This document shows, one piece after another, positions 1 to 64,000 of a stretch of 64,000 nucleotides of DNA. Both the position numbers and the translations under genes were made by a program. The notes beneath the pieces were generated by a model. That model ran no database searches and was not told where the DNA came from. It worked only from the letters and a program-made list of their open reading frames with translations. Within the stretch, counting starts at the first letter, position 1; every line of letters begins with the position of its first letter. This stretch comes from Flectonema sp. DT1601 (Eukaryota), in NCBI GenBank assembly GCA_964019425.1, contig OZ025780.1:124001-188000 (forward strand), in the 5' to 3' direction.

Positions 1-658
1 CGTCGGGAGAAGATCGAAGTCCAAGTCGGTGAAGAGCAGTCGAGAGAAGAGACAACGGAAGTGATTCCGAATGAATATCTTCGCTAATTGTTGTTTGAAA
101 TATAGGACGGAGAGTATCAACGTGATAACGACCTTGAATCTTGAAAGTCATTCGAGTGAGGCATTCGAGAAAGTCCACATCTCCGCTGTTCTCCATATCA
201 ACTTCAGCAAACATTTCACAAAGAATCTTTTCAGGTATCGGATATGCGATGAGGTCGATAATATCACCCAAATCTGTTCTAGTCACTCGACCATTGAGGA
301 CTCTTGACCTGCTTAACTGTTGGTAGGCAACTCTAACATCGGATATGAATTCAGACATGTCAGTGTTGTTGATACTGAAGGTACTGCTTTCACTTTTAAT
401 TGACTCGTCTCTTTCTAAAGAGACGATTGCTCCCATTTGTCTGTCAACTTCATTCTTCTCCACTTCAGAGATTCCTTCTCCTCCAATAAAGTTTTCCAAT
501 CGTTTTGTTTTTTCTTGAATTCGCATTTCCTTCAATAGTTTAACAATCACTTCAACTGGATTGTCTGGTTTTTGAGAAAGCAACTCTCTCGTTAGAATTT
601 CAAGAGTTCTCGCAACGTCGTGTTGAGTCAGGTACTCAACATTACTCGGAGGTATCAT
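1..658 (-). CDS. Protein with N-terminal RIIa/Dpy-30-like dimerization/docking helix and EF-hand-like region (runs off the window start)
   Basis: Not in the ORF track. Manual translation from the ATG at 658 gives MIPPSNVEYLTQHDVARTLEILTRELLSQKPDNPVEVIVKLL (YL...L..LL..KP.NP pattern), later EMFAEVDMENSGDVDFLECL (EF-hand-like loop). The frame is open to the window edge. Confidence 0.75.
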   Translation of the reverse strand, partial: MIPPSNVEYLTQHDVARTLEILTRELLSQKPDNPVEVIVKLLKEMRIQEKTKRLENFIGGEGISEVEKNEVDRQMGAIVSLERDESIKSESSTFSINNTDMSEFISDVRVAYQQLSRSRVLNGRVTRTDLGDIIDLIAYPIPEKILCEMFAEVDMENSGDVDFLECLTRMTFKIQGRYHVDTLRPIFQTTISEDIHSESLPLSLLSTALHRLGLRSSPD

Positions 659-1686
659 TATAAATGAAATCTGGTGAATGAATGAAGTTAATATTTCTTC
701 TTTTTATTTAAATCATTCTCTTTATCGTTCTTTTCGTAAAGAGCTACCCTGCGAGGGTTCAAAATATCATTTCAGAAATCAAACAAAACTCACATTACCC
801 CAACAGAAGTATACCTTACGAGGAATATTAATTCTCCCCCGGCGGGCGACAAGAAACTACTAGCGCTATTCGTTTTTTTAGTTTTTTTTTTCCCTCCTCC
901 GTTTTTTTTTTTTGTTTTTGCACATAAAAAAAATGAATGTCAAGACAGCATACGCAAACCCTTGCTCAGCTTTCTTAGCCTAAGTTAGTTTGTAGTCCAG
1001 CACTAACAAAAACAAAGTGTGAAAATTATTTAGTTAGGTGCCGGTTCTATTTTTTTATTGTTTTTTTTTTCCTTTCTCTCTGACATGTGAACCCCTTGCT
1101 CAGCGTCAAGGATTCTAATCACGATGTCATATTCTGGGAAGGGAAACTCAAAAACAAGAAAGGAGATAATTCCCCCTCACAATAACACATTTTATGTTTC
1201 TCTCTTGCGCACTTCAAAGGCAATCAGATTCGGAGTGAAAAAATCGTCAAAAAAAATGAGTCACTGTGTGCCTTATATCAATAAATACTTGTGGGCGAAA
1301 TTCAATTAAAAGAAGCTTTCTTTTTTCCCCACTAAAAGAATTTTATTTTCCCTGCAAATACACGTTGAACGGGAAAATAAGAAGAAAAAGGGGGACAATA
1401 AAGAGAAGGGGGGGGGAAAAAAGTAATATTTGTAACAGAAAGAAAAAATAAAAACAGCAACAAACAGCAGCAAACGTACCAAAACCAATCAAAACAAAAA
1501 TATCAATTTTTACAACTCCCCCTTTTTTTTTTTTGGAAACAGATTCCCTCAAAGTCTTTGAGTATTCGATTTTAAATAATTCAAACGATTTGGTAGACTT
1601 AATCAGGTGATAGTCTGATCACATCTAATAAAGATTTCATAACTGTGTTGTTGAACAGATGTCGTAAATAAGTTTTTTTTGTTATC

Positions 1687-3732
1687 TCATCGATCTTGTT
1701 TGTCTTCAGTATCAGAATCCTCACCCTCACGTAAGTTAGTCATAATATTTCCCCATCCGTCCTGTGTGGTTAGTGTTTGTTATTTGTGAAGTACAATTGA
1801 GATATGAAACAAAACTAATAAATACCTTCCAGCGACTCCTATCAGCAGTTGAAGGTGCTTCTTCCGGGTAACCCGAAAACACTAAAACATCTTTTTGCTC
1901 AGAACTGCTCGCCATGGTAGACCTCGGCTGGGGAATCTCGCAATCGATTGGAATTATGTTCTTTGCTGGGGTTGGATCGGTCGACTTAACTTCCGTCGTT
2001 GGCTTCTTTTTCTTCTTGCGAGGTGCTGGTGCAGAACCAACTGTGACAGGAGTCGTGTCTCTTACTATCAGCTGTGGTGTATTTGTTTTGTTTTCGATGA
2101 AGTTGACAAGAAAATTGAAAACTGAAAAAGGAAAATTTTTCTCAAAATCCTTGAGAACTTTGCGGTTCCAGTTTAATACCAGCGCGCTGAAGACTAACTT
2201 ATAGCTCAGCGTTCATTATCAATTATTTAACAACACAACACAACATAATAACATACAAGTTCGGTAGGTGTTTCGTGTTCAGGAGGAGGTACCTTCGATC
2301 GGTCGGTATCTTTTACTTGTGGAGGAGTTGGATCGCATGGGACAGAGACAACAGGAACTTTTGCATTTATTAACCAGGGGAACTGTAATAGCTCAACAGC
2401 ATTTGGTCTCTTTTTATAATCATGTTCCATCATAGATCTCACACACTCCAGTGAGACTCTGGGAAGGGCAACAGCCCACGTGGGGAATCTGATTGGGTTT
2501 TGTTTTGTAGATGTCAGGCGGGATTTATACAGGCTTTCCTATCGATAAGAAAAATAAATAGAACCGCTTTCTAAATTCCATAAATTTCATTCATTGTTTT
2601 ACTACAGTTTTTTTAATTAATTAATAGTTCTTAACGTCCATTGGAGTCGAATCAGAACGTAGTAAGTGTTTGCTTACCTAACAATGATGATAATTAATTG
2701 AATAAAAAAATAGAAAATAGAAATGTAAAAAAAAACTTTAAAAAAAGAATCAGAGAAGTTGGTAATCATTATAACAACCAGACTGTGAGAAAGACTTTTT
2801 TAAATAAATAAAAACAATAATTAATAAGCATACTGAATTCCATTCATCATTCGTTTTCGGATCTCTTGAAGGCGAACATTCCGATCTTGACAAGTTTCAG
2901 TAGGAAGTGGAGCGTATGGAAGTCTACCCAAAAGCATTGCATATGTAACGACACCAGCTCCGTAAATATCTACTTTCGGAAGCTCGCCTTTTGAAGTTTG
3001 CCAAACACGCTTTCCTTTTAACGAGCTGTCAATCATTCCGTTGATAGCTTCGAGTGCTGCGTACTGCTCAGTAAATGAAAATGGAGTTACGAGAACACCT
3101 GGACTGTCTGCTTTAAGAAGACCATCTCCAGCTCGTGGAGGAAACACATTACGAGGTGCTGATGCTTTACCGACTGATTTGGAAGCTCCGAAATCGATTA
3201 ATTTAATAGCGAGAGTCTGTGGTTGTATTAATATGTTTTCAGGTTTAACATCTCTGTGGACAATGCGATTGCTGTGGAGGTACGCGAGAGCTTCCAAAAG
3301 TTGTCGGAGAATGATAGCAGCGTCAGGCGGGTCAACAACTTGTTTTGTTCGAATGAATTCGAATAAAGTACCTGGACAAAGAGTTGTAATTGCGTACAGT
3401 GATTCTGGAGTGTGTAATGCTTTTAGTAGTGATAAACACGCGTGGTGTTTTACAACTTTCATTACAGCAATCTCCACCAGATGTTGTTTTAATATTTTTG
3501 GATTTTCAAGTTTCTTTTTTGACATTTCCTTGACAGCGACCATCTCACCAGTTTTTCTGTCTCGCATTCTTCTAACTACCCCGTAGCTTCCCTTTCCAAT
3601 AAATCCCTCATCGGGTTTTCCGTCTTCATCAACATCACCGGCCTTACCAACTAACTCATACTCGTTATTGATGTTGGAGATCGCTCCGGCAATTTTATTT
3701 AACTTTTCAGAAACATCATCAGGTTTCAACAT
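1687..3732 (-). CDS. Ser/Thr protein kinase, CAMK-group-like; exons 3732-2834, 2488-2257, 2071-1826, 1761-1687
   Basis: Motifs GKGSYGVV, VAVK, HRDVKPEN, DFG, DIYGAG, RPNAVELLQFPW. GT...CAG introns join the exons in phase and complete the C-lobe. A likely 5'UTR intron (GTAAGT...TACAG) lies at ~3833-3775. Confidence 0.85.
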
Positions 3733-4174
3733 CAAAGAGCGGTAATCTCAGCTCACCTCACCTGATTACTGTCTGTAATGATATGAATTAAGTGATGAAT
3801 AATAATATGTGGGAATGACTTACTTTAAAATAGTTTTCATTAATTCACAATCATTTTTTTTTTTTTTTTTTTTTAAACTGGAAAAAACAAAAACAAAAAA
3901 CAAAACTGATATTTCGATTAAGGGCCATACACATCTCACTTGGTGGATGATGTCAGAGAATTGATATTTTTCCCCGGACTATGCGGAGCTCGGGTGTTGT
4001 TTCTTTCTCTTCGCTGCTTTTTTTTTTTTTTTTTTTTTTTAAATTTCCATTAAATATTTTTGTTTTCGCTTTATGAAAGAATCGAGCATCACTCAGCAGA
4101 GGAGTGGCACAGGGGAGCACGTAGTTTTTTTTTTTTTTCTTCTTTCCTTCTTCCAAAAAGAGAACATGGGTGCA

Positions 4175-4212
<38 letters not shown>

Positions 4213-5202
4213 TGAAACCCTGCAGACATCATTACTGTCATAAGTAAGAATCTGGAGGAAAAAAAATCTCAGATGAAAAATGCTATAGGTTAATAATTTT
4301 ATTCTTTTTACTTCTTTTTTTATTTTTATTTTCAGTCCTCCCCCCCCCCCCCAAAAAAAAAAAAAAAAAACGATAAATAATCCTGCAAGTACAGTGACCC
4401 TACGCAAAGCGTATCGACAGGATTCACGAAAAGAGAGTCACTCCTCAGGGGATAGCCAGACAATACAAGACTAACCCAGAACGATGTGCTCTTCATTTCG
4501 AAGTCCAATGTGATGGACAATTATTCAAGGATGCAATGCCTTATATAAATATTGAGGAGGGAACGGATCTGAGATAATGCGAGTTAACAACTCACGCAGC
4601 CGGTTCAAAAAAAAGACCAGTATTAGAGTGACAAAAGGAAAAGGATGTAGTGCAAAAAAATAAAAAGGAGAAAGACGGGAGGGGGGGAAAAAAAAACGAG
4701 CGAGCGGGTTTTTGAAGCGATTTATTTTTTTTTTTTTTTTTCCCTCTTTCAAGATGCGAAGAGTAGAAGGGGCTTGGGGAAGAGTGTAGCTTTTTTTTTT
4801 TCTTTCAGTTTCGTCTCTCGGGAGTCGTAAGCGACTCGCATTTTTATTTGTTTTTTTTTTTTTTGTTTTTTTTCTTTTTAAGGCTCTCTTAGCAACTTGA
4901 CTTTTATAACTATTCTTACTAACCAATATCATTATTAAAAAAATAAAAAATAAAATAAAATTTTAATTTTTCTTTATTTTCTAATATGGGAGTCAAACTG
5001 ACTCTTATTTTTGTCGGGGTTGAAAAAAAAAAGGTCAAGCGGACACCGCCTTCGATACGCAAAAAACCAATTTATTTGGCAACGAACCATCACAGAATAT
5101 AATATTATGAATGATGCGAAAACTTGCAAATCCTAAAGCAGTCGGCACCGATTCTCCCTTTTTTTTTCCTTTTTTTTTTTTTGGGAACTAAAAACCTTTC
5201 AG

Positions 5203-5255
<53 letters not shown>

Positions 5256-5389
5256 GGAAGGGAAACAATGGAAGAAGCCAACTTCACTAATCTTTTTTAA
5301 AGATCGTTGTGACAGGATATGCTTCCATCTAATAATTGTTCAAGTCTTCATAAATACCCTCCAGAGTGTGATAGACGTGCAAAGAAAAA

Positions 5390-7339
5390 CTAGTTCTTTA
5401 CACCCTGAGCTTCCTTGTGTATTCTCAAAGCATCTAATGCATCACGGACAGCGGCTTCAAGATTCGATAGTGGTCTGTTTTTTTCAGGTGTTTTTTTTTT
5501 TTTTTGTAAAAAAAAAATAAATACTATTGTTAAGTTCAGTATAAAAGACTACATACTCAAGAAGGTTTAACAGCTCTGCGATATCAGGACACCCGGAAGC
5601 AGAACCTGCGAGGAGCATTCCTGTGATCTTTCCCGCTCGCTGTTTTGTTATTTTTAAAAGTAAAAAATATTTTGAATCACACGGTTGGTTTATACATACG
5701 TCTTCTGGGTGGCCCATTTGCTTGATCTCGTGATAAATAATGGTACCGATGGCTTCACGTTGTTCCTGTTTGTTGGAATAGTTATAAATAATGATGTGAT
5801 GCACAGTTCTATTTATGTTCAAATTAAAATAAAACATACGCTGTCACTCTTAGATGACAAGTCTGCTAGCTGTCTGGCTATTTTACTTTGCTGAGAATTA
5901 TTTTTGTGAGCGAGGCCCGAGAATCCATTTGGACCCATGTGTGAGTTTCTCGCACCCTTTCCATGAACTGTTGGTGGAGCTACTCTGTTGAATGGCGCTG
6001 GCTTGCCCCAAACATCACCTTGGTAGCCACCTACTGGTCCTCCGAATTGTGGGTGAACTCCAAAAACTTGCTGTGGTGATGGCCCAGGTCCGAAGTTATC
6101 TTTCGTACTGTACTTTAAAGTGATTGACATCGATGATCCCTTCATTGGTTTTCCTCTCATAGCTGTGAGTGCCTTGTGAGCCATCGAAGGAGTGGCAAAA
6201 AAGACAATACCAGTGGCAGCATTGCTGGCTTCACGACGAATGTTAACCTGAGTAACGTCACCATGTTCTGCGAAGGCTGCCCGAATGGAGTTGTCGTCGA
6301 ATTTCGGATCAGGAATGCGGAAATATAATTTATTTTGATGAGATTTTCCACCAAAACCACCAGGATGATGTTGGTGGTGATGATGTGGCATGTGATGAGG
6401 GTGCATGCCAGGGTGTGGAGGAGGAGGCATTCCAACCATTGGCATACCAGGCGGCATCATGTAAGGTGACGGTGTCACGCTAGCACCAGTCCAGTACTGC
6501 GGTTGGTCAGCAGGGACACCAACTTCTTCGTCGAACATTTTTTTCAACTCCGAGTCTCTTTCTTTTCTTTTCATTGCTCTGGCAACATACAAGTCCTGAA
6601 AGTCAGTCAACCCTTCGATCGGCTTTCCGTTCATCTGATTAACGCATTCCTGCGCGTCATCCATACTTTGGTATGTAACAAACGCGAACTTTCTATCGTG
6701 TTCATCAATTTTAAGACAAACAGTAAGGACTGGTCCGTACAGTGAGAATGCCTCAACGAGTTGTCCCTCAGTTACCATGTCACCCAAATTCTTAACATAG
6801 ACGTTGTTAAAATTCGAGGAAACACTTTTTTTTGACTTAACAAACGGCTTCACAGCGATCGTGCTCCCGTTGAGGGACGTATTGTTATAACGTTGGAGAG
6901 CTAGTTTTGCTAAGTCATCAGATTCATATGCGACGTATCCATATCCGAGAGAGACACCAAAATCATCGGTTGCGACCTTACACGAATTGACTGCACCAAG
7001 AGCGCTGAAATGTGAATACAAGTCTCTGTTGGTGAAGTCTTGCGGTAAACCAGTTACATATAAATTACCTATTCCTAATTTCCTGGTTTTTGGATCCCTC
7101 ACAACCGGCATAATTCTCATCATCTTACCCTTCAAAGGGCTGTAATTCAATTTTTGAGTAGCAATTTTGCCCGCTCCAGGTTCAGCCATATTGACGTAGG
7201 CATACCCTAGTGAGACCTTAGTCTTTACATCTCTACAGACTGAGACAGAGCGAACGCGGCTAACTGCTCCGAATACTTGTTCTAAGTCTGCCTCAGTGAC
7301 ATCTAACCCTAGATCACCCACATAAAGCGAGTCAGACAT
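5390..7339 (-). CDS. PABP: Poly(A)-binding-protein-like: four RRMs, Pro/His/Gly-rich linker, C-terminal MLLE(PABC)-like domain; exons 7339-5840, 5765-5700, 5639-5557, 5474-5390
   Basis: RRM motifs SLYVGDL/SLGYAYVN, NLYVTGL/GYGYVAY, NVYVKNL/FAFVTY. Three GTATGT...CAG introns splice in phase to give EQREAIGTIIYHEIK...RAGKITGMLL...LEAAVRDALDAL, an MLLE-like domain. Confidence 0.85.
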
Positions 7340-7499
7340 ATTAATGATGACCTGAAGTAATTGAATTAGTGAATGAAATTACAGCAACAACCATCTATCA
7401 ATAACAAAACAGAACAAAGTTACCAGATAGTTAACACTAGTGAAACATGCAGGCATCTAAATACTATTAAGGGTAAATTTTTTTCGTTGATAATCTCAT

Positions 7500-8900
7500 G
7501 TGTCGTTCATTCAGATATTCCCTTCCCGTAAACAGATACATCTTTCACTTTTAGATTATTTCTATAATAATGCTCCTTTTAATCATTGCATCCCTTTTCA
7601 AATATTCATCTCCCTTCTTAGTTGCAGTCTTCCAGGTTTTAAGGATGGAGCCAATCATACGATTCGACGAACAGCGATACTCACCTTTGACGGCTCCAGA
7701 AGGAATCTCATTGGTCCATTCATGTGCGTCCTTAATTAGAAGACGATACCTTAAGAGCTCGTAACTGTCCGTTTCCGGCTTTAGTGACTTAATCGGTGGC
7801 ATATCTCAACTATCTATCTCAACCGTCCCTGTCGCGTTTGTCAGATTCGCTGCCAACTGATGTCCGTCTCCCAGGATTCTGTTTGAACGCTTGCATCGGC
7901 GATCCTCCATGCTAGAAATTGCGTCGCTTTATCTTCCATTTCTACATGGAGTACCGGGTCTGATGGGAATTCCTCATTGCTTATCTTTCTAATTGCCTGC
8001 TTACCAGTTAGTGACAGTGTTGATGATGATGAGGAGAATGATGATGTCGATGATGATGATGATGATGATGATAATTCATCGAAACAGTCGAAAGGGTTGT
8101 AACAGACGGGGTCGCAGTAGTAGTAATAATAGAAAGGGACTCGTCCTCCAGTGTCAATGTTGCTGAAGTTAGTGCGAGTAGAGTCCCGGCATAACATGCT
8201 CTTATAACTATCAACTTCTCCCTCCGTGGCTTCTCGATCGTGATAGACGTCAATGGTGTTAGTCTATCCATCGGAGCTCCGCTAAGACTTCTTTCCGAGG
8301 AAATATCTCAGCACCCGTCTTACTGATAACCATCTAAGAAGTCTCTTCAAGTCTGCTTAATATGAAGGGTCTCTTACACCACTTGTCCATGTTCCGAGTC
8401 TGGAATATCACATAGGAGCATTGTCTGCTGATCCTTGTGCATTCACAGAACATGGCTTTGGTCCATTGCGTGGAGTACCTAAGTGGTGTTCCCAAATGTT
8501 GAGTTGGTCTAAAGCAATGTTTCCCCTTTCGCCAACTTCGGTTGTGTAAATGTTACAATCGAATCCATTGGCTATTATTTGCTTTTGAAGGTTGATGTAC
8601 CTGTCAGCTTCTTTGAAATCTCAAACCTGTCCTCATTAGGACAGGTCAGCTCCAGGATTACGGCTCGTTGGCATTGAGAGAATATAAAAATATATCCGAT
8701 CTTAAACTGGTTGCTACATGAGTGACCTCAGTTGGCATAGTCCAACTTCGATGTCACTTATTAACTCAGGTACAAATAATAAAAACAAAACACATACAGC
8801 TACAGGATACTCACATCAGTTGGACCGATATCGATGCTTCCGTTGTCTTCCCTGGCAATTGTTTTTCAAAAACACTCGTTATTTTTCATGTTCTGAAATA
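7500..8900 (-). pseudogene. Degraded fragment of a related RLE non-LTR retrotransposon subfamily (RLE domain plus probable C-terminal extension)
   Basis: Frameshifted minus-strand translations RAVILELTCPNEDRFEIS, IIANGFDCNIYTTEVGERGNIALDQLNIW and FCECTRISRQCSYVIFQTRN align with the intact element. The left boundary is uncertain. Confidence 0.8.
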
Positions 8901-9009
8901 CTTTGCTAACATTACAACACAATTCAAACAGGTCTGTCATTGCTCTATTTCCGCATTCCGTTTTGCCATGGGACGATGGAAGTACTTCGATGGAGGCTCA
9001 GATCTCGGA

Positions 9010-9320
9010 AGTGCTGGTATCTCGTATGTGCGTTGGTATCTCTTGCGTGTTGGTATCTCTTGCGCATAAAAAAAAATATTGAGTTAACATGATCAGTTTT
9101 ATTTAAAATTAAAGACAGACCGGAACTATTTGAAAATAAAATGTAGATGGGAAACAGTGAAAATTAAAATGAATGATAAAATTAAATGAGATTTATGACA
9201 TAACAGACCAGATAGAGAGTAATAAAGGGAAAAGGAAAACGGGAAGGGTTCATTCACTTAGTTAAAGTTAAGACCGATTAGTCAGTTTAAGGTCTTGACT
9301 AGGACCAACAAAAAAAAAAA
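9010..9320 (-). mobile_element. Diverged fragment of the retroelement 3' UTR
   Basis: Homologous to 19700-20060, including the GGTATCTC motifs and the aagaccg.ttagtcagtttaaggtcttgactaggacc block. Confidence 0.8.
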
Positions 9321-9449
9321 TAAATTTATTTTATGCTTTTCTAATGTCCCAAAGTTGGTTTATTTTACTTTTTTTTTTCTACAAGGGAACAGTCCAAAGC
9401 ATAAGTCCGAACAGCCCTAAGGCCAGTGAACGCACTGATTGTTAGGTAT

Positions 9450-10677
9450 TGTATCGATCGACTATGTCGATCACTTTCTATTTTCCGTCCTGGTCAAGAC
9501 GCTAAACTGATTGTTTTTTTTTCTTCAAAATTAATAAAAAAGAATATAAAAAAATACAAAAAAAAGAATAAACAATGTTATCATTGTTTTTTTTTATCGT
9601 TCGACTTTGTCGACTAATTTCTATTTTCCGTTTCTTTTCTTTAAAAAATAAATAAAAAGAATTTAAAATAAAAAAAAAGAATAAACAATGTTATCATTGT
9701 TTTTTTATCGATCGACTATGTCGATCACTTTCTATTTTCCGTCCTGGTCAAGACGCTAAACTGATTGTTTTTTTTTCAAAATTAATAAAAAAGAATATAA
9801 AAAAAATAAAAAAAAAAGAATAAACAATGTTATCATTGTTTTTTTTTTTATCGTTCGACTTTGTTGACTAATTTCTATTTTCCGTTTTTTTTCTTTTTAA
9901 AAAATAAATAAAAAGAATTTAAAAAAAAAAAAAGAATAAACAATGTTATCATTGTTTTTTTTATCGATCGACTATGTCGATTACTTTCTATTTTCCGTCC
10001 TGGTCAAGACGCCAAACTGATTGTTTTTTTTTTTCAAAATTAATAAAAAAGAATAGAATAAAAAAAAAAATAAAAAAATAGAATAAACAATGTTATCATT
10101 GGTTTTTTTTTTTTTATCGTTCGACTTTGTTGACTATTTTCTATTTTCCATTTTTTTCTTTAAAAAATAAATAAAAAGAATTTAAAATAAAAAAAAAAAA
10201 AGAATAAACAATATTATCATTGTTTTTTTTATCGATCGACTATGTCGATCACTTTCTATTTTCCGTCCTGGTCAAGACGCTAAACTGATTGTTTTTTTTT
10301 TTTCAAAATTAATAAAAAAGAATATAAAAAAAATACAAAAAAAAGAATAAACAATGTTATCATTGTTTTTTTTTATCGTTCGACTTTGTCGACTAATTTC
10401 TATTTTCCGTTTTTTTTCTTTAAAAAATAAATAAAAAGAATTTAAAATAAAAAAAAAGAATAAACAATGTTATCATTGTTTTCTTATCGATCGACTATGT
10501 CAATCACTTTCTATTTTCCGTCCTGGTCAAGACGCTAAACTGATTGTTTTTTTTTTCAAAATTAATAAAAAAGAATATTAAAAAAAATACAAAAAAAAAG
10601 AATAAACAATGTTATCATTGTTTTTTTATCGTTCGACTTTGTCGACTAATTTCTATTTTCCGTTTTTTTTTCTTTAA
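9450..10677 (+). repeat. Hairpin satellite array (retroelement 3' UTR type), truncated
   Basis: Alternating long and short units containing aaacaatgttatcattgttt, gatcgactatgtcgatc and cgtcctggtcaagacg. Confidence 0.9.
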
Positions 10678-10950
10678 CCCTTTAAGCCCTGAAGGCCACT
10701 ATAGTGGCCTTTCGCGTTTTTTTTTTTTTGACAAAGGGGAAAAATGTACCTTGTGAGTACAAGGGTGGAGCCAGAGCTGCCAAAAAACGACAAATTTTAT
10801 GTGGGATCGTGCTGCAAAAATCACCAGCTTTTTCTGAGAAAAAGTTCTTTTTTTTTTTTCTGCACTGGGAACAGTCTTAGCCAGGTTGCCCATGACTATC
10901 CCATGTTTTCAGCCAAAAATTAAAATCCCTAAAACTATTTCCATCGACTT
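10678..10950. mobile_element. Putative piggyBac terminus
   Basis: The satellite stops at TTAA followed by CCCT. It shares the subterminal ttgacaaagg(g/a)gaaaa with the piggyBac end at 39787. The right boundary is not defined. Confidence 0.5.
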
Positions 10951-10959
10951 TCAACACGT

Positions 10960-11105
10960 AATAACCAGGGATAATTCTCGGTAAGGCCGCCGTCACCGTG
11001 AAGCTGCTACGAATATAACCCAACAAACTAGCAATTCCTCCAACTTTTTTCATATGTGCACATAGTCAGCTACGCACTTGGAGATTTTCTTAATCTCTTT
11101 AAGCG
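10960..11105 (-). mobile_element. Internally deleted MULE fragment
   Basis: Matches 25555-25650, joined directly to 26667-26712 of the MULE in this window. Confidence 0.75.
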
Positions 11106-11904
11106 AGAGTCCGTAGTAAAAGAGTAAAAGCCTAGAGAGAAAAACGTTTGTGGTTAGGAACCTGAACGTTTTTATATTATATTATCGATTTTATAACTTC
11201 ACATAGGTACTATGAACGATGAGAGATCCAGTGGGATCACTCAGGGTCTAGTAGAGACCACCAATGTTGTGCGTTGATAGGCAAGGTGACCAACCTTGAC
11301 ATTCTTTCTTTTCTCTCCTGTTGTGACAAACACAAAATACACACACAGCTTACAGTGTGTTCTTTGTGTATGTTTTCTTCAGGTGTGAGTAGTTTTTTTG
11401 TTCTTGCTCTTCAGGGAGGGCCTTAGCCAAAAGCTAACAGTCCAAATCTCACCTGGAAATTCAACTCAGTCCTTGTCAGTTTTGGCATCAAACCTGTAAT
11501 GGTTTAATCATTACAGGTTATTTACTGAAATATTTGTTCTAAAAGTTGCTAAGTATTTCTCACTTAGAAATTTTTTATTTTTTTATTTTCAGCTCAATTA
11601 GCTACAAAGTGTTACTACTAAGTGTTTCTCACTTAGATTTTTTTTTTGCTTTTCAGCTCCTTAAAAGCTGCTAAGTATTTCTGCTAAGTGTTTCTCACTT
11701 AGAATTTTATTTTTATGTTCGTTTTCTATCCCTTCTCCTATCCCTTTTGTTCAAAAAAAGCGGGAGGAAATTCTCTAATTCACGCTAAGATGCACTCTGA
11801 ACTTTGATTTTTTGATCTGAGTACACTGACGCACAAGTATTTTGACACAGAAAGCCAGAAAAAAATTTTGACATGCTTGGCAGTCTTTCGAAAAAGAGAA
11901 AAAA

Positions 11905-11955
11905 GGGTGTCACGGGGTTCGAACCTGAGACCTCCAGGTCATGGTTCGGTGGTCA
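11905..11955 (-). pseudogene. tRNA-like 3' half / SINE head remnant
   Basis: The minus strand reads ...ccatgacctggaggtctcaggttcgaaccccgtgacacc: a B-box GGTTCGAACC with a tRNA-like variable loop. No complete cloverleaf is present. Confidence 0.4.
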
Positions 11956-12483
11956 ACAATAACAAAAAACGATGGGCCACTCCTTGAGAGCTTCCGGAGC
12001 CTGCTGCAATCCCTGAAGCTGAAACTCATTTCAGTGGACGATGCATCCCAGATCTACAAGGAGCTGATTAGCCCGCAGAATGCACCGAGAGGGATTCGAG
12101 GAGGGAGAGTGCGTTCTTGCTAACCTGTTAATAGGCCGGTCTTCACGGTGCCTTGTGAGAAAAAAAAGAAGTTTACTGGTGGCAAGTAAACTGATATCCC
12201 AGAGACGCATTTGATCGGGCGAACCGGGGAAAAGTCAAATAAGATGCAATTCGACCCTCGCTGATGGCAGGGGTGTGTCAAAGTGAGCTCGGCATTATAT
12301 TAAATCTAATTAAAAAAGCGCCCTACGCGCCCTCCAGCGCCCTATTTTGGCCCTATTTTGGCCCTACAATGGCCCTATTTTGGCCCTACAAATTTTTGTG
12401 GCTGATTTTCACCAGGCGCCCTCCAAATTTGGAGGGCACTTCCATCATAATATCAAGTTTATTTAGTGTTTCAGATTAGAACT

Positions 12484-12516
<33 letters not shown>

Positions 12517-12733
12517 TTTACTTAATTGCGTGGTTTCCTGCTAGTATACCGGACAAGGTGGAAGCAAAGTGTTTCTAGATCTCCTGATCTAGTATGCCCT
12601 GTGCTGATACTAACAAAATAATCCCCCGGGATTAGGTTCTTCCTACTGCCGCAGTATTGGGGACCCTCAGAAGAGCCACCCGGTACTCTTTGAGTGTCTA
12701 CCTAACCGATACTCGGTGGTCTGATGGACTTGC

Positions 12734-12758
12734 TAACTAACTAACTAACTAACTAACT
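12734..12758 (+). repeat. (CTAA)n microsatellite
   Basis: About six CTAA units at the end of a segment that is present only in tandem unit 1. Confidence 0.8.
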
Positions 12759-14744
12759 ATTTTTCTTTGTTCCCACCTTATGATTTTCTTGAAGAAAGAA
12801 AATAGAAGTCATAATGGTGCTTCCCTCTGGAAGGGTTGTAAGCCATGGTGTCCAACTAAATTAAAGGACAAGTCTGGGATAATCCCTGCCAGAGGGGCGA
12901 GTATTCTACCATGGTTGAAATACTCTGGCAACTGATCTTCAATTTTATGTTGTTTGTTAGCTGCTGGTGTATCTTGATCATGTGTTGATACTTGCATATG
13001 TTTATTTGTAATCTTCTATTACAATTCTCTTTCTGTTCTGGTCTGTTACTTCATTTGTCTTTTTTAACTTCAGTTATATCCATTTTACTTTTTATTGTTT
13101 CCCATCTACCTTTTATTTTCTATTAGTTCTGGTCAGAAACTCCTGGGCAGCAAGAAGGAAAGCAGTTAAGTACTTCTGGGTGTTTGGCATCACCCCCCAT
13201 AGTGAGCAAGTACAACAGGTAGCATTGGTAGTCTGTTGATCCTGAGTGATCCCAGCTACAGTTTTGTTTTTCTTTCTTTTTTTTAGAACAAGATCAGGAC
13301 ATCCAAGCACTGCTGGATAGTTGCTGAATGCAGGGCCTGCCTGTGATTATAATAACAGGCTAAGTCATTTGTAGTTCATAGTTTACCTTTGATTTTATAA
13401 CTTCACATAGGTACTATGAACGATGAGAGATCCAGTGGGATCACTCAGGGTCTAGTAGAGACCACCAATGTTGTGCGTTGATAGGCAAGGTGACCAACCT
13501 TGACATTCTTTCTTTTCTCTCCTGTTGTGACAAACACAAAATACACACACAGCTTACAGTGTGTTCTTTGTGTATGTTTTCTTCAGGTGTGAGTAGTTTT
13601 TTTGTTCTTGCTCTTCAGGGAGGGCCTTAGCCAAAAGCTAACAGTCCAAATCTCACCTGGTAACTTAACCCTGAAGCATCGTAGGCTACCAGTTTCCTTC
13701 GAGAATCCGCAGATGGTGCAGGGCTAAACCGAGATGAGGAAGATAACACCCGCACACGGATGTTGAGATAACGTTTGTATGATGTTCATCCGGCTTGACG
13801 AGATTAGCAAAGACAAATACTCACGGATAGGTTGGGTTGTTCGTCAGGTCCTGATAGTTTTCTCAGCCTCTGGAAGTTTTACTGAGTGTATGTTTTCTTC
13901 AGGTGTGAGTAGTTTTTTTGTTCTTGCTCTTCAGGGAGGGCCTTAGCCAAAAGCTAACAGTCCAAATCTCACCTGGAAATTCAACTCAGTCCTTGTCAGT
14001 TTTGGCATCAAACCTGTAATGGTTTAATCATTACAGGTTATTTACTGAAATATTTGTTCTAAAAGTTGCTAAGTATTTCTCACTTAGAAATTTTTTATTT
14101 TTTTATTTTCAGCTTAATTAGCTACAAATTGTTTCTACTAAGTGTTTCTCACTTAGATTTTTTTTTTTGCTTTTCAGCTCCTTAAAAGCTGCTAAGTGTT
14201 TCTGCTAAGTGTTTCTCACTTAGAATTTTATTGTTATGTTCGTTTTCTATCCCCTCTTCTATCCCTTTTGTTCAAAAAAAGCGATGAGAAATTTCTCTCA
14301 TTCATGCTAAGATGCACTCTGAACTTTGATTTTTTGATCTGAGTGTGAGGGAATGACCTGTTAGTGCATTGGGCATAAGCTGGGCTGCAGTTTAGATGTC
14401 TTAGGTGTTAATAGGGGGTTCCTCTTAGCATTTTTCTTTGTTACCACCTTGTGATTTTCTTGAAGAAAAAAAATAGAAGTCATAATGGTGCTTCCCTCTG
14501 GAAGGGTTGTAAGCCATGGTGTCCAACTAAATTAAAGGGGAATTTCGATAAAGTGGGAAGTAACGGACTGGGAGCTTTTGGCTCCTGCCCTATTCCCGAT
14601 GTAAACTTTCTTTTTATTTTTATTTTTTTTTTTTAACAGGCCCAAAGGGCGACAATGATGGTTGCTGACCAAGGAATAATATTCAAATGAATTTTCGTTT
14701 CAAAGAAACGAACAGAATTGAGAGAGAGGCAGAGAAAAAAAAAA

Positions 14745-16315
14745 GGGCAAACTAGTGTTTACTACACAAATAGTTTCAGAACTAACCATTCATTACAAAA
14801 TCCAAAATGGCTGGGGGACCCAAAAACTGTATATGGGATGCATCGAGACCCGCACCTGTCTTTAAGAGCGGATGTGGTTCAGCGGAGGGAGCACTGACTT
14901 TGGATACCCGACGCCCAGGCTCAATCCCGACCAACGTCATTTTTTTTTTCACCGGATTTTTTCACCCAGAATAGGTATTAAGCTGGGGTATAGTGCAAGG
15001 GGGGGGCTTGCGTTCCGCCAAGAACTTGGCGGAACGCAAGCCCCCCCCCCAACCCCCCCCAAGGGGGGGGAGCCACTAATAAAAGCCAACCTCTCCCGTA
15101 CAAAGTCCAACCTCAAAAAACAAATTTGCTACTAATGGATATTAAGCTGGGAAGAGTGCAAGGGGGGGCTTGCGTTCCGCCAAGTTCTTGGCGGAACGCA
15201 AGCCCCCCCCCCAACCCCCCCCAAGGGGGGGTTGTATGTTCGATTTTGTAAAAATTACAACTGTGTTGTATCATAAAAACATAAAGATAATTTAACATTA
15301 GTTTTAAATACAGTGACTAAGGGTGATGCGCAACTTAGCATATTAAAGTAACTATAGGTTTCGAGAGTAATCCATATACCTCTTACCTCTATTCTCTCTC
15401 ATCAGTATGGTGTAGAAGTAAGTCAGTCAAATGTTGAGACTGAGTCATTCCAGTTTGCAGGACTGGAATGTAGTTACTTTGTGTTTCATGTTCATAAATA
15501 AAAAAAACATATTTTTTGCTGTTACTAGTTCGTAGCTCACTACTAGTGGAGCACTTTTCTACAATACATGTAGAAAGTGTTTTTAATTATCAAAGTCTGA
15601 TAATTGTTCCTTAGCATCAGGGATATCTGGAGTTGAAGATCTCTGTGAAATACTCATATCATCTGAAGAATCATGTTCATCTTGTTTGCTTCTTTTCTTT
15701 CGAGTATTTCTTCTGAGCATCGGTCTCATTGGACTCTGCGAGTTGAGTCTTTTTACCAATTTCAGTTTCTTCTTTTCCTTTCCCTTTGCTAATTTCTGTT
15801 TTTGTACTTCTTTAAGTTTCATTTTCTGTGCCAACTTATGTTCAGTACACTCATTTTTAAGCCTTTTCCGGTTGCTCAGGTATTTTTTGATTCTCACAAT
15901 TCGCATTGGACTCTGTGAGTTCAGTCTCTTGTTACCGCTTCTCTCTGGTTCATCAGCGACCGTTTGTGTTCCAAGGGGGGGGAGCCACTAATAAAAGCCA
16001 ACCTCCCCTGTACAAAGTCCAACCTGAAAAAACAAGTTTGCTACTAATGGATGTTAAGCTGGGGAAGAGTGCAAGGGGGGGGCTTGCGTCCGCCAAATTC
16101 TTGGCGGGACGCAAGCCCCCCCCCCAACCCCCCCCAAGGGGGGGGAGCCACTAATAAAAGCCAACCTCCCCGTACAAAGTCCAACCTGAAAAAAAAATCA
16201 GGAAAAAAAAAAAATGCCCTCACCCAGGATCGAACTGGACGGTTTACAGCCATTTTGGATTTTGTAATGAATGGTTAGTTCTGAAACTATTTGTGTAGGA
16301 AAGACCCCTTTACCC
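14745..16315. mobile_element. Non-autonomous TIR element (MULE-like), inserted in a poly(A) run
   Basis: ~70 bp imperfect TIRs with GGG termini and core ctacacaaatagtttcagaactaaccattcattacaaaatccaaaatggctg. Absent from the equivalent sites at 38825, 49650 and 60210. Confidence 0.85.
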
Positions 16316-16564
16316 AAAAAAAAAAAAAAAAAAAGAAAGAATAGAAAAAAAAAAATATGAAGAGGAAATAATCAAACATGAAAAAAAAAAAAAAACAAAA
16401 TATAAATAAAAAACGTTGTATGAAAAAGGAAAAAAAGAAAAAAAAAAGACCAGAAAAGGAAAGAGAAAATGAAAAGGTATAATATTATTGTGGGGATATG
16501 AGGATAGCAGGGAGATGCTCTTTTTTTTTTTTTTTTTTTTTTTTTATTTATTATTTAAAAAAAG

Positions 16565-16659
16565 GAAACAATCAGTTTAGCGTCTCGATCAGGACGGAAA
16601 ATAGAAATTAATCGACATAGTCGATCGATAGAAAAAAAACAATGATAACATTGTTTATT

Positions 16660-16693
<34 letters not shown>

Positions 16694-16947
16694 CTTTTAA
16701 TTATTTTAAAGAAAAAACAATCAGTTTAGCGTCTTGACCAGGACGGAAAATAGAAAGTAATCGACATAGTCGATCGATAAAAAAAAAACAATGATAACAT
16801 TGTTTATTCCTTTTTTTTTTTTTTTTTTTTTATTCTTTTCATTTATTTTTAAAGAAAAAACAATCAGTTTAGCGTCCTGACCAGGACGGAAAATTGAAAG
16901 TGATCGACATAGTCGATCGATAAAAAAACAATGATAACATTGATTAA

Positions 16948-16980
<33 letters not shown>

Positions 16981-17769
16981 TTTTAATTATTTTTTAAAGA
17001 AAAAACAATCAGTTTAGCGTCTTGACCAGGACGGAAAATAGAAAGTGATCGACATAGTCGATCGATAAAAAACAATGATAACATTGTTTATTCTTTTTTT
17101 TTTTTTTTTTTTTTTTTTTAATCCTTTTTATTATTTTAAAGAAAAAACAATCAGTTTAGCGTCTTGACCAGGACGGAAAATAGAAAGTGATCGACATAGT
17201 CGATCGATAAAAAAACAATGATAACATTGTTTATTCTTTTTTTTTTTTTTTTTTTTTAAATTCTTTTTATTTATTTTTAAAGAAAAAAAAACGGAAAATA
17301 AAAATCAGTCGACAAAGTCGAACGATAAAAAAAAAACAATGATAACATTGTTTATTCTTTTTGTTTTTGTTTTTTTTTATATTCTTTTTTATTAATTTTG
17401 AAAAAAAAACAATCAGTTTAGCGTCTTGACCAGGACGGAAAATAGAAAGTAATCGACATAGTCGATCGATGAAAAAAAAACAATGATAACATTGTTTATT
17501 CTTTTTTTTTTTTTTTTTTTTTTAATTCTTTTTATTTATTTTTTAAAAAGAAAAAAAAACGGAAAATAGAAATTAGTCAACAAAGTCGAACAATAAAAAA
17601 AAAAAAACAATGATAACATTGTTTATTCTTTTTTTTTTATTTTTTTTTTATATTCTTTTTTATTAATTTTCAAAAAAAAACAATCAGTTTAGCGTCTTGA
17701 CCAGGACGGAAAATAGAAAGTGATCGACATAGTCGATCGATAAAAAAAAACAATGATAACATTGTTTAT

Positions 17770-17802
<33 letters not shown>

Positions 17803-19410
17803 CCTTTTTATTATTTTTAAAGAAAAAACAATCAGTTTAGCGTCTTGACCAGGACGAAAAATAGAAAGTGATCGACATAGTCGATCGATAAAAAAACAAT
17901 GATAACATTGTTTATTCTTTTTTTTTTTTTTTTTTTTCTAAATCCTTCTTATTATTTTTTAAAGAAAAAACAATCAGTTTAGCGTCTTGACCAGGACGGA
18001 AAATAGAAAGTAATCGACATAGTCGATCGATAAAATAAAAACAATGATAACATTGTTTATTCCTTTTTTCTTTTTTTTTTTATTCTTTTTATTTATTTTT
18101 AAAGAAAAAACAATCAGTTTAGCGTCCTGACCAGGACGAAAATTAGAAAGTGATCGACATAGTCGATCGATAAAAAAACAATGATAACATTGTTTATTCT
18201 TTTTTTTTTGTTTTTTTTTTTTTTATTCTTTTTATTTATTTTTTAAAGAAAAAACAATCAGTTTAGCGTCTTGACCAGGACGGAAAATAGAAATTAGTCG
18301 ACAAAGTCGATCGATAACAAAACAATGATAACATTGTTTATTCTTTTTTTTTTTTTTTTTTTTTTTATTCTTTTTATTTATTTTTTAAAGAAAAAACAAT
18401 CAGTTTAGCGTCCTGACCAGGACGGAAAATAGAAAGTAATCGACATAGTCGATCGATAAAAAAAACAATGATAACATTGTTTAATCTTTTTTTTTTTTTT
18501 TTTTTTTATTCTTTTTATTTATTTAGAAAAAACAATCAGTTTAGCGTCTTGACCAGGACGGAAAATAGAAATTAGTCGACAAAGTCGATCGATAAAAAAA
18601 CAATGATAACATTGTTTATTCTTTTTTTTTTTTTTTTTTTTTAAATTCTTTTTATTTATTTTTTAAGAAAAAAAAGAAAATAGAAATTAGTCGACAAAGT
18701 CGAACGATAAAAAAACAATGATAACATTGTTTATTCTTTTTTTTATTTTTTTTTTTTATATTCTTTTTTATTAATTTTGAAAAAAAAAAACAATCAGTTT
18801 AGCGTCTTGACCAGGACGGAAAATAGAAAGTAATCGACATAGTCGATCGATAAAAAAACAATGATAACATTGTTTATTCTTTTTTTTTTTTTTTTTTTTT
18901 TTTAAATTCTTTTTATTTATTTTTTAAGAAAAAAAAACGGAAAATAGAAATTAGTCGACAAAGTCGAACGATAAAAAAACAATGATAACATTGTTTATTC
19001 TTTTTTTTATTTTTTTTTTTTTATATTCTTTTTTATTAATTTTGAAAAAAAAAAAACAATCAGTTTAGCGTCTTGACCAGGACGGAAAATAGAAAGTAAT
19101 CGACATAGTCGATCGATAAAAAAACAATGATAACATTGTTTATTCTTTTTTTTTTTTTTTTTTTTTTAAATTCTTTTTATTCATTTTTTAAGAAAAAAAA
19201 ACGGAAAATAGAAATTAGTCGACAAAGTCGAACGATAAAAAAACAATGATAACATTGTTTATTCTTTTTTTTATTTTTTTTTTTTTATATTCTTTTTTAT
19301 TAATTTTGGGAAAAAAAAAAACAATCAGTTTAGCGTCTTGACCAGGACAGAAAATAGAAAGTAATCGACATAGTCGATCGATAAAAATACAATGATAACA
19401 TTGTTTAATC
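16565..19410 (-). repeat. Hairpin satellite array in copy A 3' UTR (~145 bp and ~120 bp units)
   Basis: atcagtttagcg recurs at 16571, 16720, 16863, 17008 and onward. Short units lack the atcagtttagcgtcttgaccagg block. Confidence 0.95.
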
Positions 19411-20519
19411 TTTTATAATTTTTTATTTTTTTTTTTGTTTTAAAAAAAAAAAAAAAAACAAGCGGAATTGATCATAATGGGTGGTAGGGGTTGTTATAAC
19501 TTCGTTTGAAAATTCTTCTTTTTTGATTTCTTTTTTTTTTTCTTTTTACAGGAGTTAAGATCACTGTCAGGAGACAACACATTAACAAGAGCAGCAAGCA
19601 GAGTTGACACTATCAATTCAAATTTGAAATACCGGGAATTAATTTACAAGGAGGTATCTCAAGTGACTTGGTATCTCTAGCGTGTCGGTATCTCTGGAGT
19701 GCTGGTATCTCGTATGTGCGTTGGTATCTCATGAGTGATGGTATCTCTTGTGCATTAGAGAAACGAAAAAGAATGTCATGACCATGACGGAAGAATTGAG
19801 GAATTGAGTTAACATGTTCAATTTAACTTATTTAAACTTTTTTTTTTTTTTAACAGACCGTAACTATTTGAAAATAAAATGTAGATGGGAAACAGTGAAA
19901 AGTAAAATGGATGATAAAATTAAATGAGAAATATGACATAACAGACCAGATAGAGAGTATTAAAAGGAAATTGAAAAGGAAAAGAGAAACTAGGTTAACA
20001 CTTATTTAAAATTAAGACCGGTTAGTCAGTTTAAGGTCTTGACTAGGACCAACAAAAAAGAAAGAAAAAAAATTAACGATCAAGCTGAGCTGATCTTGTT
20101 TTTATTACAAATAGGGGAGCGGGAGGGATGGAAGGAATAGAGGAAAAAAAAAGAAAAGGTTGATCATTTGGATCTGATCGTCGAGAAGAAGAAATTATTT
20201 TAAAGGTTGATCGGTATAGCCGATCGTTGAGAAAAATAAACAGATATAAATACAATCAGTTTAAATTAAAAAAAGAAAAAAAGATTAACGATCAAGCTGA
20301 GCTGATCTTGTTTTTATTTAAAATTAGGGGAGCGGGAGGGATGGAAGGAATAAAGGAAAAAAAAAAAAAGGTCGATCAATTGGAACTGATCGTCGAGAAG
20401 AAGAAAACAATTATTTATAAAAAAAAAAAATGGTCGGTATAGCCGATCGTTGAGAAAAGAACAGATATAAATACAATCGGTTTTGGTGATCGACGAGTGG
20501 AGCGATCACTTGACAAGAA

Positions 20520-20912
20520 GGTAATTGTCCTTCCATGCTTTGCACCTGTCGAAATAATAAAACTTAAAAACTACACACGCACCAATAACAAGCGATTACA
20601 CTAGAACGCGCGATTGCAAGAACACCCTGGTTCAAGGTGGCTCGCTGCGGCGGGGTAACTGAAGTCCGTTTTCGTTGGACTCAGCTCCACCACGGGGTGG
20701 AGGGGTGAGGAGGGTGGGCTTCGAAAACGTGAGTGTGAGAGAAAGAAGTGATCGAGCTGTATAAAGAATTTCTTTTTGAAAAAATAGAAGGCTAAAGAAT
20801 ATATAAAAAATGTCTGTTGTTTTGTTCATTTTTCCAACTTCGGAATCATACACTTTTCTGTCTGATTCCTTTGATTATTTCTTTCCGGTGCTAAGCTTGG
20901 TGGAAAATTACC
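20520..20912. mobile_element. ~390 bp MITE with GGTAA termini (Merlin-like?)
   Basis: Absent from the other copies. ~40 bp imperfect TIR: ggtaattgtccttccatgctttgcacc versus ggtaattttccaccaagcttagcacc. No clean TSD. Confidence 0.65.
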
Positions 20913-21378
20913 TGAATGAATTCTAGAAAAAGAAAGGACCGATTAATTGGGGCTTTGATTGTATTCCCAAGGCATGTTTTTTTTTTTTTTTTTTTTATTA
21001 TTCATTTACATTATTATTTTTTTTTTTTTTTTTTAAATTAATAATCACATTTTGTTCAAAAATATTTCATATTAGAGTAAAAGAAAAAGAAAAAAAGAAA
21101 TAAGAGAAAAAAAAAAAAAAAACCATTGCTGGCCCCCTCACCACTCATAGAGGATGAGGAGGCCAGTAAGGCGTCACTCAAATCTATGCCAAGCCTTGGG
21201 AACTTGGATTGGGGTTTAGACCATTTATAATTAACAATTAACAATTAACCTGATTAACGTTATGATCTGACGGACATAAACATATCGATAAAATAATACA
21301 AACAAAAACGAACAATAAATAATAAATAAGCTAAAAAACTAAATAAACAAAGTGATGTGAAAGTAAGGAAAAAGAGAA

Positions 21379-22161
21379 TTACAAGGGGGTGGAGTCACCG
21401 TGAACGTCATCAGCAGAACATCTCCTTCGATTGTAACGATATCTTGATGGAGGGGTTCGTTTTTTCAGAGTTGAACGCTCAGACTTTCTCGGCGGAGTTT
21501 CATTTTCCTCATGTTCTTCTGTGTCTGGCGGACTCAAACCTTCTGCCCATGAAGCTAATTGGAACTTCAGGGCCGCAATTTGAGACCGTGCCAAGGCGAG
21601 TTGAGCATTTAAATCGCTCGCCAGTCCCGTTAACATCATGGATTGCTCAAGCTGCTCTGCGTGAGTTGTACACCGTTGGTGATTCAGCTCCGAGAGGCGA
21701 AGTTGGGCATCCAGAAGTTGTTCTGAGAGCTCTGCCGCTTTCTCGTTTGTTTCGAGAGAGTCATCTACTGCTCGACAGTAATTCTCGAGTAAGTCAATCC
21801 TACCCTCGGACCATTGTCTCGCAATAGGTGTATTCTCTTTAACGGAGATAACGTGACTCTCTTGTCGTAAAATCTTGGTCGGCGTGCGGTCGAGAGCTTC
21901 ACTCTGCGGCATTGTCGGAGGAATTGAGGCTAGAGGACAAAGAGGGGTGATATAATTAAGGGTAGGGATAAGGGGTTTAATAAGAGGAGTAAAAAGACTA
22001 CTCGTAGTTGTAAAGAGCGAGAGGTAGTTCTTTGCTATCTTCATCATAGCAACAGATTCATACAGAACGGGGGTTCGGGGGGAAACTTGTTGACTAAAGT
22101 GGGTCATACGGGGACGCGCGGCACGCAAACTCTCGACCTCCTGTTGAGTATAGAAAAGTCT
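21379..22161 (-). pseudogene. 3' part of copy A ORF2, cut off by the nested insertion
   Basis: Matches the last ~260 aa of the 1406 aa ORF. Confidence 0.9.
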
Positions 22162-33846: not shown

Positions 33847-36800
33847 TTACTTTCTCTTTCCTCATTACATTTGGTCTCCAATTCGTTCGACAGAAGAACA
33901 AACCTTTGATGGTAATTAAAGAGCGCCATTTCCGATAGGTCTGCTCTCTGAGTCAGATTTGCGAGCTCACGTTTCCTGTAATCTTCCACTAAGTCATATT
34001 GTCGAACTAGTGCAGAAAGAGAAGTCTTCGATTCATCGCGTTCTGCTGTTAACCGTTGAATTACTCCTTCCAGAAGTTCATATTCTTTTCTATCTTTTTC
34101 AATAATTAAAACAGGGGGCGCAGGAGGAAGTGAGGATGGATCCTGGTTGGTAGCTTTGATCTCAACAGGTAATCCATTTAGTAACTGCTTGTCTTTCTCG
34201 AGGGAGGCTGACATCGCATTAAAGTAAAATAAAAATAGAACATAAAAAATTCGTTCTTTCATTTGCTCTAATTCGTTTTCTAAAATCTGGCATTTCAAGG
34301 AAAGTTTCAGCCTTAATTTTCCTTCTTTTTTTTTGTACAAGGGGGTTTGAGAACCCATGTCAGATTGAGTTCTTATCACTATAGCGAAATCAGCAGGAAG
34401 TGTTTGCGATCCCGTTGACATGAGTTCAGGTGGGGGAGTCTGGAAAGAGATGGAAGAAATAGAAGAGAATGACAAGGAGAGTCCAGTGAGCTCATCCTCA
34501 TCTAACAAAACAGAAGGGGCCGGGGAGGAAGAACCATTGGCAATAAGTAGAATAGAAAGAGCCGATGCGTAACAAGTTTGCCAGATAAAACATTTCTCAA
34601 GCCACGATCTTTCAATGGTGAGCTTTTCGATCGTTTTCAGTTTTGTTACTTTGTGGATTTTGACTTCTTCCACAGGGAAGATTTCTTTACCATCTTTTAT
34701 AAAACTTGCAGTGGCAGGTTCTTCTTTAATGCTGCGCATTAGTGGTCTTGAATGCCACGTGGGGAGGTTCCTCGTCTGGAACAGAACATATGAGCACTGT
34801 CTGGCGATTCTGGTGCATTCACAAAATAAAGCTTTTGTTGGTGCTAAAGGTGAACCGATGTGACGTGTCCAGATGTTCAGCTGGTCCATGCAGATGTTTC
34901 CTCGTACGCCAACTTCAATAGTAAAAATGTTACAGTCGAAGCCATTAGCGATGATCGAGTCTCTTAGCTTTAGGTATTTCTTTTCCTTTAAGACATGAGA
35001 GGTTTCGAAACGATCTTCATTTGGACACGTCAGCTCCAGAATCAGTGCTCTTTTCGCAAAAAAAGAATAAATAAAAATGTCTGGTCTTAGAGAGGACGAG
35101 ACATGGCACACTTCAAGAGGAACAATTAGGCGGTTATCACCGACATCGTCGAGGATGACCCAATCATTCGCTAGTGAAAGTTCGCCTGTCTCTTTAGAAA
35201 TTCTTTCTAGGGGTTTATTTTCCCCTGTTTTTAAAAAAGTTTGAGAGGGAGGCGGGAGGTTTTCTTTTCTTTTGTTGGCTTTTATTATCAACTCTTCCAA
35301 GAAGATAACAATGCGTTTTAGAACGCTGTCGTGACGCCACGTGAACCTCCCTTGTGTTAAAGAGACAGGACAGCCTGTTAAGACATGCCTGAGGGTAGGA
35401 TTCACTTTGCCACACAAAACACAATTTTGGTCCACATTGGTGATGTTCCACCTCTTTAAATTATCTTGTGAGGGGAGGGTGTTTGTAACCGCTTTCAGTT
35501 GAAATGAGATATAGGCAGGATTTCCCTCCCTAAGTACCTTATTCCAGGTGAAGTCGTTTATCATACATTTAGACCACTCCTTCCATTGACCTTGGACTTG
35601 TAATTTATTCAAAGAGTTCAGTAGTTCATCTGTGGCTTCCACTTCAAAACGCTTAAGGAGATCGGGGCGAGTAGTACGTAGATCGCGCAATCGGTGACCA
35701 AGACCAGCTGATTGCTTCGCAAGAGAACGGTAAGAAAAAAACTTAATAAGGCGCTCCCACTCAGCAGAAGCTGAAAACTTTTTCGACCAGTTGGACGATT
35801 TCTCCATAATAACATTGTAGACACCGTGCATGTCAGAGTCCTGTGAGGATCTGAGGATGTCTAGTTTAATTGATTGCGCTTGTTTATATAGCGTCTCAAC
35901 TCTTTTGTGTCTGAGACCAACAGTGTTCTTTGAACCGGTAAAAAGGATGACTGTGTTCGCAGAGCGGACAAATCCCCACCATTTCTTCAAAAAAGGTTTA
36001 ATAATTTTGTCCATTTTTTTGGCAAAAGGGAGAGATAAGTCATGGATCATTAAACTCCATGTTAACCTTGACAATAACAAGTGTTGGACAGACCAAGCCT
36101 TCTGAGACCCATATAGTGGCATGGCGTCGACTTTTTTTAAAAAATTCCTGGTAAAAGTGGTCAGGCGCTCTCGCAATTTCTGTTCTTTGGCGTTCGGCTC
36201 AAACCAACGCCCGAGGTATTTGAACTCTCCAGCTTCCTGGAGATTCGTAATCGGAACATTGTTAATCTTCAGGTCCGGGTTAGCTGGTTTCCCTTGTACA
36301 AAGCTGTGGGCAATGCATTTCTGGGGTTTCGCTTTCATACCTCGAGACCAGGAAAGAAACTGTTCGAGCGACTTGATTAGCAATTTTGCCCCCGCCTTTG
36401 ATGACGTGGTAAGTTGTAAATCATCAGCAAAAGCTGCAACTAATAGTTGGAGGGATTTATTGTTAAACTCGTAGGCTTCCTGTTGATGAACTGCTAAGGA
36501 AAAGAGCAGTAGTTGGAATACCAAATTAAAAAGGGTTGGGGAGGAAACGCAGCCTTGAAAGACACCAACTTCAAAAGGGATAGTGGGCGTCAGGCCTTCT
36601 CCAACTCTGATTTGGACGCGCATGGAGGAATAATACCTTTTATAGAAACCGATTATTCTTTCGTGAATTCCGAAATATTTTAAAGCAAAGAAAATTAATT
36701 GATGTTTGACTGAGCCGAAAGCATCTGCCAAATCCACCCAGACAATTGTTAGGTTTTTCCGGAGAGCTTTCACTTCTTTAAAAATCTCTGAGGTGATCGT

Positions 36801-37280
36801 GGCATGTTCGATACACCCAGAGACACCTTTCCTAAAGCCTTTTTGAAAATTAAATTTAGAAAGAGTGTGGCTTGCGACGGCTTCCTGAATAACCGTATTA
36901 AAAATTTTCCCGTCGCAGTTGCCCACAGCTATCGGTCTCGTTTTCGAGATGTCTTTCCCATCGGAGTTGGGCTTTGGGAGCATTGTTACAAATGCTAAGC
37001 CCCAACTATCCGGATAGGCCTTGAGTTCGAAAATTCTCTTTAATACCTTGTAAAGTGCTTCCATAAAAGTTGGGACCTTTTTCCATACAACATAAGGTAT
37101 GCAATTGGGACCAGGGGCACATTTGTTTTTTTTCTTTGATAAGAGAATACCAAACTGTTCGAAGCTCGGGAACTGGATATCATCCATTGTCTTGTAGTCA
37201 GACTTAGGTAAAAAAGAGGGATGGGTGAAATCAGTTTTTTTTTTTTTCATTGTCACAATAATTGTTTTTAAAATGTTCAA
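33847..37280 (-). pseudogene. Copy A ORF2 (RT, CCHC knuckle, RLE, part of the extension), interrupted at 33847
   Basis: Matches the 1406 aa ORF up to ESKI. Confidence 0.9.
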
Positions 37281-38187
37281 TTATTTTTTCCTCTGGAATA
37301 TCAAGGGAGGGGGGTTGAGGATCTTCTTTTTGGAGTTCTTCTTTTATGGCAGTAAACGGATTTTGACGAAATTTATCTTGTAATTTTTTGAATAAATTTT
37401 TCTTTTCTAAATTCCGATACATTCGGAAAATCCTTTTCATTCTCGTTCTTGCCTCTTTCCATTTGACAGCGTTCTCTATAGAAGGCCCAGATTTGCGGAG
37501 CTCCTGTCTTAGCTGTTTCATTTCCAGACGACATTCAAGTTTTTCTTGGTCGAGGATGACCTCTTCCCTTGATTTCTGTTTGCGGGGTAAATTCCGCTTT
37601 GTTTCTTCAAAGAAACCGCTACATATTTGATAAACCGTTTTGAGTAGTTTATCAAGTTGGTCGGCAGGTTTTGAAGAGTTTTCTGTTTCGACGGTGAAAG
37701 TTTGAAGTTTTTCTGCAGCAGAAACGTCGATGTCCTTCCATTCAGTTCCAAAAGATCGGAATTTGAGACGAGACGGGTGTAACGGGGTAAAAGTGGGTGT
37801 TGTAGAGTTATAAGGAACGAAAGCTGTTTGTGAAGTTTTAAAATCTACAGATTCTCCTACAAAGGGAGGTTCCAGGTCTGAATTATTCCCTGTGAGGGGA
37901 GACAGAGGTGTACCTTTACATGTACCGTTAACACAGTGTTTCGCTCTCGTAGCGATACTTTTGAAAAGCTTACCACATTCTGGACAAGGTAAGTGGTAAC
38001 AATCTTTAACTTGGGAGTGGGTAGATGGGGGAAAACGTGACTTATAGTCCTTAAATTCCTTACTAAACTTACAGTTACGTCTAAAATGCGCAACTGGACC
38101 TTTGAGGTATGTCTCAAAACATAAAGGACATTTGGCTACTAAAGTTTTATCCCCATCCAGAGCCGATCTCGAAATAGCCTCTTGCAA
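37231..38187 (-). CDS. Copy A 5' ORF (two zinc-finger motifs, basic helical region)
   Basis: CPLC...H....C and CPECGKLF.......H.....C motifs. The ORF-track start is TTG. Confidence 0.8.
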   Translation of the reverse strand: MQEAISRSALDGDKTLVAKCPLCFETYLKGPVAHFRRNCKFSKEFKDYKSRFPPSTHSQVKDCYHLPCPECGKLFKSIATRAKHCVNGTCKGTPLSPLTGNNSDLEPPFVGESVDFKTSQTAFVPYNSTTPTFTPLHPSRLKFRSFGTEWKDIDVSAAEKLQTFTVETENSSKPADQLDKLLKTVYQICSGFFEETKRNLPRKQKSREEVILDQEKLECRLEMKQLRQELRKSGPSIENAVKWKEARTRMKRIFRMYRNLEKKNLFKKLQDKFRQNPFTAIKEELQKEDPQPPSLDIPEEKIIEHFKNNYCDNEKKKN

Positions 38188-39074
38188 AGCCTCGGGGGCT
38201 GGGTTGGCTGAGAGATGGTTGCCAGTATCTTTATGACACCGCCGGCCCGGTGTTTCTTTTTTTTTTTGTTGTGAAGTAGCAATAATAAAAAAAAAAAAAA
38301 ATAGAAAAGAGAATGGCTCAGAAACAATATCGATGAGTTAAGATCTTTTTTTTTAAACTATTCCTTTTTTTTTAATTTCGGGCAGCTAACCCTAGAGTTT
38401 TTTTTTGGTAAATACTGTTTAAAGGAAAACGAGCTACGCTCTAAAACAGAAAAATCGGAGTAACTACTTGTTTATAATATATATTTTGATAAATAATGTG
38501 GTTGGCAAATGAATGCCGAAGAGGCAACTTGAGAAAAGCAATTGGATGAGAAGAAACATTGGGTCTTATAAAGCAAAGGAGATAGAGGGGCCTAAAAAGA
38601 CCGCAGAGTGGATAGCTCCACAAAAGGCTGAATTTCGATAAAGTGGGAAGTAACGGACTGGGAGCTTTTGGCTCCTGCCCTATTCCCGATGTAAACTTTC
38701 TTTTTATTTTTATTTTTTTTTTTTAACAGGCCCAAAGGGCGACAATGATGGTTGCTGACCAAGGAATAATATTCAAATGAATTTTCGTTTCAAAGAAACG
38801 AACAGAATTGAGAGAGAGGCAGAGAAAAAAAAAAAAAAAAAAAAGAAAGAATAGAAAAAAAAAAATATGAAGAGGAAATAATCAAACATGAAAAAAAAAA
38901 AAAAACAAAATATAAATAAAAAACGTTGTATGAAAAAGGAAAAAAAGAAAAAAAAAGACCAGAAAAGGAAAGAGAAAATGAAAAGGTATAATATTATTGT
39001 GGGGATATGAGGATAGCAGGGAGATGCTCTTTTTTTTTTTTTTTTTTTTTTTTATTTATTATTTAAAAAAAGGA

Positions 39075-39166
39075 AACAATCAGTTTAGCGTCTCGATCAG
39101 GACGGAAAATAGAAATTAATCGACATAGTCGATCGATAGAAAAAAAACAATGATAACATTGTTTAT

Positions 39167-39199
<33 letters not shown>

Positions 39200-39453
39200 C
39201 TTTTAATTATTTTAAAGAAAAAACAATCAGTTTAGCGTCTTGACCAGGACGGAAAATAGAAAGTAATCGACATAGTCGATCGATAAAAAAAAAACAATGA
39301 TAACATTGTTTATTCCTTTTTTTTTTTTTTTTTTTTTATTCTTTTCATTTATTTTTAAAGAAAAAACAATCAGTTTAGCGTCCTGACCAGGACGGAAAAT
39401 TGAAAGTGATCGACATAGTCGATCGATAAAAAAACAATGATAACATTGATTAA

Positions 39454-39486
<33 letters not shown>

Positions 39487-42330
39487 TTTTAATTATTTTT
39501 TAAAGAAAAAACAATCAGTTTAGCGTCTTGACCAGGACGGAAAATAGAAAGTGATCGACATAGTCGATCGATAAAAAACAATGATAACATTGTTTATTCT
39601 TTTTTTTTTTTTTTTTTTTTTTTTAATCCTTTTTATTATTTTAAAGAAAAAACAATCAGTTTAGCGTCTTGACCAGGACGGAAAATAGAAAGTGATCGAC
39701 ATAGTCGATCGATAAAAAACAATGATAACATTGTTTATTCTTTTTTTTTTTTTTTTTTTTTTTTTTAATCCTTTTTATTATTTTAACCCTCTAATAAGAG
39801 GCTAAAAACCCTGTTTTTGAGAAAAATCGAAAAAATTGACAAAGGAGAAAAGGGGTGTGGGGAAAAATACAAAAAAATTACAGGGTGAAAGACACCCCCC
39901 CGCGCATTGAAAAAAAACTGAGGTCAGCCCGCAAGGGGGCCAAAATAACTTGAGAAAATGCAACAACAGCCTAAAAAAACACTGTTACTTAGGACCCCCG
40001 GGTTCGCTTTGATTTTGGCAATGTTGTAGGAGTAGAGTGCTTCCGTTTCATGTTTTTCGGTGGGATATGATTGTGTGTAGCAAAGGTATGGTTGTTGCAA
40101 ACAGGGGCTGAATACTTGTCAATATTTTCGTGATATTGTTCGAAGCAGGGATCCATGCATAAGAAAACCTCGCTTTTTGAACAAGAAATCGATGACGTTA
40201 CTTTTTTTGAGAACAAACCCGTGAACTGCAGTCCCCAAAAATACCGAATTTTCGTAGGTAGTGACATTTTGTGTGAGTTTGGTGTGTTCCGTGAACAATA
40301 AGTTGAGAACATAGCCTCTTTTTGAACTGAGCATATGTCCCGACGTCTTTTTCAGACTTCTTTTGGAGGGTGAAAACATTGAAGATAGAAATCTCTAACA
40401 AGTAGTGAAAGACTTTCAGGGTCCAGCGTTTTGTCATCAGAGTTCTTCTTGCCTTCCCCCTGATACCGTCTACGAGGTCAACACCACCCATCAGTTTGTT
40501 GTACTGATGGATCTGTACCAGTAAGTCGATAGTCACTTTTTGATAGATTTCCTTATTTTAGTCCATCACGTGGCTGTCTCATAATTCTCCTCGAGAGGCA
40601 ATGTGCTGAAGACATGTACTTCTTTTGGATTGTCCCTGAATTTATGTGATGCACATTGTGCTAGGACTGAAAGTACGAGGCAGAGAACTTCTCCACCCGT
40701 CCCTGCGCCTCCGCCTTATTAATCTCGGACCATTTGGGAACTATTGTTTCCCAAAAGCTGCGGATTTTGTAGAGCTTGTCAGTAGGTACGGGGTTGGTGA
40801 CAGTGTAAAACTTTAGATTGGTTAAAAAACAATGATAACATTGTTTATTCTTTTTTTTTTGTTTTTTTTTTTTTTATTCTTTTTATTTATTTTTTAAAGA
40901 AAAAACAATCAGTTTAGCGTCTTGACCAGGACGGAAAATAGAAATTAGTCGACAAAGTCGATCGATAACAAAACAATGATAACATTGTTTATTCTTTTTT
41001 TTTTTTTTTTTTTTTTTTATTCTTTTTATTTATTTTTTAAAGAAAAAACAATCAGTTTAGCGTCCTGACCAGGACGGAAAATAGAAAGTAATCGACATAG
41101 TCGATCGATAAAAAAAAACAATGATAACATTGTTTAATCTTTTTTTTTTTTTTTTTTTTTATTCTTTTTATTTATTTAGAAAAAACAATCAGTTTAGCGT
41201 CTTGACCAGGACGGAAAATAGAAATTAGTCGACAAAGTCGATCGATAAAAAAACAATGATAACATTGTTTATTCTTTTTTTTTTTTTTTTTTTTAAATTC
41301 TTTTTATTTATTTTTTAAGAAAAAAAAGAAAATAGAAATTAGTCGACAAAGTCGAACGATAAAAAAACAATGATAACATTGTTTATTCTTTTTTTTATTT
41401 TTTTTTTTTATATTCTTTTTTATTAATTTTGAAAAAAAAAAACAATCAGTTTAGCGTCTTGACCAGGACGGAAAATAGAAAGTAATCGACATAGTCGATC
41501 GATAAAAAAACAATGATAACATTGTTTATTCTTTTTTTTTTTTTTTTTTTTTTTTAAATTCTTTTTATTTATTTTTTAAGAAAAAAAAACGGAAAATAGA
41601 AATTAGTCGACAAAGTCGAACGATAAAAAAACAATGATAACATTGTTTATTCTTTTTTTTATTTTTATTTTTTTATATTCTTTTTTATTAATTTTGAAAA
41701 AAAAAAAACAATCAGTTTAGCGTCTTGACCAGGACGGAAAATAGAAAGTAATCGACATAGTCGATCGATAAAAAAACAATGATAACATTGTTTATTCTTT
41801 TTTTTTTTTTTTTTTTTTTAAATTCTTTTTATTTATTTTTTAAGAAAAAAAAACGGAAAATAGAAATTAGTCGACAAAGTCGAACGATAAAAAAACAATG
41901 ATAACATTGTTTATTCTTTTTTTTATTTTTATTTTTTTATATTCTTTTTTATTAATTTTGAAAAAAAAAAAACAATCAGTTTAGCGTCTTGACCAGGACG
42001 GAAAATAGAAAGTAATCGACATAGTCGATCGATAAAAAAACAATGATAACATTGTTTATTCTTTTTTTTTTTTTTTTTTTTTTAAATTCTTTTTATTTAT
42101 TTTTTAAGAAAAAAAAACGGAAAATAGAAATTAGTCGACAAAGTCGAACGATAAAAAAACAATGATAACATTGTTTATTCTTTTTTTTATTTTTTTTTTT
42201 TTATATTCTTTTTTATTAATTTTGGGAAAAAAAAAAACAATCAGTTTAGCGTCTTGACCAGGACAGAAAATAGAAAGTAATCGACATAGTCGATCGATAA
42301 AAATACAATGATAACATTGTTTAATCTTTT
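39075..42330 (-). repeat. Hairpin satellite array in copy B, interrupted by a piggyBac fragment
   Basis: Same units as 16565-19410. Confidence 0.95.
39787..40821 (-). mobile_element. piggyBac 3' fragment (degraded transposase C-terminus and right end)
   Basis: TTAA|CCCT terminus. Frameshifted YNKLMGGVDLVD...KRWTLKVFHYLLEISIFN and Cys-rich CSKSEVFLCMDPCFEQYH. Confidence 0.85.
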
Positions 42331-43884
42331 ATAATTTTTTATTTTTTTTTGTTTTAAAAAAAAAAAAAAAAACAAGCGGAATTGATCATAATGGGTGGTA
42401 GGGGTTGTTATAACTTCGTTTGAAAATTCTTCTTTTTTGATTTCTTTTTTTTTTTCTTTTTACAGGAGTTAAGATCACTGTCAGGAGACAACACATTAAC
42501 AAGAGCAGCAAGCAGAGTTGACACTATCAATTCAAATTTGAAATACCGGGAATTAATTTACAAGGAGGTATCTCAAGTGACTTGGTATCTCTAGCGTGTC
42601 GGTATCTCTGGAGTGCTGGTATCTCGTATGTGCGTTGGTATCTCATGAGTGATGGTATCTCTTGTGCATTAGAGAAACGAAAAAGAATGTCATGACCATG
42701 ACGGAAGAATTGAGGAATTGAGTTAACATGTTCAATTTAACTTATTTAAACTTTTTTTTTTTTTTAACAGACCGTAACTATTTGAAAATAAAATGTAGAT
42801 GGGAAACAGTGAAAAGTAAAATGGATGATAAAATTAAATGAGAAATATGACATAACAGACCAGATAGAGAGTATTAAAAGGAAATTGAAAAGGAAAAGAG
42901 AAACTAGGTTAACACTTATTTAAAATTAAGACCGGTTAGTCAGTTTAAGGTCTTGACTAGGACCAACAAAAAAGAAAGAAAAAAAATTAACGATCAAGCT
43001 GAGCTGATCTTGTTTTTATTACAAATAGGGGAGCGGGAGGGATGGAAGGAATAGAGGAAAAAAAAAGAAAAGGTTGATCATTTGGATCTGATCGTCGAGA
43101 AGAAGAAATTATTTTAAAGGTTGATCGGTATAGCCGATCGTTGAGAAAAATAAACAGATATAAATACAATCAGTTTAAATTAAAAAAAGAAAAAAAGATT
43201 AACGATCAAGCTGAGCTGATCTTGTTTTTATTTAAAATTAGGGGAGCGGGAGGGATGGAAGGAATAAAGGAAAAAAAAAAAAAGGTCGATCAATTGGAAC
43301 TGATCGTCGAGAAGAAGAAAACAATTATTTATAAAAAAAAAAATGGTCGGTATAGCCGATCGTTGAGAAAAGAACAGATATAAATACAATCGGTTTTGGT
43401 GATCGACGAGTGGAGCGATCACTTGACAAGAAGGAAAAAGAAAGGACCGATTAATTGGGGCTTTGATTGTATTCCCAAGGCATGTTTTTTTTTTTTTTTT
43501 TATTATTCATTTACATTATTATTATTTTTTTTTTTTTTTAAATTAATAATCACATTTTGTTCAAAAATATTTCATATTAGAGTAAAAGAAAAAGAAAAAA
43601 AGAAATAAGAGAAAAAAAAAAAAAAAAACCATTGCTGGCCCCCTCACCACTCATAGAGGATGAGGAGGCCAGTAAGGCGTCACTCAAATCTATGCCAAGC
43701 CTTGGGAACTTGGATTGGGGTTTAGACCATTTATAATTAACAATTAACAATTAACCTGATTAACGTTATGATCTGACGGACATAAACATATCGATAAAAT
43801 AATACAAACAAAAACGAACAATAAATAATAAATAAGCTAAAAAACTAAATAAACAAAGTGATGTGAAAGTAAGGAAAAAGAGAA

Positions 43885-46800
43885 TTACAAGGGGGTGGAG
43901 TCACCGTGAACGTCATCAGCAGAACATCTCCTTCGATTGTAACGATATCTTGATGGAGGGGTTCGTTTTTTCAGAGTTGAACGCTCAGACTTTCTCGGCG
44001 GAGTTTCATTTTCCTCATGTTCTTCTGTGTCTGGCGGACTCAAACCTTCTGCCCATGAAGCTAATTGGAACTTCAGGGCCGCAATTTGAGACCGTGCCAA
44101 GGCGAGTTGAGCATTTAAATCGCTCGCCAGTCCCGTTAACATCATGGATTGCTCAAGCTGCTCTGCGTGAGTTGTACACCGTTGGTGATTCAGCTCCGAG
44201 AGGCGAAGTTGGGCATCCAGAAGTTGTTCTGAGAGCTCTGCCGCTTTCTCGTTTGTTTCGAGAGAGTCATCTACTGCTCGACAGTAATTCTCGAGTAAGT
44301 CAATCCTACCCTCGGACCATTGTCTCGCAATAGGTGTATTCTCTTTAACGGAGATAACGTGACTCTCTTGTCGTAAAATCTTGGTCGGCGTGCGGTCGAG
44401 AGCTTCACTCTGCGGCATTGTCGGAGGAATTGAGGCTAGAGGACAAAGAGGGGTGATATAATTAAGGGTAGGGATAAGGGGTTTAATAAGAGGAGTAAAA
44501 AGACTACTCGTAGTTGTAAAGAGCGAGAGGTAGTTCTTTGCTATCTTCATCATAGCAACAGATTCATACAGAACGGGGGTTCGGGGGGAAACTTGTTGAC
44601 TAAAGTGGGTCATACGGGGACGCGCGGCACGCAAACTCTCGACCTCCTGTTGAGTATAGAAAAGTCTTATTTTACTTTCTCTTTCCTCATTACATTTGGT
44701 CTCCAATTCGTTCGACAGAAGAACAAACCTTTGATGGTAATTAAAGAGCGCCATTTCCGATAGGTCTGCTCTCTGAGTCAGATTTGCGAGCTCACGTTTC
44801 CTGTAATCTTCCACTAAGTCATATTGTCGAACTAGTGCAGAAAGAGAAGTCTTCGATTCATCGCGTTCTGCTGTTAACCGTTGAATTACTCCTTCCAGAA
44901 GTTCATATTCTTTTCTATCTTTTTCAATAATTAAAACAGGGGGCGCAGGAGGAAGTGAGGATGGATCCTGGTTGGTAGCTTTGATCTCAACAGGTAATCC
45001 ATTTAGTAACTGCTTGTCTTTCTCGAGGGAGGCTGACATCGCATTAAAGTAAAATAAAAATAGAACATAAAAAATTCGTTCTTTCATTTGCTCTAATTCG
45101 TTTTCTAAAATCTGGCATTTCAAGGAAAGTTTCAGCCTTAATTTTCCTTCTTTTTTTTTGTACAAGGGGGTTTGAGAACCCATGTCAGATTGAGTTCTTA
45201 TCACTATAGCGAAATCAGCAGGAAGTGTTTGCGATCCCGTTGACATGAGTTCAGGTGGGGGAGTCTGGAAAGAGATGGAAGAAATAGAAGAGAATGACAA
45301 GGAGAGTCCAGTGAGCTCATCCTCATCTAACAAAACAGAAGGGGCCGGGGAGGAAGAACCATTGGCAATAAGTAGAATAGAAAGAGCCGATGCGTAACAA
45401 GTTTGCCAGATAAAACATTTCTCAAGCCACGATCTTTCAATGGTGAGCTTTTCGATCGTTTTCAGTTTTGTTACTTTGTGGATTTTGACTTCTTCCACAG
45501 GGAAGATTTCTTTACCATCTTTTATAAAACTTGCAGTGGCAGGTTCTTCTTTAATGCTGCGCATTAGTGGTCTTGAATGCCACGTGGGGAGGTTCCTCGT
45601 CTGGAACAGAACATATGAGCACTGTCTGGCGATTCTGGTGCATTCACAAAATAAAGCTTTTGTTGGTGCTAAAGGTGAACCGATGTGACGTGTCCAGATG
45701 TTCAGCTGGTCCATGCAGATGTTTCCTCGTACGCCAACTTCAATAGTAAAAATGTTACAGTCGAAGCCATTAGCGATGATCGAGTCTCTTAGCTTTAGGT
45801 ATTTCTTTTCCTTTAAGACATGAGAGGTTTCGAAACGATCTTCATTTGGACACGTCAGCTCCAGAATCAGTGCTCTTTTCGCAAAAAAAGAATAAATAAA
45901 AATGTCTGGTCTTAGAGAGGACGAGACATGGCACACTTCAAGAGGAACAATTAGGCGGTTATCACCGACATCGTCGAGGATGACCCAATCATTCGCTAGT
46001 GAAAGTTCGCCTGTCTCTTTAGAAATTCTTTCTAGGGGTTTATTTTCCCCTGTTTTTAAAAAAGTTTGAGAGGGAGGCGGGAGGTTTTCTTTTCTTTTGT
46101 TGGCTTTTATTATCAACTCTTCCAAGAAGATAACAATGCGTTTTAGAACGCTGTCGTGACGCCACGTGAACCTCCCTTGTGTTAAAGAGACAGGACAGCC
46201 TGTTAAGACATGCCTGAGGGTAGGATTCACTTTGCCACACAAAACACAATTTTGGTCCACATTGGTGATGTTCCACCTCTTTAAATTATCTTGTGAGGGG
46301 AGGGTGTTTGTAACCGCTTTCAGTTGAAATGAGATATAGGCAGGATTTCCCTCCCTAAGTACCTTATTCCAGGTGAAGTCGTTTATCATACATTTAGACC
46401 ACTCCTTCCATTGACCTTGGACTTGTAATTTATTCAAAGAGTTCAGTAGTTCATCTGTGGCTTCCACTTCAAAACGCTTAAGGAGATCGGGGCGAGTAGT
46501 ACGTAGATCGCGCAATCGGTGACCAAGACCAGCTGATTGCTTCGCAAGAGAACGGTAAGAAAAAAACTTAATAAGGCGCTCCCACTCAGCAGAAGCTGAA
46601 AACTTTTTCGACCAGTTGGACGATTTCTCCATAATAACATTGTAGACACCGTGCATGTCAGAGTCCTGTGAGGATCTGAGGATGTCTAGTTTAATTGATT
46701 GCGCTTGTTTATATAGCGTCTCAACTCTTTTGTGTCTGAGACCAACAGTGTTCTTTGAACCGGTAAAAAGGATGACTGTGTTCGCAGAGCGGACAAATCC

Positions 46801-48105
46801 CCACCATTTCTTCAAAAAAGGTTTAATAATTTTGTCCATTTTTTTGGCAAAAGGGAGAGATAAGTCATGGATCATTAAACTCCATGTTAACCTTGACAAT
46901 AACAAGTGTTGGACAGACCAAGCCTTCTGAGACCCATATAGTGGCATGGCGTCGACTTTTTTTAAAAAATTCCTGGTAAAAGTGGTCAGGCGCTCTCGCA
47001 ATTTCTGTTCTTTGGCGTTCGGCTCAAACCAACGCCCGAGGTATTTGAACTCTCCAGCTTCCTGGAGATTCGTAATCGGAACATTGTTAATCTTCAGGTC
47101 CGGGTTAGCTGGTTTCCCTTGTACAAAGCTGTGGGCAATGCATTTCTGGGGTTTCGCTTTCATACCTCGAGACCAGGAAAGAAACTGTTCGAGCGACTTG
47201 ATTAGCAATTTTGCCCCCGCCTTTGATGACGTGGTAAGTTGTAAATCATCAGCAAAAGCTGCAACTAATAGTTGGAGGGATTTATTGTTAAACTCGTAGG
47301 CTTCCTGTTGATGAACTGCTAAGGAAAAGAGCAGTAGTTGGAATACCAAATTAAAAAGGGTTGGGGAGGAAACGCAGCCTTGAAAGACACCAACTTCAAA
47401 AGGGATAGTGGGCGTCAGGCCTTCTCCAACTCTGATTTGGACGCGCATGGAGGAATAATACCTTTTATAGAAACCGATTATTCTTTCGTGAATTCCGAAA
47501 TATTTTAAAGCAAAGAAAATTAATTGATGTTTGACTGAGCCGAAAGCATCTGCCAAATCCACCCAGACAATTGTTAGGTTTTTCCGGAGAGCTTTCACTT
47601 CTTTAAAAATCTCTGAGGTGATCGTGGCATGTTCGATACACCCAGAGACACCTTTCCTAAAGCCTTTTTGAAAATTAAATTTAGAAAGAGTGTGGCTTGC
47701 GACGGCTTCCTGAATAACCGTATTAAAAATTTTCCCGTCGCAGTTGCCCACAGCTATCGGTCTCGTTTTCGAGATGTCTTTCCCATCGGAGTTGGGCTTT
47801 GGGAGCATTGTTACAAATGCTAAGCCCCAACTATCCGGATAGGCCTTGAGTTCGAAAATTCTCTTTAATACCTTGTAAAGTGCTTCCATAAAAGTTGGGA
47901 CCTTTTTCCATACAACATAAGGTATGCAATTGGGACCAGGGGCACATTTGTTTTTTTTCTTTGATAAGAGAATACCAAACTGTTCGAAGCTCGGGAACTG
48001 GATATCATCCATTGTCTTGTAGTCAGACTTAGGTAAAAAAGAGGGATGGGTGAAATCAGTTTTTTTTTTTTTCATTGTCACAATAATTGTTTTTAAAATG
48101 TTCAA
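43885..48105 (-). CDS. Retrotransposon ORF2: reverse transcriptase + CCHC knuckle + restriction-like endonuclease + ~560 aa extension
   Basis: RT motifs APGPNCIP, RPIAV, QKGF, DLADAFGSVKH, GVFQGCVSSP, FADDL, FKYLG. Knuckle CVLC...HVLTGC. RLE motifs WRHDSVL, RPDI...ELTCP.E...K.KKY and EVGVRG. Confidence 0.95.
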   Translation of the reverse strand: MNILKTIIVTMKKKKTDFTHPSFLPKSDYKTMDDIQFPSFEQFGILLSKKKNKCAPGPNCIPYVVWKKVPTFMEALYKVLKRIFELKAYPDSWGLAFVTMLPKPNSDGKDISKTRPIAVGNCDGKIFNTVIQEAVASHTLSKFNFQKGFRKGVSGCIEHATITSEIFKEVKALRKNLTIVWVDLADAFGSVKHQLIFFALKYFGIHERIIGFYKRYYSSMRVQIRVGEGLTPTIPFEVGVFQGCVSSPTLFNLVFQLLLFSLAVHQQEAYEFNNKSLQLLVAAFADDLQLTTSSKAGAKLLIKSLEQFLSWSRGMKAKPQKCIAHSFVQGKPANPDLKINNVPITNLQEAGEFKYLGRWFEPNAKEQKLRERLTTFTRNFLKKVDAMPLYGSQKAWSVQHLLLSRLTWSLMIHDLSLPFAKKMDKIIKPFLKKWWGFVRSANTVILFTGSKNTVGLRHKRVETLYKQAQSIKLDILRSSQDSDMHGVYNVIMEKSSNWSKKFSASAEWERLIKFFSYRSLAKQSAGLGHRLRDLRTTRPDLLKRFEVEATDELLNSLNKLQVQGQWKEWSKCMINDFTWNKVLREGNPAYISFQLKAVTNTLPSQDNLKRWNITNVDQNCVLCGKVNPTLRHVLTGCPVSLTQGRFTWRHDSVLKRIVIFLEELIIKANKRKENLPPPSQTFLKTGENKPLERISKETGELSLANDWVILDDVGDNRLIVPLEVCHVSSSLRPDIFIYSFFAKRALILELTCPNEDRFETSHVLKEKKYLKLRDSIIANGFDCNIFTIEVGVRGNICMDQLNIWTRHIGSPLAPTKALFCECTRIARQCSYVLFQTRNLPTWHSRPLMRSIKEEPATASFIKDGKEIFPVEEVKIHKVTKLKTIEKLTIERSWLEKCFIWQTCYASALSILLIANGSSSPAPSVLLDEDELTGLSLSFSSISSISFQTPPPELMSTGSQTLPADFAIVIRTQSDMGSQTPLYKKKEGKLRLKLSLKCQILENELEQMKERIFYVLFLFYFNAMSASLEKDKQLLNGLPVEIKATNQDPSSLPPAPPVLIIEKDRKEYELLEGVIQRLTAERDESKTSLSALVRQYDLVEDYRKRELANLTQRADLSEMALFNYHQRFVLLSNELETKCNEERESKIRLFYTQQEVESLRAARPRMTHFSQQVSPRTPVLYESVAMMKIAKNYLSLFTTTSSLFTPLIKPLIPTLNYITPLCPLASIPPTMPQSEALDRTPTKILRQESHVISVKENTPIARQWSEGRIDLLENYCRAVDDSLETNEKAAELSEQLLDAQLRLSELNHQRCTTHAEQLEQSMMLTGLASDLNAQLALARSQIAALKFQLASWAEGLSPPDTEEHEENETPPRKSERSTLKKRTPPSRYRYNRRRCSADDVHGDSTPL

Positions 48106-49012
48106 TTATTTTTTCCTCTGGAATATCAAGGGAGGGGGGTTGAGGATCTTCTTTTTGGAGTTCTTCTTTTATGGCAGTAAACGGATTTTGACGAAATTTA
48201 TCTTGTAATTTTTTGAATAAATTTTTCTTTTCTAAATTCCGATACATTCGGAAAATCCTTTTCATTCTCGTTCTTGCCTCTTTCCATTTGACAGCGTTCT
48301 CTATAGAAGGCCCAGATTTGCGGAGCTCCTGTCTTAGCTGTTTCATTTCCAGACGACATTCAAGTTTTTCTTGGTCGAGGATGACCTCTTCCCTTGATTT
48401 CTGTTTGCGGGGTAAATTCCGCTTTGTTTCTTCAAAGAAACCGCTACATATTTGATAAACCGTTTTGAGTAGTTTATCAAGTTGGTCGGCAGGTTTTGAA
48501 GAGTTTTCTGTTTCGACGGTGAAAGTTTGAAGTTTTTCTGCAGCAGAAACGTCGATGTCCTTCCATTCAGTTCCAAAAGATCGGAATTTGAGACGAGACG
48601 GGTGTAACGGGGTAAAAGTGGGTGTTGTAGAGTTATAAGGAACGAAAGCTGTTTGTGAAGTTTTAAAATCTACAGATTCTCCTACAAAGGGAGGTTCCAG
48701 GTCTGAATTATTCCCTGTGAGGGGAGACAGAGGTGTACCTTTACATGTACCGTTAACACAGTGTTTCGCTCTCGTAGCGATACTTTTGAAAAGCTTACCA
48801 CATTCTGGACAAGGTAAGTGGTAACAATCTTTAACTTGGGAGTGGGTAGATGGGGGAAAACGTGACTTATAGTCCTTAAATTCCTTACTAAACTTACAGT
48901 TACGTCTAAAATGCGCAACTGGACCTTTGAGGTATGTCTCAAAACATAAAGGACATTTGGCTACTAAAGTTTTATCCCCATCCAGAGCCGATCTCGAAAT
49001 AGCCTCTTGCAA
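48056..49012 (-). CDS. Copy B 5' ORF (zinc fingers)
   Basis: Same translation as the copy A 5' ORF. Confidence 0.8.
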   Translation of the reverse strand: MQEAISRSALDGDKTLVAKCPLCFETYLKGPVAHFRRNCKFSKEFKDYKSRFPPSTHSQVKDCYHLPCPECGKLFKSIATRAKHCVNGTCKGTPLSPLTGNNSDLEPPFVGESVDFKTSQTAFVPYNSTTPTFTPLHPSRLKFRSFGTEWKDIDVSAAEKLQTFTVETENSSKPADQLDKLLKTVYQICSGFFEETKRNLPRKQKSREEVILDQEKLECRLEMKQLRQELRKSGPSIENAVKWKEARTRMKRIFRMYRNLEKKNLFKKLQDKFRQNPFTAIKEELQKEDPQPPSLDIPEEKIIEHFKNNYCDNEKKKN

Positions 49013-49894
49013 AGCCTCGGGGGCTGGGTTGGCTGAGAGATGGTTGCCAGTATCTTTATGACACCGCCGGCCCGGTGTTTCTTTTTTTTTTTGTTGTGAA
49101 GTAGCAATAATAAAAAAAAAAAAAAATAGAAAAGAGAATGGCTCAGAAACAATATCGATGAGTTAAGATCTTTTTTTTAAACTATTCCTTTTTTTTTAAT
49201 TTCGGGCAGCTAACCCTAGAGTTTTTTTTTGGTAAATACTGTTTAAAGGAAAACGAGCTACGCTCTAAAACAGAAAAATCGGAGTAACTACTTGTTTATA
49301 ATATATATTTTGATAAATAATGTGGTTGGCAAATGAATGCCGAAGAGGCAACTTGAGAAAAGCAATTGGATGAGAAGAAACATTGGGTCTTATAAAGCAA
49401 AGGAGATAGAGGGGCCTAAAAAGACCGCAGAGTGGATAGCTCCACAAAAGGCTGAATTTCGATAAAGTGGGAAGTAACGGACTGGGAGCTTTTGGCTCCT
49501 GCCCTATTCCCGATGTAAACTTTCTTTTTATTTTTATTTTTTTTTTTTAACAGGCCCAAAGGGCGACAATGATGGTTGCTGACCAAGGAATAATATTCAA
49601 ATGAATTTTCGTTTCAAAGAAACGAACAGAATTGAGAGAGAGGCAGAGAAAAAAAAAAAAAAAAAAAAGAAAGAATAGAAAAAAAAAAATATGAAGAGGA
49701 AATAATCAAACATGAAAAAAAAAAAAAAACAAAATATAAATAAAAAACGTTGTATGAAAAAGGAAAAAAAGAAAAAAAAAGACCAGAAAAGGAAAGAGAA
49801 AATGAAAAGGTATAATATTATTGTGGGGATATGAGGATAGCAGGGAGATGCTCTTTTTTTTTTTTTTTTTTTTTTTTATTTATTATTTAAAAAA

Positions 49895-49990
49895 AGGAAA
49901 CAATCAGTTTAGCGTCTCGATCAGGACGGAAAATAGAAATTAATCGACATAGTCGATCGATAGAAAAAAAACAATGATAACATTGTTTAT

Positions 49991-50023
<33 letters not shown>

Positions 50024-50277
50024 CTTTTAATTATTTTAAAGAAAAAACAATCAGTTTAGCGTCTTGACCAGGACGGAAAATAGAAAGTAATCGACATAGT
50101 CGATCGATAAAAAAAAAACAATGATAACATTGTTTATTCCTTTTTTTTTTTTTTTTTTTTTATTCTTTTCATTTATTTTTAAAGAAAAAACAATCAGTTT
50201 AGCGTCCTGACCAGGACGGAAAATTGAAAGTGATCGACATAGTCGATCGATAAAAAAACAATGATAACATTGATTAA

Positions 50278-50310
<33 letters not shown>

Positions 50311-52890
50311 TTTTAATTATTTTTTAAAGAAAAAACAATCAGTTTAGCGTCTTGACCAGGACGGAAAATAGAAAGTGATCGACATAGTCGATCGATAAAA
50401 AACAATGATAACATTGTTTATTCTTTTTTTTTTTTTTTTTTTTTTTTTAATCCTTTTTATTATTTTAAAGAAAAAACAATCAGTTTAGCGTCTTGACCAG
50501 GACGGAAAATAGAAAGTGATCGACATAGTCGATCGATAAAAAACAATGATAACATTGTTTATTCTTTTTTTTTTTTTTTTTTTTTTTTTTAATCCTTTTT
50601 ATTATTTTAACCCTCTAATAAGAGGCTAAAAACCCTGTTTTTGAGAAAAATCGAAAAAATTGACAAAGGAGAAAAGGGGTGTGGGGAAAAATACAAAAAA
50701 ATTACAGGGTGAAAGACACCCCCCCGCGCATTGAAAAAAAACTGAGGTCAGCCCGCAAGGGGGCCAAAATAACTTGAGAAAATGCAACAACAGCCTAAAA
50801 AAACACTGTTACTTAGGACCCCCGGGTTCGCTTTGATTTTGGCAATGTTGTAGGAGTAGAGTGCTTCCGTTTCATGTTTTTCGGTGGGATATGATTGTGT
50901 GTAGCAAAGGTATGGTTGTTGCAAACAGGGGCTGAATACTTGTCAATATTTTCGTGATATTGTTCGAAGCAGGGATCCATGCATAAGAAAACCTCGCTTT
51001 TTGAACAAGAAATCGATGACGTTACTTTTTTTGAGAACAAACCCGTGAACTGCAGTCCCCAAAAATACCGAATTTTCGTAGGTAGTGACATTTTGTGTGA
51101 GTTTGGTGTGTTCCGTGAACAATAAGTTGAGAACATAGCCTCTTTTTGAACTGAGCATATGTCCCGACGTCTTTTTCAGACTTCTTTTGGAGGGTGAAAA
51201 CATTGAAGATAGAAATCTCTAACAAGTAGTGAAAGACTTTCAGGGTCCAGCGTTTTGTCATCAGAGTTCTTCTTGCCTTCCCCCTGATACCGTCTACGAG
51301 GTCAACACCACCCATCAGTTTGTTGTACTGATGGATCTGTACCAGTAAGTCGATAGTCACTTTTTGATAGATTTCCTTATTTTAGTCCATCACGTGGCTG
51401 TCTCATAATTCTCCTCGAGAGGCAATGTGCTGAAGACATGTACTTCTTTTGGATTGTCCCTGAATTTATGTGATGCACATTGTGCTAGGACTGAAAGTAC
51501 GAGGCAGAGAACTTCTCCACCCGTCCCTGCGCCTCCGCCTTATTAATCTTGGACCATTTGGGAACTATTGTTTCCCAAAAGCTGCGGATTTTGTAGAGCT
51601 TGTCAGTAGGTACGGGGTTGGTGACAGTGTAAAACTTTAGATTGGTTAAAAAACAATGATAACATTGTTTATTCTTTTTTTTTTGTTTTTTTTTTTTTTA
51701 TTCTTTTTATTTATTTTTTAAAGAAAAAACAATCAGTTTAGCGTCTTGACCAGGACGGAAAATAGAAATTAGTCGACAAAGTCGATCGATAACAAAACAA
51801 TGATAACATTGTTTATTCTTTTTTTTTTTTTTTTTTTTTTTTATTCTTTTTATTTATTTTTTAAAGAAAAAACAATCAGTTTAGCGTCCTGACCAGGACG
51901 GAAAATAGAAAGTAATCGACATAGTCGATCGATAAAAAAAAACAATGATAACATTGTTTAATCTTTTTTTTTTTTTTTTTTTTTATTCTTTTTATTTATT
52001 TAGAAAAAACAATCAGTTTAGCGTCTTGACCAGGACGGAAAATAGAAATTAGTCGACAAAGTCGATCGATAAAAAAACAATGATAACATTGTTTATTCTT
52101 TTTTTTTTTTTTTTTTTTAAATTCTTTTTATTTATTTTTTAAGAAAAAAAAGAAAATAGAAATTAGTCGACAAAGTCGAACGATAAAAAAACAATGATAA
52201 CATTGTTTATTCTTTTTTTTATTTTTTTTTTTTATATTCTTTTTTATTAATTTTGAAAAAAAAAAACAATCAGTTTAGCGTCTTGACCAGGACGGAAAAT
52301 AGAAAGTAATCGACATAGTCGATCGATAAAAAAACAATGATAACATTGTTTATTCTTTTTTTTTTTTTTTTTTTTTTTTAAATTCTTTTTATTTATTTTT
52401 TAAGAAAAAAAAACGGAAAATAGAAATTAGTCGACAAAGTCGAACGATAAAAAAACAATGATAACATTGTTTATTCTTTTTTTTATTTTTATTTTTTTAT
52501 ATTCTTTTTTATTAATTTTGAAAAAAAAAAAACAATCAGTTTAGCGTCTTGACCAGGACGGAAAATAGAAAGTAATCGACATAGTCGATCGATAAAAAAA
52601 CAATGATAACATTGTTTATTCTTTTTTTTTTTTTTTTTTTTTTAAATTCTTTTTATTTATTTTTTAAGAAAAAAAAACGGAAAATAGAAATTAGTCGACA
52701 AAGTCGAACGATAAAAAAACAATGATAACATTGTTTATTCTTTTTTTTATTTTTTTTTTTTTATATTCTTTTTTATTAATTTTGGGAAAAAAAAAAACAA
52801 TCAGTTTAGCGTCTTGACCAGGACAGAAAATAGAAAGTAATCGACATAGTCGATCGATAAAAATACAATGATAACATTGTTTAATCTTTT
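49895..52890 (-). repeat. Hairpin satellite array in copy C, interrupted by a piggyBac fragment
   Basis: Same units as the other arrays. Confidence 0.95.
50611..51645 (-). mobile_element. piggyBac 3' fragment (duplicate of 39787-40821)
   Basis: Same junctions and near-identical sequence. Confidence 0.85.
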
Positions 52891-54444
52891 ATAATTTTTT
52901 ATTTTTTTTTGTTTTAAAAAAAAAAAAAAAAACAAGCGGAATTGATCATAATGGGTGGTAGGGGTTGTTATAACTTCGTTTGAAAATTCTTCTTTTTTGA
53001 TTTCTTTTTTTTTTTCTTTTTACAGGAGTTAAGATCACTGTCAGGAGACAACACATTAACAAGAGCAGCAAGCAGAGTTGACACTATCAATTCAAATTTG
53101 AAATACCGGGAATTAATTTACAAGGAGGTATCTCAAGTGACTTGGTATCTCTAGCGTGTCGGTATCTCTGGAGTGCTGGTATCTCGTATGTGCGTTGGTA
53201 TCTCATGAGTGATGGTATCTCTTGTGCATTAGAGAAACGAAAAAGAATGTCATGACCATGACGGAAGAATTGAGGAATTGAGTTAACATGTTCAATTTAA
53301 CTTATTTAAACTTTTTTTTTTTTTTAACAGACCGTAACTATTTGAAAATAAAATGTAGATGGGAAACAGTGAAAAGTAAAATGGATGATAAAATTAAATG
53401 AGAAATATGACATAACAGACCAGATAGAGAGTATTAAAAGGAAATTGAAAAGGAAAAGAGAAACTAGGTTAACACTTATTTAAAATTAAGACCGGTTAGT
53501 CAGTTTAAGGTCTTGACTAGGACCAACAAAAAAGAAAGAAAAAAAATTAACGATCAAGCTGAGCTGATCTTGTTTTTATTACAAATAGGGGAGCGGGAGG
53601 GATGGAAGGAATAGAGGAAAAAAAAAGAAAAGGTTGATCATTTGGATCTGATCGTCGAGAAGAAGAAATTATTTTAAAGGTTGATCGGTATAGCCGATCG
53701 TTGAGAAAAATAAACAGATATAAATACAATCAGTTTAAATTAAAAAAAGAAAAAAAGATTAACGATCAAGCTGAGCTGATCTTGTTTTTATTTAAAATTA
53801 GGGGAGCGGGAGGGATGGAAGGAATAAAGGAAAAAAAAAAAAAGGTCGATCAATTGGAACTGATCGTCGAGAAGAAGAAAACAATTATTTATAAAAAAAA
53901 AAATGGTCGGTATAGCCGATCGTTGAGAAAAGAACAGATATAAATACAATCGGTTTTGGTGATCGACGAGTGGAGCGATCACTTGACAAGAAGGAAAAAG
54001 AAAGGACCGATTAATTGGGGCTTTGATTGTATTCCCAAGGCATGTTTTTTTTTTTTTTTTTATTATTCATTTACATTATTATTATTTTTTTTTTTTTTTA
54101 AATTAATAATCACATTTTGTTCAAAAATATTTCATATTAGAGTAAAAGAAAAAGAAAAAAAGAAATAAGAGAAAAAAAAAAAAAAAAACCATTGCTGGCC
54201 CCCTCACCACTCATAGAGGATGAGGAGGCCAGTAAGGCGTCACTCAAATCTATGCCAAGCCTTGGGAACTTGGATTGGGGTTTAGACCATTTATAATTAA
54301 CAATTAACAATTAACCTGATTAACGTTATGATCTGACGGACATAAACATATCGATAAAATAATACAAACAAAAACGAACAATAAATAATAAATAAGCTAA
54401 AAAACTAAATAAACAAAGTGATGTGAAAGTAAGGAAAAAGAGAA

Positions 54445-57400
54445 TTACAAGGGGGTGGAGTCACCGTGAACGTCATCAGCAGAACATCTCCTTCGATTGT
54501 AACGATATCTTGATGGAGGGGTTCGTTTTTTCAGAGTTGAACGCTCAGACTTTCTCGGCGGAGTTTCATTTTCCTCATGTTCTTCTGTGTCTGGCGGACT
54601 CAAACCTTCTGCCCATGAAGCTAATTGGAACTTCAGGGCCGCAATTTGAGACCGTGCCAAGGCGAGTTGAGCATTTAAATCGCTCGCCAGTCCCGTTAAC
54701 ATCATGGATTGCTCAAGCTGCTCTGCGTGAGTTGTACACCGTTGGTGATTCAGCTCCGAGAGGCGAAGTTGGGCATCCAGAAGTTGTTCTGAGAGCTCTG
54801 CCGCTTTCTCGTTTGTTTCGAGAGAGTCATCTACTGCTCGACAGTAATTCTCGAGTAAGTCAATCCTACCCTCGGACCATTGTCTCGCAATAGGTGTATT
54901 CTCTTTAACGGAGATAACGTGACTCTCTTGTCGTAAAATCTTGGTCGGCGTGCGGTCGAGAGCTTCACTCTGCGGCATTGTCGGAGGAATTGAGGCTAGA
55001 GGACAAAGAGGGGTGATATAATTAAGGGTAGGGATAAGGGGTTTAATAAGAGGAGTAAAAAGACTACTCGTAGTTGTAAAGAGCGAGAGGTAGTTCTTTG
55101 CTATCTTCATCATAGCAACAGATTCATACAGAACGGGGGTTCGGGGGGAAACTTGTTGACTAAAGTGGGTCATACGGGGACGCGCGGCACGCAAACTCTC
55201 GACCTCCTGTTGAGTATAGAAAAGTCTTATTTTACTTTCTCTTTCCTCATTACATTTGGTCTCCAATTCGTTCGACAGAAGAACAAACCTTTGATGGTAA
55301 TTAAAGAGCGCCATTTCCGATAGGTCTGCTCTCTGAGTCAGATTTGCGAGCTCACGTTTCCTGTAATCTTCCACTAAGTCATATTGTCGAACTAGTGCAG
55401 AAAGAGAAGTCTTCGATTCATCGCGTTCTGCTGTTAACCGTTGAATTACTCCTTCCAGAAGTTCATATTCTTTTCTATCTTTTTCAATAATTAAAACAGG
55501 GGGCGCAGGAGGAAGTGAGGATGGATCCTGGTTGGTAGCTTTGATCTCAACAGGTAATCCATTTAGTAACTGCTTGTCTTTCTCGAGGGAGGCTGACATC
55601 GCATTAAAGTAAAATAAAAATAGAACATAAAAAATTCGTTCTTTCATTTGCTCTAATTCGTTTTCTAAAATCTGGCATTTCAAGGAAAGTTTCAGCCTTA
55701 ATTTTCCTTCTTTTTTTTTGTACAAGGGGGTTTGAGAACCCATGTCAGATTGAGTTCTTATCACTATAGCGAAATCAGCAGGAAGTGTTTGCGATCCCGT
55801 TGACATGAGTTCAGGTGGGGGAGTCTGGAAAGAGATGGAAGAAATAGAAGAGAATGACAAGGAGAGTCCAGTGAGCTCATCCTCATCTAACAAAACAGAA
55901 GGGGCCGGGGAGGAAGAACCATTGGCAATAAGTAGAATAGAAAGAGCCGATGCGTAACAAGTTTGCCAGATAAAACATTTCTCAAGCCACGATCTTTCAA
56001 TGGTGAGCTTTTCGATCGTTTTCAGTTTTGTTACTTTGTGGATTTTGACTTCTTCCACAGGGAAGATTTCTTTACCATCTTTTATAAAACTTGCAGTGGC
56101 AGGTTCTTCTTTAATGCTGCGCATTAGTGGTCTTGAATGCCACGTGGGGAGGTTCCTCGTCTGGAACAGAACATATGAGCACTGTCTGGCGATTCTGGTG
56201 CATTCACAAAATAAAGCTTTTGTTGGTGCTAAAGGTGAACCGATGTGACGTGTCCAGATGTTCAGCTGGTCCATGCAGATGTTTCCTCGTACGCCAACTT
56301 CAATAGTAAAAATGTTACAGTCGAAGCCATTAGCGATGATCGAGTCTCTTAGCTTTAGGTATTTCTTTTCCTTTAAGACATGAGAGGTTTCGAAACGATC
56401 TTCATTTGGACACGTCAGCTCCAGAATCAGTGCTCTTTTCGCAAAAAAAGAATAAATAAAAATGTCTGGTCTTAGAGAGGACGAGACATGGCACACTTCA
56501 AGAGGAACAATTAGGCGGTTATCACCGACATCGTCGAGGATGACCCAATCATTCGCTAGTGAAAGTTCGCCTGTCTCTTTAGAAATTCTTTCTAGGGGTT
56601 TATTTTCCCCTGTTTTTAAAAAAGTTTGAGAGGGAGGCGGGAGGTTTTCTTTTCTTTTGTTGGCTTTTATTATCAACTCTTCCAAGAAGATAACAATGCG
56701 TTTTAGAACGCTGTCGTGACGCCACGTGAACCTCCCTTGTGTTAAAGAGACAGGACAGCCTGTTAAGACATGCCTGAGGGTAGGATTCACTTTGCCACAC
56801 AAAACACAATTTTGGTCCACATTGGTGATGTTCCACCTCTTTAAATTATCTTGTGAGGGGAGGGTGTTTGTAACCGCTTTCAGTTGAAATGAGATATAGG
56901 CAGGATTTCCCTCCCTAAGTACCTTATTCCAGGTGAAGTCGTTTATCATACATTTAGACCACTCCTTCCATTGACCTTGGACTTGTAATTTATTCAAAGA
57001 GTTCAGTAGTTCATCTGTGGCTTCCACTTCAAAACGCTTAAGGAGATCGGGGCGAGTAGTACGTAGATCGCGCAATCGGTGACCAAGACCAGCTGATTGC
57101 TTCGCAAGAGAACGGTAAGAAAAAAACTTAATAAGGCGCTCCCACTCAGCAGAAGCTGAAAACTTTTTCGACCAGTTGGACGATTTCTCCATAATAACAT
57201 TGTAGACACCGTGCATGTCAGAGTCCTGTGAGGATCTGAGGATGTCTAGTTTAATTGATTGCGCTTGTTTATATAGCGTCTCAACTCTTTTGTGTCTGAG
57301 ACCAACAGTGTTCTTTGAACCGGTAAAAAGGATGACTGTGTTCGCAGAGCGGACAAATCCCCACCATTTCTTCAAAAAAGGTTTAATAATTTTGTCCATT

Positions 57401-58665
57401 TTTTTGGCAAAAGGGAGAGATAAGTCATGGATCATTAAACTCCATGTTAACCTTGACAATAACAAGTGTTGGACAGACCAAGCCTTCTGAGACCCATATA
57501 GTGGCATGGCGTCGACTTTTTTTAAAAAATTCCTGGTAAAAGTGGTCAGGCGCTCTCGCAATTTCTGTTCTTTGGCGTTCGGCTCAAACCAACGCCCGAG
57601 GTATTTGAACTCTCCAGCTTCCTGGAGATTCGTAATCGGAACATTGTTAATCTTCAGGTCCGGGTTAGCTGGTTTCCCTTGTACAAAGCTGTGGGCAATG
57701 CATTTCTGGGGTTTCGCTTTCATACCTCGAGACCAGGAAAGAAACTGTTCGAGCGACTTGATTAGCAATTTTGCCCCCGCCTTTGATGACGTGGTAAGTT
57801 GTAAATCATCAGCAAAAGCTGCAACTAATAGTTGGAGGGATTTATTGTTAAACTCGTAGGCTTCCTGTTGATGAACTGCTAAGGAAAAGAGCAGTAGTTG
57901 GAATACCAAATTAAAAAGGGTTGGGGAGGAAACGCAGCCTTGAAAGACACCAACTTCAAAAGGGATAGTGGGCGTCAGGCCTTCTCCAACTCTGATTTGG
58001 ACGCGCATGGAGGAATAATACCTTTTATAGAAACCGATTATTCTTTCGTGAATTCCGAAATATTTTAAAGCAAAGAAAATTAATTGATGTTTGACTGAGC
58101 CGAAAGCATCTGCCAAATCCACCCAGACAATTGTTAGGTTTTTCCGGAGAGCTTTCACTTCTTTAAAAATCTCTGAGGTGATCGTGGCATGTTCGATACA
58201 CCCAGAGACACCTTTCCTAAAGCCTTTTTGAAAATTAAATTTAGAAAGAGTGTGGCTTGCGACGGCTTCCTGAATAACCGTATTAAAAATTTTCCCGTCG
58301 CAGTTGCCCACAGCTATCGGTCTCGTTTTCGAGATGTCTTTCCCATCGGAGTTGGGCTTTGGGAGCATTGTTACAAATGCTAAGCCCCAACTATCCGGAT
58401 AGGCCTTGAGTTCGAAAATTCTCTTTAATACCTTGTAAAGTGCTTCCATAAAAGTTGGGACCTTTTTCCATACAACATAAGGTATGCAATTGGGACCAGG
58501 GGCACATTTGTTTTTTTTCTTTGATAAGAGAATACCAAACTGTTCGAAGCTCGGGAACTGGATATCATCCATTGTCTTGTAGTCAGACTTAGGTAAAAAA
58601 GAGGGATGGGTGAAATCAGTTTTTTTTTTTTTCATTGTCACAATAATTGTTTTTAAAATGTTCAA
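54445..58665 (-). CDS. Retrotransposon ORF2, copy C (RT + RLE + extension)
   Basis: Same 1406 aa translation as copy B. Confidence 0.95.
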   Translation of the reverse strand: MNILKTIIVTMKKKKTDFTHPSFLPKSDYKTMDDIQFPSFEQFGILLSKKKNKCAPGPNCIPYVVWKKVPTFMEALYKVLKRIFELKAYPDSWGLAFVTMLPKPNSDGKDISKTRPIAVGNCDGKIFNTVIQEAVASHTLSKFNFQKGFRKGVSGCIEHATITSEIFKEVKALRKNLTIVWVDLADAFGSVKHQLIFFALKYFGIHERIIGFYKRYYSSMRVQIRVGEGLTPTIPFEVGVFQGCVSSPTLFNLVFQLLLFSLAVHQQEAYEFNNKSLQLLVAAFADDLQLTTSSKAGAKLLIKSLEQFLSWSRGMKAKPQKCIAHSFVQGKPANPDLKINNVPITNLQEAGEFKYLGRWFEPNAKEQKLRERLTTFTRNFLKKVDAMPLYGSQKAWSVQHLLLSRLTWSLMIHDLSLPFAKKMDKIIKPFLKKWWGFVRSANTVILFTGSKNTVGLRHKRVETLYKQAQSIKLDILRSSQDSDMHGVYNVIMEKSSNWSKKFSASAEWERLIKFFSYRSLAKQSAGLGHRLRDLRTTRPDLLKRFEVEATDELLNSLNKLQVQGQWKEWSKCMINDFTWNKVLREGNPAYISFQLKAVTNTLPSQDNLKRWNITNVDQNCVLCGKVNPTLRHVLTGCPVSLTQGRFTWRHDSVLKRIVIFLEELIIKANKRKENLPPPSQTFLKTGENKPLERISKETGELSLANDWVILDDVGDNRLIVPLEVCHVSSSLRPDIFIYSFFAKRALILELTCPNEDRFETSHVLKEKKYLKLRDSIIANGFDCNIFTIEVGVRGNICMDQLNIWTRHIGSPLAPTKALFCECTRIARQCSYVLFQTRNLPTWHSRPLMRSIKEEPATASFIKDGKEIFPVEEVKIHKVTKLKTIEKLTIERSWLEKCFIWQTCYASALSILLIANGSSSPAPSVLLDEDELTGLSLSFSSISSISFQTPPPELMSTGSQTLPADFAIVIRTQSDMGSQTPLYKKKEGKLRLKLSLKCQILENELEQMKERIFYVLFLFYFNAMSASLEKDKQLLNGLPVEIKATNQDPSSLPPAPPVLIIEKDRKEYELLEGVIQRLTAERDESKTSLSALVRQYDLVEDYRKRELANLTQRADLSEMALFNYHQRFVLLSNELETKCNEERESKIRLFYTQQEVESLRAARPRMTHFSQQVSPRTPVLYESVAMMKIAKNYLSLFTTTSSLFTPLIKPLIPTLNYITPLCPLASIPPTMPQSEALDRTPTKILRQESHVISVKENTPIARQWSEGRIDLLENYCRAVDDSLETNEKAAELSEQLLDAQLRLSELNHQRCTTHAEQLEQSMMLTGLASDLNAQLALARSQIAALKFQLASWAEGLSPPDTEEHEENETPPRKSERSTLKKRTPPSRYRYNRRRCSADDVHGDSTPL

Positions 58666-59572
58666 TTATTTTTTCCTCTGGAATATCAAGGGAGGGGGGT
58701 TGAGGATCTTCTTTTTGGAGTTCTTCTTTTATGGCAGTAAACGGATTTTGACGAAATTTATCTTGTAATTTTTTGAATAAATTTTTCTTTTCTAAATTCC
58801 GATACATTCGGAAAATCCTTTTCATTCTCGTTCTTGCCTCTTTCCATTTGACAGCGTTCTCTATAGAAGGCCCAGATTTGCGGAGCTCCTGTCTTAGCTG
58901 TTTCATTTCCAGACGACATTCAAGTTTTTCTTGGTCGAGGATGACCTCTTCCCTTGATTTCTGTTTGCGGGGTAAATTCCGCTTTGTTTCTTCAAAGAAA
59001 CCGCTACATATTTGATAAACCGTTTTGAGTAGTTTATCAAGTTGGTCGGCAGGTTTTGAAGAGTTTTCTGTTTCGACGGTGAAAGTTTGAAGTTTTTCTG
59101 CAGCAGAAACGTCGATGTCCTTCCATTCAGTTCCAAAAGATCGGAATTTGAGACGAGACGGGTGTAACGGGGTAAAAGTGGGTGTTGTAGAGTTATAAGG
59201 AACGAAAGCTGTTTGTGAAGTTTTAAAATCTACAGATTCTCCTACAAAGGGAGGTTCCAGGTCTGAATTATTCCCTGTGAGGGGAGACAGAGGTGTACCT
59301 TTACATGTACCGTTAACACAGTGTTTCGCTCTCGTAGCGATACTTTTGAAAAGCTTACCACATTCTGGACAAGGTAAGTGGTAACAATCTTTAACTTGGG
59401 AGTGGGTAGATGGGGGAAAACGTGACTTATAGTCCTTAAATTCCTTACTAAACTTACAGTTACGTCTAAAATGCGCAACTGGACCTTTGAGGTATGTCTC
59501 AAAACATAAAGGACATTTGGCTACTAAAGTTTTATCCCCATCCAGAGCCGATCTCGAAATAGCCTCTTGCAA
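58616..59572 (-). CDS. Copy C 5' ORF (zinc fingers)
   Basis: Same translation as the other copies. Confidence 0.8.
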   Translation of the reverse strand: MQEAISRSALDGDKTLVAKCPLCFETYLKGPVAHFRRNCKFSKEFKDYKSRFPPSTHSQVKDCYHLPCPECGKLFKSIATRAKHCVNGTCKGTPLSPLTGNNSDLEPPFVGESVDFKTSQTAFVPYNSTTPTFTPLHPSRLKFRSFGTEWKDIDVSAAEKLQTFTVETENSSKPADQLDKLLKTVYQICSGFFEETKRNLPRKQKSREEVILDQEKLECRLEMKQLRQELRKSGPSIENAVKWKEARTRMKRIFRMYRNLEKKNLFKKLQDKFRQNPFTAIKEELQKEDPQPPSLDIPEEKIIEHFKNNYCDNEKKKN

Positions 59573-60015
59573 AGCCTCGGGGGCTGGGTTGGCTGAGAGA
59601 TGGTTGCCAGTATCTTTATGACACCGCCGGCCCGGTGTTTCTTTTTTTTTTTGTTGTGAAGTAGCAATAATAAAAAAAAAAAAAAATAGAAAAGAGAATG
59701 GCTCAGAAACAATATCGATGAGTTAAGATCTTTTTTTTTAAACTATTCCTTTTTTTTTAATTTCGGGCAGCTAACCCTAGAGTTTTTTTTTGGTAAATAC
59801 TGTTTAAAGGAAAACGAGCTACGCTCTAAAACAGAAAAATCGGAGTAACTACTTGTTTATAATATATATTTTGATAAATAATGTGGTTGGCAAATGAATG
59901 CCGAAGAGGCAACTTGAGAAAAGCAATTGGATGAGAAGAAACATTGGGTCTTATAAAGCAAAGGAGATAGAGGGGCCTAAAAAGACCGCAGAGTGGATAG
60001 CTCCACAAAAGGCTG

Positions 60016-60552
60016 AATTTCGATAAAGTGGGAAGTAACGGACTGGGAGCTTTTGGCTCCTGCCCTATTCCCGATGTAAACTTTCTTTTTATTTTTATTT
60101 TTTTTTTTTAACAGGCCCAAAGGGCGACAATGATGGTTGCTGACCAAGGAATAATATTCAAATGAATTTTCGTTTCAAAGAAACGAACAGAATTGAGAGA
60201 GAGGCAGAGAAAAAAAAAAAAAAAAAAAAGAAAGAATAGAAAAAAAAAAATATGAAGAGGAAATAATCAAACATGAAAAAAAAAAAAAAACAAAATATAA
60301 ATAAAAAACGTTGTATGAAAAAGTAAAAAAAGAAAAAAAAAGACCAGAAAAGGAAAGAGAAAATGAAAAGGTATAATATTATTGTGGGGATATGAGGATA
60401 GCAGGGAGATGCTCTTTTTTTTTTTTTTTTTTTTTTTTTATTTATTATTTAAAAAAAGGAAACAATCAGTTTAGCGTCTCGATCAGGACGGAAAATAGAA
60501 ATTAATCGACATAGTCGATCGATAGAAAAAAAACAATGATAACATTGTTTAT

Positions 60553-60585
<33 letters not shown>

Positions 60586-60839
60586 CTTTTAATTATTTTA
60601 AAGAAAAAACAATCAGTTTAGCGTCTTGACCAGGACGGAAAATAGAAAGTAATCGACATAGTCGATCGATAAAAAAAAAACAATGATAACATTGTTTATT
60701 CCTTTTTTTTTTTTTTTTTTTTTATTCTTTTCATTTATTTTTAAAGAAAAAACAATCAGTTTAGCGTCCTGACCAGGACGGAAAATTGAAAGTGATCGAC
60801 ATAGTCGATCGATAAAAAAACAATGATAACATTGATTAA

Positions 60840-60872
<33 letters not shown>

Positions 60873-61657
60873 TTTTAATTATTTTTTAAAGAAAAAACAA
60901 TCAGTTTAGCGTCTTGACCAGGACGGAAAATAGAAAGTGATCGACATAGTCGATCGATAAAAAACAATGATAACATTGTTTATTCTTTTTTTTTTTTTTT
61001 TTTTTTTTTTAATCCTTTTTATTATTTTAAAGAAAAAACAATCAGTTTAGCGTCTTGACCAGGACGGAAAATAGAAAGTGATCGACATAGTCGATCGATA
61101 AAAAAACAATGATAACATTGTTTATTCTTTTTTTTTTTTTTTTTTTTTAAATTCTTTTTATTTATTTTTAAAGAAAAAAAAACGGAAAATAAAAATTAGT
61201 CGACAAAGTCGAACGATAAAAAAAAAACAATGATAACATTGTTTATTCTTTTTGTTTTTGTTTTTTTTTATATTCTTTTTTATTAATTTTGAAAAAAAAA
61301 CAATCAGTTTAGCGTCTTGACCAGGACGGAAAATAGAAAGTAATCGACATAGTCGATCGATGAAAAAAAAACAATGATAACATTGTTTATTCTTTTTTTT
61401 TTTTTTTTTTTTTTAATTCTTTTTATTTATTTTTTAAAAAGAAAAAAACGGAAAATAGAAATTAGTCAACAAAGTCGAACAATAAAAAAAAAAAAACAAT
61501 GATAACATTGTTTATTCTTTTTTTTTTATTTTTTTTTTATATTCTTTTTTATTAATTTTGAAAAAAAAACAATCAGTTTAGCGTCTTGACCAGGACGGAA
61601 AATAGAAAGTGATCGACATAGTCGATCGATAAAAAAAAACAATGATAACATTGTTTA

Positions 61658-61692
<35 letters not shown>

Positions 61693-62440
61693 CTTTTTAT
61701 TATTTTTAAAGAAAAAACAATCAGTTTAGCGTCTTGACCAGGACGAAAAATAGAAAGTGATCGACATAGTCGATCGATAAAAAAACAATGATAACATTGT
61801 TTATTCTTTTTTTTTTTTTTTTTTTTCTAAATCCTTCTTATTATTTTTTAAAGAAAAAACAATCAGTTTAGCGTCTTGACCAGGACGGAAAATAGAAAGT
61901 AATCGACATAGTCGATCGATAAAATAAAAACAATGATAACATTGTTTATTCCTTTTTTCTTTTTTTTTTTATTCTTTTTATTTATTTTTAAAGAAAAAAC
62001 AATCAGTTTAGCGTCCTGACCAGGACGAAAAATAGAAAGTGATCGACATAGTCGATCGATAAAAAAACAATGATAACATTGTTTATTCTTTTTTTTTTGT
62101 TTTTTTTTTTTTTATTCTTTTTATTTATTTTTTAAAGAAAAAACAATCAGTTTAGCGTCTTGACCAGGACGGAAAATAGAAATTAGTCGACAAAGTCGAT
62201 CGATAACAAAACAATGATAACATTGTTTATTCTTTTTTTTTTTTTTTTTTTTTTTATTCTTTTTATTTATTTTTTAAAGAAAAAACAATCAGTTTAGCGT
62301 CCTGACCAGGACGGAAAATAGAAAGTAATCGACATAGTCGATCGATAAAAAAAAACAATGATAACATTGTTTAATCTTTTTTTTTTTTTTTTTTTTTATT
62401 CTTTTTATTTATTTAGAAAAAACAATCAGTTTAGCGTCTT
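60016..62440 (-). mobile_element. Copy D: terminal 2.4 kb of the 3' UTR, 5'-truncated within the satellite
   Basis: Matches copy A 14541-18550 unit for unit (without the MITE) and breaks mid-unit at gcgtctt|acaagtctgg. Confidence 0.9.
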
Positions 62441-64000
62441 ACAAGTCTGGGATAATCCCTGCCAGAGGGGCGAGTATTCTACCATGGTTGAAATACTCTG
62501 GCAACTGATCTTCAATTTTATGTTGTTTGTTAGCTGTTGGTGTATCTTGATCATGTGTTGATACTTGCATTTTTTTTATTTGTAATCTTTCACTACAATC
62601 ATTCTTGCCTACTGCAACTGGAAATATTACTGCGCGGAAAAAACCGCACTAATTTCCAAATCTGCAAAAAACCGCACTAATTTTTCCACGCAGTAATATT
62701 TCCACCGCACTAATATTTCTGCTCAGAAGTGATTTTTTCTCCAGAAGCATTTTTCTGCTGGTGCCTTACACAGCAAAAAAGCAACCAAATTTTTTTCTAC
62801 CACCAAGTGGAAAAAACCGCACTAATCTTTTCTCAAAAAAACCGCACTAATTTTTCCGCGCAGTAATTATTCAGCGCAGTAATATTTCCAGTTGCAGTAT
62901 ATCTTTTATTTTTATTCTCTATCTGTTCTGGTCTGTTACCTCATTTGTCTTGTTTAACTTCAGTTATATCCATTTTACTTTTTATTATTTCCCATCTACT
63001 TTTTATTTTCTATTAGTTCTGGTCAGAAACTCCTGGGCAGCAAGAAGGAAAGTAGTTAGAAGTACTTCTGGGTGTTTGGCATCACCCCCCATAGTGAGCA
63101 AGTACAACAGGTAGCATTGGTAGTCTGTTGATCCTGAGTGATCCCAGCTACAGTTTTGTTTTTCTTTCTTTTTTTTAGAAGAAGATCAGGACATCCAAGC
63201 ACTGCTGGATAGTTGCTGAATGCAGGGCCTGCCTGTGATTATAATAACAGGCTAAGTCATTTGTAGTTCATAGTTTACCTTTGATTTTATAACTTCACAT
63301 AGGTACTATGAACGATGAGAGATCCAGTGGGATCACTCAGGGTCTAGTAGAGACCACCAATGTTGTGCGTTGATAGGCAAGGTGACCAACCTTGACATTC
63401 TTTCTTTTCTCTCCTGTTGTGACAAACACAAAATACACACACAGCTTACAGTGTGTTCTTTGTGTATGTTTTCTTCAGGTGTGAGTAGTTTTTTTGTTCT
63501 TGCTCTTCAGGGAGGGCCTTAGCCAAAAGCTAACAGTCCAAATCTCACCTGGTAACTTAACCCTGAAGCATCGTAGGCTACCAGTTTCCTTCGAGAATCC
63601 GCAGATGGTGCAGGGCTAAACCGAGATGAGGAAGATAACACCCGCACACGGATGTTGAGATAACGTTTGTATGATGTTCATCCGGCTTGACGAGATTAGC
63701 AAAGACAAATACTCACGGATAGGTTGGGTTGTTCGTCAGGTCCTGATAGTTTTCTCAGCCTCTGGAAGTTTTACTGAGTGTATGTTTTCTTCAGGTGTGA
63801 GTAGTTTTTTTGTTCTTGCTCTTCAGGGAGGGCCTTAGCCAAAAGCTAACAGTCCAAATCTCACCTGGAAATTCAACTCAGTCCTTGTCAGTTTTGGCAT
63901 CAAACCTGTAATGGTTTAATCATTACAGGTTATTTACTGAAATATTTGTTCTAAAAGTTGCTAAGTATTTCTCACTTAGAAATTTTTTATTTTTTTATTT
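62441..64000. repeat. Continuation of the ~1.7 kb host tandem repeat (right part of unit 2, then unit 3)
   Basis: Resumes at exactly the host sequence seen uninterrupted at 12868. Confidence 0.9.
62612..62897. mobile_element. Tc1/mariner-like MITE (286 bp, TA flanks)
   Basis: TA-ctgcaactggaaatattactgcgc ... gcgcagtaatatttccagttgcag-TA, a perfect 24 bp TIR. Internal aaaaaccgcactaat repeats. Absent at ~13020. Confidence 0.85.

Follow-up and report, generated by a model that had tools for sequence, protein, structure and literature searches.

In the window (the whole stretch of 64,000 nucleotides that was analysed), a 47.9 kb block on the minus strand (14540..62440) consists of three and a quarter copies of a 10.6 kb R2-like element, joined head to tail. 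Self-BLAST and repeat finding revealed direct repeats of 10,560-10,825 bp with 99.5-99.9% identity across the block, which confirms the head-to-tail array of an RLE retrotransposon proposed by a sequence-only reading of this DNA; long, near-identical direct repeats of this kind cannot have arisen by chance. An empty, uninterrupted paralogue of the target site is present at 12759..13025 (site 12867|12868) and matches both flanks of the block, which rejoin seamlessly in it: the left flank 14430-14538 matches 12759-12867 at 97.2% and the right flank 62441-62599 matches 12868-13025 at 95.6%. Compared with this empty site, the host sequence is split exactly, with neither target-site duplication (TSD) nor deletion, in agreement with the clean split noted earlier. 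The 'two extra G' reported with it are really one or two bases, depending on the assignment of the terminal c, and no extra base is left at the host junction if the 3' end of the array is read as ...gaaattc.

Read on the minus strand, the order of the array is P, C1, C2 and C3, with the 3' terminus of C3 abutting the host. P (60015..62440, minus strand), recognised by repeat match, is a 5'-truncated tail fragment of 2,426 bp with an A-type tail, and forms a 'pseudo-LTR' at the 5' edge of the array; it starts inside a satellite monomer that adjoins host DNA, and its stretch 60211-62440 matches 16316-18550 at 99.46%. C1 (49454..60014, 10,561 bp) and C2 (38630..49453, 10,824 bp), both on the minus strand and delimited by repeat comparison and by their joints, are full units with B-type tails. 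C3 (14540..38629, minus strand; repeat comparison) is a full unit with an A-type tail, extended to 24,090 bp by three nested insertions. The order of a 2.4 kb fragment followed by three full copies had been recognised correctly, but the third copy spans 24 kb because of its nested insertions, and the copies are of two tail types. C2 is longer than C1 by 263 bp (repeat spacings of 10,824 and 10,561), a difference that probably lies in the satellite (264-bp period).

The layout of the array is that of a single assembly: no sequencing reads or contigs bridged any joint in the four runs mapped to the window, the 5'-most part of the element (49076-49411) was uncovered in all four, and contigs ended at the 3' terminus. 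The near identity of C1 and C2 and the want of independent read support at the joints in these four runs would be expected if the assembler had over-expanded a single insertion or a dimer. We regard such an artefact as very improbable, as the units are distinguishable by their two tail types, the 263-bp length difference and the nested insertions private to C3, the joint sequence consists of an independently defined 3' end plus a 5' end, and relatives from unrelated assemblies show the head-to-tail layout, too. One X1 contig carried the 3' end of the element beside other DNA, an arrangement that any dispersed copy would give.

The element is a non-LTR retrotransposon of the R2 superfamily (RLE), with a zinc-finger ORF, reverse transcriptase (RT), CCHC motif and restriction-like endonuclease (RLE); these domains and its R2 relatives bear out the RLE-type identity assigned previously. 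The 5' UTR and ORFs take up no more than about 5.6 kb of the 10.56 kb unit, the other 5 kb being tail. In C1, ORF1 (58616..59722, minus strand; 368 aa stop to stop) contains C2H2-like CxxC...H motifs identified by motif reading, the match to Pfam zf-C2H2_4 reaching an E value of only 0.19. ORF2 (54445..58665, minus strand; 1,406 aa stop to stop, 1,396 aa from ATG) was assigned from Pfam and its relatives, and encodes, in this particular order, the RT, the CCHC knuckle, the restriction-like endonuclease and a C-terminal extension of ~646 aa, for which family searches gave no family. Its Pfam matches are RVT_1 (E 5.6e-26) and zf-RVT (E 5.4e-7), and its best solved relatives are R2 proteins (E 1.8e-32); residues C620, C623, H632, C637, D712, D734 and E749-L-T are invariant across 30 sequences.

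The 5 kb tail (3' region) of C1, delimited by repeat comparison (49454..54444, minus strand), comprises a unique part (52911-54444), two satellite arrays of a 142-bp repeat (51648-52910 and 49854-50610) and the terminal 400 bp (49454-49853). Tails of C1 and C2 (type B) contain a piggyBac derivative of ~1,037 bp, whereas those of C3 and P (type A) have about 895 bp of satellite instead. The search for a known ribozyme or promoter in the unit found none. The piggyBac derivative is located within the C1 satellite (50611..51647, minus strand), where it was recognised by the C-terminal end of Pfam DDE_Tnp_1_7 (E 8.8e-6), and the same piece occurs in C2 at about 39787-40823. Its boundaries are placed with a precision of ~3 bases and its edges read TTAA|CCCTCTAAT...ATTGG|TTAA; the C1 and C2 versions are 99.9% identical, and it is missing from C3 and P.

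C3 has its own set of insertions. The largest, N (22165..33846, plus strand), is an inverted, 5'-truncated copy of the array family, recognised by its match to the array copies, which sits in ORF2 of C3 at a position equivalent to 55228, shares the 3' terminus of the array copies and has no TSD. N is 99.45% identical to them in the ORF part and about 91% in the unique part of the tail; over the last 400 nt identity is 97%, and the final ~170 nt are identical. Since this independent copy also has the satellite and the terminal 400 bp, the satellite belongs to the element. Nested in N is a MULE DNA transposon (24914..27956; Pfam MULE E 9.2e-9, SWIM E 2.5e-7), with a transposase ORF at 25854-27470 on the minus strand, terminal inverted repeats (TIRs) built from 20-bp repeats and a 9-bp TSD, TTAATTTAA. 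Additionally, the terminal tail of C3 harbours a 1.57 kb TIR element (14745..16315), whose inverted repeats are 56 bp long (14758-14813 and 16302-16247, 98% identity), not present in C1, C2 or P, and a 404-bp insertion of unassigned kind (20522..20925) is private to C3, being absent from N as well. All three nested insertions are thus in C3 and none in C1, C2 or P; the chance of this is ~0.03, a rough estimate that assumes an even fall over ~34 kb of native array.

The sequence around the three internal joints (...cgaaatt(c)|agcctttt) does not vary over at least 120 bases, as had been claimed for the junction at every unit, and the 3' terminus at the host junction is the same as at these joints (...tatcgaaattc). 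The identical end of N, an independent inverted and 5'-truncated insertion, identifies ...gaaatt(c) as the genuine end of the mobile unit; within the array, tail ends therefore meet head ends directly, with host DNA absent from the joints. With a fixed 3' end on one side, a 5'-truncated end on the other and host-free joints, the block looks like a target-primed insertion. The two integration sites (the host site and the site of N in ORF2) have no obvious common sequence, so three more independent insertions at the exact same phosphodiester bond are unlikely. Successive insertions of this kind ('double insertion'), with C3 first, P last and new copies primed where upstream host DNA meets the 5' end of the resident copy, are a published path to TE dimers (PMC5932611); RLE elements are often site-specific (PMC4640811), the upstream host half-site would stay intact after every insertion, and C3, which holds most nested insertions, appears to be the oldest copy. 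Nevertheless, we consider this route improbable: the paralogous site, 1.7 kb off and 97% identical, is empty, N landed in unrelated sequence, so that specificity looks low, the 5' end agcctttt... fails to restore the downstream half-site cctttaat... in register, and one nick would have to be repeated exactly three times with no base gained or lost. In double insertions, as described for TE dimers, the joint includes a copy of the target duplication (PMC5932611), whereas here it is without a host base and the element without a TSD.

The 7.1 kb bodies of C1 and C2 are separated by a single 1-bp indel across 7,109 aligned columns, while C3 differs from C1/C2 in 8 variant columns, one of which is a placeholder at the nested-insertion site. 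As C1 and C2 share the piggyBac derivative and are near-identical, and the nested insertions are all in C3, unequal exchange most probably contributed at least one unit at a later time. What had been described as one 48 kb insertion does occupy one clean host site, but the piggyBac derivative confined to C1 and C2 and the one indel in 7.1 kb point to later growth. The whole array could also be the product of a single integration, through three serial template jumps (RNAs A, B, B and A, the last truncated) or rolling round a circular RNA; its outer ends resemble one product of target-primed reverse transcription (TPRT), the joints are all identical, the bodies are 99.9% alike, and R2 proteins perform serial jumps in vitro (PMC11371274). 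This seems unlikely to us, as it needs two rounds of copying from a transcribed B-type master already carrying the piggyBac derivative, and two from an A-type RNA; a circular template would be expected to give identical units, yet two tail types are present, and the nested insertions are confined to C3. It would further need a 34 kb cDNA, which would be very long compared with any known TPRT product.

The explanation we favour, tentatively and at a little under an even chance, is that the first tail-to-head joint was a template jump during TPRT and that the array was then enlarged by unequal crossing-over. On reaching the 5' end of one RNA of the element, the RT would have switched to the 3' end of a second such RNA, giving a partial dimer (P plus a C unit) as the first product; a further unit would have been gained through unequal exchange, the piggyBac derivative would then have inserted in the satellite of the middle unit, and duplication of this unit would have produced C1 and C2, with the nested insertions entering C3 along the way. 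Both the jump and this order of events are reconstructions: serial jumps involving two RNA species can also account for the order P(A) C1(B) C2(B) C3(A), a longer-than-unit RNA would yield a joint identical to that of a template jump, and the three joints without an extra base fit a single origin followed by copying, but are silent on the origin of the first one. The partial-tandem insertion suggested previously is consistent with the TPRT-like ends and with tail-to-head joints in relatives; an origin of the whole block as one insertion is supported only in part. Expansion of TE dimers through unequal exchange has been described (PMC5932611), as have head-to-tail and 'tandem insertion' junctions in human cells (PMC11371274).

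We analysed 80 metagenome contigs encoding relatives with 25-36% protein identity (short-read assemblies; the scan covered relatives of the element only). Among the 44 contigs with a length of 3.9 kb or more, 16 repeated their start at or near the end, in sequence of normal complexity; a seventeenth (L018), overlapping in poly-A only, was set aside. Eleven of these 16 terminal repeats are imperfect and, being only 92-99% identical, represent two different neighbouring copies and not a circle. Two consecutive same-strand elements were found in 11 of the 80 contigs, where the C-terminal end of the first leads on to an N-terminal part or tail fragment of the second; none of the 80 has an opposite-strand neighbour. 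In L016, two different families are joined with ~335 nt between them. Some tail-to-head evidence exists for 21 of the 38 families having a contig of at least 3.9 kb, and at least one relative is solo (the L023 copy is followed by 9 kb of unrelated DNA). Judging from these contigs, the head-to-tail layout appears frequent in distant relatives from environmental DNA, which is new support for a family habit. Spacers are colinear between L017 and L035 (78-82% nucleotide identity) and between L012 and L009 (87%); the spacers of relatives contain two structured RNA motifs, neither of which was found in the window, and ribozyme-like motifs occur at the joints of some relatives.

These observations bear on a further explanation, which we hold to be rather unlikely although deserving some weight, namely the regular use of a longer-than-unit template, for which Penelope-like elements and HeT-A provide proposed precedents. 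The transcript would start in the satellite monomers of the upstream tail and extend to the 3' end of the unit that follows, so that a tail fragment plus a full unit would be laid down by each full retrotransposition. The tail would be a putative promoter for the copy behind it, and P would begin at an RNA 5' end rather than at a truncation. The Penelope pseudo-LTR layout likewise has a full copy preceded by a partial one (PMC8969392). Tail-to-head joints conserved across diverged families of relatives, together with the colinear spacers of both pairs and the two RNA motifs, are in line with this template, and so are the tandem monomers in the tail of the element. The promoters of mouse L1 are tandem monomers, to which this tail may be likened. 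However, the unit has no match to a known ribozyme or promoter, the two RNA motifs are missing from the window, and precise end-to-end jumps would keep the joint equally conserved. Moreover, it is implausible that a single RNA would span more than three units (34 kb); the extra units would have to come from jumps or exchange all the same.

Head-to-tail chains of non-LTR elements similar to the present one are formed by HeT-A/TART of Drosophila, and in HeT-A the 3' end of the upstream neighbour serves as promoter. GilM/GilT of Giardia, which bear an RLE, are likewise arranged in tandem. These telomeric arrays grow at chromosome ends, whereas the present array is interstitial, between the halves of one host sequence. 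The 'unusual life cycle' inferred by the sequence-only reading is an overstatement, as template jumping by R2, the pseudo-LTRs of Penelope and, in cells, tandem insertions mediated by R2 have been published (PMC8969392, PMC11371274). Penelope-like elements resemble the array in that a full copy is immediately preceded by a 5'-truncated one of like orientation, and they, too, are 5'-truncated on insertion (PMC8969392). Their layout has one full unit versus three here, and their enzymes are a telomerase-like RT and a GIY-YIG nuclease, in contrast with the R2-like RT, CCHC knuckle and PD-(D/E)xK-type endonuclease found here. Hammerheads reported from Penelope-like elements (PMC4209133) may be compared with the ribozyme-like motifs of some relatives; none was found in the window element.

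R2 proteins, the closest solved relatives of ORF2, have been reported to jump from a full-length cDNA onto another 3' UTR RNA, and head-to-tail transgene repeats were found in cells (PMC11371274). The insertions are R2-like in their 5' truncation and in having no long TSDs of APE-type LINEs. R2 targets 28S rDNA specifically and has a 5' HDV-like ribozyme for its processing (PMC3774820). The window element, by contrast, resides in non-rDNA, has two unrelated targets and no ribozyme match, and differs also in its 5 kb tail with satellite and in the C-terminal extension of 646 aa. In the two-step model of McGurk and Barbash (2018) for TE dimers, a dimer is formed and recombination then enlarges it, and the duplication of C1/C2 fits the second step; non-LTR dimers are there described as mostly tail-to-internal (PMC5932611). 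The element is a candidate member of the HERO clade, whose RLE elements are described as mostly without target specificity (PMC4640811). Among the relatives, P0003 and P0004 have C2H2 Pfam domains fused to the RT. Protease domains of Ulp1-like and USP type occur in relatives of 28-29% identity, the Ulp1-like one being a trait of NeSL/Utopia (PMC4640811).

Self-comparison of the window revealed direct repeats of 10,560-10,825 bp with 99.5-99.9% identity, spanning positions 14540-62440, and confirmed a repeated head-to-tail block. Read on the minus strand, it begins with a 5'-truncated tail fragment, P (62440-60015, 2,426 bp), followed by three full units, C1 (60014-49454, 10,561 bp), C2 (49453-38630, 10,824 bp) and C3 (38629-14540, 24,090 bp). 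The three internal joints, where the tail end of one unit is fused to the head of the next, are identical over at least 60 bases on either side (...ccactttatcgaaattc followed directly by agccttttgtggagc...). The 3' terminus of the array, ...tatcgaaattc, adjoins host DNA at 14540 and is the same end as at the joints. Within the limits of the assembly the array is real, with a resolved anatomy. Three corrections to the sequence-only reading were necessary. It had described three full copies of 10.5 kb; three full units are indeed present, but C3 measures 24 kb owing to nested transposons. The copies are not uniform either, as the units have two types of tail (A-type in C3 and P, B-type in C1 and C2), and a satellite-filled tail makes up almost half of the '10.5 kb element'. 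The clean split of the host sequence without target-site duplication holds, but the 'two extra G' become zero extra bases if the final c is counted as part of the element. The other copy of a host duplicate is uninterrupted at this site, with 12759-12867 corresponding to 14430-14538 (97.2% identity) and 12868-13025 to 62441-62599 (95.6%). Since this paralogue matches both flanks, the insertion was exact, with neither target-site duplication nor deletion.

The host target lies within a tandem duplication of ~1.7-2.0 kb (12759-14538 and 62441-64000; 13008-14108 corresponds to 62897-64000 at 98.7%), which has pieces of 270-460 bp in common with 11187-11822. Old, rearranged pieces of a related element are found in the left flank (8391-10677), including an ORF2-like stretch (73% identity) and tail-like stretches (88-91%), together with 1.2 kb of the same 142-bp satellite in the opposite orientation (84-92%); the region had therefore been struck by this family before. 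Seven public sequencing runs, from seven studies and under seven organism labels, carry the element at 99% identity or more as fragmentary contigs. Among the contigs of runs X1-X4 over 46500-49853, none crosses the joint at 49453/49454, and cover is zero at 49076-49411, the 5'-most ~340 nt. In one run, a contig places the 3' end of the element beside other DNA, as expected of any dispersed copy. The exact 24-nt pattern of the 5' end gave no match in metagenome contigs or in genome contigs.

The unit, as represented by C1, starts with a leader of 292 nt, followed on the minus strand by ORF1 (59722-58616, 368 aa), with C2H2-like motifs, and by ORF2 (58665-54445, 1,406 aa from stop to stop) in another frame, overlapping ORF1 by 50 nt. 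In the 4,991-bp tail, a unique stretch is followed by two arrays of the 142-bp satellite, with a 1,037-bp piece between them, and by a terminal segment of 400 bp. ORF2 encodes a reverse transcriptase (RT) domain (Pfam RVT_1, E 5.6e-26, residues 92-347) and a zf-RVT knuckle (E 5.4e-7), and among solved structures it is closest to R2 proteins (E 1.8e-32 to 3e-29), as compared with ~1e-19 for LINE-1 ORF2p. Residues C620, C623, H632 and C637 of the CCHC knuckle, as well as D712, D734 and E749-L-T of the restriction-like endonuclease, are invariant across 30 aligned proteins (ORF2 and 29 relatives), and the endonuclease motif (...RPD...ELT...K...) is readable C-terminal to the RT. Beyond the endonuclease, ~646 aa of ORF2 (54445-56385, minus strand) have no match to any Pfam family; atlas neighbours of this extension are weak and coiled-coil-like (0.83). 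It is an unusual appendage for an R2-like protein. ORF1 has CxxC...H motifs with a weak Pfam match (zf-C2H2_4, E 0.19), and in two relatives, P0003 and P0004, the RT is fused to C2H2 domains. The 50-nt overlap of the two ORFs in different frames is present in all three copies (58616-58665, 48055-48104 and 37230-37279). Contigs from X1 and X2 miss one letter at 48060, inside this overlap, so that both frames would read as one, like the C2H2-RT fusions of the relatives; the difference reflects either real variation or an assembly error in a homopolymer.

An inverted, 5'-truncated copy of the same family, N (22165-33846, plus strand), is nested in ORF2 of C3. It contains 4.3 kb of satellite, ends in ...cgaaatt and lacks a target-site duplication. 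As this independent insertion carries the satellite and has the same end, the satellite is part of the element and not of the host. Compared with the array copies, N is a mosaic, with 99.45% identity in ORF2, ~91% in the unique part of the tail and full identity in the last ~170 nt, which suggests that subfamilies recombined or that a template switch took place between them, or else that the tail evolves fast.

On sequence features, the element is classed with the R2-superfamily non-LTR retrotransposons, which encode a restriction-like endonuclease (RLE). The RT is of non-LTR type, with the CCHC knuckle and RLE C-terminal to it. The signs of target-primed reverse transcription are present: a fixed 3' end (at the host junction, the three joints and in N), variable 5' truncation, inside the tail in P and inside ORF2 in N, and no LTRs. 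The likeness to Penelope-like elements is one of layout only, as these have a telomerase-like RT and a GIY-YIG endonuclease, whereas no GIY-YIG match was found in the element, which has an RLE instead. R2 proper inserts in the 28S rRNA gene and has a 5' HDV-like ribozyme; in contrast, the flanks here are a non-rRNA host repeat, the second target is ORF2 of a sister copy, and an Rfam scan of 49000-60500 (E up to 5) gave no ribozyme, small RNA gene or rRNA match. Within the superfamily, 'HERO-like' is a candidate label for the element. Five RLE clades are defined through RT phylogeny in one account (PMC4640811), which describes a Ulp1-like domain for NeSL/Utopia. Some relatives of the element, at 28-29% identity, bear Ulp1-like or USP protease domains; the named matches are all 'uncharacterized protein'.

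The outer ends of the array resemble those of one target-primed product, with a fixed 3' end on one side and a truncated 5' end on the other. The interior does not support a single 48 kb event, as had been proposed. In the tails of C1 and C2, the 1,037-bp piece corresponds to a piggyBac transposase gene, of which it holds the C-terminal end (Pfam DDE_Tnp_1_7, E 8.8e-6); it is bounded by TTAA followed by CCCTCTAAT at one end and by ATTGG followed by TTAA at the other. Duplication of TTAA is typical of piggyBac, and its presence on both sides identifies the piece as a cut-and-paste insertion into DNA. It is 99.9% identical between C1 and C2 and absent from C3 and P, which instead have a longer satellite in common (16316-18550 corresponds to 60211-62440 at 99.46%). 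Across 7,109 aligned columns of the body, one indel of 1 bp separates C1 from C2; C3 differs from them in eight variant columns, mostly homopolymer indels, one being merely a placeholder at a nested-insertion site. All three nested insertions are in C3, namely a TIR element of 1.57 kb, a piece of 404 bp, and N, which contains a MULE (9-bp target-site duplication). C1 and C2 are most simply explained as a duplication at the DNA level, by unequal exchange in an array that already contained the piggyBac derivative. Alternatively, a transcribed B-type master elsewhere could have been used twice in one event, along with an A-type RNA also used twice, which needs more assumptions.

Unequal exchange requires a pre-existing tail-body-tail structure and therefore cannot itself make a joint of tail end to head end free of host sequence. 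Double insertion is described as leaving the target duplication copied within the joint (PMC5932611), and the joints here are without any such copy. The family has, moreover, low target specificity, as seen from its two unrelated targets and from the empty, 97%-identical paralogue 1.7 kb away, which makes repeated nicking of one and the same bond unlikely. Processes at the RNA or cDNA level are left, i.e., a template jump or a longer-than-unit RNA. Template jumps by R2 proteins are documented in vitro, along with head-to-tail products in cells (PMC11371274). The array may well, though by no means surely, have arisen by such a jump with subsequent unequal exchange: having copied one RNA to its 5' end, the RT would have resumed at the 3' end of a second, giving the first tail-to-head joint, and exchange would then have multiplied the units at the DNA level. 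The main rival, copying of a longer-than-unit RNA, appears possible but rather improbable; sequence alone does not separate it from a jump.

A target motif shared by the host site, the N site and the element's own 5' end was considered and discarded, the resemblance being weak, T-rich and out of register. The 5' end of the array at 62440, located in a satellite monomer (minus strand ...cctggtc/aagacgc...), directly follows GTC, the commonest hammerhead cleavage triplet. As a sign of cleavage this is post hoc, with no supporting core motif found, and we give it no weight.

The wider clade was surveyed with a profile of ORF2 residues 1-760, which retrieved 80 metagenome contigs encoding proteins 25-36% identical to ORF2; these contigs are short-read assemblies, distant from the window family, and all counts cover these RLE relatives alone. 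Among the contigs of at least 3.9 kb, 17 of 44 repeat their first 48-419 nt at or near their own end. In one (L018), the overlap is in poly-A only and was set aside, and the other 16 are of normal complexity. Eleven overlaps are imperfect (92-99%), which means that the contig runs into a slightly different neighbour copy and not round a circle. The implied units measure 3.7-4.7 kb; ten of the 17 consist of one ORF of 994-1,379 aa and a spacer of 290-840 nt, and the other seven, with a longest ORF of 526-901 aa, are presumably broken copies. In a six-frame profile search, 11 of the 80 contigs had the C-terminal end of an element and then, on the same strand, either the N-terminal part of the next element or a fragment of that element's tail; none had an opposite-strand match. 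L016 (1-5007) carries two different RLE families (~70-80% nucleotide identity) head to tail; the ~335 nt that separate them include the tail RNA of the first. Neither duplication nor assembly collapse explains this arrangement. Contigs L078 and L079 are circular permutations of one another, and two further pairs overlap, L026 by its end with the start of L025 and L015 by its downstream region with the start of L005. Overall, head-to-tail evidence of some kind is present in 21 of the 38 families (defined at 90% nucleotide identity or more) that have a contig of 3.9 kb or longer, a count to which a tail-body-tail structure and a long array contribute alike, as both yield the same assembly graph. 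A counter-example is L023, where a solitary copy precedes 9 kb of unrelated DNA. Rfam searches detected no small-RNA gene in 20 relatives' loci at the gathering threshold, nor in 15 loci with E up to 1; the tandems are thus not insertions into arrays of target genes known to Rfam. The presence of the head-to-tail layout in about half of the families able to show it suggests a habit of the clade rather than an accident. The open-access papers searched, a set without Repbase reports and subscription journals, contained no account of partial tandems as habitual in RLE elements.

In one subgroup of the relatives, the extreme 3' end of the tail carries an RNA of ~95 nt whose five helices comprise a closing helix, two hairpins and two pseudoknots between a loop and downstream sequence. 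In the alignment, 91% of cells are paired, versus 31-46% with slid partners, and 22 of 37 pairs are compensatory. A covariance model placed it at 17 sites in the 80 loci (L017:1162-1263, L023:3207-3308, L028:4174-4275, L016:3574-3676 and 13 further places), all on the sense strand and all downstream of the ORF; the copy in L016 sits between its two different elements. The RNA is more conserved than the ORFs (e.g., 88% versus 72% for L023/L052) and has no match in Rfam. It may serve the RT as a recognition element or act as a ribozyme.

Four other families (L068, L074, L077 and L078/L079) have in their spacer the hammerhead core words CUGANGA and GAAA and a UH site, with three covarying complementary arms, in a strand order that fits none of the natural types I-III. 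The descriptor script found this motif on the sense strand of five loci (L068:3068-3140, L074:3638-3726, L077:1271-1340, L078:5018-5090 and L079:562-634), on the antisense strand of none and in none of 800 shuffles; neither strand of the window has a match. We regard it as a lead; both folding and cutting are doubtful because one linker is very short. The ~95-nt tail RNA, too, was undetected in the window element. We rejected a kinship of the relatives' conserved tail hairpin with the satellite monomer of the window (...CCTGGTCAAGACGCTAAACTGATTG...), the best window match of covariance model R1 (E 0.07) being located inside the nested TIR element. Arrays of ~20-nt repeats (...CTGGAAGAGACAGTTGAC...) occur just 5' of the ORF start in the spacers of L021, L028, L048, L068 and L074, and may be protein-binding or promoter repeats.

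A broader proposition, which we consider doubtful, is that the whole R2-like (RLE) clade, including the window element, multiplies as head-to-tail chains, with joints copied from concatemeric or longer-than-unit RNA and the tail acting as a putative promoter and/or processing signal for the next unit. This tail would be formed by the 142-bp monomers here, and by the double-pseudoknot RNA or the re-ordered hammerhead-like motif in the relatives. If true, such chains would be the LINE counterpart of Penelope pseudo-LTRs and retrozymes. If the layout is a clade habit, curation would change, as unit boundaries, pseudo-LTRs and 'circular' contigs would need another reading, and the question would be raised whether the tail is a promoter or a processing signal for the next copy.

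The array does not amount to a new life cycle. It belongs, as a further variant, with known kinds, namely R2-type template jumping, Penelope-style partial tandems and the expansion of transposable-element dimers by unequal exchange. To our knowledge, natural genomic products of R2-type template jumping have rarely been pinned down. With its clean empty-site paralogue, precise joints and distinguishable units, the locus is a natural record of a non-LTR element turning into a tandem array, the first step from transposon toward satellite DNA. In vitro experiments and work in engineered human cells provide ample documentation of template jumping of this type (PMC11371274). The interest of the locus lies in its being unusually clean, and the frequency of the head-to-tail layout in the wider clade makes the idea of a family habit worth testing.

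Outside the array, the window contains two long uninterrupted host ORFs on the minus strand, encoding a protein kinase (2821-3732) and a four-RRM PABP-like protein without PABC domain (5819-7339). For the latter, identity to any relative in 5.8 billion clusters does not exceed 44%, and the atlas returned generic RRM clusters only. The host is a divergent eukaryote.

Follow-up and report, generated by a model that had tools for sequence, protein, structure and literature searches.

Why should a retrotransposon carry, between its stop codon and its 3' end, several kilobases of tandem units each built around short palindromes? The locus that raises this question lies in the window analysed here, a stretch of 64 kb that holds several copies of one element. 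It is accepted that new tandem DNA can come from satellites born within transposable elements, and R2-type elements, to which the carrier appears to belong, are usually compact and site-specific and are now engineered for gene insertion. The original prediction took the hairpin units for an RNA scaffold, a small-RNA precursor or a set of DNA binding sites, and also saw in the array a route by which retrotransposition could spread satellite DNA. We find that the array does move with the element and does change in length, and that the proposed hairpin function is so far without support. The reading we favour, at a probability of about 0.6, is that the array is a concertedly evolving satellite of the 3' UTR, likely to persist as a hitch-hiker and not as a selected RNA or DNA structure.

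Palindromic units of the array

Tandem Repeats Finder places the array of the copy in question, copy A, at 16521-19443 (period 142, 21.2 copies, score 2776), an interval that takes in the predicted one of 16565-19410; over 18138-19436 it reports a period of 264, with 4.9 copies. Every array of the window was cut at its first palindrome (hp1), giving 100 units, of which 67 are distinct: 70 are long (135-151 bp) with three short inverted repeats, and 30 are short (112-127 bp), the third palindrome (hp3) being deleted from them. The minus-strand array of copy A has 21 hp1 anchors, its long units measuring 135-149 bp and its short ones 115-127 bp; across copies the arrays measure 2.3-4.3 kb and the units about 143 and 120 bp.

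All three of the inverted repeats foreseen for the long unit are present on the sense strand of the element: hp1, AACAATG-TTAT-CATTGTT; hp2, with the core TCGAC-NNN-GTCGA; and hp3, CGTCCTG-GT-CAAGACG. The hp2 core is paired in 65-67 of the 67 distinct units and its mid-loop base varies (A in 39, T in 22, C in 6), much as had been described, a variable loop on a mostly kept stem; in 28 of the 67 units the second hp2 pair is disrupted, and in 50 the outermost is G.U. Of the 46 distinct long units, 38 have an hp3 with a sense-strand C.A mismatch and 8 a perfect hp3, the perfect variant that had been described. Two-hairpin short units and a 264-bp dimer also exist as predicted, but the alternation of short with long units holds over only part of the array: in copy A the order of long (L) and short (s) units is LsLsLsLLLLLLLsLsLLLL. 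Every unit closes with an A run on the sense strand (median 20 nt, range 7-28), and that strand of the array is 42% A.

Are the palindromes more than chance? One unit contains two perfect stems of at least 7 bp with at least two G/C pairs, whereas 5000 dinucleotide shuffles average 0.04 (P 0.0006), and since two such palindromes per unit are improbable by chance, the ancestral unit was not random sequence; a looser test, admitting stems of at least 6 bp of any composition, gives P 0.165. Long units fold with z of -2.3 to -3.6 over both strands (-2.5 to -3.6 on the sense strand) and the hairpins appear in their predicted centroid folds; on the sense strand a short unit reaches only -0.57. A motif scan found none of hp1, hp2 and hp3 in the window outside the arrays, and comparison of the unit with the rest of the element gave one weak likeness, an hp3-like 24-mer in the unique part of the UTR (87.5%, E 0.049). 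Rfam gave no match at gathering score in the whole window, and its E-value searches of the head-to-tail joint and three units gave chance-level matches only, far under gathering scores; no HDV-like or other ribozyme was seen in any of these Rfam searches, and a tRNA scan found none.

The carrier element

Sequence matches and a structure model together identify the carrier as a predicted R2-type (RLE) non-LTR retrotransposon on the minus strand. Residues 102-357 of ORF2 match the reverse transcriptase family RVT_1 (E 5.4e-26), zf-RVT is also present, and the best solved relatives of the reverse transcriptase are R2 proteins (E 1.8e-32, as against about 1e-19 for L1 ORF2p). No AP-type endonuclease was detected, the Exo_endo_phos family being found in neither ORF1 nor ORF2 even at E up to 1. 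Alignment and the structure model instead point to a C-terminal CCHC motif in ORF2 followed by a PD-(D/E)XK restriction-like endonuclease; an alignment of 25 relatives shows C21, H33, C38, R50, H51, D113, P134, D135, E150 and K166 without variation. The top six structure matches of the model of ORF2 residues 600-860 (pLDDT 82.1) are R2 (best E 5.4e-07, TM 0.53), and the next are PD-(D/E)XK cap-snatching nucleases; phmmer of the endonuclease piece alone against PDB found nothing.

The ORF1 frame has weak C2H2 matches only (E 0.19 in Pfam, 0.82 in PDB), with a Cys/His spacing discernible by eye. A coiled-coil-like C-terminal extension of about 550 aa in ORF2 has generic coiled-coil look-alikes only (scores of at most 0.90) and a weak Pfam match, PPP1R21_C, at E 0.056 and 13.9 bits, under the 27.3-bit cut-off. 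ORF2 falls in a 90%-identity cluster of 235 member sequences, and the 82% subfamily numbers 47.

The likeness to R2 extends from the best matches of the reverse transcriptase and the modelled C-terminal endonuclease to a defined 3' end without poly(A), and may include a candidate zinc-finger-like N-terminal frame. Unlike R2, however, this element shows, in the flanks seen, neither an rDNA target nor a common motif, it has two overlapping frames in place of the single R2 ORF, with the extension of ORF2 just described, and in copies C and D its 3' UTR is 5.0-5.3 kb long.

Copies of the element in the window

Copy A is interrupted more than once. The distal half of its 400-nt 3' tail (14541-14744, minus strand) ends in ...CCCACTTTATCGAAATT at 14541 without poly(A), where it adjoins unrelated DNA; an insertion of 1571 bp with terminal inverted repeats and a 9-bp flank overlap (14745-16315), which is not of the element, splits the tail, whose proximal half (16316-16520, minus strand) directly follows the array. 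On the other side of the array, the remainder of the 3' UTR extends to the ORF2 stop (19444-21378, minus strand) and includes, at 20522-20925, a 404-bp insertion absent from copies C, D and E. There follows the 3' end of ORF2 with its stop codon (21379-22161, minus strand), and then copy E (22162-33846, plus strand), truncated at its 5' end in ORF2 and inserted in ORF2 of copy A. The 5' part of copy A resumes beyond it (33844-38630, minus strand), with the 5' part of ORF2 at 33844-37280, the ORF1 frame at 37231-38337 and the 5' leader to 38630.

Copy C (38631-49454, minus strand) is full length: its tail lies at 38631-39030, its array at 39030-39786 and 40824-42350, split by a 1039-bp insertion, its unique UTR at 42351-43884, ORF2 at 43885-48105 and the ORF1 frame at 48056-49162, and then the 5' leader. 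Copy D (49455-60015, minus strand), also full length, has the same 1039-bp insertion at 50610-51648. Copy G (60016-62440, minus strand) is a 3' part, tail and array, lying head to tail with D, unrelated DNA breaking off its array at 62441. On the minus strand the four copies G, D, C and A thus follow one another head to tail, with identical junctions at 60016, 49455 and 38631. The insertion common to C and D marks them as segmental duplicates, and the tandem may therefore be an amplified local accident. A further array fragment, F (9452-10677, plus strand), has 9 anchors and is about 88-92% like the other arrays; these 1.2 kb are not colinear with any ORF2 or tail.

The array begins 1.5-1.9 kb past the ORF2 stop and ends 400 nt ahead of the 3' end of the element. 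Its position between stop codon and 3' terminus, predicted for each copy, was confirmed in A, C, D and E; G breaks off short of its ORF. All copies have one fixed 3' terminus without poly(A) (at 14541, at 33846 and at 38631/49455/60016), set against three different flanks, the 3' end of the element sense strand reading ...ATCGAAATT. Contigs of two other sequencing runs, X1 and X3, also pass from the element 3' terminus into other sequence. The flanks beyond the terminus differ at 14540, at 33847, at the head-to-tail joint and in X1/X3, junctions few enough that a loose preference is possible; no target motif is shared among them, and no rDNA target was found.

Movement and length change of the array

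Copy E shows the array in transit. It cuts ORF2 of copy A cleanly, the two flanks joining at the counterparts of positions 44667 and 44669, and consists of ORF2 (22165-24567), a MULE DNA transposon (24913-27957), unique UTR (27957-29148), array (29141-33449, 32 anchors) and 3' tail (33449-33846). Because a 5'-truncated copy inside another copy's ORF2 carries its own unique UTR, its own 3' tail and an array of 4.3 kb, the array moves with the element, as had been proposed with this very copy in mind. The predicted difference in length between A and E is also real: 2.9 kb with 21 anchors as against 4.3 kb with 32. Carried by the element and variable in length, the array is a route for moving satellite DNA, and the claim that retrotransposition can spread such DNA holds for the transfer seen in copy E.

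The length of the array changes at the DNA level, by one dimer of a long and a short unit between C and D and by repeated blocks inside E. An alignment of the C and D 3' UTRs, 5254 columns long, shows one 264-bp indel and a single mismatch, the array of D being one dimer shorter. Units are homogenised within arrays; their exact counts are as assembled, with an assembly artefact possible. Contigs from four other runs contain both the unit and the tail end, and in these runs the unit has a summed contig depth 36-63 times as great as the tail end, a ratio of summed depths that is not a copy number; the window itself has about 20 units per tail. Those contigs give no cover over the 5' leader at 38390-38600 or the low-complexity middle of the tail, gaps from which nothing is to be concluded.

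Tests for selection on the hairpins

A covariation check on the aligned units came out negative. Among the 67 distinct units, none of the 19 stem pairs has a compensatory change, and 372 of 500 shuffles attain the covariation score; RNAalifold kept only 10 pairs, all invariant, with a covariation term of 0. Because the units are very alike and the power of the test is low, this absence is weak evidence and not proof. Variability points the same way, for stems mutate as freely as loops, the very outcome that the original prediction had named as counting against it: minor alleles occupy 5.13% of stem cells (120/2339), 5.17% of loop cells (29/561) and 2.92% of cells in non-homopolymer spacers (51/1746). 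In these data, then, the idea that the hairpins were selected for a function finds no support.

The most uniform part of the unit is hp1 with its loop, where 3 minor alleles occur in 938 cells as against the 51 in 1746 of the spacers, and this uniformity could reflect a constraint at the level of sequence. Between near-identical arrays none of 6 recent substitutions falls in a stem, where about 1.6 would be expected, a difference that is not significant; recent indels fall mainly in the A run, whose length is free to vary. Variants compatible with wobble pairing are seen on both strands, and others break the pairing on either one. The functional strand is as ambiguous as had been said; such ambiguity fits decaying DNA palindromes better than selected RNA.

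A probable hitch-hiker

As the hairpins show no sign of selection, the array is likely to be a hitch-hiking satellite. R2 proteins begin reverse transcription on the RNA of their own 3' UTR. If the present element does likewise, its RNA would be reverse transcribed from the terminal 400-nt tail onward, through the array, which would thereby be copied passively, and the array would lengthen or shorten by unequal exchange or by replication slippage among its units. The palindromes and the 20-nt A runs would have been inherited from one ancestral UTR piece of about 145 bp, and recent amplification with concerted evolution, in place of any selection for pairing, would account for the continued likeness of the units. 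That a UTR of about 5 kb is tolerated ahead of the 400-nt tail suggests that only the tail would be needed to start reverse transcription. Each copy seen with its 3' UTR keeps the array; a requirement for the array would also fit this.

Such a requirement might lie in the RNA. The array would then be a cis element of the sense transcript, a reading that we consider unlikely: on an RNA without a 3' poly(A) tail, some 20 internal A runs of median 20 nt, spaced by small hairpins, would recruit many poly(A)-binding proteins or an element protein, and in this way make the RNA more stable or favour its translation or packaging. The A run at the end of every unit on so A-rich a strand, the 3' terminus without an A tail and the hairpins in the centroid folds of long units would all suit a cis element, but pairing shows no covariation, hp3 is mismatched on the very strand concerned in 38 of 46 distinct long units, a short unit folds no better than shuffles on that strand, and the A runs themselves are free to vary in length.

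A requirement at the level of DNA, which we judge distinctly unlikely, would make the satellite a promoter, enhancer or nucleosome-excluding region for the next copy, and its palindromes binding sites for dimeric proteins. In the head-to-tail arrays, with their four copies and identical junctions, the satellite does stand upstream of the reading frame of the following copy, at a distance of about 0.7 kb, the loop of hp1 is as uniform as its stem, a better fit to a sequence-specific site than to an RNA stem, and the breaking of pairing by variants on either strand also suits DNA; the promoter in the HeT-A 3' UTR and the head-to-tail arrays of the long-UTR elements GilM and GilT are precedents in the excerpted account of PMC5537684. 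Copies E and A, however, abut unrelated DNA and have no downstream copy to serve, the C/D tandem may be one local accident amplified, and a search for runs of ten common telomere repeat patterns found none in the window. There is a slim chance that the array, as a nucleosome-sized, dyad-symmetric, A-tract-punctuated module in the 3' UTR of a tail-less R2-type element, does work for that element, either as promoter and chromatin organiser for the next head-to-tail copy or as an internal substitute for poly(A) on the RNA. Were this so, every retrotransposition would set down a satellite already functional where it inserts.

Very unlikely is a role as a source of small RNA, or as a nucleosome-sized, AT-rich, dyad-rich satellite of the centromere type that the element has seeded. 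Units of 135-151 bp with short dyad symmetries and A tracts have the right appearance for the latter, fragment F does stand apart from colinear element parts, and the depth over the unit in the four runs (36-63 times that over the tail end, not a copy number) exceeds the 20 or so units per tail of the window. Yet the stems, at 5-8 bp, are far below known Dicer substrates, which are far longer; the window contains no long block of satellite free of element parts; and a scan of metagenome contigs for the exact pattern of hp1 with hp2, which gave 0 matches, turned up no such satellite.

We reject the reading in which a site-specific element inserts into the satellite and the satellite is no part of it. 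In the excerpted text of PMC4640811 most RLE-type elements have specific targets in repeated sequence, and tandem copies have satellite on both sides, but the unique 400-nt tail always separates the array from the element 3' end, that end adjoins ORF2 of another copy in E, unrelated DNA in A and otherwise the 5' end of the following copy, copy E brings its own array into an ORF, and the flanks seen have no common motif.

Comparison with known systems and relatives

An array of this kind, read as a hitch-hiking satellite, is already known from other mobile elements and opens no new category. The excerpted text of PMC9659126 gives satellites derived from the 3' UTRs of Ogre (a Ty3/gypsy element whose 3' UTR is hypervariable), HeT-A (18HT), L1 (the cetacean common satellite) and CR1 (HinfI); as described there, they share with the present array a tandem organization in or from the non-coding 3' part, variable copy number and spread with the element. 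The present case differs from them in its carrier, an R2-type (RLE) non-LTR element in a protist-like genome, and in having an array of 2.3-4.3 kb within intact-looking copies, with a unique 400-nt tail after it.

HTT elements belong to the APE lineage and have poly(A) tails. The carrier here is of RLE type without a tail, in a window without telomere repeats, and in these respects is unlike HeT-A, TART and TAHRE of Drosophila; it resembles them, on the excerpted account of PMC5537684, as a non-LTR element with an unusually long 3' UTR and copies arranged head to tail in one direction. The same excerpt describes a HeT-A 3' UTR promoter that drives the downstream element, and head-to-tail arrays with unusually long 3' UTRs for GilM and GilT of Giardia, of which GilM is an outgroup for the RLE-type clades in the corresponding part of PMC4640811. 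On description only, the Giardia elements are like ours in their one-direction head-to-tail arrays and long 3' UTRs; unlike ours, they are subtelomeric. For Drosophila transposable elements in general, tandem dimers can expand into arrays (McGurk and Barbash 2018, PMC5932611, in excerpt), and the whole elements repeated head to tail in that account, by duplication at the DNA level, are comparable to copies C and D; a finer, second satellite nested in each repeated element distinguishes the present locus from those described in the excerpt.

Relatives of the element were found at 78 loci in metagenome contigs, at 26-40% identity. Downstream of the ORF match, 8 of the 78 have a tandem repeat of period at least 20, the largest being 676 bp of 186-bp units (L015); only 16 of the loci have at least 1 kb downstream and assemblies break at arrays, so the count says little either way.

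The locus itself shows several stages at once: a multi-kilobase satellite in intact-looking copies, its transfer to a new site by an insertion truncated at the 5' end, two recent duplicates set apart by one 264-bp dimer, and the repetition of whole elements head to tail. Apart from the element copies, the window holds host-type genes at 2.8-7.4 kb; a neighbouring PABP-like gene has its best named relative in Diplonema papillatum, at only 40% identity.

Copy layout and element ends

The satellite array of copy A (16521-19443, on the minus strand, which is element sense; Tandem Repeats Finder: period 142, 21.2 copies) recurs at 9452-10677, 29141-33449 and 60415-62440 and, in two pieces, at 39030-39786 + 40824-42350 and 49854-50608 + 51648-52910. 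The distance from the array to the element 3' end is always 400 nt, the stretch we term the tail; that from the ORF2 stop to the array is 1.5 kb in copies C, D and E and 1.9 kb in A, whose UTR has an extra 404 bp. On the sense strand the 3' end reads ...CCCACTTTATCGAAATT, without an A tail. What adjoins it varies: unrelated DNA at 14541, ORF2 sequence of another copy at 33846, and at 38631, 49455 and 60016 the next copy's start, CAGCCTTTTGTGG...; in two other sequencing runs (X1 and X3) contigs continue from it into other sequence. The head-to-tail joints are precise (...ATCGAAATT directly followed by CAGCCTTTTGTGG) and link four copies of the same orientation, the first dimer of which may have arisen by double insertion, template jump or exchange.

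Copy A (38630-33844, 22161-16316 and 14744-14541, minus strand) is split three times, by copy E (22162-33846) and by a 1571-bp element in its tail (14745-16315), which has inverted ends of ~55 bp and flanks that overlap by 9 bp. Copy E, on the plus strand, begins within ORF2 and continues through a MULE, the unique UTR and a 4.3-kb array to the tail; its flanks are positions 44667 and 44669 of intact ORF2, and its insertion was therefore clean, altering no more than a few target bases. The original prediction held that the array moves with the element, and here a 5'-truncated copy has brought unique UTR, array and tail into another ORF2. By this layout and the fixed 3' end, the array belongs to the unit that transposes and is neither a 5' feature nor an insertion target.

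The MULE-type DNA transposon in the copy E 3' UTR (24913-27957; transposase with SWIM finger at 25854-27659, minus strand) ends in inverted 20-bp minisatellites (24920-25111, 27761-27923), and ~8-9 bp of UTR are duplicated at its flanks. At 9002-10677, the array fragment at 9452-10677 adjoins a unique-UTR-like piece (87-91% identity) in opposite relative orientation, and ends at 10677 against unrelated DNA; the region is either a remnant that has undergone rearrangement or a subfamily that has diverged.

The carrier element

Three times the minus strand holds a 368-codon frame, Cys/His-rich and lacking an ATG, that overlaps a 1406-codon frame, ORF2, at an A run. This overlap (48056-48105, 37231-37280, 58616-58665), common to all three copies, may point to programmed slippage, to one frameshifted ORF or to an assembly error in the homopolymer. 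ORF2 has RVT_1 and zf-RVT domains, and a domain search found no AP-endonuclease domain in it; among solved structures, R2 proteins are its closest relatives (E 1.8e-32; L1 ORF2p ~1e-19). In residues 600-860, C21, H33, C38, R50, H51, D113, P134, D135, E150 and K166 are invariant among 25 aligned relatives, the CCHC plus PD..E..K pattern, and an AlphaFold model of this segment (pLDDT 82.1) matches R2 structures best (E 5.4e-07, TM 0.53) and viral PD-(D/E)XK nucleases next. On the strength of its domains, R2 relatives, CCHC and PD..E..K residues and predicted structure, the carrier is an R2-type, restriction-like-endonuclease (RLE) non-LTR retrotransposon. RLE-type elements are mostly target-specific, according to an excerpt of PMC4640811; the few junctions seen of the present element show no common target.

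After the endonuclease ORF2 stays open for ~550 codons (43885-45525, residues ~860-1406). This extension, which has only generic coiled-coil likeness, has no counterpart in 78 metagenome relatives, whose matches mostly end near residue 842-860 and never pass 927; it may represent a domain specific to the element or a segment captured from the host. The family is abundant, with 235 member sequences in a 90%-identity cluster, on many large contigs, and 47 members in a subfamily at 82% identity.

Structure of the array

With unit borders set at the first palindrome (hp1) and units of 130 bp or more counted as long, the arrays of the window comprise 70 long and 30 short units, 67 of the 100 being distinct. 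Read on the sense strand, the long unit consists of hp1 (AACAATG-TTAT-CATTGTT), a T run, hp2 (GATCGAC-TAT-GTCGATY), a 14-nt spacer, hp3 (CGTCCTG-GT-CAAGACG) and GCTAAACTGATTG; the linker is T-rich then A-rich, with an A run of 7-28 nt (median 20 nt) before the closing GAATA. Short units lack ~25 nt, hp3 included. The order in copy A is LsLsLsLLLLLLLsLsLLLL (L, long; s, short), and Tandem Repeats Finder reports a 264-bp higher-order period at 18138-19436. Repeat calls and unit dissection therefore bear out the earlier description of three inverted repeats, two unit types and a 264-bp dimer.

One unit holds two perfect stems of at least 7 bp with at least two G/C pairs, where 5000 dinucleotide-preserving shuffles average 0.04 (P 0.0006); a looser count admitting A/T-rich stems is not significant (P 0.165). 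Folding z is -2.3 to -3.6 for long units on both strands, with three hairpins in the centroid, and -0.57 for a short unit on the sense strand. The 100 units represent the amplification of a single ancestral sequence rather than independent observations; that ancestral unit was truly palindrome-rich.

A 24-nt hp3-like segment of the unique 3' UTR (20024-20050; also 9270-9310), ~590 nt from the array, is 87.5% like the unit (E 0.049) and may be a trace of the origin of part of it. The unique 3' UTR also contains a 211-bp tandem dimer (87% alike) at 28109-28531, equivalent to 42970-43396, and a 17-bp repeat of the GGTATCTC type occupies 19653-19748.

Length change and homogenisation

Array length was described earlier as variable, and it does vary: it reaches 4.3 kb in copy E, and the 3' UTRs of C and D differ, over 5254 columns, by 1 mismatch and one 264-bp indel that is exactly one long+short dimer, a change made at the DNA level and not by reverse transcription. 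C and D are segmental duplicates, because their arrays have in common a 1039-bp unrelated insertion (39786-40824; 50610-51648) that A and G lack; ~0.9 kb of the copy A array is missing at this insertion. In copy E identical units return at a distance of ~1 kb, and a 123-bp unit occurs three times in succession without a difference. Its short units have a TCT loop and ATCGATCGAC, those of A TTT and ATCGTTCGAC, copy-specific variants that show within-array homogenisation. Near-identical arrays (A vs G, A vs D) differ at 17 columns in ~3.3 kb, 11 of them homopolymer-length indels and 6 substitutions; the adjoining unique UTR differs at 1 column in 1078.

Conservation of the hairpins and possible roles

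In the alignment of the 67 distinct units 93.6% of cells pair. The covariation that had been proposed as a check gives the stems no support: none of 19 stem pairs changes on both sides, 372 of 500 shuffles reach the observed score, and RNAalifold retains just 10 pairs, all invariant, its covariation term being 0. Of the 67 units, 28 break hp2 pair 38-52 and 50 have G.U at the outermost pair of hp2, which can wobble-pair in the sense strand but is mismatched in the antisense; the reverse holds for hp3 pair 71-78, which is C.A in 38/46, mismatched in the sense strand and wobble-pairing in the antisense. Stems are kept no better than loops (minor-allele share 5.13% vs 5.17%; spacers, 2.92%). Rfam yielded no matching family, nor a ribozyme at the head-to-tail joint. 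Of the earlier account, the observation itself and the location and transport in the UTR stand; the hairpins gained no support from the tests of stem conservation and of covariation, the latter a weak test among units so alike.

We consider a hitch-hiking 3' UTR satellite the most likely account, at a probability of about 0.6. R2 protein starts on the 3' UTR RNA of R2. By analogy, the terminal tail would be where reverse transcription starts, and any sequence upstream of it would be copied in turn, the array being resized afterwards by unequal exchange or slippage. Two observations were counted against neutrality: no other stretch is as uniform as hp1, with the caveat that the loop and stem of hp1 are equally uniform, and recent substitutions fall in stems in 0/6 cases vs ~1.6 expected, which is not significant.

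An RNA module, its many internal A tracts serving the tail-less transcript, seems unlikely; somewhat less likely still is a promoter or chromatin module acting at the DNA level for the next copy in head-to-tail arrays. Excerpts of PMC5537684 describe HeT-A, with long 3' UTRs, head-to-tail order and a 3' promoter, and Giardia GilM/GilT, head-to-tail with unusually long 3' UTRs. We give little credence to the array as a source of small RNA or a satellite of centromere type. Least credible of all, the idea that the element inserts into the satellite as its target is contradicted by the array belonging to the transposed unit.

Satellites derived from 3' UTRs of Ogre, HeT-A, L1 and CR1 are reported in part of PMC9659126, and TE tandem dimers are common and able to expand, as an excerpt of PMC5932611 has it. 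In the openly accessible literature we found no multi-kb 3' UTR satellite in an R2-type element, and no such case among diplonemid retrotransposon repeats.

Neighbouring features

Two host-type intronless genes encode a protein kinase (2821-3747) and a four-RRM poly(A)-binding-like protein (5819-7378) in which no PABC domain was found; the nearest named relative of the latter is from Diplonema papillatum (40% identity). Another repeat, 98.7% alike in its two copies, lies ~0.4 kb past the copy A 3' end (13008-14108) and ~0.5 kb past the break in the copy G array (62897-64000).

Follow-up and report, generated by a model that had tools for sequence, protein, structure and literature searches.

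The element and its core protein

The window, i.e., the whole stretch of 64,000 nucleotides that was analysed (contig OZ025780.1 of Flectonema sp. DT1601, positions 124,001 to 188,000, forward strand), contains several copies of an RLE-type non-LTR retrotransposon, of which copy E is described in the following. The features of copy E and its surroundings are:

48056..49012, minus strand: upstream frame of 318 aa with zinc-finger-like Cys/His motifs, judged by eye only
43885..48105, minus strand: main open reading frame of copy E, reverse transcriptase, CCHC, RLE and tail, 1406 aa as it stands in the window
47035..47802, minus strand: reverse transcriptase, aa 102-357 (Pfam RVT_1, E 5e-26 (5.4e-26))
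46186..46383, minus strand: CCHC zinc knuckle/zf-RVT, aa 575-640 (Pfam PF13966, E 5.4e-7)
45559..46188, minus strand: RLE fold, aa ~640-849 (alignment of 30 proteins and AF2)
43885..45558, minus strand: post-RLE tail, aa 850-1406 and stop, ~557 codons kept open after the RLE
43538..43884, minus strand: 3' untranslated region; the match between copies C and E stops at 43538, beside an A-rich run

The order of reverse transcriptase, CCHC and RLE within the main frame (43885-48105) is that of RLE-type elements, and the best PDB matches of the reverse transcriptase were R2 proteins (9nl2 at E 1.8e-32). A CCHC knuckle, CVLCGKVNPTLRHVLTGC, is present between the reverse transcriptase and the endonuclease. 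In an alignment of 30 proteins the RLE columns D712, P733, D734, E749, L750, T751, K765, Y769, E789 and G794 were invariant; thus, the PD-(D/E)xK residues D712, P733-D734, E749 and K765 are unchanged in 30 of 30 proteins. AF2 confidence (pLDDT) was mostly at least 90 up to about aa 849 and then fell below 50, which places the end of the RLE fold at that residue.

The upstream frame, in which a Pfam search detected no domain, is separated from the main frame at a run of 13 A (48060-48072). In the related protein P0016 this junction is crossed in one frame, i.e., there is a single open reading frame without a separate ORF1.

Copies, 3' end and flanks

The frame of copy F (54445-58665) is identical to that of copy E (0 of 4221 nucleotides differ). 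Copies D (33844-38187) and B together make up one copy, which is interrupted at about coordinate 44668 of E; E, F and D plus B are segmental duplicates of a unit of about 10.6 kb, and the copies in the window are therefore not independent. The remaining partial copies used for comparison were:

19084..22161, minus strand: copy B, 3' part with aa 1146-1406 and 3' flank; its 5' part is copy D
22165..24913, plus strand: copy C, inverted and lacking its 5' part; it begins at aa 607 and includes the 3' end

Copy C (22165-24564) differs from E at 14 of 2403 nucleotides, 12 of which are located in the tail, in agreement with the earlier note, which had been made from the letters of this DNA and had placed most differences between these copies there. 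Six of the tail changes are synonymous and six non-synonymous, a sample too small to show selection; one of the latter is a CGA to TGA change, which creates a premature stop in the tail at 24172-24174 (aa 1276). The difference between LLTDFAMV and LPADFAIV, which had been ascribed to copies B and C against E, is real for copy C against E, F and D; copy B, which covers aa 1146-1406, has no substitutions. Because the frame is split at the 13-A run and copy C contains a stop in its tail, the copies in the window may be dead. In the degraded and divergent copy A, a stretch homologous to the first predicted tail helix (H0, see below) was recognisable at about 8161-8369; in a relaxed tblastn search of copy A (about 7300-8370), homology was supported no further than tail residue ~116 (E 3e-4), the rest being noise.

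A 143-bp satellite flanks the element and lies outside its 3' end, near 43538; the earlier suggestion of RNP assembly on the hairpin array is therefore not supported. A search of the whole window with Rfam gathering thresholds yielded 0 matches and hence no rRNA; likewise, it recognised no HDV-like ribozyme and no R2 3'UTR element. Since the window contains no rRNA gene and the flanks consist of the 143-bp satellite, the insertion into 28S rDNA which defines R2 sensu stricto was not found, and in this strict sense the element does not count as an rDNA-specific R2.

Structure of the C-terminal tail

The motif QTRNLPTW (aa 835-842) ends at nucleotide 45580 and is followed by 564 residues, much as had been estimated (~560). 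Chance alone would not leave 560 codons open by a wide margin. Both in the element of the window and in a second group of related proteins (subfamily 2, see below), the tail continues the frame of the RLE. AF2 predicted four helices with disordered Ser/Thr/Pro-rich linkers between them, in a model which rests on nine sequences and has a pTM of 0.28:

45361..45468, minus strand: H0, aa 880-915, hydrophobic helix of low confidence (pLDDT ~50-58), contains YASALSILLIA
45157..45360, minus strand: L1, aa 916-983, disordered Ser/Thr/Pro-rich linker (pLDDT ~30)
45001..45156, minus strand: H1, aa 984-1035, helix (pLDDT 61-67)
44626..44925, minus strand: H2, aa 1061-1160, helix of 100 residues (pLDDT 84-90)
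44335..44625, minus strand: L3, aa 1161-1257, disordered Pro/Ser/Thr-rich linker
44050..44334, minus strand: H3, aa 1258-1352, helix of 95 residues (pLDDT 82-93), heptad periodicity
43888..44049, minus strand: C-terminus, aa 1353-1406, disordered, with conserved EENETP and KKRTPPS...RRR

The fraction of Ser, Thr and Pro in the linkers is 0.33-0.41, as expected from their earlier description as Ser/Pro-rich. H1 and H2 contain no proline, and H3 contains one, at its first residue. Alignments showed that L1 holds a conserved block, DEDELTGLSLSF, besides the [ST]Q[ST] sites treated below, and that the core of H1 (K.QILENELEQ.KE ... SASLEKD) is conserved, with a lineage-specific insertion, FYVLFLFYF, inside this helix. 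The C-terminus contains RKSERSTLKKRTPPSRYRYNRRR. The basic tail which had been described holds for the final part of this segment, but over its 54 residues acidic and basic residues are equally frequent (0.20 each).

Two long heptad-like helices had also been proposed. Helices are indeed predicted at aa 1061-1160 and 1258-1352, but heptad periodicity was significant only in the last: 48 of 2000 shuffles for the window protein and 4 of 2000 for subfamily 2 attained the power of H3 at period 3.5, as against 596 and 832 of 2000, respectively, for H2 and 1766 of 2000 for H1, neither of which is significant. A cruder heptad test based on a/d occupancy was significant for none of the helices. A homodimer model of tail residues 135-510 scored 0.07 against a mark of 0.32; it was computed without use of the alignment and with an uncertain fold of the chain itself, and is thus evidence neither way.

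The T-rich hydrophobic stretches were considered as retained introns. FYVLFLFYF was rejected as an intron, there being no usable donor site by eye and the segment sitting in a conserved helix; L3 is unlikely to be one, for in the two subfamilies alike it is open and of comparable length.

Searches for relatives of the tail

With the tail as query, Pfam gave nothing above threshold (best PPP1R21_C, E 0.058), a PDB profile search nothing at E < 0.1 (best E 0.13), and Foldseek with the tail model nothing at E ≤ 0.001 (a single match at E 3.8). A phmmer search against 1.84 billion protein representatives returned 18 matches, all of them fragments of the same family with 43-100% identity. No domain outside the family was thus found by any of the four methods, which bears out the view of an undescribed accessory module, and a described domain that would have spoken against that view did not appear. 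The tail is a new accessory module on a known type of element; the mechanism given for it below is a proposal.

When aa 400-900 served as query, 53 proteins were obtained, two of this family and 51 distant ones with at most 36% identity. About 34 of the 51 end within ~25 residues of the RLE, and for this reason the long tail is unusual. The statement that R2-group proteins end shortly after the RLE holds for this majority; others carry further domains in the same position, i.e., a USP/UCH domain (10 of 51) or a DarT-like domain (1 of 51), and the tail of the window element shares no sequence relationship with what follows the RLE in these relatives.

Coding constraint and mosaic structure

Constraint was judged by a simulation of neutral drift together with the protein-level identity of subfamily 2, which consists of P0005, P0006 and P0012 from three different contigs; their tails align end to end with that of the window. 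Identity between the two is 100% over aa 601-915, about 90% over aa 916-1034, and 23-77% (about 50% overall) over aa 1035-1406; within the last zone it amounts to 43-60% in H2, 50-77% in H3 and 23-43% in the linkers, L3 included. Frame, length and end point of the tail have thus been kept at about 50% identity, and conservation is higher in the predicted helices than in the linkers. In the simulation of aa 1041-1406, none of 4000 neutral runs remained free of stops at about 52% amino-acid identity, the mean being 9.6 stops. Frequent stops or frameshifts in young copies, with neutral dN/dS, had been named as an argument against a functional tail; such a stop is present in copy C, but the absence of open runs at the divergence of subfamily 2 speaks the other way. 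Judged by its conservation, the tail is genuine coding sequence under constraint, and we infer its translation from the conserved frame. Several members of the cluster of subfamily 2 were seen to be broken or truncated around aa 1309-1317.

The sharp steps in identity at about aa 915 and 1035 make the tail a mosaic of three zones; therefore, it would appear that parts of the tail have been exchanged as blocks between lineages of the element by recombination. Ten sequencing runs contain the stretch, none of them listed as RNA, and contigs of 4 of these were compared with it; the long pieces matched the window at 99-100% identity, and one contig of low depth (X1, record 4) leaves the window sequence at 44978, in agreement with the breakpoint of subfamily 2. 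No joints or splices were seen in the contigs of these four runs, which by their nature cannot show expression.

A third lineage is represented by P0085, P0086 and P0087, with 33-46% identity to the window over the stretch which contains the [ST]Q[ST] sites. Every variant with a visible upstream part is attached to the element.

Putative LC8 sites

Repeated GSQT motifs had been reported; two are present, both within the disordered linker L1, and a TQS lies between them:

45226..45234, minus strand: SQT site 1, aa 958-960, aligns with ETQT/ETQS of the third lineage
45187..45195, minus strand: TQS site, aa 971-973, counterpart of the third lineage's second ETQT
45169..45177, minus strand: SQT site 2, aa 977-979, in a stretch of five residues missing from the third lineage

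Within the third lineage, ETQT is present twice at the aligned sites, and T and Q are invariant columns at both. A pair of [ST]Q[TV] sites no more than 35 residues apart arose in 1.4% of 20000 shuffles. The sites of the window (SQT, TQS, SQT) are located in a stretch with a pLDDT of ~30, and their anchors are non-canonical in comparison with TQT. In the data presented in PMC6607443, SQT is a weak anchor which scores below the LC8Pred threshold, and for many peptides with TQT there is no binding to LC8. The idea of an LC8 motif gains support because a lineage with 33-46% identity keeps T-Q at both sites; LC8-type binding by the putative motifs of L1 is plausible.

Proposed role and alternatives

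The reading which we prefer, and to which we give about an even chance, is that the tail is an accessory module of an R2-like retrotransposon protein, in frame with it and maintained by selection, and predicted to serve as a scaffold for self-association and recruitment of partners. The long helices, of which the last is heptad-periodic, would bring two or more molecules of the protein together; judging from the structural model, oligomerisation by this route is plausible. The conserved [ST]Q[ST] sites just upstream of H1 could bind the LC8 dimer hub and thereby reinforce pairing, and the cluster of basic residues at the C-terminus may have a function in import into the nucleus or in binding of RNA.

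A more specific version, which we regard as doubtful, makes the enzyme of the element a client of the LC8 hub: two Q-anchored motifs in a disordered linker, with coiled coils after them, would let host LC8 clamp two molecules of the reverse transcriptase-endonuclease together, perhaps carrying them towards the nucleus, and the module would have been swapped between lineages by recombination. If true, this would be the first LC8 client encoded by a transposon, and a new route for R2-type enzymes to the two-subunit state which cuts both DNA strands.

Among the alternatives, a role similar to that of LINE-1 ORF1p survives best, although it is unlikely. The ORF1p of LINE-1 has a long helical multimerisation segment, is encoded by an ORF of its own, possesses RRM and CTD domains and forms a trimer. 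By analogy, the helices of the tail would multimerise and its basic C-terminus would bind and package the RNA of the element, so that a single-ORF element would gain the RNP assembly which two-ORF LINEs place in ORF1. The long helices, the conserved cluster KKRTPPS...RRR and the single frame of P0016 fit this proposal; on the other hand, Pfam detected no RNA-binding domain such as RRM or CCHC in the tail, the last 54 residues are as acidic as they are basic, and the multimerisation step is shared with the preferred reading. There is no sequence similarity between ORF1p and the tail, and the helices are here fused behind an endonuclease.

We consider it somewhat less likely again that the distal tail stems from the capture of part of a coiled-coil gene of the host, and that it is open through recency or weak selection and without a role in transposition. 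The sharp identity steps would suit such an origin, as would the ESM Atlas neighbours of the tail, which are clusters of generic eukaryotic coiled-coil proteins, although with a recognition score so low (1572) that they are weak leads. The N-terminal part of P0087, upstream of the shared motifs, is unlike the element, which could also be read in this manner. Against capture, no host homologue was found by phmmer among the 1.84e9 representatives, the two distal variants stay open up to a common end at about 50% divergence with helices more conserved than linkers, and all variants with a visible upstream part are attached to the element.

Only a small probability, ranked after capture, is given to the tail being mainly an adaptor to a host transport system or hub, e.g., LC8-dynein, for reaching the nucleus or target chromatin rather than for self-association. 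T-Q anchors kept in a disordered linker across lineages and a basic cluster at the C-terminus would be expected of an adaptor, but LC8 is mostly a dimerisation hub and not a cargo adaptor in the accounts given by PMC7919418 and PMC6607443, and the motifs are the non-canonical SQT and TQS.

Tethering to a membrane is very improbable. The two hydrophobic stretches which had suggested it are present (YASALSILLIA at aa 903-913, IFYVLFLFYF at aa 1011-1020), but over 19 residues the tail attains Kyte-Doolittle means of at most 1.40 (aa 897-915) and 1.14 (aa 1011-1029), below the best such segment of the reverse transcriptase core (1.60) and below the usual cut-off for membrane segments, a mean of at least 1.6 over about 19 residues. 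Furthermore, FYVLFLFYF lies inside a predicted continuous helix and includes a lineage-specific insertion of six residues, which is missing in the third lineage (IITQLSAL at that place). Least probable of all is a frame open by chance or youth, untranslated or meaningless read-through, which could appeal to the stop in copy C and the broken members of subfamily 2 but, unless the proteins of subfamily 2 are mis-assembled, is refuted by the neutral simulations, none of which stayed open, and by the block-wise conservation.

Relation to known systems

Elements of the R2, NeSL and Utopia types have the same order of reverse transcriptase, CCHC and RLE; the putative N-terminal Cys/His fingers and the single ORF of relatives would also agree with this group. 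From the R2 proteins with solved structures (9nl2, 9nl3, 9dou, 8gh6) the element of the window differs by the ~557 residues after the RLE, and in the descriptions given by PMC13580325 and PMC4640811 the canonical architecture of RLE elements ends with CCHC and RLE. Lineage-specific modules on such elements are described in PMC4640811, i.e., an Ulp1-like protease in NeSL and Utopia-1_TSP and an RNase H in Utopia of oomycetes. As far as they are described there, the published extras are enzymes and N-terminal to the reverse transcriptase, whereas the tail consists of non-enzymatic helices and disorder and is C-terminal.

The scaffold proposed above has partial counterparts elsewhere. In Drosophila Panoramix, two closely spaced Q-anchored LC8 sites in a disordered region directly upstream of short dimerising helices are documented (PMC7919418), an arrangement like that of the tail; Panoramix, however, is a host silencing factor, whereas the putative SQT and TQS anchors of the window belong to a transposon protein. 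In a polyprotein of an LTR retroelement, PMC7998251 reports an orphan extension of ~250 aa past the last enzymatic domain, with coiled-coil character and a proposed function in protein-protein interaction. That extension follows an integrase and is reported there to be remotely similar to coiled coils of viral spikes; the tail gave no such match. In the open-access literature no paper was found in which a coiled-coil tail, a USP domain or LC8 is linked to RLE elements.

Significance

Proteins of the R2 type, whose architecture as described in PMC13580325 stops at the endonuclease, are closely studied as tools for inserting genes at specific sites. The orphan module of this element, kept under selection, together with the USP or DarT-like domains of distant relatives, shows that additional functions are tolerated at the C-terminus and that this site is used for them. 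The block-wise mosaic shows recombination between lineages of the element inside the coding region. If the tail drives pairing or recruitment of a host hub, it would bear on the coordination of two-strand cleavage and on nuclear entry.

Protein core and post-RLE tail

The DNA of the window is eukaryotic. The main frame of the reference element copy, E, codes for an R2-like protein with RT, CCHC and RLE parts and a post-RLE tail (aa 850-1406). Its features are listed here; the tail was modelled by AF2 on a 9-sequence alignment (mean pLDDT 59.5, pTM 0.28).

Features of the element protein (tail segments from AF2)
43885-48105, minus: main ORF of copy E, 1406 aa
48056-49012, minus: upstream frame with zinc-finger-like motifs, 318 aa
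aa 102-357: RT, Pfam RVT_1
aa 575-640: CCHC knuckle, Pfam zf-RVT
aa 880-915: H0, helix, pLDDT ~50
aa 916-983: linker L1, disordered, pLDDT ~30
aa 958-960: SQT in L1
aa 971-973: TQS in L1
aa 977-979: SQT in L1
aa 984-1035: H1, helix, pLDDT 61-67
aa 1036-1060: L2, short linker
aa 1061-1160: H2, helix, pLDDT 84-90
aa 1161-1257: L3, disordered
aa 1258-1352: H3, helix, pLDDT 82-93
aa 1353-1406: C-terminus, disordered

The RLE residues D712, P733-D734, E749 and K765 did not vary among 30 aligned related proteins, and the closest solved relatives of the protein were R2 proteins (9nl2, E 1.8e-32). AF2 predicted the RLE fold to about aa 849, with pLDDT mostly ≥90, and confidence collapsed beyond this point. 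Since the peptide QTRNLPTW occupies aa 835-842, 564 further residues of open frame follow; the post-RLE extension reported in the earlier note is thus confirmed, in its coordinates as well as in its description.

When aa 846-1405 were compared with 5.8e9 proteins by a word index, a single cluster, P0001, of 47 members came up. Among its 15 listed members, three proteins from three different contigs (P0005, P0006 and P0012, termed subfamily 2) contained the whole tail in one frame, and nine were fragments starting within the tail and ending at the same C-terminus; the remaining three, P0001, P0004 and P0013, break off at aa ~1309-1317. The subfamily 2 tails align end to end with that of the window. 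The proteins are 100% identical over aa 601-915, 87-97% identical over aa 916-1034 and 23-77% identical (~50% overall) over aa 1035-1406, where H2 (43-60%) and H3 (50-77%) exceed the linkers (23-43%). In a neutral simulation, i.e., random mutation of the window DNA that encodes aa 1041-1406, carried to ~52% amino acid identity, a mean of 9.6 stops arose and none of 4000 replicates was stop-free. The window and subfamily 2 variants are both open to the same end point, and therefore the frame was kept by selection. Judged from these comparisons, the tail is evidently coding sequence, and there is little doubt that the accessory module proposed in the earlier note is real and under selection: it is in frame with the RLE, orphan and constrained.

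No known domain was recognised in the tail. Pfam gave nothing above threshold (best PPP1R21_C, E 0.058-0.2), a profile of 9 tails nothing below E 0.1 among PDB sequences, and Foldseek, with the tail model, nothing at E≤0.001; phmmer against 1.84e9 representatives found 18 proteins, all fragments of the same family with 43-100% identity, and nothing outside it.

Long helices and disorder are predicted for the tail by the model. The fraction of S+T+P in the linkers is 0.33-0.41, and the disordered C-terminus has the conserved motifs EENETP and KKRTPPS...RRR. Of two helices considered heptad-like in the earlier note, H3 showed a significant periodicity at 3.5 residues, which was reached by 48 of 2000 shuffles (window) and 4 of 2000 (subfamily 2); in H2, as in H1, hydrophobic periodicity was not significant in the shuffle test, and no helix reached significance by a cruder a/d score.

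Mosaic structure

In a third lineage (P0085, P0086 and P0087) the proximal tail is only 33-46% identical to that of the window, and the distal tail nearly equals that of subfamily 2 (alignment, by eye). Of the four conceivable pairings of a proximal with a distal part, three therefore exist; recombination has shuffled the tail between lineages. Identity to subfamily 2 falls stepwise, 100% to ~90% to ~50%, at aa ~915 and ~1035 (window 44978-45360, aa ~915-1042), and a low-depth variant in contigs of one sequencing run leaves the window sequence at 44978, the subfamily 2 breakpoint. These steps, together with P0086 (divergent proximal, subfamily-2-like distal part), indicate recombination between element lineages within the coding region.

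Post-RLE regions of relatives

With aa 400-900 as query 53 proteins were found, two of the element's own family and 51 with ≤36% identity, whose post-RLE extent was judged by BLASTP end points. About 34 of the 51 stop within ~25 residues of the RLE. Ten (P0026, P0028, P0029, P0041-P0044, P0047, P0049 and P0054) carry a full UCH/USP domain (PF00443) ~40-100 residues past it, e.g., P0028 at 1060-1343 (E 2.7e-35); in P0030 this position is occupied by a DarT-like ssDNA ADP-ribosyltransferase domain (PF14487, E 4e-25), and P0024 and P0040 have uncharacterised extensions. Peptidase_C48 is among the precomputed Pfam domains of P0059. None of these post-RLE tails resembled that of the window. The post-RLE position is therefore one at which domains have been added repeatedly in this RT-CCHC-RLE group. 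The accessory domains described in the excerpted text of PMC4640811, RNase H and an Ulp1-like protease, lie N-terminal to RT or upstream of it, whereas the tail follows the RLE. A loose parallel is a Gypsy element with a coiled-coil extension past the integrase (PMC7998251, in excerpt). In open-access text no paper was found on RLE elements with a coiled-coil tail, USP domain or LC8.

Element copies and flanks

Relations between copies were derived by tblastn and blastn.

Element copies and repeats in the window
43885-49012: copy E
54445-59572: copy F
33844-38187: copy D
19084-22161: copy B
22165-24913, plus: copy C, inverted, 5'-truncated at aa 607, inside the D/B insert
25854-27626: MULE transposase gene (MULE + SWIM), inside the D/B insert
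39030-39786, 41074-42350, 49854-50610, 51648-52910: AT-rich ~143-bp satellite
9400-10700, 16300-19450, 29100-33450, 60400-62440: same satellite, other places

The ORFs of E and F are identical (0 of 4221 nt different). The match of copy D to E stops at E coordinate 44669, and B begins at 44667; they are therefore halves of one copy, separated at E coordinate ~44668 by an 11.7-kb insert (22162-33843), which also contains an inverted satellite block. E, F and D+B are parts of a ~10.6-kb segmental duplication that includes the 143-bp satellite, and the window's element copies cannot be counted as independent. Between copies C and E there are 14 differences in 2403 nt, 12 of them in the tail (6 synonymous, 6 non-synonymous, a sample too small to show selection). 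The non-synonymous changes include P962L, A963T and I967M, which correspond to the LLTDFAMV variant of the earlier note, and a premature stop (CGA>TGA at aa 1276). Tandem repeats of 22 bp (GTGGCCCAAAATACCCCAAA-like) begin exactly at the 3' end of copy C (24914).

In each of the copies D, E and F, the 318-aa frame and the main RT ORF are divided by a 13-A run (48060-48072, minus). No such break occurs in P0016, which represents a cluster of 235 members and whose single frame continues across the junction; intact relatives are therefore single-ORF elements, as are R2-type elements. The change in length at the run may be genuine and inactivating, or the assembly may be in error at this homopolymer.

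The 3' end of the element lies near 43538, beside an A-rich run, and the satellite is consequently flank, outside the element; RNP assembly on the hairpin array, as suggested in the earlier note, is not supported. The satellite, with 264-bp higher-order repeats and short palindromes, flanks element copies on both sides and may be the element's preferred target. The 3' flank of copy B contains ~404 bp (20522-20925) absent from E at E coordinate 43434, having been either inserted in B or deleted from E. A degraded, frameshifted related copy (~8161-8738, minus; RLE region ~52-66% identical) is still homologous over the first ~116 residues of the tail, after which comes a low-complexity run rich in His.

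The window also contains, besides the MULE transposase, an RRM protein, a kinase and a piggyBac-like fragment (ORF judged by eye). Long unbroken minus-strand ORFs for a 4-RRM protein (5819-7339), a protein kinase (2821-3735) and an EF-hand protein (2-658), close to the repeat cluster, are host genes or retrogenes. The stretch was present in 10 sequencing runs (X1-X10) of ten different organism labels; in the four compared, matching contigs were near-identical to the window; their depth was low, and that of unrelated contigs was much higher. The organism from which the window comes may have made up a small part of these samples.

Possible function of the tail

The comparisons show the tail to be a constrained, mosaic module, orphan in sequence and joined in frame to the RLE. 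Its predicted helices would pair the protein, Q-anchored sites in L1 may recruit LC8 and reinforce pairing, and the C-terminal basic cluster may act in import into the nucleus or bind RNA. For this self-association or scaffold reading as a whole we see about even chances.

LC8 dimers serve as dimerisation hubs by binding to TQT-anchored strands of disordered regions, and Panoramix has two TQT-type LC8 sites directly upstream of short dimerising helices (PMC7919418, in excerpt). Two [ST]Q[TV] sites ≤35 residues apart occurred in 1.4% of 20000 tail shuffles. T and Q are invariant at two L1 sites in a four-sequence alignment including the third lineage, which has ETQT (or ETQS) at both; the disordered stretch is otherwise poorly conserved. 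According to the excerpted PMC6607443 many TQT peptides are not bound by LC8, and one SQT site scored below threshold in LC8Pred. Oligomerisation and LC8 binding are both plausible, the probability of a part for LC8 being rather low. The most conserved L1 block in three of four lineage representatives is DEDELTGLSLSF (45280-45320, aa ~929-942), which may be another short linear motif.

Rivals to the scaffold reading are an ORF1p-like role in the RNP and a role as transport adaptor. The tail as a passenger host fragment is a further one; the ESM Atlas returned generic eukaryotic coiled-coil proteins only, with a low recognition score. A membrane anchor, as in the tethering suggested by the earlier note, fits poorly: the top Kyte-Doolittle means over 19 residues of the tail (1.40 and 1.14) are below that of the RT core (1.60), and the counterpart of the FYVLFLFYF segment in the third lineage lacks six residues and reads IITQLSAL, within the same conserved helix. 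Meaningless read-through, for which the premature stop in the copy C tail would speak, is countered by the subfamily 2 frame, open at ~50% divergence. The interpretation in the earlier note is partly supported, and the tail-bearing R2-like protein represents a novel version of an already known kind of element.
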